IMG/VR virus record: IMGVR_UViG_3300021185_003889
Direction: 5' to 3' (one strand)
Length of the DNA stretch: 20,000 nucleotides
Origin: an uncultured virus (IMG/VR IMGVR_UViG_3300021185_003889)
Taxonomy: Duplodnaviria > Heunggongvirae > Uroviricota > Caudoviricetes
The notes under the pieces were generated by a model. It had not been told where the DNA came from and searched no databases. It saw nothing but the letters and a program-made list of their open reading frames with translations. Made by a program: the position numbers and the translations under genes. Of this stretch, positions 1 through 20,000 are shown piece by piece. Numbering within the stretch: position 1 is the stretch's first letter; every line of letters begins with the position of its first letter.

Positions 1-1536
1 TACTACTGACTCTAAATAAGGATTAACTTGAGCTAAGAATCCATTTCTAGTAGTAGTTGTATTTTGTTCGAATACTAATGTTCTTGATACATCACCTACG
101 AATTTCTTAAGATCGATCATTAACCTACGAACATTTACTCTATCTAAAGCTGATGATTTAGTCTGAAGTGTTTTCTGACCAAATACGTTAATTCCTGCTC
201 CTGGGAAGGTAGCAATTGGGTTAACTGTAGCATCATATAAAGTATCTCTTTGAGATCTTGTTAATTTTCTTTCTGCTTGAATTACGTCTCCGATTCCACC
301 TCTAGTTAAACCAGCAGGTGCGAACCATGGTGCAGCAGCTCCATCTGTAAATGCATATACTCCAGGAATAATAGTTGATGCTGGAATCCATACATTTTTA
401 CCTGTAGCTGACTGTGTCTGTAACCAAGGCCAGTATGCAGCTCCATAAGAACTATTAACTGAATCGGCAGCTGCAGCAGCATTTGCTACTGATGTACCGT
501 AATTAGATAGATCTACTACTGCAATAGCATCTCCTCTGCTTTCAGCTAAAGAAATAATACTGTCTACTTGAGTTCCATGAGAAGCTCTAGTAAGACCTGG
601 TACTGAAACGATGTTAAATACGTACTCATCTTTATTTCCTAGTACTGAGATAGCATTAGTGTAGTTACCGCCTGTAAGACCTTGTGATCTAGTGCTGATA
701 TCTCCGAAGTAATTATCTCCTCCTACTACATTGTCCCCAGTTGCTCCTGAGAAGGAACCAGAATCAGTAATTGGTAAAGAACCTGATGCTGAACCAACTC
801 TTATCGATCCGTCATTTCCAATGTAATTTAATGTTTGTCTGTTAACAGCTGATACTCTAATGTATTTTGATCTGTTAACGTATTCTCCTGTAGTAGATAT
901 AAAAGCTGGGTCTTCACTAGTATTGATAGACTTAGTCTGGTTACCTATTACTTTTTCAATGTAGTTATCAGTCTCAGGGTCTAACGTTAGGTTAGTATAA
1001 GATTCTAATACTACTTTGTTTTTATGATTGTCATCTCCTCTTCTGATGTTAAGTGTAAATGTTCCTTTTGTATTGTTTACATTTGCTACTTCCCATCTAA
1101 CATTGTCTGATGATCCATTGACTAAAGATCCGTCTGAGTTAAGAGACCCTGAACTGTTATATATAGATCCTTTACCAATAGTCTGTAGAGTAAAAGGTGC
1201 TGTACCTCCATCTGCTGATGCAGATATATGTGTAGCAGAAGCTGCCCCGAAAGATCCTGTAACAACTCTTGTTACAAGCACTGAGTTCCCTCCGTTACCA
1301 AAGTAAGATTTTACTGCTATAGAAGTTAAAAATTCTTGTTTAGTTGATCCAGAAGAAAAAGTAGTTCCAAAGACTCTACTATACTCCCCGAACGAGGTTA
1401 CTAGGGTAGGAGTTTCTACTGGTCCTTTAACTGCTGGTCCAATGATTGCTGCCCCGGCTTCAAGTGCGGCTGGAGCGATAAATGATATATCGTTCTCTCT
1501 TGTTAGTACACCTGGGGAGATTAATGTTTCTGCCAT
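1..1536 (-). CDS. Phage contractile tail sheath protein (gp18-like), truncated at window edge
   Basis: Manual translation from the ATG at 1536 gives MAETLISPGVLTRENDISFIAPAALEAGAAIIGPAVKGPVETPTLVTSFGEYSRVFG...SYFGNGGNSVLVTRVV. Near the left edge it reads YWPWLQ...APWFAPAGLTRGG...RDTLYDATVNPIATFPGAGINVFGQKTLQTKSSALDRVNVRRL...LVFEQN. These are hallmark sheath motifs. Not in the ORF track, probably because its stop lies outside the window. Confidence 0.95.
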   Translation of the reverse strand, partial: MAETLISPGVLTRENDISFIAPAALEAGAAIIGPAVKGPVETPTLVTSFGEYSRVFGTTFSSGSTKQEFLTSIAVKSYFGNGGNSVLVTRVVTGSFGAASATHISASADGGTAPFTLQTIGKGSIYNSSGSLNSDGSLVNGSSDNVRWEVANVNNTKGTFTLNIRRGDDNHKNKVVLESYTNLTLDPETDNYIEKVIGNQTKSINTSEDPAFISTTGEYVNRSKYIRVSAVNRQTLNYIGNDGSIRVGSASGSLPITDSGSFSGATGDNVVGGDNYFGDISTRSQGLTGGNYTNAISVLGNKDEYVFNIVSVPGLTRASHGTQVDSIISLAESRGDAIAVVDLSNYGTSVANAAAAADSVNSSYGAAYWPWLQTQSATGKNVWIPASTIIPGVYAFTDGAAAPWFAPAGLTRGGIGDVIQAERKLTRSQRDTLYDATVNPIATFPGAGINVFGQKTLQTKSSALDRVNVRRLMIDLKKFVGDVSRTLVFEQNTTTTRNGFLAQVNPYLESVV

Positions 1537-1565
1537 GTTATATAAGTTAAATTATTGAGTACTCT

Positions 1566-1576
1566 TATAAATATCG
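1566..1576 (-). promoter_or_regulatory. Putative phage late-promoter-like motif CGATATTTATA
   Basis: Intergenic, ~30 nt upstream of the sheath ATG. The same consensus (CKATATTTATW) occurs at 1620-1630, 1889-1899 and 19398-19408. Confidence 0.5.
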
Positions 1577-1619
1577 TTAATACAACGAAACCGTTTTGTA
1601 ATCTTTATACGGTATCATA

Positions 1620-1630
1620 TATAAATATAG
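1620..1630 (-). promoter_or_regulatory. Second copy of the motif, CTATATTTATA
   Basis: Same intergenic region upstream of the sheath gene; matches CKATATTTATW. Confidence 0.4.
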
Positions 1631-1649
1631 TGATTTATCTCTAAAAGGA

Positions 1650-1889
1650 CTAAAGAGGAATAAATTCTCCTGAATCTATGTCAACACTCCCCTTTCCGTA
1701 TTTATCTTCTAGTTTTTTCGCTAGATCTTGTTCAGCTACCTTAAGTTGCTCAAAGTAACCTAATGCAGAAGCTTTTCTTTTTTTAAGAGTCTCTTCTGAT
1801 ATAGATATCTGTCCAAACTCATTTACTATTTTTTTAGTACTTTCTTGAATAGCTTTTAACTGAGCTATTTCTTCTTGTTCTAATTTCAT
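1650..1889 (-). CDS. Small coiled-coil hypothetical protein (79 aa)
   Basis: ATG overlaps the TGA of the upstream radical SAM gene (ATGA). Heptad-like E/K/Q/L-rich helix followed by KYGKGSVDIDSGEF. TAG stop. Confidence 0.85.
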   Translation of the reverse strand: MKLEQEEIAQLKAIQESTKKIVNEFGQISISEETLKKRKASALGYFEQLKVAEQDLAKKLEDKYGKGSVDIDSGEFIPL

Positions 1890-3139
1890 ATAAATATAGA
1901 TTTATCTTTTAATGCATTAACTAAATCTGGAAATAATGCTTTCCAGTCTTCTCTTCTTACTTTATCTACCTCTTCTGTAGTATTAATAAATTCATTTACT
2001 AGTTTGTTATCTTCTGAATCGTAAAAGTTGCTTTTTAGTCTATTGAAAAAGCCTTCTTCTAGTTTACCTTCTATGCTGTCTATTTTTTTTCTTCTTACTT
2101 CTAAAGGTATAACTTTTACATTATGGTAGTTAGGATAATTTACATAATTATCTCTAATTACTTTAATAACACCAGTTCCGTCTTTATAATATAAGCCTTT
2201 TTCCTCTAAATACAAGTGAAGTTCCTCTAAATATAAAAAATTAAAAACATGAATAGTCTGAATTATAGCATAATCAAAGTCATATTTGTCAGTATATTTC
2301 TTTATGTTACCAATTACTGTTTCAAATCTACTTAAACTTCTGATATAATCGTTTCTTTTAAAAGTATCATCTAAACTAAAGTTTAATTTAACCTGTTTAA
2401 AGTGATGCAATCTATCTAATATAGGAACTATTCTTTCAAACTTATAATTACCGTTAGTAATATACGTTATATAAATGTCTTTAGCTAAATCTCTTTCTAT
2501 TAATAGATCTAATAGATATGAATGTTTATCTACTAAAAAAGGTTCACCGCCACTTATATGTAATTCATCTAATTTGAACCCATTCTGTAAAAGATCCAAA
2601 TATACTTTAGGATCTTCTACCCAATCGTAATCAACTCCATCAGATTTAAGTTTATCGTATCCACTAGGTAGGTTTATTTTATCTTTTAATTTATAGTAAT
2701 CGTCTACCCATGAAGTTGATGATTCAGCATTACAACTTCTACATTTTAAATTACAAAAATTACCTAGCCTTAATTCTAGGTACCTAACATCGGGCTGTAT
2801 TGTACCATCTTCTTTAGTTATAGACTGTAGATAAGATTCATCTAATATTTTTTCTTTATTTCTTTTTGAAAATCCTCCTGCTTCTTCTATTTTATAGCAA
2901 GTTAAGCAAGCCTCTGGTACCTCACCGGATAGCATATCAGTTCTTATTTTTCTAAAAGACTCTGAGTTTACTATTTTATTAACTCCATCTCTTATATGTA
3001 CGGGCCTACTATCTTTACTATCGAAGTTTTGTGATAAAGCATACTTACTTTCCCAATTAGCTTCACAGCAAACAGAAGACCATCCATGTGGCATAACACT
3101 TAGGTGTTTCCATGGTAAACTACATATAAATTTACTCAT
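1886..3139 (-). CDS. Radical SAM protein with N-terminal twitch/SPASM-like domain (#7 in transcription order)
   Basis: N-terminal ICSLPW...VCCE...CLTC; CNLKCRSC; SSTSW; ISGGEP; YITNG; SLDD; C-terminal DKVRREDWKALFP. Confidence 0.93.
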   Translation of the reverse strand: MSKFICSLPWKHLSVMPHGWSSVCCEANWESKYALSQNFDSKDSRPVHIRDGVNKIVNSESFRKIRTDMLSGEVPEACLTCYKIEEAGGFSKRNKEKILDESYLQSITKEDGTIQPDVRYLELRLGNFCNLKCRSCNAESSTSWVDDYYKLKDKINLPSGYDKLKSDGVDYDWVEDPKVYLDLLQNGFKLDELHISGGEPFLVDKHSYLLDLLIERDLAKDIYITYITNGNYKFERIVPILDRLHHFKQVKLNFSLDDTFKRNDYIRSLSRFETVIGNIKKYTDKYDFDYAIIQTIHVFNFLYLEELHLYLEEKGLYYKDGTGVIKVIRDNYVNYPNYHNVKVIPLEVRRKKIDSIEGKLEEGFFNRLKSNFYDSEDNKLVNEFINTTEEVDKVRREDWKALFPDLVNALKDKSIFI

Positions 3140-4394
3140 GGTAATGCTTGTTTTTTAAATCTTCGAACTCAGGAAAAATTTTAAAAAAGTCTACTTTCCT
3201 TATTCTATCTAATTTACCTTGCATATAACTATATGCTTCTTCGTTATACTTGTCTGCTCTTAAATTTGATCCTTGCTTAATATATTTTACTACTTTTTCA
3301 AAAGCTCTAACATCACTAAGTATATGATTTTCTTCTCCTTCTAACGTTTTTAACCACTCTATATGATTATTGTATTTATCTACTAAAGCATCTAAATGAT
3401 TCTTAGGAAGCTTCCAAAGAGTAAACTGAACAGGTGCATGTAAAATATTTGCATGAATTTTACCAACTGATAAGTAATTTTTTTCAATAAACTCTCTATG
3501 TAAATCAACAACGTTGTAAGAATTTAACCAACTTATAGTTGGAGCAATATTAAAATCTAAATGAGGTACTTCTTTTTGTAGTCTTTCAATATTAGCTTCT
3601 ACATTATTCCATTTTATGTTAGTACGTAAATATTCTCCTCGAGAATGAGATCCATCAAGACTAGCTTGAATACATATTTCTTTAAACTCTTTCCACAACG
3701 GTACTACATCCCATACTCCGTATGTTAACTTAGCCATATTAGTACTATACAAAAGAGCAATTTTGTCAGCTCTACCTTTTTCTATAATTTTATTTAATAA
3801 TTTATAATGTTCTGGTAGCATTAAAGGTTCTCCACCAGCAAAATATATCTGTCTTATATTATCTATTTGATCATATAGTTGAAGTAATAAATTTTCAGTA
3901 TTTTCAATAGATTTGAGCTTAGGGGCTCCTTCAGGAGTTAAACCTAATGCTACTGAATCATTATACCATGATGTAGACCAATTGCTTCCACAGCTTACAC
4001 ATTTTAAATTACATTTATTTGAGAAACGAATGTCTATATACCTTAATTTTAAATCTGGTATGAAAAAGTTGTTTTCATTAGTAGCTTTAACTACATCGTC
4101 ATAATCATATACCCTGTTAAAATTATACCTTAATGACTGTTCTCCTTTATCCTCCAATTCCCAACAGTGATCACACCCTTTTACTTTTACACCATTATGA
4201 AGGTCTTTACGTAACTGAACAGCTGCTGGGGAGTTCATGTGTTCTTGTAAATCGTCATCACCTGAATATGTAGATAATTTATGTTCAGGGTTAAAAATAC
4301 AACAGGGCATGAACTCTCCTTGTGTTCCTATGTAGGAAGCAATATAAGGTGCAGAACAAAAAGTACCTTCCATATTTCTTATTTCTTTTTCCAT
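3132..4394 (-). CDS. Radical SAM protein with N-terminal twitch/SPASM-like domain (#6)
   Basis: FCSAPY...PCCI...CDHC; CNLKCVSC; FAGGEP; YSTN; ASLDG; C-terminal DRIRKVDFFKIFPE. Confidence 0.93.
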   Translation of the reverse strand: MEKEIRNMEGTFCSAPYIASYIGTQGEFMPCCIFNPEHKLSTYSGDDDLQEHMNSPAAVQLRKDLHNGVKVKGCDHCWELEDKGEQSLRYNFNRVYDYDDVVKATNENNFFIPDLKLRYIDIRFSNKCNLKCVSCGSNWSTSWYNDSVALGLTPEGAPKLKSIENTENLLLQLYDQIDNIRQIYFAGGEPLMLPEHYKLLNKIIEKGRADKIALLYSTNMAKLTYGVWDVVPLWKEFKEICIQASLDGSHSRGEYLRTNIKWNNVEANIERLQKEVPHLDFNIAPTISWLNSYNVVDLHREFIEKNYLSVGKIHANILHAPVQFTLWKLPKNHLDALVDKYNNHIEWLKTLEGEENHILSDVRAFEKVVKYIKQGSNLRADKYNEEAYSYMQGKLDRIRKVDFFKIFPEFEDLKNKHYHE

Positions 4395-5419
4395 TACAGT
4401 AACTCAGCTTCTAGTTCTAAATTAGATATAACATTTCGATATCTATTTAATTTACGTACCTCATTTACAAACTCATAATGTTCAGGATGAGTATTATCTA
4501 GTACATTGACTTTTTTATATTCTTCTTCTGAGAATGTTCCCCAGTTAGCAACTCTATAAAAAATATTTTTATGATCTCTATGTTTATAGAATATCTTATT
4601 CATTAACTCCACAAATGGAATTATTTCTTTATAGTTTGCTTGTTGTGTGACAAAAGAAGTAGTAATTTTATCTATAGTTTCTATTTTGTTAATAAACTTA
4701 AGATTTTCAATCAACACATCCCATTTACCTCCCAGTCTAGTTTTATTTTCATAAGTGTCTTTAGTTGCAGCATCTATGCTTATCTCAACTTGCTTTATAA
4801 ACTTTCTAACATTTTTTAGTTTATCCCAAAGTTTGGTAGTTAAAAGTATACCATTAGTATGTAATATAATTCTATCTAACTTAGGGTACTTTTCTACTGG
4901 AAAGTTAATTAGATACTCTCTCATTGGTTTACTATAAAGAGGATCACCAGTACCGCTAGTAAAAAATTCCTCAAGTTCATCACTAAATCCTTCTTCTACC
5001 TTTCTCAACTGATTTAAAGTCAATGCTGTATTAAGGTCTGTATTAGGTATAATATTATCCCTGCAAGTAGGACATCTTAAGTTACAAGACTGGTCAATAC
5101 AAATTTTTATTCGTTTAGGTTTATTGTAATTATTAGGATTAAATTCCTTAATAGGTCTTATCGGACCTGTTGCTTCGCCTTTATTAACAAGTACATTTAA
5201 ATGTGGACAGAATTCACTACTACAGTTTTTAAATGTACCATCCAGCATAGATTCTCTTATCTCTTCTGCTTCTGTGCTAAACCAGTTTTTTAAATAATCA
5301 GGAGATTTTTTTAAATTAGTATCATTCCAATACGGACAGCACATAGTTTGTCTATCCTTATGAATCTCTGTATAGGTAAAAGGTAAGTCACAAAAATAAT
5401 TTTTTAGATCTACTTTCAT
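4394..5419 (-). CDS. Divergent radical SAM protein with N-terminal Cys cluster (#5)
   Basis: FCDLPF...MCCP...CSSEFC; CNLRCPTC; SGTGDP in place of GGEP; HTNG; ISIDAATKDTYE. Confidence 0.9.
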   Translation of the reverse strand: MKVDLKNYFCDLPFTYTEIHKDRQTMCCPYWNDTNLKKSPDYLKNWFSTEAEEIRESMLDGTFKNCSSEFCPHLNVLVNKGEATGPIRPIKEFNPNNYNKPKRIKICIDQSCNLRCPTCRDNIIPNTDLNTALTLNQLRKVEEGFSDELEEFFTSGTGDPLYSKPMREYLINFPVEKYPKLDRIILHTNGILLTTKLWDKLKNVRKFIKQVEISIDAATKDTYENKTRLGGKWDVLIENLKFINKIETIDKITTSFVTQQANYKEIIPFVELMNKIFYKHRDHKNIFYRVANWGTFSEEEYKKVNVLDNTHPEHYEFVNEVRKLNRYRNVISNLELEAELL

Positions 5420-6678
5420 ATACTATTCAATTTAAAATGATTATAGGTAAAAGGATCTAATTCTAAAAAATTTTGTTTTCTCTTCTTATCTAAAATATCT
5501 GTAAACTTAACAAAGTCTCTTATACTGCTTTTCTCTGATGTTATTTTGATTAAGGTAATTAAAGATTTAAGTTTGTTAATAATCCACTTTTTTCTAGATT
5601 CAGGTATGTTAGTATACCTAACTTTTAAGTAGTTTATTTTATCGTTTATTTTTAATATTGCTTTTTCTTTAAGTTCCTCTGGTATATTTTTTATATTTAG
5701 ATAATGAGGATTAGTAACTGGATGTAGTACAGGTATAAAATTTCTATCTAAGAAGAAATCTATAGCATCAAGCATATGAATTAAATTATATGTTTGAACT
5801 GTATAGTTAGCATATACGTTAATATTAGTCTTATTATTTCTAATATACTGATCTAACATATCTATCTTTTTATTTATAACTGACCATTTCATAGGGTACC
5901 TAACATATTCATATGTATCTTCTATACCATCAATAGAAAAATCAATATTAACGTTTTTAAACTTATTGAGTTTAGTGAGTAAGTCAAAATTTAATTTAGT
6001 TAGATTAGTATTTATTCTTAGATCTAAATTATATGAATGACCTGATTCTATAAAGAAATCTATAAGTTCATAAAAAGACTTATTAATTAAAGGTTCTCCA
6101 CCGGAAAATCTTATAACTTCTATATCTTCAACATTATCTTTAATATGGTTACAGTATTGTTCCATATCAATATTAACAGGTTCGTCTAATGTAGGAAAAA
6201 GATTTTTAAGAGAATCTTCTGATAATGTAGATGTTATCTCTAAATACTCATTATTAATAAGGTTTGAGTCTTGAGGTGAACACATTCTACATTTTAAGTT
6301 ACATAAGTTACCTACTCTATACTCAACTGATATAGGAGCATGATTAAGTATCCCGTTATTCTTTCTAGCTGATTGTACTCTTTCGATAAACTTTTTATCG
6401 TTTTGATAAGATTCTACTAAATCAGTTCGTAGGGATGCACCCCCTTCTTTTTCAGCATGATAACATACATCACATCCTTTGATATATTCACCGTTTATAC
6501 TTTTTATTCTGTCTTTTGCTAATTGTTCACTATTCCAAAAACTCTCTAGTGGCTGATCTACTGTTATTCCGTTTACTTTACCATTTTTTATCTCAGGTAC
6601 GTGCAAACAACATGCTTTATAAACTCCATAGGAGTCATTCATTACATGATTGAAAAAACTAGGGCAGAAAGAGTTCAT
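5416..6678 (-). CDS. Radical SAM protein with N-terminal twitch/SPASM-like domain (#4)
   Basis: FCPSFF...ACCL...CDVC; CNLKCRMC; FSGGEP; INTN; FSIDG...YEYVRYP. Confidence 0.93.
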   Translation of the reverse strand: MNSFCPSFFNHVMNDSYGVYKACCLHVPEIKNGKVNGITVDQPLESFWNSEQLAKDRIKSINGEYIKGCDVCYHAEKEGGASLRTDLVESYQNDKKFIERVQSARKNNGILNHAPISVEYRVGNLCNLKCRMCSPQDSNLINNEYLEITSTLSEDSLKNLFPTLDEPVNIDMEQYCNHIKDNVEDIEVIRFSGGEPLINKSFYELIDFFIESGHSYNLDLRINTNLTKLNFDLLTKLNKFKNVNIDFSIDGIEDTYEYVRYPMKWSVINKKIDMLDQYIRNNKTNINVYANYTVQTYNLIHMLDAIDFFLDRNFIPVLHPVTNPHYLNIKNIPEELKEKAILKINDKINYLKVRYTNIPESRKKWIINKLKSLITLIKITSEKSSIRDFVKFTDILDKKRKQNFLELDPFTYNHFKLNSI

Positions 6679-6689
6679 GATTAAAAAGG

Positions 6690-8009
6690 TTAAATATTAG
6701 ATTTAACCTTATTGTTTGTATCAGGAATACTGTCATACCAGTCTTTATAATATGGGTATACTGTAGTGAAAGATTCTTTTCTATACTCATCTACTAAAGA
6801 AACAATATTTTTCATTTCTCCGTTTTCTTTAGACTTATCTACTTCTCCTTTATCTAACTCGAAATACTTAGTAATAATATCGTACTTTTGTTTCATTTGT
6901 TTTTTATAAAACTCTGGTACTTTTCTCAGATGGTTATATAGGTTATCTCTAGCTTTTATTTTTAAATCAGTTGGTAAAGTATCTAAAGCATAGTATCTTG
7001 GGAAAGTTAAAACGTTATTTAAATGAACACCATGCCATTGAACTCCTAACTCAATCATTCTATCTACGAAGTCTGGTATTTGAAATATATTTAGTATACT
7101 TACAGTACAACTAAAGTCAAAATGAAATCCTTTATCGATAGCTAATCTAACGTTATCTTCTATTTTTTTCCAATCTGTTCCAGATCTAGCATATTCTGCA
7201 ACATCTCCCATTGCGTCTAATGAAGCAAATATTCTTACATTAAGAGGATTACGTTTAGTAAAATGGCTCCACAGTTCTAAAACATCCCATTTTTTAAACT
7301 TTAACATACTGAAGTTAGTGTTATATCTAATGCGGGTATCAGTGTTACCTATTTCGATAAGCTTTTCTAAAATCATATAATGCTCTTCCATCATCAATGG
7401 TTCTCCACCTGCAAAATAAATCTCTTCTACGTCTTCAATAAACATATCTATATACTCATAGATATTTTTTTTACTCCAATCGTTTACATGTATAAGTGCT
7501 CTATCATTTTCACTCTGACCAAATATATCTACTTCATCTTTATACCATTTAGAACTAAGAGATGAACCGCACATTCTACATTTAAAGTTACATAAGTTAG
7601 AAAAACGAAAATCCCAATACCTTAAAGTAAAATCATTACTATGTCCATCTTCTTCAGTAGTATCAACAAAAGTATCTAAATGATCTTTCATTAATCTATT
7701 TGAAGCTACCCTCATACTCTCATCTCCGTTTTCTTCTTGAAGATAGCATTTAGCACAATGTTCATGTTTTTTACCCTCAAGTTTATCTTTTCTTAACTCC
7801 TTCATTCTATCTGCATTCCACAACTCTTCTAAAGTTGCATCTTTTACATGTCCGATAGGATGTCTATAGTCAGTCAAACAACAAGGATATACTCTACCAT
7901 CAGGCCAGTGATGTAAATGAGACCAAGGTAATGCACAGAATGTTTTACTTATTCTATCTCCTGGGTTTTCCTTAAACTTATACTTAATATGATTTCTATG
8001 TTCCGCCAT
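6690..8009 (-). CDS. Radical SAM protein with N-terminal twitch/SPASM-like domain (#3)
   Basis: FCALPW...DGRVYPCCL...IGHVKDATLEELWN...CAKC (clear SPASM-like signature); CNFKCRMC; SSKW; FAGGEP; YNTN; ASLDA. Confidence 0.95.
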   Translation of the reverse strand: MAEHRNHIKYKFKENPGDRISKTFCALPWSHLHHWPDGRVYPCCLTDYRHPIGHVKDATLEELWNADRMKELRKDKLEGKKHEHCAKCYLQEENGDESMRVASNRLMKDHLDTFVDTTEEDGHSNDFTLRYWDFRFSNLCNFKCRMCGSSLSSKWYKDEVDIFGQSENDRALIHVNDWSKKNIYEYIDMFIEDVEEIYFAGGEPLMMEEHYMILEKLIEIGNTDTRIRYNTNFSMLKFKKWDVLELWSHFTKRNPLNVRIFASLDAMGDVAEYARSGTDWKKIEDNVRLAIDKGFHFDFSCTVSILNIFQIPDFVDRMIELGVQWHGVHLNNVLTFPRYYALDTLPTDLKIKARDNLYNHLRKVPEFYKKQMKQKYDIITKYFELDKGEVDKSKENGEMKNIVSLVDEYRKESFTTVYPYYKDWYDSIPDTNNKVKSNI

Positions 8010-9346
8010 TATATTGTATTATACCAATTTAACATTTCAGCTGTAAAGTGCTTTTCTATAGGCATTTCTCTACGTACTGCGTATTGTTTAGTGAAGTTCT
8101 TAAAGTCAGTTAATTTCTTATCTAACTCATCATTATCTTCTTGTGATTTCGTAACATTTTTTAAATACTTAGTTAGTCTTGTTATTTGATTTATTTCCCA
8201 AGGTCTTAAAACGTCCTTGATTTTATCTAACGTATTTTCTATTCTTTCAGCTAATATATCTTTATATTGCTGCTCTATAATATTTACACTTTGAAAAGAA
8301 GGAAATCTTAAAATATTTAAGGACATATAAAACTGATCAGGTCTAGTTGATTTTCTCCATTGAACTATCTTTTCTAAAAATTCAGCAACACCCCAAACAC
8401 TTAATGCTGATATAGTCATCATTATATTAACCGTCGTAACAGAGTCTTCTTTATTTAATGCAAACATATTTTTTTCCCATACATCCCATTCAAAACCATC
8501 TCTTACAAAATCCTGCAAAGGACCGTAACATTCAGCAGATGTATATATTTCAAACTTTTTAAATTTTTTACTTGCAGCTACTAATTTTTGTAATCTGCTA
8601 TCTTCCATAATAAGATTACTATTAACTGCAAAATCAAATTTTTCATTCTCACAAACATCTAAAAGATGCCAGAAAGAAGGACTCCTTGAAGGTTCACCGC
8701 CTGAAACTCTAAGTTCATATAACCCGTCTTTTATTTCAGGAAACCAATCAAAGAACCGTTTAACATAAATATTACCTTCATTCTTATTTCCAAAAGGCAT
8801 TGCCAGTGAACCATCTTGTCTATAAGTTTTTCCTCCAAATGTTTCCATATCTTTGTATGGACCGTTTGTTGTAATATCTTTAGACCAAGTAGAACTAAAT
8901 TCAGAGTTACAATATGAACATGCTAAGTTACATAAGTTATCAAAGCATATTTCTACAGTTTTAGGATTAACATTTTTATCCCACGGTATATCTTTCAAGG
9001 CAGCTATTTCCTCATCAGTATAACGAGCAGTTTGATATACTCTATCACTATACACTCCTTCTCTATTACCACCTGATGCGTCTTCTGCAGTCCAACAGTA
9101 TGAACACTCTGGCGGTCTTTCTCCCTCCAGCATCATCTTACGTTGTTTCTTTTTAAACTCTGTATTATGTAATGCTGATGCGTCTTTGGCTAGTTCTTCA
9201 TCTGGTATTTTATGAGCGAGAGGATGGTGACAAGAAGCTGTTCTACCGTTACCTAACCAAATAGATACGTTGTACCATTTTGCCGCACAAAATGATGTTG
9301 ATGTATTATTCATCGCCTTTAATGCATTCTCATAGGATGTTTTCAT
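8009..9346 (-). CDS. Radical SAM protein, N-terminal 'SCHH' twitch variant (#2)
   Basis: FCAAKW...SCHHP...CSYCW; CNLACSYC; SSTW; VSGGEP; VNSN; TSAE. Confidence 0.93.
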   Translation of the reverse strand: MKTSYENALKAMNNTSTSFCAAKWYNVSIWLGNGRTASCHHPLAHKIPDEELAKDASALHNTEFKKKQRKMMLEGERPPECSYCWTAEDASGGNREGVYSDRVYQTARYTDEEIAALKDIPWDKNVNPKTVEICFDNLCNLACSYCNSEFSSTWSKDITTNGPYKDMETFGGKTYRQDGSLAMPFGNKNEGNIYVKRFFDWFPEIKDGLYELRVSGGEPSRSPSFWHLLDVCENEKFDFAVNSNLIMEDSRLQKLVAASKKFKKFEIYTSAECYGPLQDFVRDGFEWDVWEKNMFALNKEDSVTTVNIMMTISALSVWGVAEFLEKIVQWRKSTRPDQFYMSLNILRFPSFQSVNIIEQQYKDILAERIENTLDKIKDVLRPWEINQITRLTKYLKNVTKSQEDNDELDKKLTDFKNFTKQYAVRREMPIEKHFTAEMLNWYNTI

Positions 9347-9927
9347 GCTATTTGGTATATAAAATTTAAGTTGCCAGTTTTATCTACAGACTTACCGTGT
9401 ATTATCTCACTAAAATCATGATGACATGCTAAACCTTCTGTATCGTATATTTTAAAATTTAATAACTTTATATCTATTTGTTCAGATTCTTCTTGTGTAA
9501 CATGTGTATTTGCACCTAAAAAAATTACTGGGTTATCAACTATAGCTAAAGGTGTTTCTGATAAACTGTATTCAAATTCAATTTTCTTATTTATTGATAC
9601 TGTTAACTTTTCTTTAGGTAGGTGCTCATAAGTTACATTATACTTTACATTAGGTTCAAATATATAATTAGTTTCTACTCTATCATTTTGATTATCGTAT
9701 CCTAATCCTATAAACAATCTATTTTCAAATATAGATAAACTTGTACATTTAGGAACAAAACAGAATACATCTTTTACAGTAGAAAAATTATTTTCAGTAT
9801 TTTCAAAATCTACTTCTATCTTCCAATAATGATCCCCCTGAACTCTAGGAAGTATAGGGTTAGGTAGAAATGAAGGGCATATACTATCTGGCCATAACAT
9901 CCATGGGTATCTTCTACTTATATTCAT
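9343..9927 (-). CDS. LamG/concanavalin A-like beta-sandwich protein (~194 aa)
   Basis: The ORF track start (10008) overlaps the upstream gene by 95 nt; the ATG at 9927 (MNISRRYPW) is more plausible. Beta-rich pattern YNVTYEH..LTVSINKK..VIFLGAN..LLNFKIYD..HHDFSEIIHGKSVDKTGN resembles LamG C-termini. Confidence 0.6.
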   Translation of the reverse strand: MNISRRYPWMLWPDSICPSFLPNPILPRVQGDHYWKIEVDFENTENNFSTVKDVFCFVPKCTSLSIFENRLFIGLGYDNQNDRVETNYIFEPNVKYNVTYEHLPKEKLTVSINKKIEFEYSLSETPLAIVDNPVIFLGANTHVTQEESEQIDIKLLNFKIYDTEGLACHHDFSEIIHGKSVDKTGNLNFIYQIA

Positions 9928-11299
9928 TATACATGTATTTAAGTTCTGGGAATGTTTCTTCAAAGTTAGTACCTCTACGTTCATCATATTGAGATATAAA
10001 TCTTGCAAAGTCTTTCCTTTGTTTTTCTACATCAAATGGAGTATAGTCATTTTTACCTATTGCATAATCATAAGTTCTTTTTATCTTCTGTATTTCGACA
10101 TCATTAAAACCGTACTTAATTTTAGTCATACCGTTTCTTCCATAATATAATGCTTTAGTAGCAGCATCTAAAATATACTTTTTATGATTATCTTCTAATA
10201 TTTTTATATTAAGATGAGGTGGCCAACGAGTATAAGATGTATCTAACTGTAATGCAGTATTCCAGTACCTATCCTTATTCCAATGTTTCTTTTTATAAAT
10301 TAGTACCTTATCTATTAATTCACTGTATGTAAAAACAGATAATGCATTAAAAGCAGCCATAATATTTACTGTAACTTTTGGTAACTCAGTAAGTATATTA
10401 TCTATGTTTATCCAAAATTCATCATAATTTAAACCATGTCTTACATATTCTGCTTGTTTACCAGTAGCTTCAACAGAAGTAAAAATTATTAGTTCTTTTA
10501 TCTTATTATTGTTTACTAAATCTTTACATATGTTAATCATTCTATCTATTAACTTTTTAGGTACTCCTAAATTAGTATTTATAGCTAATGATAAATTAGG
10601 ATTTTCTTCCCAGTGGTCTTGAATATACTCTAATACTTTGAAAGTATCTGGAGAAAGTAAAGGTTCACCGCCAGTTATTCTAAATGTATGTAAATCTTTA
10701 AATAAATCTGGCCACCATTCCCAAAATGCATCTATATAAGGATTATGTTCAGATTTTTTATAAGGCATTTCACCTCTTGCTTTTATATCTTTTATACTAT
10801 TAAACCTAGTAGCCGTATCATACCCTCCATGTTTTTCTATCTCTTCTACCCATTTTGAAGAGTATTGAGGTCCACAATAAGCACAAGCAAAATTACAAGT
10901 ATTACTGAATGAAACTTCTACATATCTAGGATTGTAGTCCGCAGACCATCTAGTATTTTTAATTTTATCCATTTGGTCAAGTGACCATGGTTCAGCTGAT
11001 TTAAAAGTTCTATCAGAAAAGTGAGGAGAGTTATCTTCTACGTTCCAGCAATAATTACATTCTGAAGGTCTCTTACCTTCTAGCATTTCTTTCCTTTTTT
11101 TCTTTTTATATCTGGTGTTATGTAATGCAGAAGGATTGTTTCTTAACTCTCTTAATGGTATTTTATGTTGTACAGGGTGGTGACAAGAATGTGTTAATCC
11201 TGTACCTAAGTGCATAGTTACTTGAGTCCATTTTGCTAAACAGAAACCGCATCCTTGTTCATCTAATTTTTTCTTTACTATTCCGTAGTCGAAATTCAT
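9914..11299 (-). CDS. Radical SAM protein, N-terminal 'SCHH' twitch variant (#1)
   Basis: FCLAKW...SCHHP...CNYCW; CNFACAYC; SSKW; ITGGEP; INTN; TSVE; C-terminal DERRGTNFEETFPEL. Confidence 0.94.
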   Translation of the reverse strand: MNFDYGIVKKKLDEQGCGFCLAKWTQVTMHLGTGLTHSCHHPVQHKIPLRELRNNPSALHNTRYKKKKRKEMLEGKRPSECNYCWNVEDNSPHFSDRTFKSAEPWSLDQMDKIKNTRWSADYNPRYVEVSFSNTCNFACAYCGPQYSSKWVEEIEKHGGYDTATRFNSIKDIKARGEMPYKKSEHNPYIDAFWEWWPDLFKDLHTFRITGGEPLLSPDTFKVLEYIQDHWEENPNLSLAINTNLGVPKKLIDRMINICKDLVNNNKIKELIIFTSVEATGKQAEYVRHGLNYDEFWINIDNILTELPKVTVNIMAAFNALSVFTYSELIDKVLIYKKKHWNKDRYWNTALQLDTSYTRWPPHLNIKILEDNHKKYILDAATKALYYGRNGMTKIKYGFNDVEIQKIKRTYDYAIGKNDYTPFDVEKQRKDFARFISQYDERRGTNFEETFPELKYMYNEYK

Positions 11300-12717
11300 A
11301 ATTTTATATCTAACATTTTAGCCCAAGGGGTAAGTATTTTTTCTCCAACTAACTCATATTTAAGTTGCTTGATACCGTCTTCTTTGTAGTTAATTTTTTT
11401 ATCTTGCATTTTAAGAACATATCTACGTTCATTAGCTGCAGTAGTATCACCTTTTACAAATTTACCATCTACTATTCCTTCATCAGGATGTGGTAAACAT
11501 CTCATTCTACCTTCTACTCTATGAGGTAATATAGAATTAGGAACTCTAATGTCTTCTATTTTTTCTTCAACATTAAATAAATTATATTCAGTTTTAGTAT
11601 TATTAAAATCAATATCTACTAAATGTCCTTCAGTAGGGATATTATTATGTAAGTTGCTTACTTCTTGAGGTGTTAATGCTCTATTCCAGGCATGTACCTT
11701 AGCGATATCTCCTTTAAAGTACTTTATTGTACTACCTTCTTGTTCTGATGGTGAAGTTCCTAAGTAGTAATCATTAGAACCGTAATTTTTAAGATTACCT
11801 TTGAATCTCCATGGTGATAAACTTCCTATACCTGCTCTAGCATCTACTTCATTTCCATTTAAATAAAAATGTGAATGGTGAGTAGATAAATCTATAACTG
11901 CTGTAATCCAAGACCATTGTTTATCATATCTTTTTAACCACATATAGTTATGTCCGTTAAATGAATTCCAGTAAGTCAGTGAAAGAGCTCTTGAATTATT
12001 AAACGATATACCGTAATCGTACCCCGGTATTCTAAAAATAGGATACTCTACATATTTACGAGTATTATCTCCTATAAGAAATATAGGATTTTTTTCTGGT
12101 TGTTGATAAGCTCTAACTAATACAGATACTGTATGTGACCTAGAAGTTAATCCTCTAAACTCTCTCTGATATGGTATTTTACCGTATGAATTATTACCGT
12201 TAAAAGAAATATATTTGTGTTGAGGTAAGTTAACATCTAAGTAAGTATCATTTGTTAAACCTTCTAGATGACATCTATAGAATAAATCATCATCTTCCAT
12301 ACCCCAATCCCAATAATCATTAGAATATCCGTTTGTTGCCTCTACTTGCTCTTTAGTAAATAAAACTGCTCCTCCAAAATATTCATGGTACTTTAACTTA
12401 TAATCCATCTGAGATATCTGAGTAGCTATATGTCTTGGTCCTTTATCAGGGTATGAGTAATCACAACCGCCATCCTCTTCAGGAATCATATCTATATCAT
12501 GCCATACTACATAATCACATCCGTCTTCGAAAGCGTGTTTAGCACCTATATTTTTAGTAGCTCCTCTATTAAAGAGTTTATCATCAACTTGATGTACTAT
12601 ATAAATTTGAAAGTCAATATTATTATCTTTTAAGTATTTACCTATTTTAGGTATAAACTCATTCATATGTAACTCTCTATTCCTATATGGAACGCAAACT
12701 CCTAATTTATGACTCAT
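11296..12717 (-). CDS. GT7 (beta-1,4-galactosyltransferase-like) glycosyltransferase with inserted LamG domain
   Basis: VPYRNR, FNRG..KNIG, HDIDM (DxD), YFGGA, NGYSNDYWDWGMEDDD. Then LamG motifs SFNGNNSY..FYLNG..FKGDIAKVHAWNRALT, then a GT7-type tail GRMRCLPH..DGIKQLKY. Confidence 0.9.
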   Translation of the reverse strand: MSHKLGVCVPYRNRELHMNEFIPKIGKYLKDNNIDFQIYIVHQVDDKLFNRGATKNIGAKHAFEDGCDYVVWHDIDMIPEEDGGCDYSYPDKGPRHIATQISQMDYKLKYHEYFGGAVLFTKEQVEATNGYSNDYWDWGMEDDDLFYRCHLEGLTNDTYLDVNLPQHKYISFNGNNSYGKIPYQREFRGLTSRSHTVSVLVRAYQQPEKNPIFLIGDNTRKYVEYPIFRIPGYDYGISFNNSRALSLTYWNSFNGHNYMWLKRYDKQWSWITAVIDLSTHHSHFYLNGNEVDARAGIGSLSPWRFKGNLKNYGSNDYYLGTSPSEQEGSTIKYFKGDIAKVHAWNRALTPQEVSNLHNNIPTEGHLVDIDFNNTKTEYNLFNVEEKIEDIRVPNSILPHRVEGRMRCLPHPDEGIVDGKFVKGDTTAANERRYVLKMQDKKINYKEDGIKQLKYELVGEKILTPWAKMLDIKL

Positions 12718-14138
12718 AACATTACTTCAATATGATGGTAGTTTTCACTGTTGAATTCATTTCTTACCTTATACTTACAATTAGTAAGACCATCTTTCTG
12801 GTAGTTAGATTTTAAACTATAATAGTTATTTAAATACCTTAGTTGATTTTCTCTACTAGTCCAACTAACCCAATACCCATCTTTATACCCATTTTCTCTA
12901 TGAGGTAGTATTTTAAACTTACCTTCTTTTCTGTGCGGTATAGGTTTTGTTATATCGCTTGTATATTGAGTAAATGTCTGCTCACAATTGAAAACTCTAG
13001 CATTATTACCACCTCTCAGATCAATTAAATCAGTACCATTAACAAATTTAGAATCATAATACGATACTAATTTGTCATTAGACTTAAGGTTAAATAAACT
13101 ATCTTTTAAATTAGAACCTAACTGCAAACATTCAGAATCAGTAAGTACGTCATTATATGTAGCAAATGTATCTATTTTACCTTTGAACCAGTTATTTTTC
13201 TCTTTTCTATCTGGATCACCTACTCCTAAATATAAATAAGGTTCTTTTTGAATATTTAGTAGTTTATCAAAAGTATTTTCCCCAACAAGTTTACCATTTA
13301 GGTAAAATTTTACTACCGGTGGTTGGTAGTCTACAGAGTTTTTATTTGCACCTTTATTATCTACTGTAATAATAGCGTTAAAATGACCAGCTTGGAGTCC
13401 TTTAGTTGGAATAGAAATAGAGCTCAAATCGTTTTTCCAAAATTGAAAGGTTAAATCAAAAAACGAATTGATAGTTAATGTAGTATCAAAGCCAGGTATA
13501 CTAAATACTGAGTTATTATCAGTAACTAAATCTACATCTGATATAACGTTGTTATAGCTAAAAGATGTAAATATAGAGAAGTTTCGAAGTATAGAAAGTT
13601 TATTAGGAACAGCAACAAAACTATCCTCACCATTAAATTCTAATGCTACACATTCACGACCTCTCTGTATAACTTTTGTTCCATTTAAATCTATATGATT
13701 TTCTAAACATCTAAGTAATAAATCATCATCTTCGAATCCCCATCCGTAATATTCGTTACTGTATCCGTTTATTTGTTTAAATAAATTAACAGGAAATGCT
13801 GTTACTCCACCGAAATACTCATCGAATAAGGTTCTTGAAACTCCTTCAGGTAAATCTACATCAGTAATTAAGTGAGTAGGTTTATTTACATAGCCGTAAT
13901 CAGCTTCAACTGGTAGCATATCTACATCATGAAATATGACATAGTCACAGCCAAGTTCTTCAGCTTTTAAAAACCCTATGTTAAGAAGCTTACCTCTATT
14001 AAAGTCTTTTTTGTCTGATTGTTCAACTACAATCAACTCAAAATCTATATCAAGATAGTCATTTATTTCTTTTCGGAATGTTGCAAGCTGTTCTGGTCTG
14101 TTTCTGTAGGGTATTATTATGCCTAACTTATGACTCAT
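12714..14138 (-). CDS. GT7 glycosyltransferase with inserted LamG domain (paralogue)
   Basis: IPYRNR, FNRGKLLNIG, HDVDM, YFGGV, NGYSNEYYGWGFEDDD; LamG ALEFNGEDS..FYLNG..FKGKIDTFATYNDVLT; tail GKFKILPH..DGLTNCKY. Confidence 0.9.
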   Translation of the reverse strand: MSHKLGIIIPYRNRPEQLATFRKEINDYLDIDFELIVVEQSDKKDFNRGKLLNIGFLKAEELGCDYVIFHDVDMLPVEADYGYVNKPTHLITDVDLPEGVSRTLFDEYFGGVTAFPVNLFKQINGYSNEYYGWGFEDDDLLLRCLENHIDLNGTKVIQRGRECVALEFNGEDSFVAVPNKLSILRNFSIFTSFSYNNVISDVDLVTDNNSVFSIPGFDTTLTINSFFDLTFQFWKNDLSSISIPTKGLQAGHFNAIITVDNKGANKNSVDYQPPVVKFYLNGKLVGENTFDKLLNIQKEPYLYLGVGDPDRKEKNNWFKGKIDTFATYNDVLTDSECLQLGSNLKDSLFNLKSNDKLVSYYDSKFVNGTDLIDLRGGNNARVFNCEQTFTQYTSDITKPIPHRKEGKFKILPHRENGYKDGYWVSWTSRENQLRYLNNYYSLKSNYQKDGLTNCKYKVRNEFNSENYHHIEVML

Positions 14139-14343
14139 CTTCCTCTTGCTCTTCTTCTTTTTCTTCTCCAGGTGTTCTGTTTAAAAACTCTGCTAAGTAG
14201 TACTGCATTCTTTCTCCCCATTCTTCTTTATCGATTTCTTCAAACCAAAGAGTTAGGTTATCTAGTATTTTAGCAATTTTCTCAATAGCTTTTACTTTTC
14301 TCTCTTCTAAAAGCTGTTTTTCTAAATCTAATTTTGAGCTCAT
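14128..14343 (-). CDS. Small helical hypothetical protein with acidic tail (~71 aa)
   Basis: The ATG at 14343 overlaps the TGA of the upstream gene (ATGA) and is preferred over the track start at 14376. MSSKLDLEK...GEEKEEEQEEDES. Confidence 0.75.
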   Translation of the reverse strand: MSSKLDLEKQLLEERKVKAIEKIAKILDNLTLWFEEIDKEEWGERMQYYLAEFLNRTPGEEKEEEQEEDES

Positions 14344-15179
14344 ATTGTAACTATTTTGTTCATTAATGTATTCCAATGTGGATAGTCCTTATATTCAATA
14401 TACGAAAATTCTTTTAATTCTTCAACTAAATACTTAAGATTATCAGTATCTATTTTCCAATTTGAATTTTTAATAGCCTCGTACAAAATTCTATATTCAT
14501 CTGAGTAAGAATAGTCCTTTTTGTTATCAGCTACTTTTTTTATTCTTTCCACGCAAGTACTATCCCATTTAAAGTGGTGTACCTGAGTAAATACTTCATT
14601 AACAGGCATTCTTCTTGGATGTCCTTTGCCCCAGCTAGTAGTACCGTCATTAAATTTAGCATAATGTTGTCCAGAGCTAATATCTTGAAAACCTTTCATA
14701 AGTGTAACTTTATTAGGACATGCTTTAGACATAGGATATCTAAAGAATCCAGCTAGCGGAAAAGCTTTATGAATATTCGTCTCTCTCGTTACTTCAGGAA
14801 ATGTGCCATCTATACCTATTCTATCTATAAACCCTCCTGTAACAAAGTCATAACCGTATCTCTCACAGTTTTTTATGATATACTCGACAGGCTCTGGGTA
14901 TACTTGTAGTTCATCATCATCAGATACTATCCACCAGTCGTTAGGCTTGGTTTGCTTAATGGTATTATATATCTCTGTTACTCTTTCCCAGTTATATTTA
15001 GGTTCGGTAAACACCATAAATGGTTCTATACCTAACTCTTCTATTTCTTCTAGTATACCATCATCATTACTTTGACGATATACTGCTACATATGCTTTAT
15101 CAATGACATCTTCATAGTGTTTTAACATATGAGGAAGTATATGTGTATTCTCTCCTACTACTGTTACTAAATTAGGCAT
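14340..15179 (-). CDS. GT-A fold glycosyltransferase (GT2-like, Glyco_tranf_2_4 type)
   Basis: ENTHILPHMLKHY, SNDDG, DWWIVSDDDEL (DxDE), NK, GQH and VHHFKW, in the order typical of this family. Confidence 0.75.
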   Translation of the reverse strand: MPNLVTVVGENTHILPHMLKHYEDVIDKAYVAVYRQSNDDGILEEIEELGIEPFMVFTEPKYNWERVTEIYNTIKQTKPNDWWIVSDDDELQVYPEPVEYIIKNCERYGYDFVTGGFIDRIGIDGTFPEVTRETNIHKAFPLAGFFRYPMSKACPNKVTLMKGFQDISSGQHYAKFNDGTTSWGKGHPRRMPVNEVFTQVHHFKWDSTCVERIKKVADNKKDYSYSDEYRILYEAIKNSNWKIDTDNLKYLVEELKEFSYIEYKDYPHWNTLMNKIVTI

Positions 15180-15951
15180 GTCTTAATAATGTTAATCCAG
15201 TTGAACTGGGTTTTGTGTTTAATGTTCCTTCGTTGAAGAAGTCAAATCTTTGCCATTCTTCTCCTATTTCTTCAATAAACTTTGCAGGACCGTTTCCAAA
15301 GTCGTCATACTTATTCTGTTCTTTTATATCCTGTGATACTATATAATTCTCTGTAAAATTTATATCTGTATCATGAATAGATATGATTCCGTTAGGAGAA
15401 AGTATCTTAGAATATAATTCAAAGTCTTTTTTCACACCTTGGTATGAATGATCAGCATCTATATGAAGATAATCGATTTTTATATCTTCCTTTATGAAAA
15501 AATTATAATATGCATTTTCAGTAGTATCGTTTATAAAGCGAGGAAAAAAGTTACTTCTGAAAAATGATGATTCATCTAGATAATTTACTTGCCCTCCTAT
15601 ACCATTAGCTGCATCTACTAAATATGTAGTACCTATATCCCCCCAGTTAAATTCTTTTTTACCTTCAAATATATTTGTTTCGTACAAATCGATTCTAGCT
15701 TGTGTCATTATACGTGGTACAAAGCCTCCTCCTGAACCCAAACAGACGCAGGTTTTAGCTCTCATATAACTAATAATAGAGTATATTAGTAATCCATCTC
15801 CTAAGTGATAATCAGTAGCTCCATGAGTCCATCTGAATTCGACTGGTATCTGTCTTTCATGTACTTTACCGTCTTGTTCAAGTACTTTAACTGTGTCATT
15901 AGTTAGATTCTTAAATATGTAATCTTTATTAAGTATTGTATTCTTGATCAT
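15172..15951 (-). CDS. Class I SAM-dependent methyltransferase (Methyltransf_24-like)
   Basis: CVCLGSGGG motif I; IDYLHIDADHSYQGVKKDF...LSPNGIISIHD. Confidence 0.88.
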   Translation of the reverse strand: MIKNTILNKDYIFKNLTNDTVKVLEQDGKVHERQIPVEFRWTHGATDYHLGDGLLIYSIISYMRAKTCVCLGSGGGFVPRIMTQARIDLYETNIFEGKKEFNWGDIGTTYLVDAANGIGGQVNYLDESSFFRSNFFPRFINDTTENAYYNFFIKEDIKIDYLHIDADHSYQGVKKDFELYSKILSPNGIISIHDTDINFTENYIVSQDIKEQNKYDDFGNGPAKFIEEIGEEWQRFDFFNEGTLNTKPSSTGLTLLRHA

Positions 15952-16783
15952 ATTTAATATCTTTATGAACTGCTAGTATATTTCTTAATATAGCTATTTC
16001 TCCTTGTAAATCAAAGCCTTCTCTAGATTTTTTTATCTTAGCTTTTTCCATCCAGTAATGTCTGAATTTAGTATTACATTCCTCAAGAGGGTATATTCCT
16101 ATAGGATATTCTCTATACTCTTTATCAATACAGCTCCATTCAGCTTTCATAAGTGAATCATATTGAACTTTATGAATATCTAAAAGATTTTTAAGTAATA
16201 ACTGTTCACTGACTATAAGGTAACGTGAATTAGGAGCTTTAAGTTTAGTAAATTCAACCATTAAATCTAAGCTTTTTTGAGCATAAAAATTAGCAAAAGA
16301 ACTGTGAGGAAAATATAAAAAACTACAGTTTATAGCTCTTAATTTTGGTCTATATAAATGCTTTCTTACTGCCTTCATAAAAGGATCATATGCAGTAGGA
16401 TAGTACCTTGTTCCGTCCTCTTCTACTGGTATAACAATTTTATCGTTTAAATGCTGTTCTAGATTTATATACACTAAAAAGTCATGATCCATTATTATAC
16501 TTGGACCTTCTATAAATCTTAAAACTTCTAATTTACTTGAAGCCCAGAATACATTTTTATCGATAAATTTATTTTCAGGTAATAATTTTATTTCGTCCCA
16601 TATCTTACTAGCATTCATATTCTCTATTAACTCAATAGTTAATTGATCAGCATACAATATACAAGTAAAAGTAGGATGATTACGTTTCCACAAAGTAGCG
16701 GAACAAAGTAAAAGCAGAACATCTAATTCGTTATAAAAAGATGACTGCTTTCTTATATTTTCATAGACCCAATATGTATTCAA
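15929..16783 (-). CDS. Putative GT-A / nucleotide-diphospho-sugar transferase-like protein (DUF6734-like)
   Basis: TTG start. LYAD, FWASSKL, PSIIMDHDFLVY (DxD), INCSFL, EQLLL and a late His (FRHYW), a motif order seen in GT-A enzymes. Confidence 0.6.
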   Translation of the reverse strand: MNTYWVYENIRKQSSFYNELDVLLLLCSATLWKRNHPTFTCILYADQLTIELIENMNASKIWDEIKLLPENKFIDKNVFWASSKLEVLRFIEGPSIIMDHDFLVYINLEQHLNDKIVIPVEEDGTRYYPTAYDPFMKAVRKHLYRPKLRAINCSFLYFPHSSFANFYAQKSLDLMVEFTKLKAPNSRYLIVSEQLLLKNLLDIHKVQYDSLMKAEWSCIDKEYREYPIGIYPLEECNTKFRHYWMEKAKIKKSREGFDLQGEIAILRNILAVHKDIKYDQEYNT

Positions 16784-16799
16784 AACCTTTAATTAACTA

Positions 16800-17252
16800 T
16801 TAAGTAAACTCTGCGTAAAATAAAGTTGTACTTGTTTCTGTTCCTGATGTTATAGTTAAAGTATTACTGGTAGATATTTCAGCACCTCCTGAGTTTGTTC
16901 TTCTCCATCTTGTGAAAGTATAAGGATAAGATGCAACTTCATCTGCTGTTAATACTAAGTTACCTTCATCAAGATTACAGTTTTTTAAAATAGTAGTACC
17001 TGAAGACACATTACTTAGTGAATATGATCCTGGACCGCTTACATCAACTTTTCCATTTGAAGATACTTGTAAACTTCCATAAAACCAGTTATTATTATAA
17101 ATTTCACTAGCTGAGGTAGGGTTACTATTAGATGGTGAAGCATCTGCTAATGCATTATTCATAGTTACATTTGAGTCAGAGCTTATATTATTTGCCCAAG
17201 TATCAAAAGAGCTAAATGAAATGTTAGTTGTTCCGTAGGTATGTACTGCCAT
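16800..17252 (-). CDS. Putative virion/tail-fibre-associated protein (150 aa)
   Basis: Ser/Thr/Asn-rich and lies downstream of the S74 tail fibre. The C-terminal LVLTA...YTFTRW...LYAEF-like pattern resembles InlB-B/bacterial-repeat beta domains. Confidence 0.6.
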   Translation of the reverse strand: MAVHTYGTTNISFSSFDTWANNISSDSNVTMNNALADASPSNSNPTSASEIYNNNWFYGSLQVSSNGKVDVSGPGSYSLSNVSSGTTILKNCNLDEGNLVLTADEVASYPYTFTRWRRTNSGGAEISTSNTLTITSGTETSTTLFYAEFT

Positions 17253-17254
17253 GA

Positions 17255-17806
17255 TTATACTTTTTCTATTTTATCTATAGGAAAATTCTTTCCTAATTCT
17301 TGTATTAAATGATTATAACAGAACTCTCCCAAGTTATTTAAAGGTATATTATAGTCTATTACTTTTTTAGTAACTGTTTCTGTACCTACTTTTACCTTTT
17401 CTTTAGTTGTTACAGTTCTATATAATGTTATTTCATTTCCTTCTTCATCAAAGCTAACGTAAGGTACTTCTCTTGAAACTTCTTGTTCTTCTAAAACATC
17501 TACCTCAATAGCTTCTTCTACATAAGGGTGTGTAGTGTATAAATTAGGAATATGTATATCTATTCCATCACTACCAGGTTTATCATAAAATATTACGTTT
17601 TGAGTAACTAATCCAATTGAATTATTTAACTGGTCGTCATAATATTTTCTTAAAAACCTATCACCGTAACTTTTGTCGAGCCAAGCAGTAGTTGAATACC
17701 TTATTTCATTTACTGTATTATTAATACGCCAGGTATCTATCCTAATATATAACTTGTCTGTTGGCCCTTGATTTGTTTCCAAATCTATATTTAATATTAA
17801 TCCCAT
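17255..17806 (-). CDS. Hypothetical protein (183 aa), possibly tail-fibre accessory
   Basis: Clean ORF in operon context directly after the tail fibre; no recognisable motif. Confidence 0.75.
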   Translation of the reverse strand: MGLILNIDLETNQGPTDKLYIRIDTWRINNTVNEIRYSTTAWLDKSYGDRFLRKYYDDQLNNSIGLVTQNVIFYDKPGSDGIDIHIPNLYTTHPYVEEAIEVDVLEEQEVSREVPYVSFDEEGNEITLYRTVTTKEKVKVGTETVTKKVIDYNIPLNNLGEFCYNHLIQELGKNFPIDKIEKV

Positions 17807-17822
17807 ATGATTAATATACGAA

Positions 17823-19364
17823 TTATTTACTTAACTCTTCTACTTTTGCTGCTAGTTCTTTTACTGCTTCGATAAGTACTGCATTTAATTTAATATAATC
17901 AACTGCTAAATATCCGTTATCTCTTTCATGAACTAGGTCTGGATATTGTGCTTGTAGCTCTTGTGCTTTAACTCCAATATCATGTCCTGTCTTACTAACA
18001 ACGTCTTCGATTCCGTCTTTCCAATCAAATTCGTATCCTCCGATTGCTTTTACTTTATCTAAAGCTCCTGCTAGTGGTGTAAAGTTTTCTTTTAATCTTT
18101 CGTCAGAAGAATAGTATGCTGTAATATCACCTGTTGCTCTAATCTCTCCTGTTGTTCCAGATGCTGCTGTACCTATTCCTATACTATCTGCTTGAACATC
18201 GTTACTTACAATAACGTCGTTTAATGCTTTTATACTACCTGTTACTTGAATTTCTGATCCTTCTATAGTAACCTTACCAGCAGTTCCATTTGTACCACCA
18301 TCTGATTTAATACTAATATCACCAGCAGTTTCTGTACCAGTACCGAATATTTTTGATTCAATTCTAACATTACCTCCGTCAGTGCCGAAACCACCATTGG
18401 AATTTACTACTACTGTATTACCGTTACTACCAACGGTTATTTGATTATTTGTTGTGTTACCACCTAAAGTAGCTCCTCCAGAGTTAAGACTTAAAGTACC
18501 ACCGCTATTACCATTATCCATAGATAAGGTCATTCCGTAAGTACCGTAAATGTTAAAAGAGTTTGATGAACTAATATTACCGGATTCATCAATACCTAAC
18601 CCATTATTAAACCTTGTTATACCTGTTATAGTATTAACTTGTCCTTGAGAACCAGATATCTTTAAGCTACCACTTATATCTATTCCTTTATTGAAGTCCC
18701 ACTTATCTGCTGTAGAATCGTATGTTAATGTAGCATCTGCTCCACCTACTGTTAAACCGGCACCATTTGCTGCTGCTGCATCGGCTGCTCCTGATGCTAC
18801 GAGAATATTAAGATCAGCTACGTTAAGTGTTGCAGTATCTAATGCTGTTTGTGTACCTTGTACTGTAAGGTTACCTAATAATGTTGTATTTGCTCCACTA
18901 ACTGAAATAGCTGAATTTAATGAACTTGTATATGTGTTAAGTCCTGCTATGTCTGCATCGTTAGAAGTAACTCTTGTACTAAATGAAGCACTTGATGCAT
19001 TAAATGATCCTGATACTCCTGTAGCAGTTAATGATCTGATTAAGGTAGCATTAGCTCCTAGAGAACCAGAAACTCCTACTGCAGTTAATGATCTAACTAA
19101 GGTAGCGTTAGCACCTAGCGATCCTGATATATCTCCTGCTATTTGTATTGAACCGGATACTAGACCGTCTATGTCAAATAAATCTGTGTCAATTTGAGTT
19201 GATGATGATATAATACCAGCACCTAAGTCGGCGATCTGGCCTGATGATGATAGTATTGCGGTGTTGTATTCTCCAGTAAAAGACCCACTGAAGGATCCTG
19301 TTAAGATTGCTCCATCACCTTTTATCTCGGCGATTTGCGTAATAGTTGGTCTTTGTATTCTCAT
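17823..19364 (-). CDS. Tail fibre/spike protein with C-terminal peptidase S74 intramolecular chaperone
   Basis: Gly/Ser/Thr-rich body. GEIRATGDITAYYSSDERLKEN...YEFDWK...IGVKAQEL...VDYIKLNAVLIEAVKEL plus a coiled coil is the S74 autocleaving chaperone signature. Confidence 0.92.
   Translation of the reverse strand: MRIQRPTITQIAEIKGDGAILTGSFSGSFTGEYNTAILSSSGQIADLGAGIISSSTQIDTDLFDIDGLVSGSIQIAGDISGSLGANATLVRSLTAVGVSGSLGANATLIRSLTATGVSGSFNASSASFSTRVTSNDADIAGLNTYTSSLNSAISVSGANTTLLGNLTVQGTQTALDTATLNVADLNILVASGAADAAAANGAGLTVGGADATLTYDSTADKWDFNKGIDISGSLKISGSQGQVNTITGITRFNNGLGIDESGNISSSNSFNIYGTYGMTLSMDNGNSGGTLSLNSGGATLGGNTTNNQITVGSNGNTVVVNSNGGFGTDGGNVRIESKIFGTGTETAGDISIKSDGGTNGTAGKVTIEGSEIQVTGSIKALNDVIVSNDVQADSIGIGTAASGTTGEIRATGDITAYYSSDERLKENFTPLAGALDKVKAIGGYEFDWKDGIEDVVSKTGHDIGVKAQELQAQYPDLVHERDNGYLAVDYIKLNAVLIEAVKELAAKVEELSK
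19006..19128 (-). repeat. 57-nt (19-aa) in-frame tandem duplication in the tail fibre
   Basis: SGSLGANATLVRSLTAVGV / SGSLGANATLIRSLTATGV / SGS. DNA copies at 19063-19119 and 19006-19062 differ mainly at synonymous sites. Confidence 0.9.
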
Positions 19365-19397
19365 GAGTTATTAATTTCTTTATTGATAGCTGTCTTT

Positions 19398-19408
19398 AAT
19401 AAATATCG
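19398..19408 (-). promoter_or_regulatory. Putative phage late-promoter-like motif CGATATTTATT
   Basis: In the 59-nt intergenic gap, ~34 nt upstream of the tail-fibre ATG; the spacing is similar to the copy upstream of the sheath. Confidence 0.5.
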
Positions 19409-19423
19409 ACGTTTTAGGTTAAA

Positions 19424-20000
19424 TTATCGTTTAATTACAACATAACAATCAATTAATTCTGATAATACGATTTGTATATTATTTTGATTGACTGATTTAA
19501 TTGTTTCAGGTATGAACATTTCTTTAGAAGCACTCTCATATACCTGAACAACTGGGAATTCTTCTTGTAGGTTATGTGTTATCGTACTAGACGTAACACC
19601 CGTAATTAAAGTTTTGTGAATAGATCCAGAAACCAAATGTCCTCCTTTAGCTACAACTACTCTTCCGGTAGTAGCAGGGTCCATAAATATATTTACATTG
19701 TTAGTATCTGGTGTGTTTATCCTCGAAGGAATAAACTGGTCATCATTATCATCGTAAACGGTAACTATAACATCTTTAGTTCCAAATAAATGATTTACTG
19801 ATGCTGTTGTAGCATTTGTAAAAGTTTGGGAAACTGTTACTTCTTCTGTTACGTTAGAAGTCACGTTTGTAAGACCAGAACCATCTCCTATAAAAGATCC
19901 AGAGAAAGACCCTGATATACTTTCATTTCCATCAGCAGTATGTATTTGTCCATCTTGGCCAACAGTTAAAATTTTCTTAGCTGCATCAGTTGCTGATTCA
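19424..20000 (-). CDS. C-terminal part of a tail-fibre-like structural protein (5' end outside window)
   Basis: The frame stays open past the track's GTG start up to the window edge: ESATDAAKKILTVGQDGQIHTADGNESISGSFSGSFIGDGSGLTNVTSNV. It ends with two related domains (VNHLFGTKDVIVTVYD..FIPSRI and ITHNLQEEFPVVQVYE..FIPETI). Confidence 0.8.
   Translation of the reverse strand, partial: ESATDAAKKILTVGQDGQIHTADGNESISGSFSGSFIGDGSGLTNVTSNVTEEVTVSQTFTNATTASVNHLFGTKDVIVTVYDDNDDQFIPSRINTPDTNNVNIFMDPATTGRVVVAKGGHLVSGSIHKTLITGVTSSTITHNLQEEFPVVQVYESASKEMFIPETIKSVNQNNIQIVLSELIDCYVVIKR

Follow-up and report, generated by a model that had tools for sequence, protein, structure and literature searches.

A 2020 paper on pelagimyophages mentions in passing, in the part available to us, radical SAM cassettes and glycosyltransferases in a fibre island (PMC7029224), and this composition has therefore already been noticed in that group of phages. 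The initial annotation of the present DNA knew of no characterized system of such composition, and a search of 8.4 million papers likewise found none. Solved radical SAM enzymes with sugar-like substrates, judged by the titles of their structure entries, are BlsE, DesII, AprD4 and BtrN; for members of the radical SAM family described below, no reaction is known. The window (the whole stretch of DNA analyzed, 20,000 nucleotides) derives from an uncultured marine myovirus whose nearest cultured relative is Flavobacterium phage vB_FspM_immuto (immuto). The fibre-sheath junction of immuto holds small genes only, whereas that of the source phage holds a radical SAM/glycosyltransferase (GT) block. 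Because the block is absent from the equivalent junction of immuto, comparison of the two sequences identifies it as an accessory island, inserted where the tail-fibre module meets the sheath gene.

The island consists of 14 co-oriented, tightly packed minus-strand genes (positions 1886-16783; Table 1). By the open reading frame listing, its single intergenic gap is 11 nt (6678 to 6690) and all other junctions abut or overlap, in agreement with the gene number and the maximal gap of ~11 nt first reported. The cassette lies within a gap-free string of structural genes; its genes share a strand, and overlap, with those of the fibres and sheath. Its upstream boundary is formed by two genes of no assigned family and then by Peptidase_S74 fibre genes, one of which (the fibre gene in Table 1) matched 20 PHROG families, tail-fibre or baseplate for most. 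Downstream are a 79-aa backbone gene, whose homologue in immuto occurs without the island, and then the sheath, 58.5% identical to the immuto sheath. A homologue of o150 is located immediately upstream of the cassette in all five other immuto-like records, and o183 was also found in contigs L002, L052 and L077; neither gene has a match in the immuto genome. A chimeric assembly had been named among the findings that would refute the initial reading. A chimera is excluded by three viral contigs assembled independently (L001, L002 and L003), which share the gene order, with one match for each cassette gene falling inside each contig; the identities of one enzyme to these contigs are 98, 86 and 76%, respectively.

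Table 1. Features of the island and its flanks, in window coordinates.
Feature	Position	Strand	Basis
Tail sheath, N-terminal 512 aa (flank)	1..1536	(-)	Pfam Phage_sheath_1, phrog_23
s79, small backbone protein upstream of sheath (flank, outside island)	1650..1889	(-)	Homologue in immuto
rS1, N-terminal-twitch radical SAM, 417 aa	1886..3139	(-)	NF033640 301.9 bits
rS2, N-terminal-twitch radical SAM, accessory type, 420 aa	3132..4394	(-)	NF033640 350.7 bits
rS3, shorter divergent radical SAM, 341 aa	4394..5419	(-)	Pfam Radical_SAM E 8.3e-12
rS4, N-terminal-twitch radical SAM, accessory type, 420 aa	5416..6678	(-)	NF033640 307.3 bits
rS5, N-terminal-twitch radical SAM, core type, 439 aa	6690..8009	(-)	NF033640 385.2 bits
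rS6, N-terminal-twitch radical SAM, core type, 445 aa	8009..9346	(-)	NF033640 284.5 bits
o221, conserved protein	9343..10008	(-)	Cluster of 23 loci, 7 groups
rS7, N-terminal-twitch radical SAM, core type, 461 aa	9914..11299	(-)	NF033640 337.9 bits
GT7a, beta-4-galactosyltransferase-like with LamG domain	11296..12717	(-)	Glyco_transf_7N, Glyco_transf_7C, Laminin_G_3 above cut-offs
GT7b, second GT7 + LamG glycosyltransferase	12714..14138	(-)	Pfam matches
s82, small acidic helical protein	14128..14376	(-)	Cluster of 21 loci, 7 groups
GT2-like protein, 279 aa	14340..15179	(-)	Glyco_tranf_2_4 26.9 bits vs cut-off 27.5, borderline
SAM-dependent methyltransferase (Methyltransf_24)	15172..15951	(-)	Pfam E 1.5e-10, 42.4 bits vs cut-off 26.3
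o284, DUF6734-type, GT8-like GT-A fold	15929..16783	(-)	Homologues carry PF20508; model pLDDT 94.1
o150, 150 aa, Ser/Thr-rich (31%)	16800..17252	(-)	Composition; accompanies island
o183, accompanies island	17255..17806	(-)	Upstream of cassette in 3/3 records searched
Tail fibre, C-terminal Peptidase_S74 chaperone domain (flank)	17823..19364	(-)	Pfam E 1.9e-14

Profile and structure searches, of the kind that the initial annotation had proposed for each gene, assigned the radical SAM, GT7 and methyltransferase genes by Pfam and o284 by structure. Its inventory of seven radical SAM genes, four GT-type genes, a methyltransferase and a small gene was recovered, but its LamG-like gene (o221) was not. 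Pfam Radical_SAM is matched by seven cassette genes, and all seven proteins keep the CX3CX2C cysteines (C129, C133 and C136, invariant in the paralogue alignment). Scores of 284.5-385.2 bits against NCBIfam NF033640 (“twitch domain-containing radical SAM protein”, cut-off 170 bits) support the twitch assignment made at the outset for six of them, while rS3 reaches only 41.8 bits. The best NCBIfam matches of rS3 are a W-cofactor maturase and MoaA, both far under their cut-offs, and it retains the N-terminal cysteine columns of the alignment. rS1 has an N-terminal SPASM match in addition to Radical_SAM. Pairwise identity among the paralogues is only 19-26%. For rS5, more than 7293 homologues were collected at E≤0.001. 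Its cysteines 25, 43, 44, 85, 88, 140, 144 and 147 are invariant, and its profile aligns over the N-terminal portion with the BtrN twitch region (E 3.2e-4); the structure model has a pLDDT of 81.9. The top structural match to the radical SAM core is BlsE (Z 11.0, rmsd 3.7 Å over 207 residues), with SkfB (10.3), CteB (10.1), MoaA (9.6) and anSME (9.5) within ~1.5 Z units. As judged from the model, these matches are generic, with peptide- and cofactor-modifying enzymes nearly tied with BlsE.

Both GT7 proteins exceed the Pfam cut-offs and conserve DxD and WGxEDDD motifs, at 32% identity to each other. GT7a matches beta-1,4-galactosyltransferase 1 (B4GalT1) with E 1.5e-29 (motifs HDIDM and WGMEDDD) and GT7b with E 1.4e-23 (HDVDM and WGFEDDD). 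A weak, collinear C-terminal profile stretch suggests that LamG interrupts the GT7 domain of GT7a. Residues D87, D89 and E90 of the GT2-like protein are invariant, and 10 of 10 scanned orthologues match Glyco_tranf_2_4; by sequence, it has no PDB match. o284 has no direct Pfam match. The top Foldseek matches of its model are glycogenin, LgtC, UGGT and Skp1 galactosyltransferase (E 1.4e-7 and weaker), with TM values of 0.41-0.49 to the first three. All of 30 sequences compared keep D99xD101. On this model, the predicted fold of the DUF6734 protein is a glycogenin/LgtC-like GT-A fold.

A core made up of the rS5, rS6, rS7 and rS1 types is conserved over 28 viral lineage groups, the paralogues falling in separate clades that are each common to 21-27 of the other 27 groups. 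The rS1 clade has members from 21 other groups (support 100), that of rS6 is single-copy in 23 (support 100) and that of rS7 covers 21 (support 81). For the accessory types, only two other groups are represented in the rS2 clade and seven in the rS4 clade, with weak support (22); the rS3 cluster comprises 29 loci from 8 groups, and that of the methyltransferase spans 10 lineage groups. A survey of related phages had been suggested, asking whether GT linkage recurs and content varies. It does in both respects: a GT-like gene lies within the fetched locus in 23 of the 28 viral groups, and related phages carry 3 to 8 radical SAM genes. Two sets of neighboring GTs are mutually exclusive: 13 groups have type A, 10 have type B and no group has both. 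With the radical SAM core conserved and the GT sets swapped, GTs that decorate a product of the radical SAM enzymes fit no less well than the opposite arrangement. Related loci also encode UDP-glucose/GDP-mannose dehydrogenase, NAD epimerase/dehydratase, cytidylyltransferase, carbamoyltransferase and APS kinase. In cultured Vibrio phage K566, four radical SAM genes are interleaved with two Pfam GT8 genes and adjoin an LpxC-like gene (Pfam E 1.3e-40) and a gene annotated as PagP. A family member of the cultured Ralstonia phage RsoM2USA lies among replication genes (ligase, clamp-loader-like, helicase), in a region that also has three DUF6071 genes and a carbamoyltransferase. Among cellular loci, 7 of 16 have GT genes within ~7 kb, including an array of three radical SAM genes followed by four GT genes, and 9 of 16 have none nearby. 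Many cellular homologues are solitary and in unrelated contexts, several genomes keeping one copy; others were found near Wzx-like, PMT_2 and GT2 genes, and at one locus two members have dioxygenases, a halogenase and an ABC transporter as neighbors.

Tentatively, and with less than even confidence, we propose that the island makes and radically tailors a glycan in the cytoplasm, with neighboring virion proteins as the likeliest target; here we infer the carbohydrate substrate, step order, acceptor and timing. The island would be read as part of the same gene string as the fibre module and the sheath. Four GT-A-type GTs and the methyltransferase would build a short glycan in the infected cell and methylate it, using host nucleotide sugars as donors. 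Each of the seven radical SAM enzymes, predicted to bear an N-terminal cysteine-ligated auxiliary-cluster (“twitch”) domain, would abstract hydrogen at a specific C-H of a sugar or sugar-bearing substrate, resulting in oxidation, epimerization, deoxygenation or C-C/C-X bond formation. The likeliest acceptors would be co-produced structural proteins encoded adjacently, either fibres or o150. o150, whose database matches are viral hypothetical clusters only, is a candidate acceptor or fibre accessory; counting against this, fibre proteins are often Ser/Thr-rich. The divergence of the paralogues and their separate, widely shared clades would favor a multi-step pathway, and the recurrent carbohydrate-enzyme neighbors (GTs, sugar-nucleotide genes, GT8 genes of K566) argue for a glycan, for which the solved enzymes with sugar-like substrates named above offer a precedent. 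The cassette proteins have no membrane segment, as no 19-residue window in any of them reaches a hydrophobicity of 1.6; Pfam, PHROG and NCBIfam scans matched no flippase, polymerase or ligase family in the window. These properties, the overlap with the fibre and sheath genes, and the co-travel of o150 and o183 argue that the enzymes act in the cytoplasm and on a target of the phage. Arguing against the proposal are the lack of a nucleotide-sugar synthesis gene in the window, the GT sets that are swapped beside a conserved radical SAM core, the generic structural matches, the contexts in RsoM2USA and K566, and the solitary cellular homologues. Note also that the association with fibre genes may reflect merely a recombination-prone variable island.

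Alternatively, the soluble enzymes would supply modified sugars or oligosaccharides to host export machinery and so alter the envelope of the infected cell, be it lipopolysaccharide, capsule or a surface glycoprotein. Competing phages might thereby be kept from superinfecting, or progeny be freed from receptors. We consider such envelope remodeling unlikely. Structural genes are normally late and exclusion functions usually early, which counts against it, as do the embedding of the block among structural genes, its company of o150 and o183, and the lack in the window of a cassette membrane protein, flippase, polymerase or ligase. It draws support from the LpxC-like and PagP-annotated neighbors in K566, from the lipooligosaccharide enzyme LgtC among the GT8-like folds, from the Wzx-like, PMT_2 and GT2 genes near cellular homologues, and from the available part of the pelagimyophage paper, where fibre-island GTs were interpreted as envelope-modifying (PMC7029224). 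Hypermodification of phage DNA, in which bases would be glycosylated and tailored by radical chemistry to evade restriction, is quite improbable. Phage GTs have been described that place diverse glycans on DNA (bioRxiv 10.1101/2023.12.21.572611, PMC13326640), but the term “radical SAM” is absent from the available portions of both papers. The replication-gene setting of the RsoM2USA member, with its DUF6071 and carbamoyltransferase genes, is consistent with a DNA substrate, as is a partial PHROG match of the methyltransferase labeled DNA methyltransferase (E 1e-6). That label depends on a stretch of 42 residues, however, in a protein assigned to Methyltransf_24, a family that a sugar/natural-product-type neighbor in Synechococcus also matches, and the 20-kb window, which is part of the genome, contains no base hydroxymethylase, dioxygenase, kinase or DNA-metabolism gene.

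Little probability is given to a diffusible small molecule, such as an aminoglycoside-like or nucleoside-sugar compound, that the conserved radical SAM core would make and that GTs and the methyltransferase (in other lineages carbamoyl-, amino- and sulfo-transferases) would decorate. A conserved core with variable transferases resembles natural-product clusters, the top match BlsE takes part in making blasticidin S, and aminoglycoside or deoxysugar intermediates are the substrates of AprD4, DesII and BtrN (all by entry titles); the cellular locus with dioxygenases, halogenase and ABC transporter also fits, as do cyanophage “antibiotic synthesis genes” (aminotransferase, radical SAM maturase, inosamine amidinotransferase) described in the part of a paper available (PMC12801897). 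Yet scaffold-forming enzymes (cyclase, NDP-sugar enzymes), an exporter and a resistance gene are all absent from the window, and the position in a virion module beside o150 and fibres would be left unexplained. SPASM/twitch enzymes are best known for peptide maturation, which counts for a role in crosslinking or epimerizing residues of a glycosylated fibre, o150 or s82, as does the presence of SkfB, CteB and SuiB (Z 9.3) among the top structural matches. The available text of a 2026 paper reports that an enzyme of this kind installs thioether crosslinks in protein in archaea (PMC13692751). s82, conserved within the cassette, aligns over a core with conserved Trp and Lys (~70 aa from its ATG start) and matches no family in Pfam, PHROG or NCBIfam scans; it is cysteine-free, however, and occurs in only 7 of the 28 groups, whereas the radical SAM core is present in 21-27 of the other 27. 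None of the seven enzymes has a PqqD/RRE-type recognition domain (Pfam, E≤0.01), the cassette contains no precursor peptide, and its largest gap, 11 nt, is too short to hide an unannotated one. Sugar-nucleotide enzymes, moreover, co-occur at related loci, and peptide maturation is in our judgment very unlikely.

The “LamG-like” label given earlier to o221 is not borne out: Laminin_G_3 is matched by none of seven family members, and o221 itself has a weak DUF4352 match alone. Translation of o221 probably begins at the ATG near 9927, as the orthologue in L003 begins with ATG and is 194 aa long.

In the ORF listing, every long ORF of the window is encoded on the minus strand. The order and coordinates of the genes are collected in the table. 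The cassette of 14 genes stands on one strand between fibre and sheath genes, so that its glycosyltransferase (GT) genes are linked to structural genes. All junctions within this block overlap or abut, with the single exception of an 11-nt gap. G+C content ranges from 26% to 38% across the window, and the edges of the block show no compositional break.

Features of the window in transcription order, with the genes of the 14-gene block listed after the block itself
Feature	Coordinates	Strand	Remarks
Fibre-like protein	19424-19999	-	first in transcription order
Tail fibre	17823-19364	-	513 aa, Peptidase_S74 chaperone domain
o183	17255-17806	-	no assigned function; between tail fibre and block
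o150	16800-17252	-	no assigned function; between tail fibre and block
14-gene block	16783 down to 1886	-	
o284	15929-16783	-	DUF6734-type
Methyltransferase	15172-15951	-	Methyltransf_24 (Pfam)
GT2-like	14340-15179	-	
s82	14128-14376	-	
GT7b	12714-14138	-	
GT7a	11296-12717	-	
rS7	9914-11299	-	radical SAM
o221	9343-10008	-	
rS6	8009-9346	-	radical SAM
rS5	6690-8009	-	radical SAM
rS4	5416-6678	-	radical SAM
rS3	4394-5419	-	radical SAM
rS2	3132-4394	-	radical SAM
rS1	1886-3139	-	radical SAM
s79	1650-1889	-	79 aa; between block and sheath
Tail sheath	1536-1	-	preceded by 113-nt gap, largest of window

Between the tail sheath of the window and its counterpart in Flavobacterium phage vB_FspM_immuto, identity is 58.5%. 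In immuto, only five small genes, lysozyme among them, separate the tail-fibre gene from the sheath gene, and no radical SAM relative was found there when rS5 was searched by tblastn against all phage records. The small gene s79 has a homologue in immuto and is therefore a backbone gene. No match to o150 or o183 was obtained in the immuto genome; an empty answer of this kind is weak on its own, but the same queries did match related viral records. In every other cassette-bearing relative searched (5 of 5 for o150, 3 of 3 for o183), the gene stands immediately upstream of the cassette. Because immuto lacks the block at the fibre-sheath space, and because o150 and o183 accompany the cassette and are unmatched in immuto, the block is an accessory island, of which o150 and o183 may be part. 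Serine and threonine make up 31% of o150. ESM Atlas returned only viral hypothetical clusters for the two proteins; leads to Flg_new, with scores of 0.77 to 0.78, fell under the trust level and were discarded.

A chimeric assembly, which the initial annotation had named as fatal to its reading, is excluded because three independent viral contigs each give one match per cassette gene falling inside the contig, and because at least 14 marine sequencing runs contain at least half of the block's sampled words. No near-identical DNA was found among cultured phages. Scans for transcription signals were uninformative. The sigma-70 promoter scan gave 83 sites versus 104.9 expected, and a Bacteroidetes-type promoter pattern gave 3 matches versus 1.12 expected (3 or more in 18 of 200 shuffles); neither result says anything about promoters. 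Terminator-like sites numbered 10 versus 5.4 expected, none of them at a notable gene boundary. The two true RNA runs contain only 0.05 to 0.06 of the sampled words, which says nothing on expression either way.

Pfam Radical_SAM matches seven genes of the window. Four of these place a SPASM-type iron-sulfur domain (residues 5-89) ahead of the Radical_SAM domain, reversing the usual order. Six of the seven pass the NF033640 model (“twitch domain-containing radical SAM protein”, N_Twi_rSAM) with 284.5 to 385.2 bits against a cut-off of 170 bits, and cover it in full, from model positions 1-4 to 392-398 of 398. The exception, rS3 (341 aa), falls outside the family at 41.8 bits. NF033640 is a family defined as a sequence model only. 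The model carries no functional name, and literature searches found no paper naming the family or a characterised member, nor any combining “N-terminal twitch” with radical SAM or “twitch domain”.

When the seven paralogues were aligned, the others were only 19% to 26% identical to the first. All seven have the CX3CX2C motif and, on its N-terminal side, three shared cysteine columns (C6, C25 and C78 ahead of C129, C133 and C136), and the six family members have the motif with a cysteine-rich twitch domain N-terminal to it. In 13 rS5 orthologues, five N-terminal cysteines (C25, C43, C44, C85 and C88) are kept ahead of C140, C144 and C147. Because four conserved cysteines precede the core in all six NF033640 members and five do so in the rS5 type, the alignments suggest an auxiliary cluster ligated entirely by cysteines. 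The all-cysteine auxiliary clusters of BtrN and anSME are thought to accept the electron of an oxidation. On these two grounds, a reasonable guess is that the N-twitch enzymes perform a dehydrogenation followed by further chemistry, among which epimerisation, deoxygenation and C–C bond formation are not distinguishable.

BtrN, which oxidises an aminocyclitol, was the sole sequence match when the rS5-orthologue profile was compared with the PDB. The match runs through the twitch region, where the auxiliary-cluster domain aligns to residues 166-260 of this enzyme of butirosin biosynthesis (PDB 4M7S/4M7T; E 3.2e-4). Both BtrN and the window enzymes are small radical SAM proteins with one extra cluster domain, but the domain order is permuted, the twitch domain being C-terminal in BtrN and N-terminal in the window enzymes. 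Note that the twitch domain alone matches by sequence, and that BtrN is not among the top whole-model structural matches. The window enzymes further differ from BtrN in a helical region of about 80 residues at the C-terminus. Structure searches with the rS5 model returned generic radical SAM cores only and no discriminating match. A radical SAM/SPASM peptide maturase system of the RiPP type was also considered and rejected. None of the 20 window proteins has a Pfam or NCBIfam match to a RiPP precursor peptide or to an RRE/PqqD-like recognition domain or partner, the widest gap in the cassette is 11 nt, and scores to RiPP maturase models are far under their cut-offs.

Homologues of rS5 are numerous, with more than 7293 at E≤0.001 among 8000 candidates scored. 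Relatives were also sought with a pattern seeded on rS5 orthologues. In viral contigs, 417 of the 474 stretches that matched it held a relative, and 80 of these were retained; 41 cellular loci were obtained as well. Due to this seeding, the locus sets are biased towards loci with an rS5-type gene. The 80 viral loci and the window hold 1 to 8 family members each, mostly 4 to 8, and were sorted into 28 lineage groups. FastTree was then run on 128 members, using one locus per group. Each window paralogue falls in its own clade. The rS5 type (support 95) occurs in 27 of the 27 other groups, as expected from a search seeded on it. The rS6 type (support 100; single copy) occurs in 23 of 27, the rS7 type (support 81) and the often duplicated rS1 type (support 100) each in 21, the rS4 type (support 22) in 7 and the rS2 type (support 99) in 2; the rS3 type forms a separate cluster present in 8 groups. 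Judged by this spread across lineage groups, the island joins three or four distinct enzymes that form an old, conserved core to a set of accessory paralogues; rS5, rS6, rS7 and rS1 are assigned to the core and rS2, rS3 and rS4 to the accessory set. Close relatives carry 3 (L052, L053), 4 (L077), or 6 or 7 (others) radical SAM copies.

The N-twitch family is patchily distributed in cellular genomes. None of 14 well-known control genomes has an NF033640 match above cut-off. Twelve such matches occur in a Bacteroidales genome and 9 in an Oligoflexia genome of 1.8 Mb, and in these two genomes (G001 and G002, behind the cellular loci L034 and L005) they stand partly in tandem arrays of 3 to 4.

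In GT7a and GT7b (473 and 474 aa), a LamG domain follows a beta-4-galactosyltransferase-like domain whose DxD and WGxEDDD motifs are intact. Pfam Glyco_transf_7N/7C score 67.4/70.6 and 63.1/59.0 bits in the two proteins (cut-offs 27/23), and residues 2-155 of both align to the B4GalT catalytic domain (family profile E 4.2e-51). Compared with B4GalT1 and 7 (CAZy GT7), they keep this part of the catalytic domain and both motifs, but differ in lacking a membrane anchor and in having LamG, of about 180 residues, after position 155. That position is presumably the site of the long loop of B4GalT1. Because the last 48 positions of a 24-sequence GT7 profile align weakly but collinearly to positions 235-282, at the end of the B4GalT1 chain (E-value of their own, 28), LamG may be an insertion inside the catalytic domain rather than an appendage. 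This should be considered tentative, since a single-sequence search with the last 94 residues of a GT7 protein gave no match.

The GT2-like protein (279 aa) scores 26.9 bits to Glyco_tranf_2_4 (E 6.9e-6), just under the gathering cut-off of 27.5 bits, and 10 of 10 orthologues match this model at E≤0.001 (best 6e-7). It is likely a distant relative of Glyco_tranf_2_4, short of demonstrated membership; a PDB profile search with its family gave nothing significant. For o284, no family match of its own was obtained, the Pfam GT8 model was silent at E≤0.01, and homologues are filed under DUF6734, a name that, like DUF6071, our literature search found in no paper. Its structural model (pLDDT 94.1) matches glycogenin, LgtC, UGGT and Skp1 galactosyltransferase in Foldseek with E 1.4e-7 to 1e-5 and probability 1.00, at TM-scores of only 0.36 to 0.49, and DxD is invariant across 30 sequences of the family. 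It thus shares modelled fold and motif with glycogenin, LgtC and UGGT, but differs in the low TM-scores and in the missing GT8 match. On this model, DUF6734 has a GT8-type GT-A fold and is predicted to be a GT8-like transferase. The modelled fold and the invariant DxD bear out the four GT-type genes counted in the initial annotation, o284 included. The assignment of o221 as LamG-like was not confirmed; 0 of 7 family members match Laminin_G_3. The 82-aa product of s82 is a conserved acidic helical protein with no cysteine and no family match; in s82 and its orthologues, the core is strongly conserved, with Trp, Lys and Tyr positions that look invariant, and the acidic tail is variable.

At least one GT-like gene family occurs in the fetched locus of 23 of 28 lineage groups. 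These families form two sets that never occur together. The window belongs to type A (13 groups), which has GT7-LamG, often with GT2-like, Methyltransf_24, s82 and DUF6734 genes. Type B (10 groups) has tandem pairs of a glycogenin-like family (PDB profile E 9.2e-8) and two families of unassigned identity; a PDB profile search with cluster 3 of the type-B loci gave nothing significant. Related loci also encode carbamoyltransferase, APS kinase, UDP-glucose/GDP-mannose dehydrogenase, NAD epimerase/dehydratase, cytidylyltransferase and 2OG oxygenases. In L060, L071 and related type-A loci, the GT7/GT2-like/radical SAM set sits in contigs of jumbo-phage size (up to 323 kb) that also carry carbamoyltransferase, APS kinase and 2OG oxygenase genes, which suggests carbamoylated or sulfated variants of the product in those loci.

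Cultured phages also have relatives of these genes, vibriophage KVP40 among them. In Vibrio phage K566 (L124, 11965-23244), two Pfam GT8 genes are interspersed among four radical SAM genes. Its module adjoins an LpxC-like gene (E 1.3e-40) and a PagP-annotated gene, so that lipid-A-type genes stand beside a radical SAM/GT8 module in a cultured phage; a weak GT4-like gene is also present. In Ralstonia phage RsoM2USA (L123, 11186-16762), a single member has three DUF6071 genes and a carbamoyltransferase gene at its sides, all annotated as hypothetical and located between DNA ligase-like and helicase genes, with a clamp-loader-like gene nearby; its surroundings are replication genes and not fibre genes.

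Enzyme classes, intact motifs, solubility, accessory status, paralogue structure and recurrent GT linkage are established here. No cassette protein contains a 19-residue window at a Kyte-Doolittle value of 1.6 or above, and no export or polymerase family is matched among the window proteins. From the established points we infer a cytoplasmic pathway in which four transferases and the methyltransferase would use nucleotide sugars of the host to assemble a short, methylated glycan, and seven radical enzymes would each attack a particular C–H bond. Because the radical SAM core is conserved across lineages and the GT set is not, it may be the radical SAM enzymes that form the product's core and the GTs that decorate it variably.

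That the product is a glycan on a phage protein is the reading we tentatively prefer. A virion-protein acceptor is favoured by the gap-free string of structural genes, by the lack of a membrane step and by the co-travelling, Ser/Thr-rich o150; against over-reading these points, fibre proteins are frequently Ser/Thr-rich, and variable islands cluster at fibre genes through recombination. Mycobacteriophage GTs, which like those of the window are phage-encoded and linked to structural genes, modify virion proteins, with glycans at the C-termini of capsid and tail-tube subunits (Freeman et al. 2023, summarised in PMC12619734). The summary mentions no radical SAM enzymes. Remodelling of the host envelope would place the same chemistry on the cell; a host O-chain modification of this kind is proposed for the pelagimyophage host recognition cluster (Zaragoza-Solas et al. 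2020, PMC7029224), but the features favouring a virion acceptor make it unlikely here. In T4-like SAR11 phages that cluster occupies the interval from VrlC to gp14, and GT8 is reported as the GT family most often found in it. Its content of fibres, GTs and radical SAM cassettes is alike, and the paper does not analyse the radical SAM family. The window island was rejected as an instance of this cluster since its nearest cultured relative by sheath is immuto, and its site is between fibre and sheath on an immuto-like Flavobacterium-phage backbone.

Hypermodification of DNA by the island enzymes has a precedent in the glycan hypermodification described for phage DNA (bioRxiv 10.1101/2023.12.21.572611, PMC13326640); we regard it as improbable here. 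A diffusible small molecule seems just as hard to credit for the island, even though a 2025 cyanophage paper uses the heading “antibiotic synthesis genes” for a radical SAM maturase listed together with an aminotransferase and an amidinotransferase (PMC12801897). Protein crosslinking, which would have the radical SAM enzymes act on polypeptides, is likewise given little weight. If the target is DNA, the host envelope or a small molecule, the result would be equally new for the N-twitch family. The preferred glycan on a phage protein also has a more specific form, which we hold to be speculative and unlikely: enzymes of the rS5, rS6, rS7 and rS1 types would carry out a fixed series of radical C–H transformations, common to many lineages of aquatic phages, on a sugar already attached to a host-recognition protein (fibres or o150), and swappable GT sets and accessory paralogues would diversify the product into a hypervariable glycan code on the adsorption apparatus. 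Such post-glycosylation radical editing of protein-bound glycans would be new chemistry and would add a further level at which host range or the evasion of defences can vary.

A phage of surface-ocean bacteria here devotes about 9 kb to seven radical SAM enzymes, although such enzymes are sensitive to oxygen and expensive to make. The enzyme family has thousands of relatives in aquatic metagenomes and no known reaction. Glycan editing, if true, would extend carbohydrate chemistry and give phages a novel means of varying or shielding their virions. The island is real, well delimited and widespread, and is classed as a phage gene set for putative glycan modification that is rich in radical SAM genes. 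New here are its accessory status versus immuto, the division of the paralogues into core and accessory types, the finding of two GT architectures that exclude each other, the predicted GT8-like fold of DUF6734 and the possible LamG insertion in GT7. The paralogue map and DUF6734 as a putative GT8-like transferase offer a concrete start for biochemistry.

In cellular loci, GT genes lie within about 7 kb in 7 of 16 (L014, L016, L034, L125, L127, L129 and L130) and are not nearby in 9 of 16 (L005, L009, L020, L022, L030, L038, L041, L126 and L128). As evidence of linkage this figure is only suggestive due to the lack of a background rate for GT genes in such windows. One of these loci, on a Saprospiraceae contig (L009, 3300-19000), has two N-twitch radical SAM genes with seven PhyH-type dioxygenases, a WelO5-type halogenase, a UbiA prenyltransferase, a methyltransferase and an ABC ATPase (transporter). 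GT genes are absent from it, and it looks like a natural-product or lipid-tailoring cluster.
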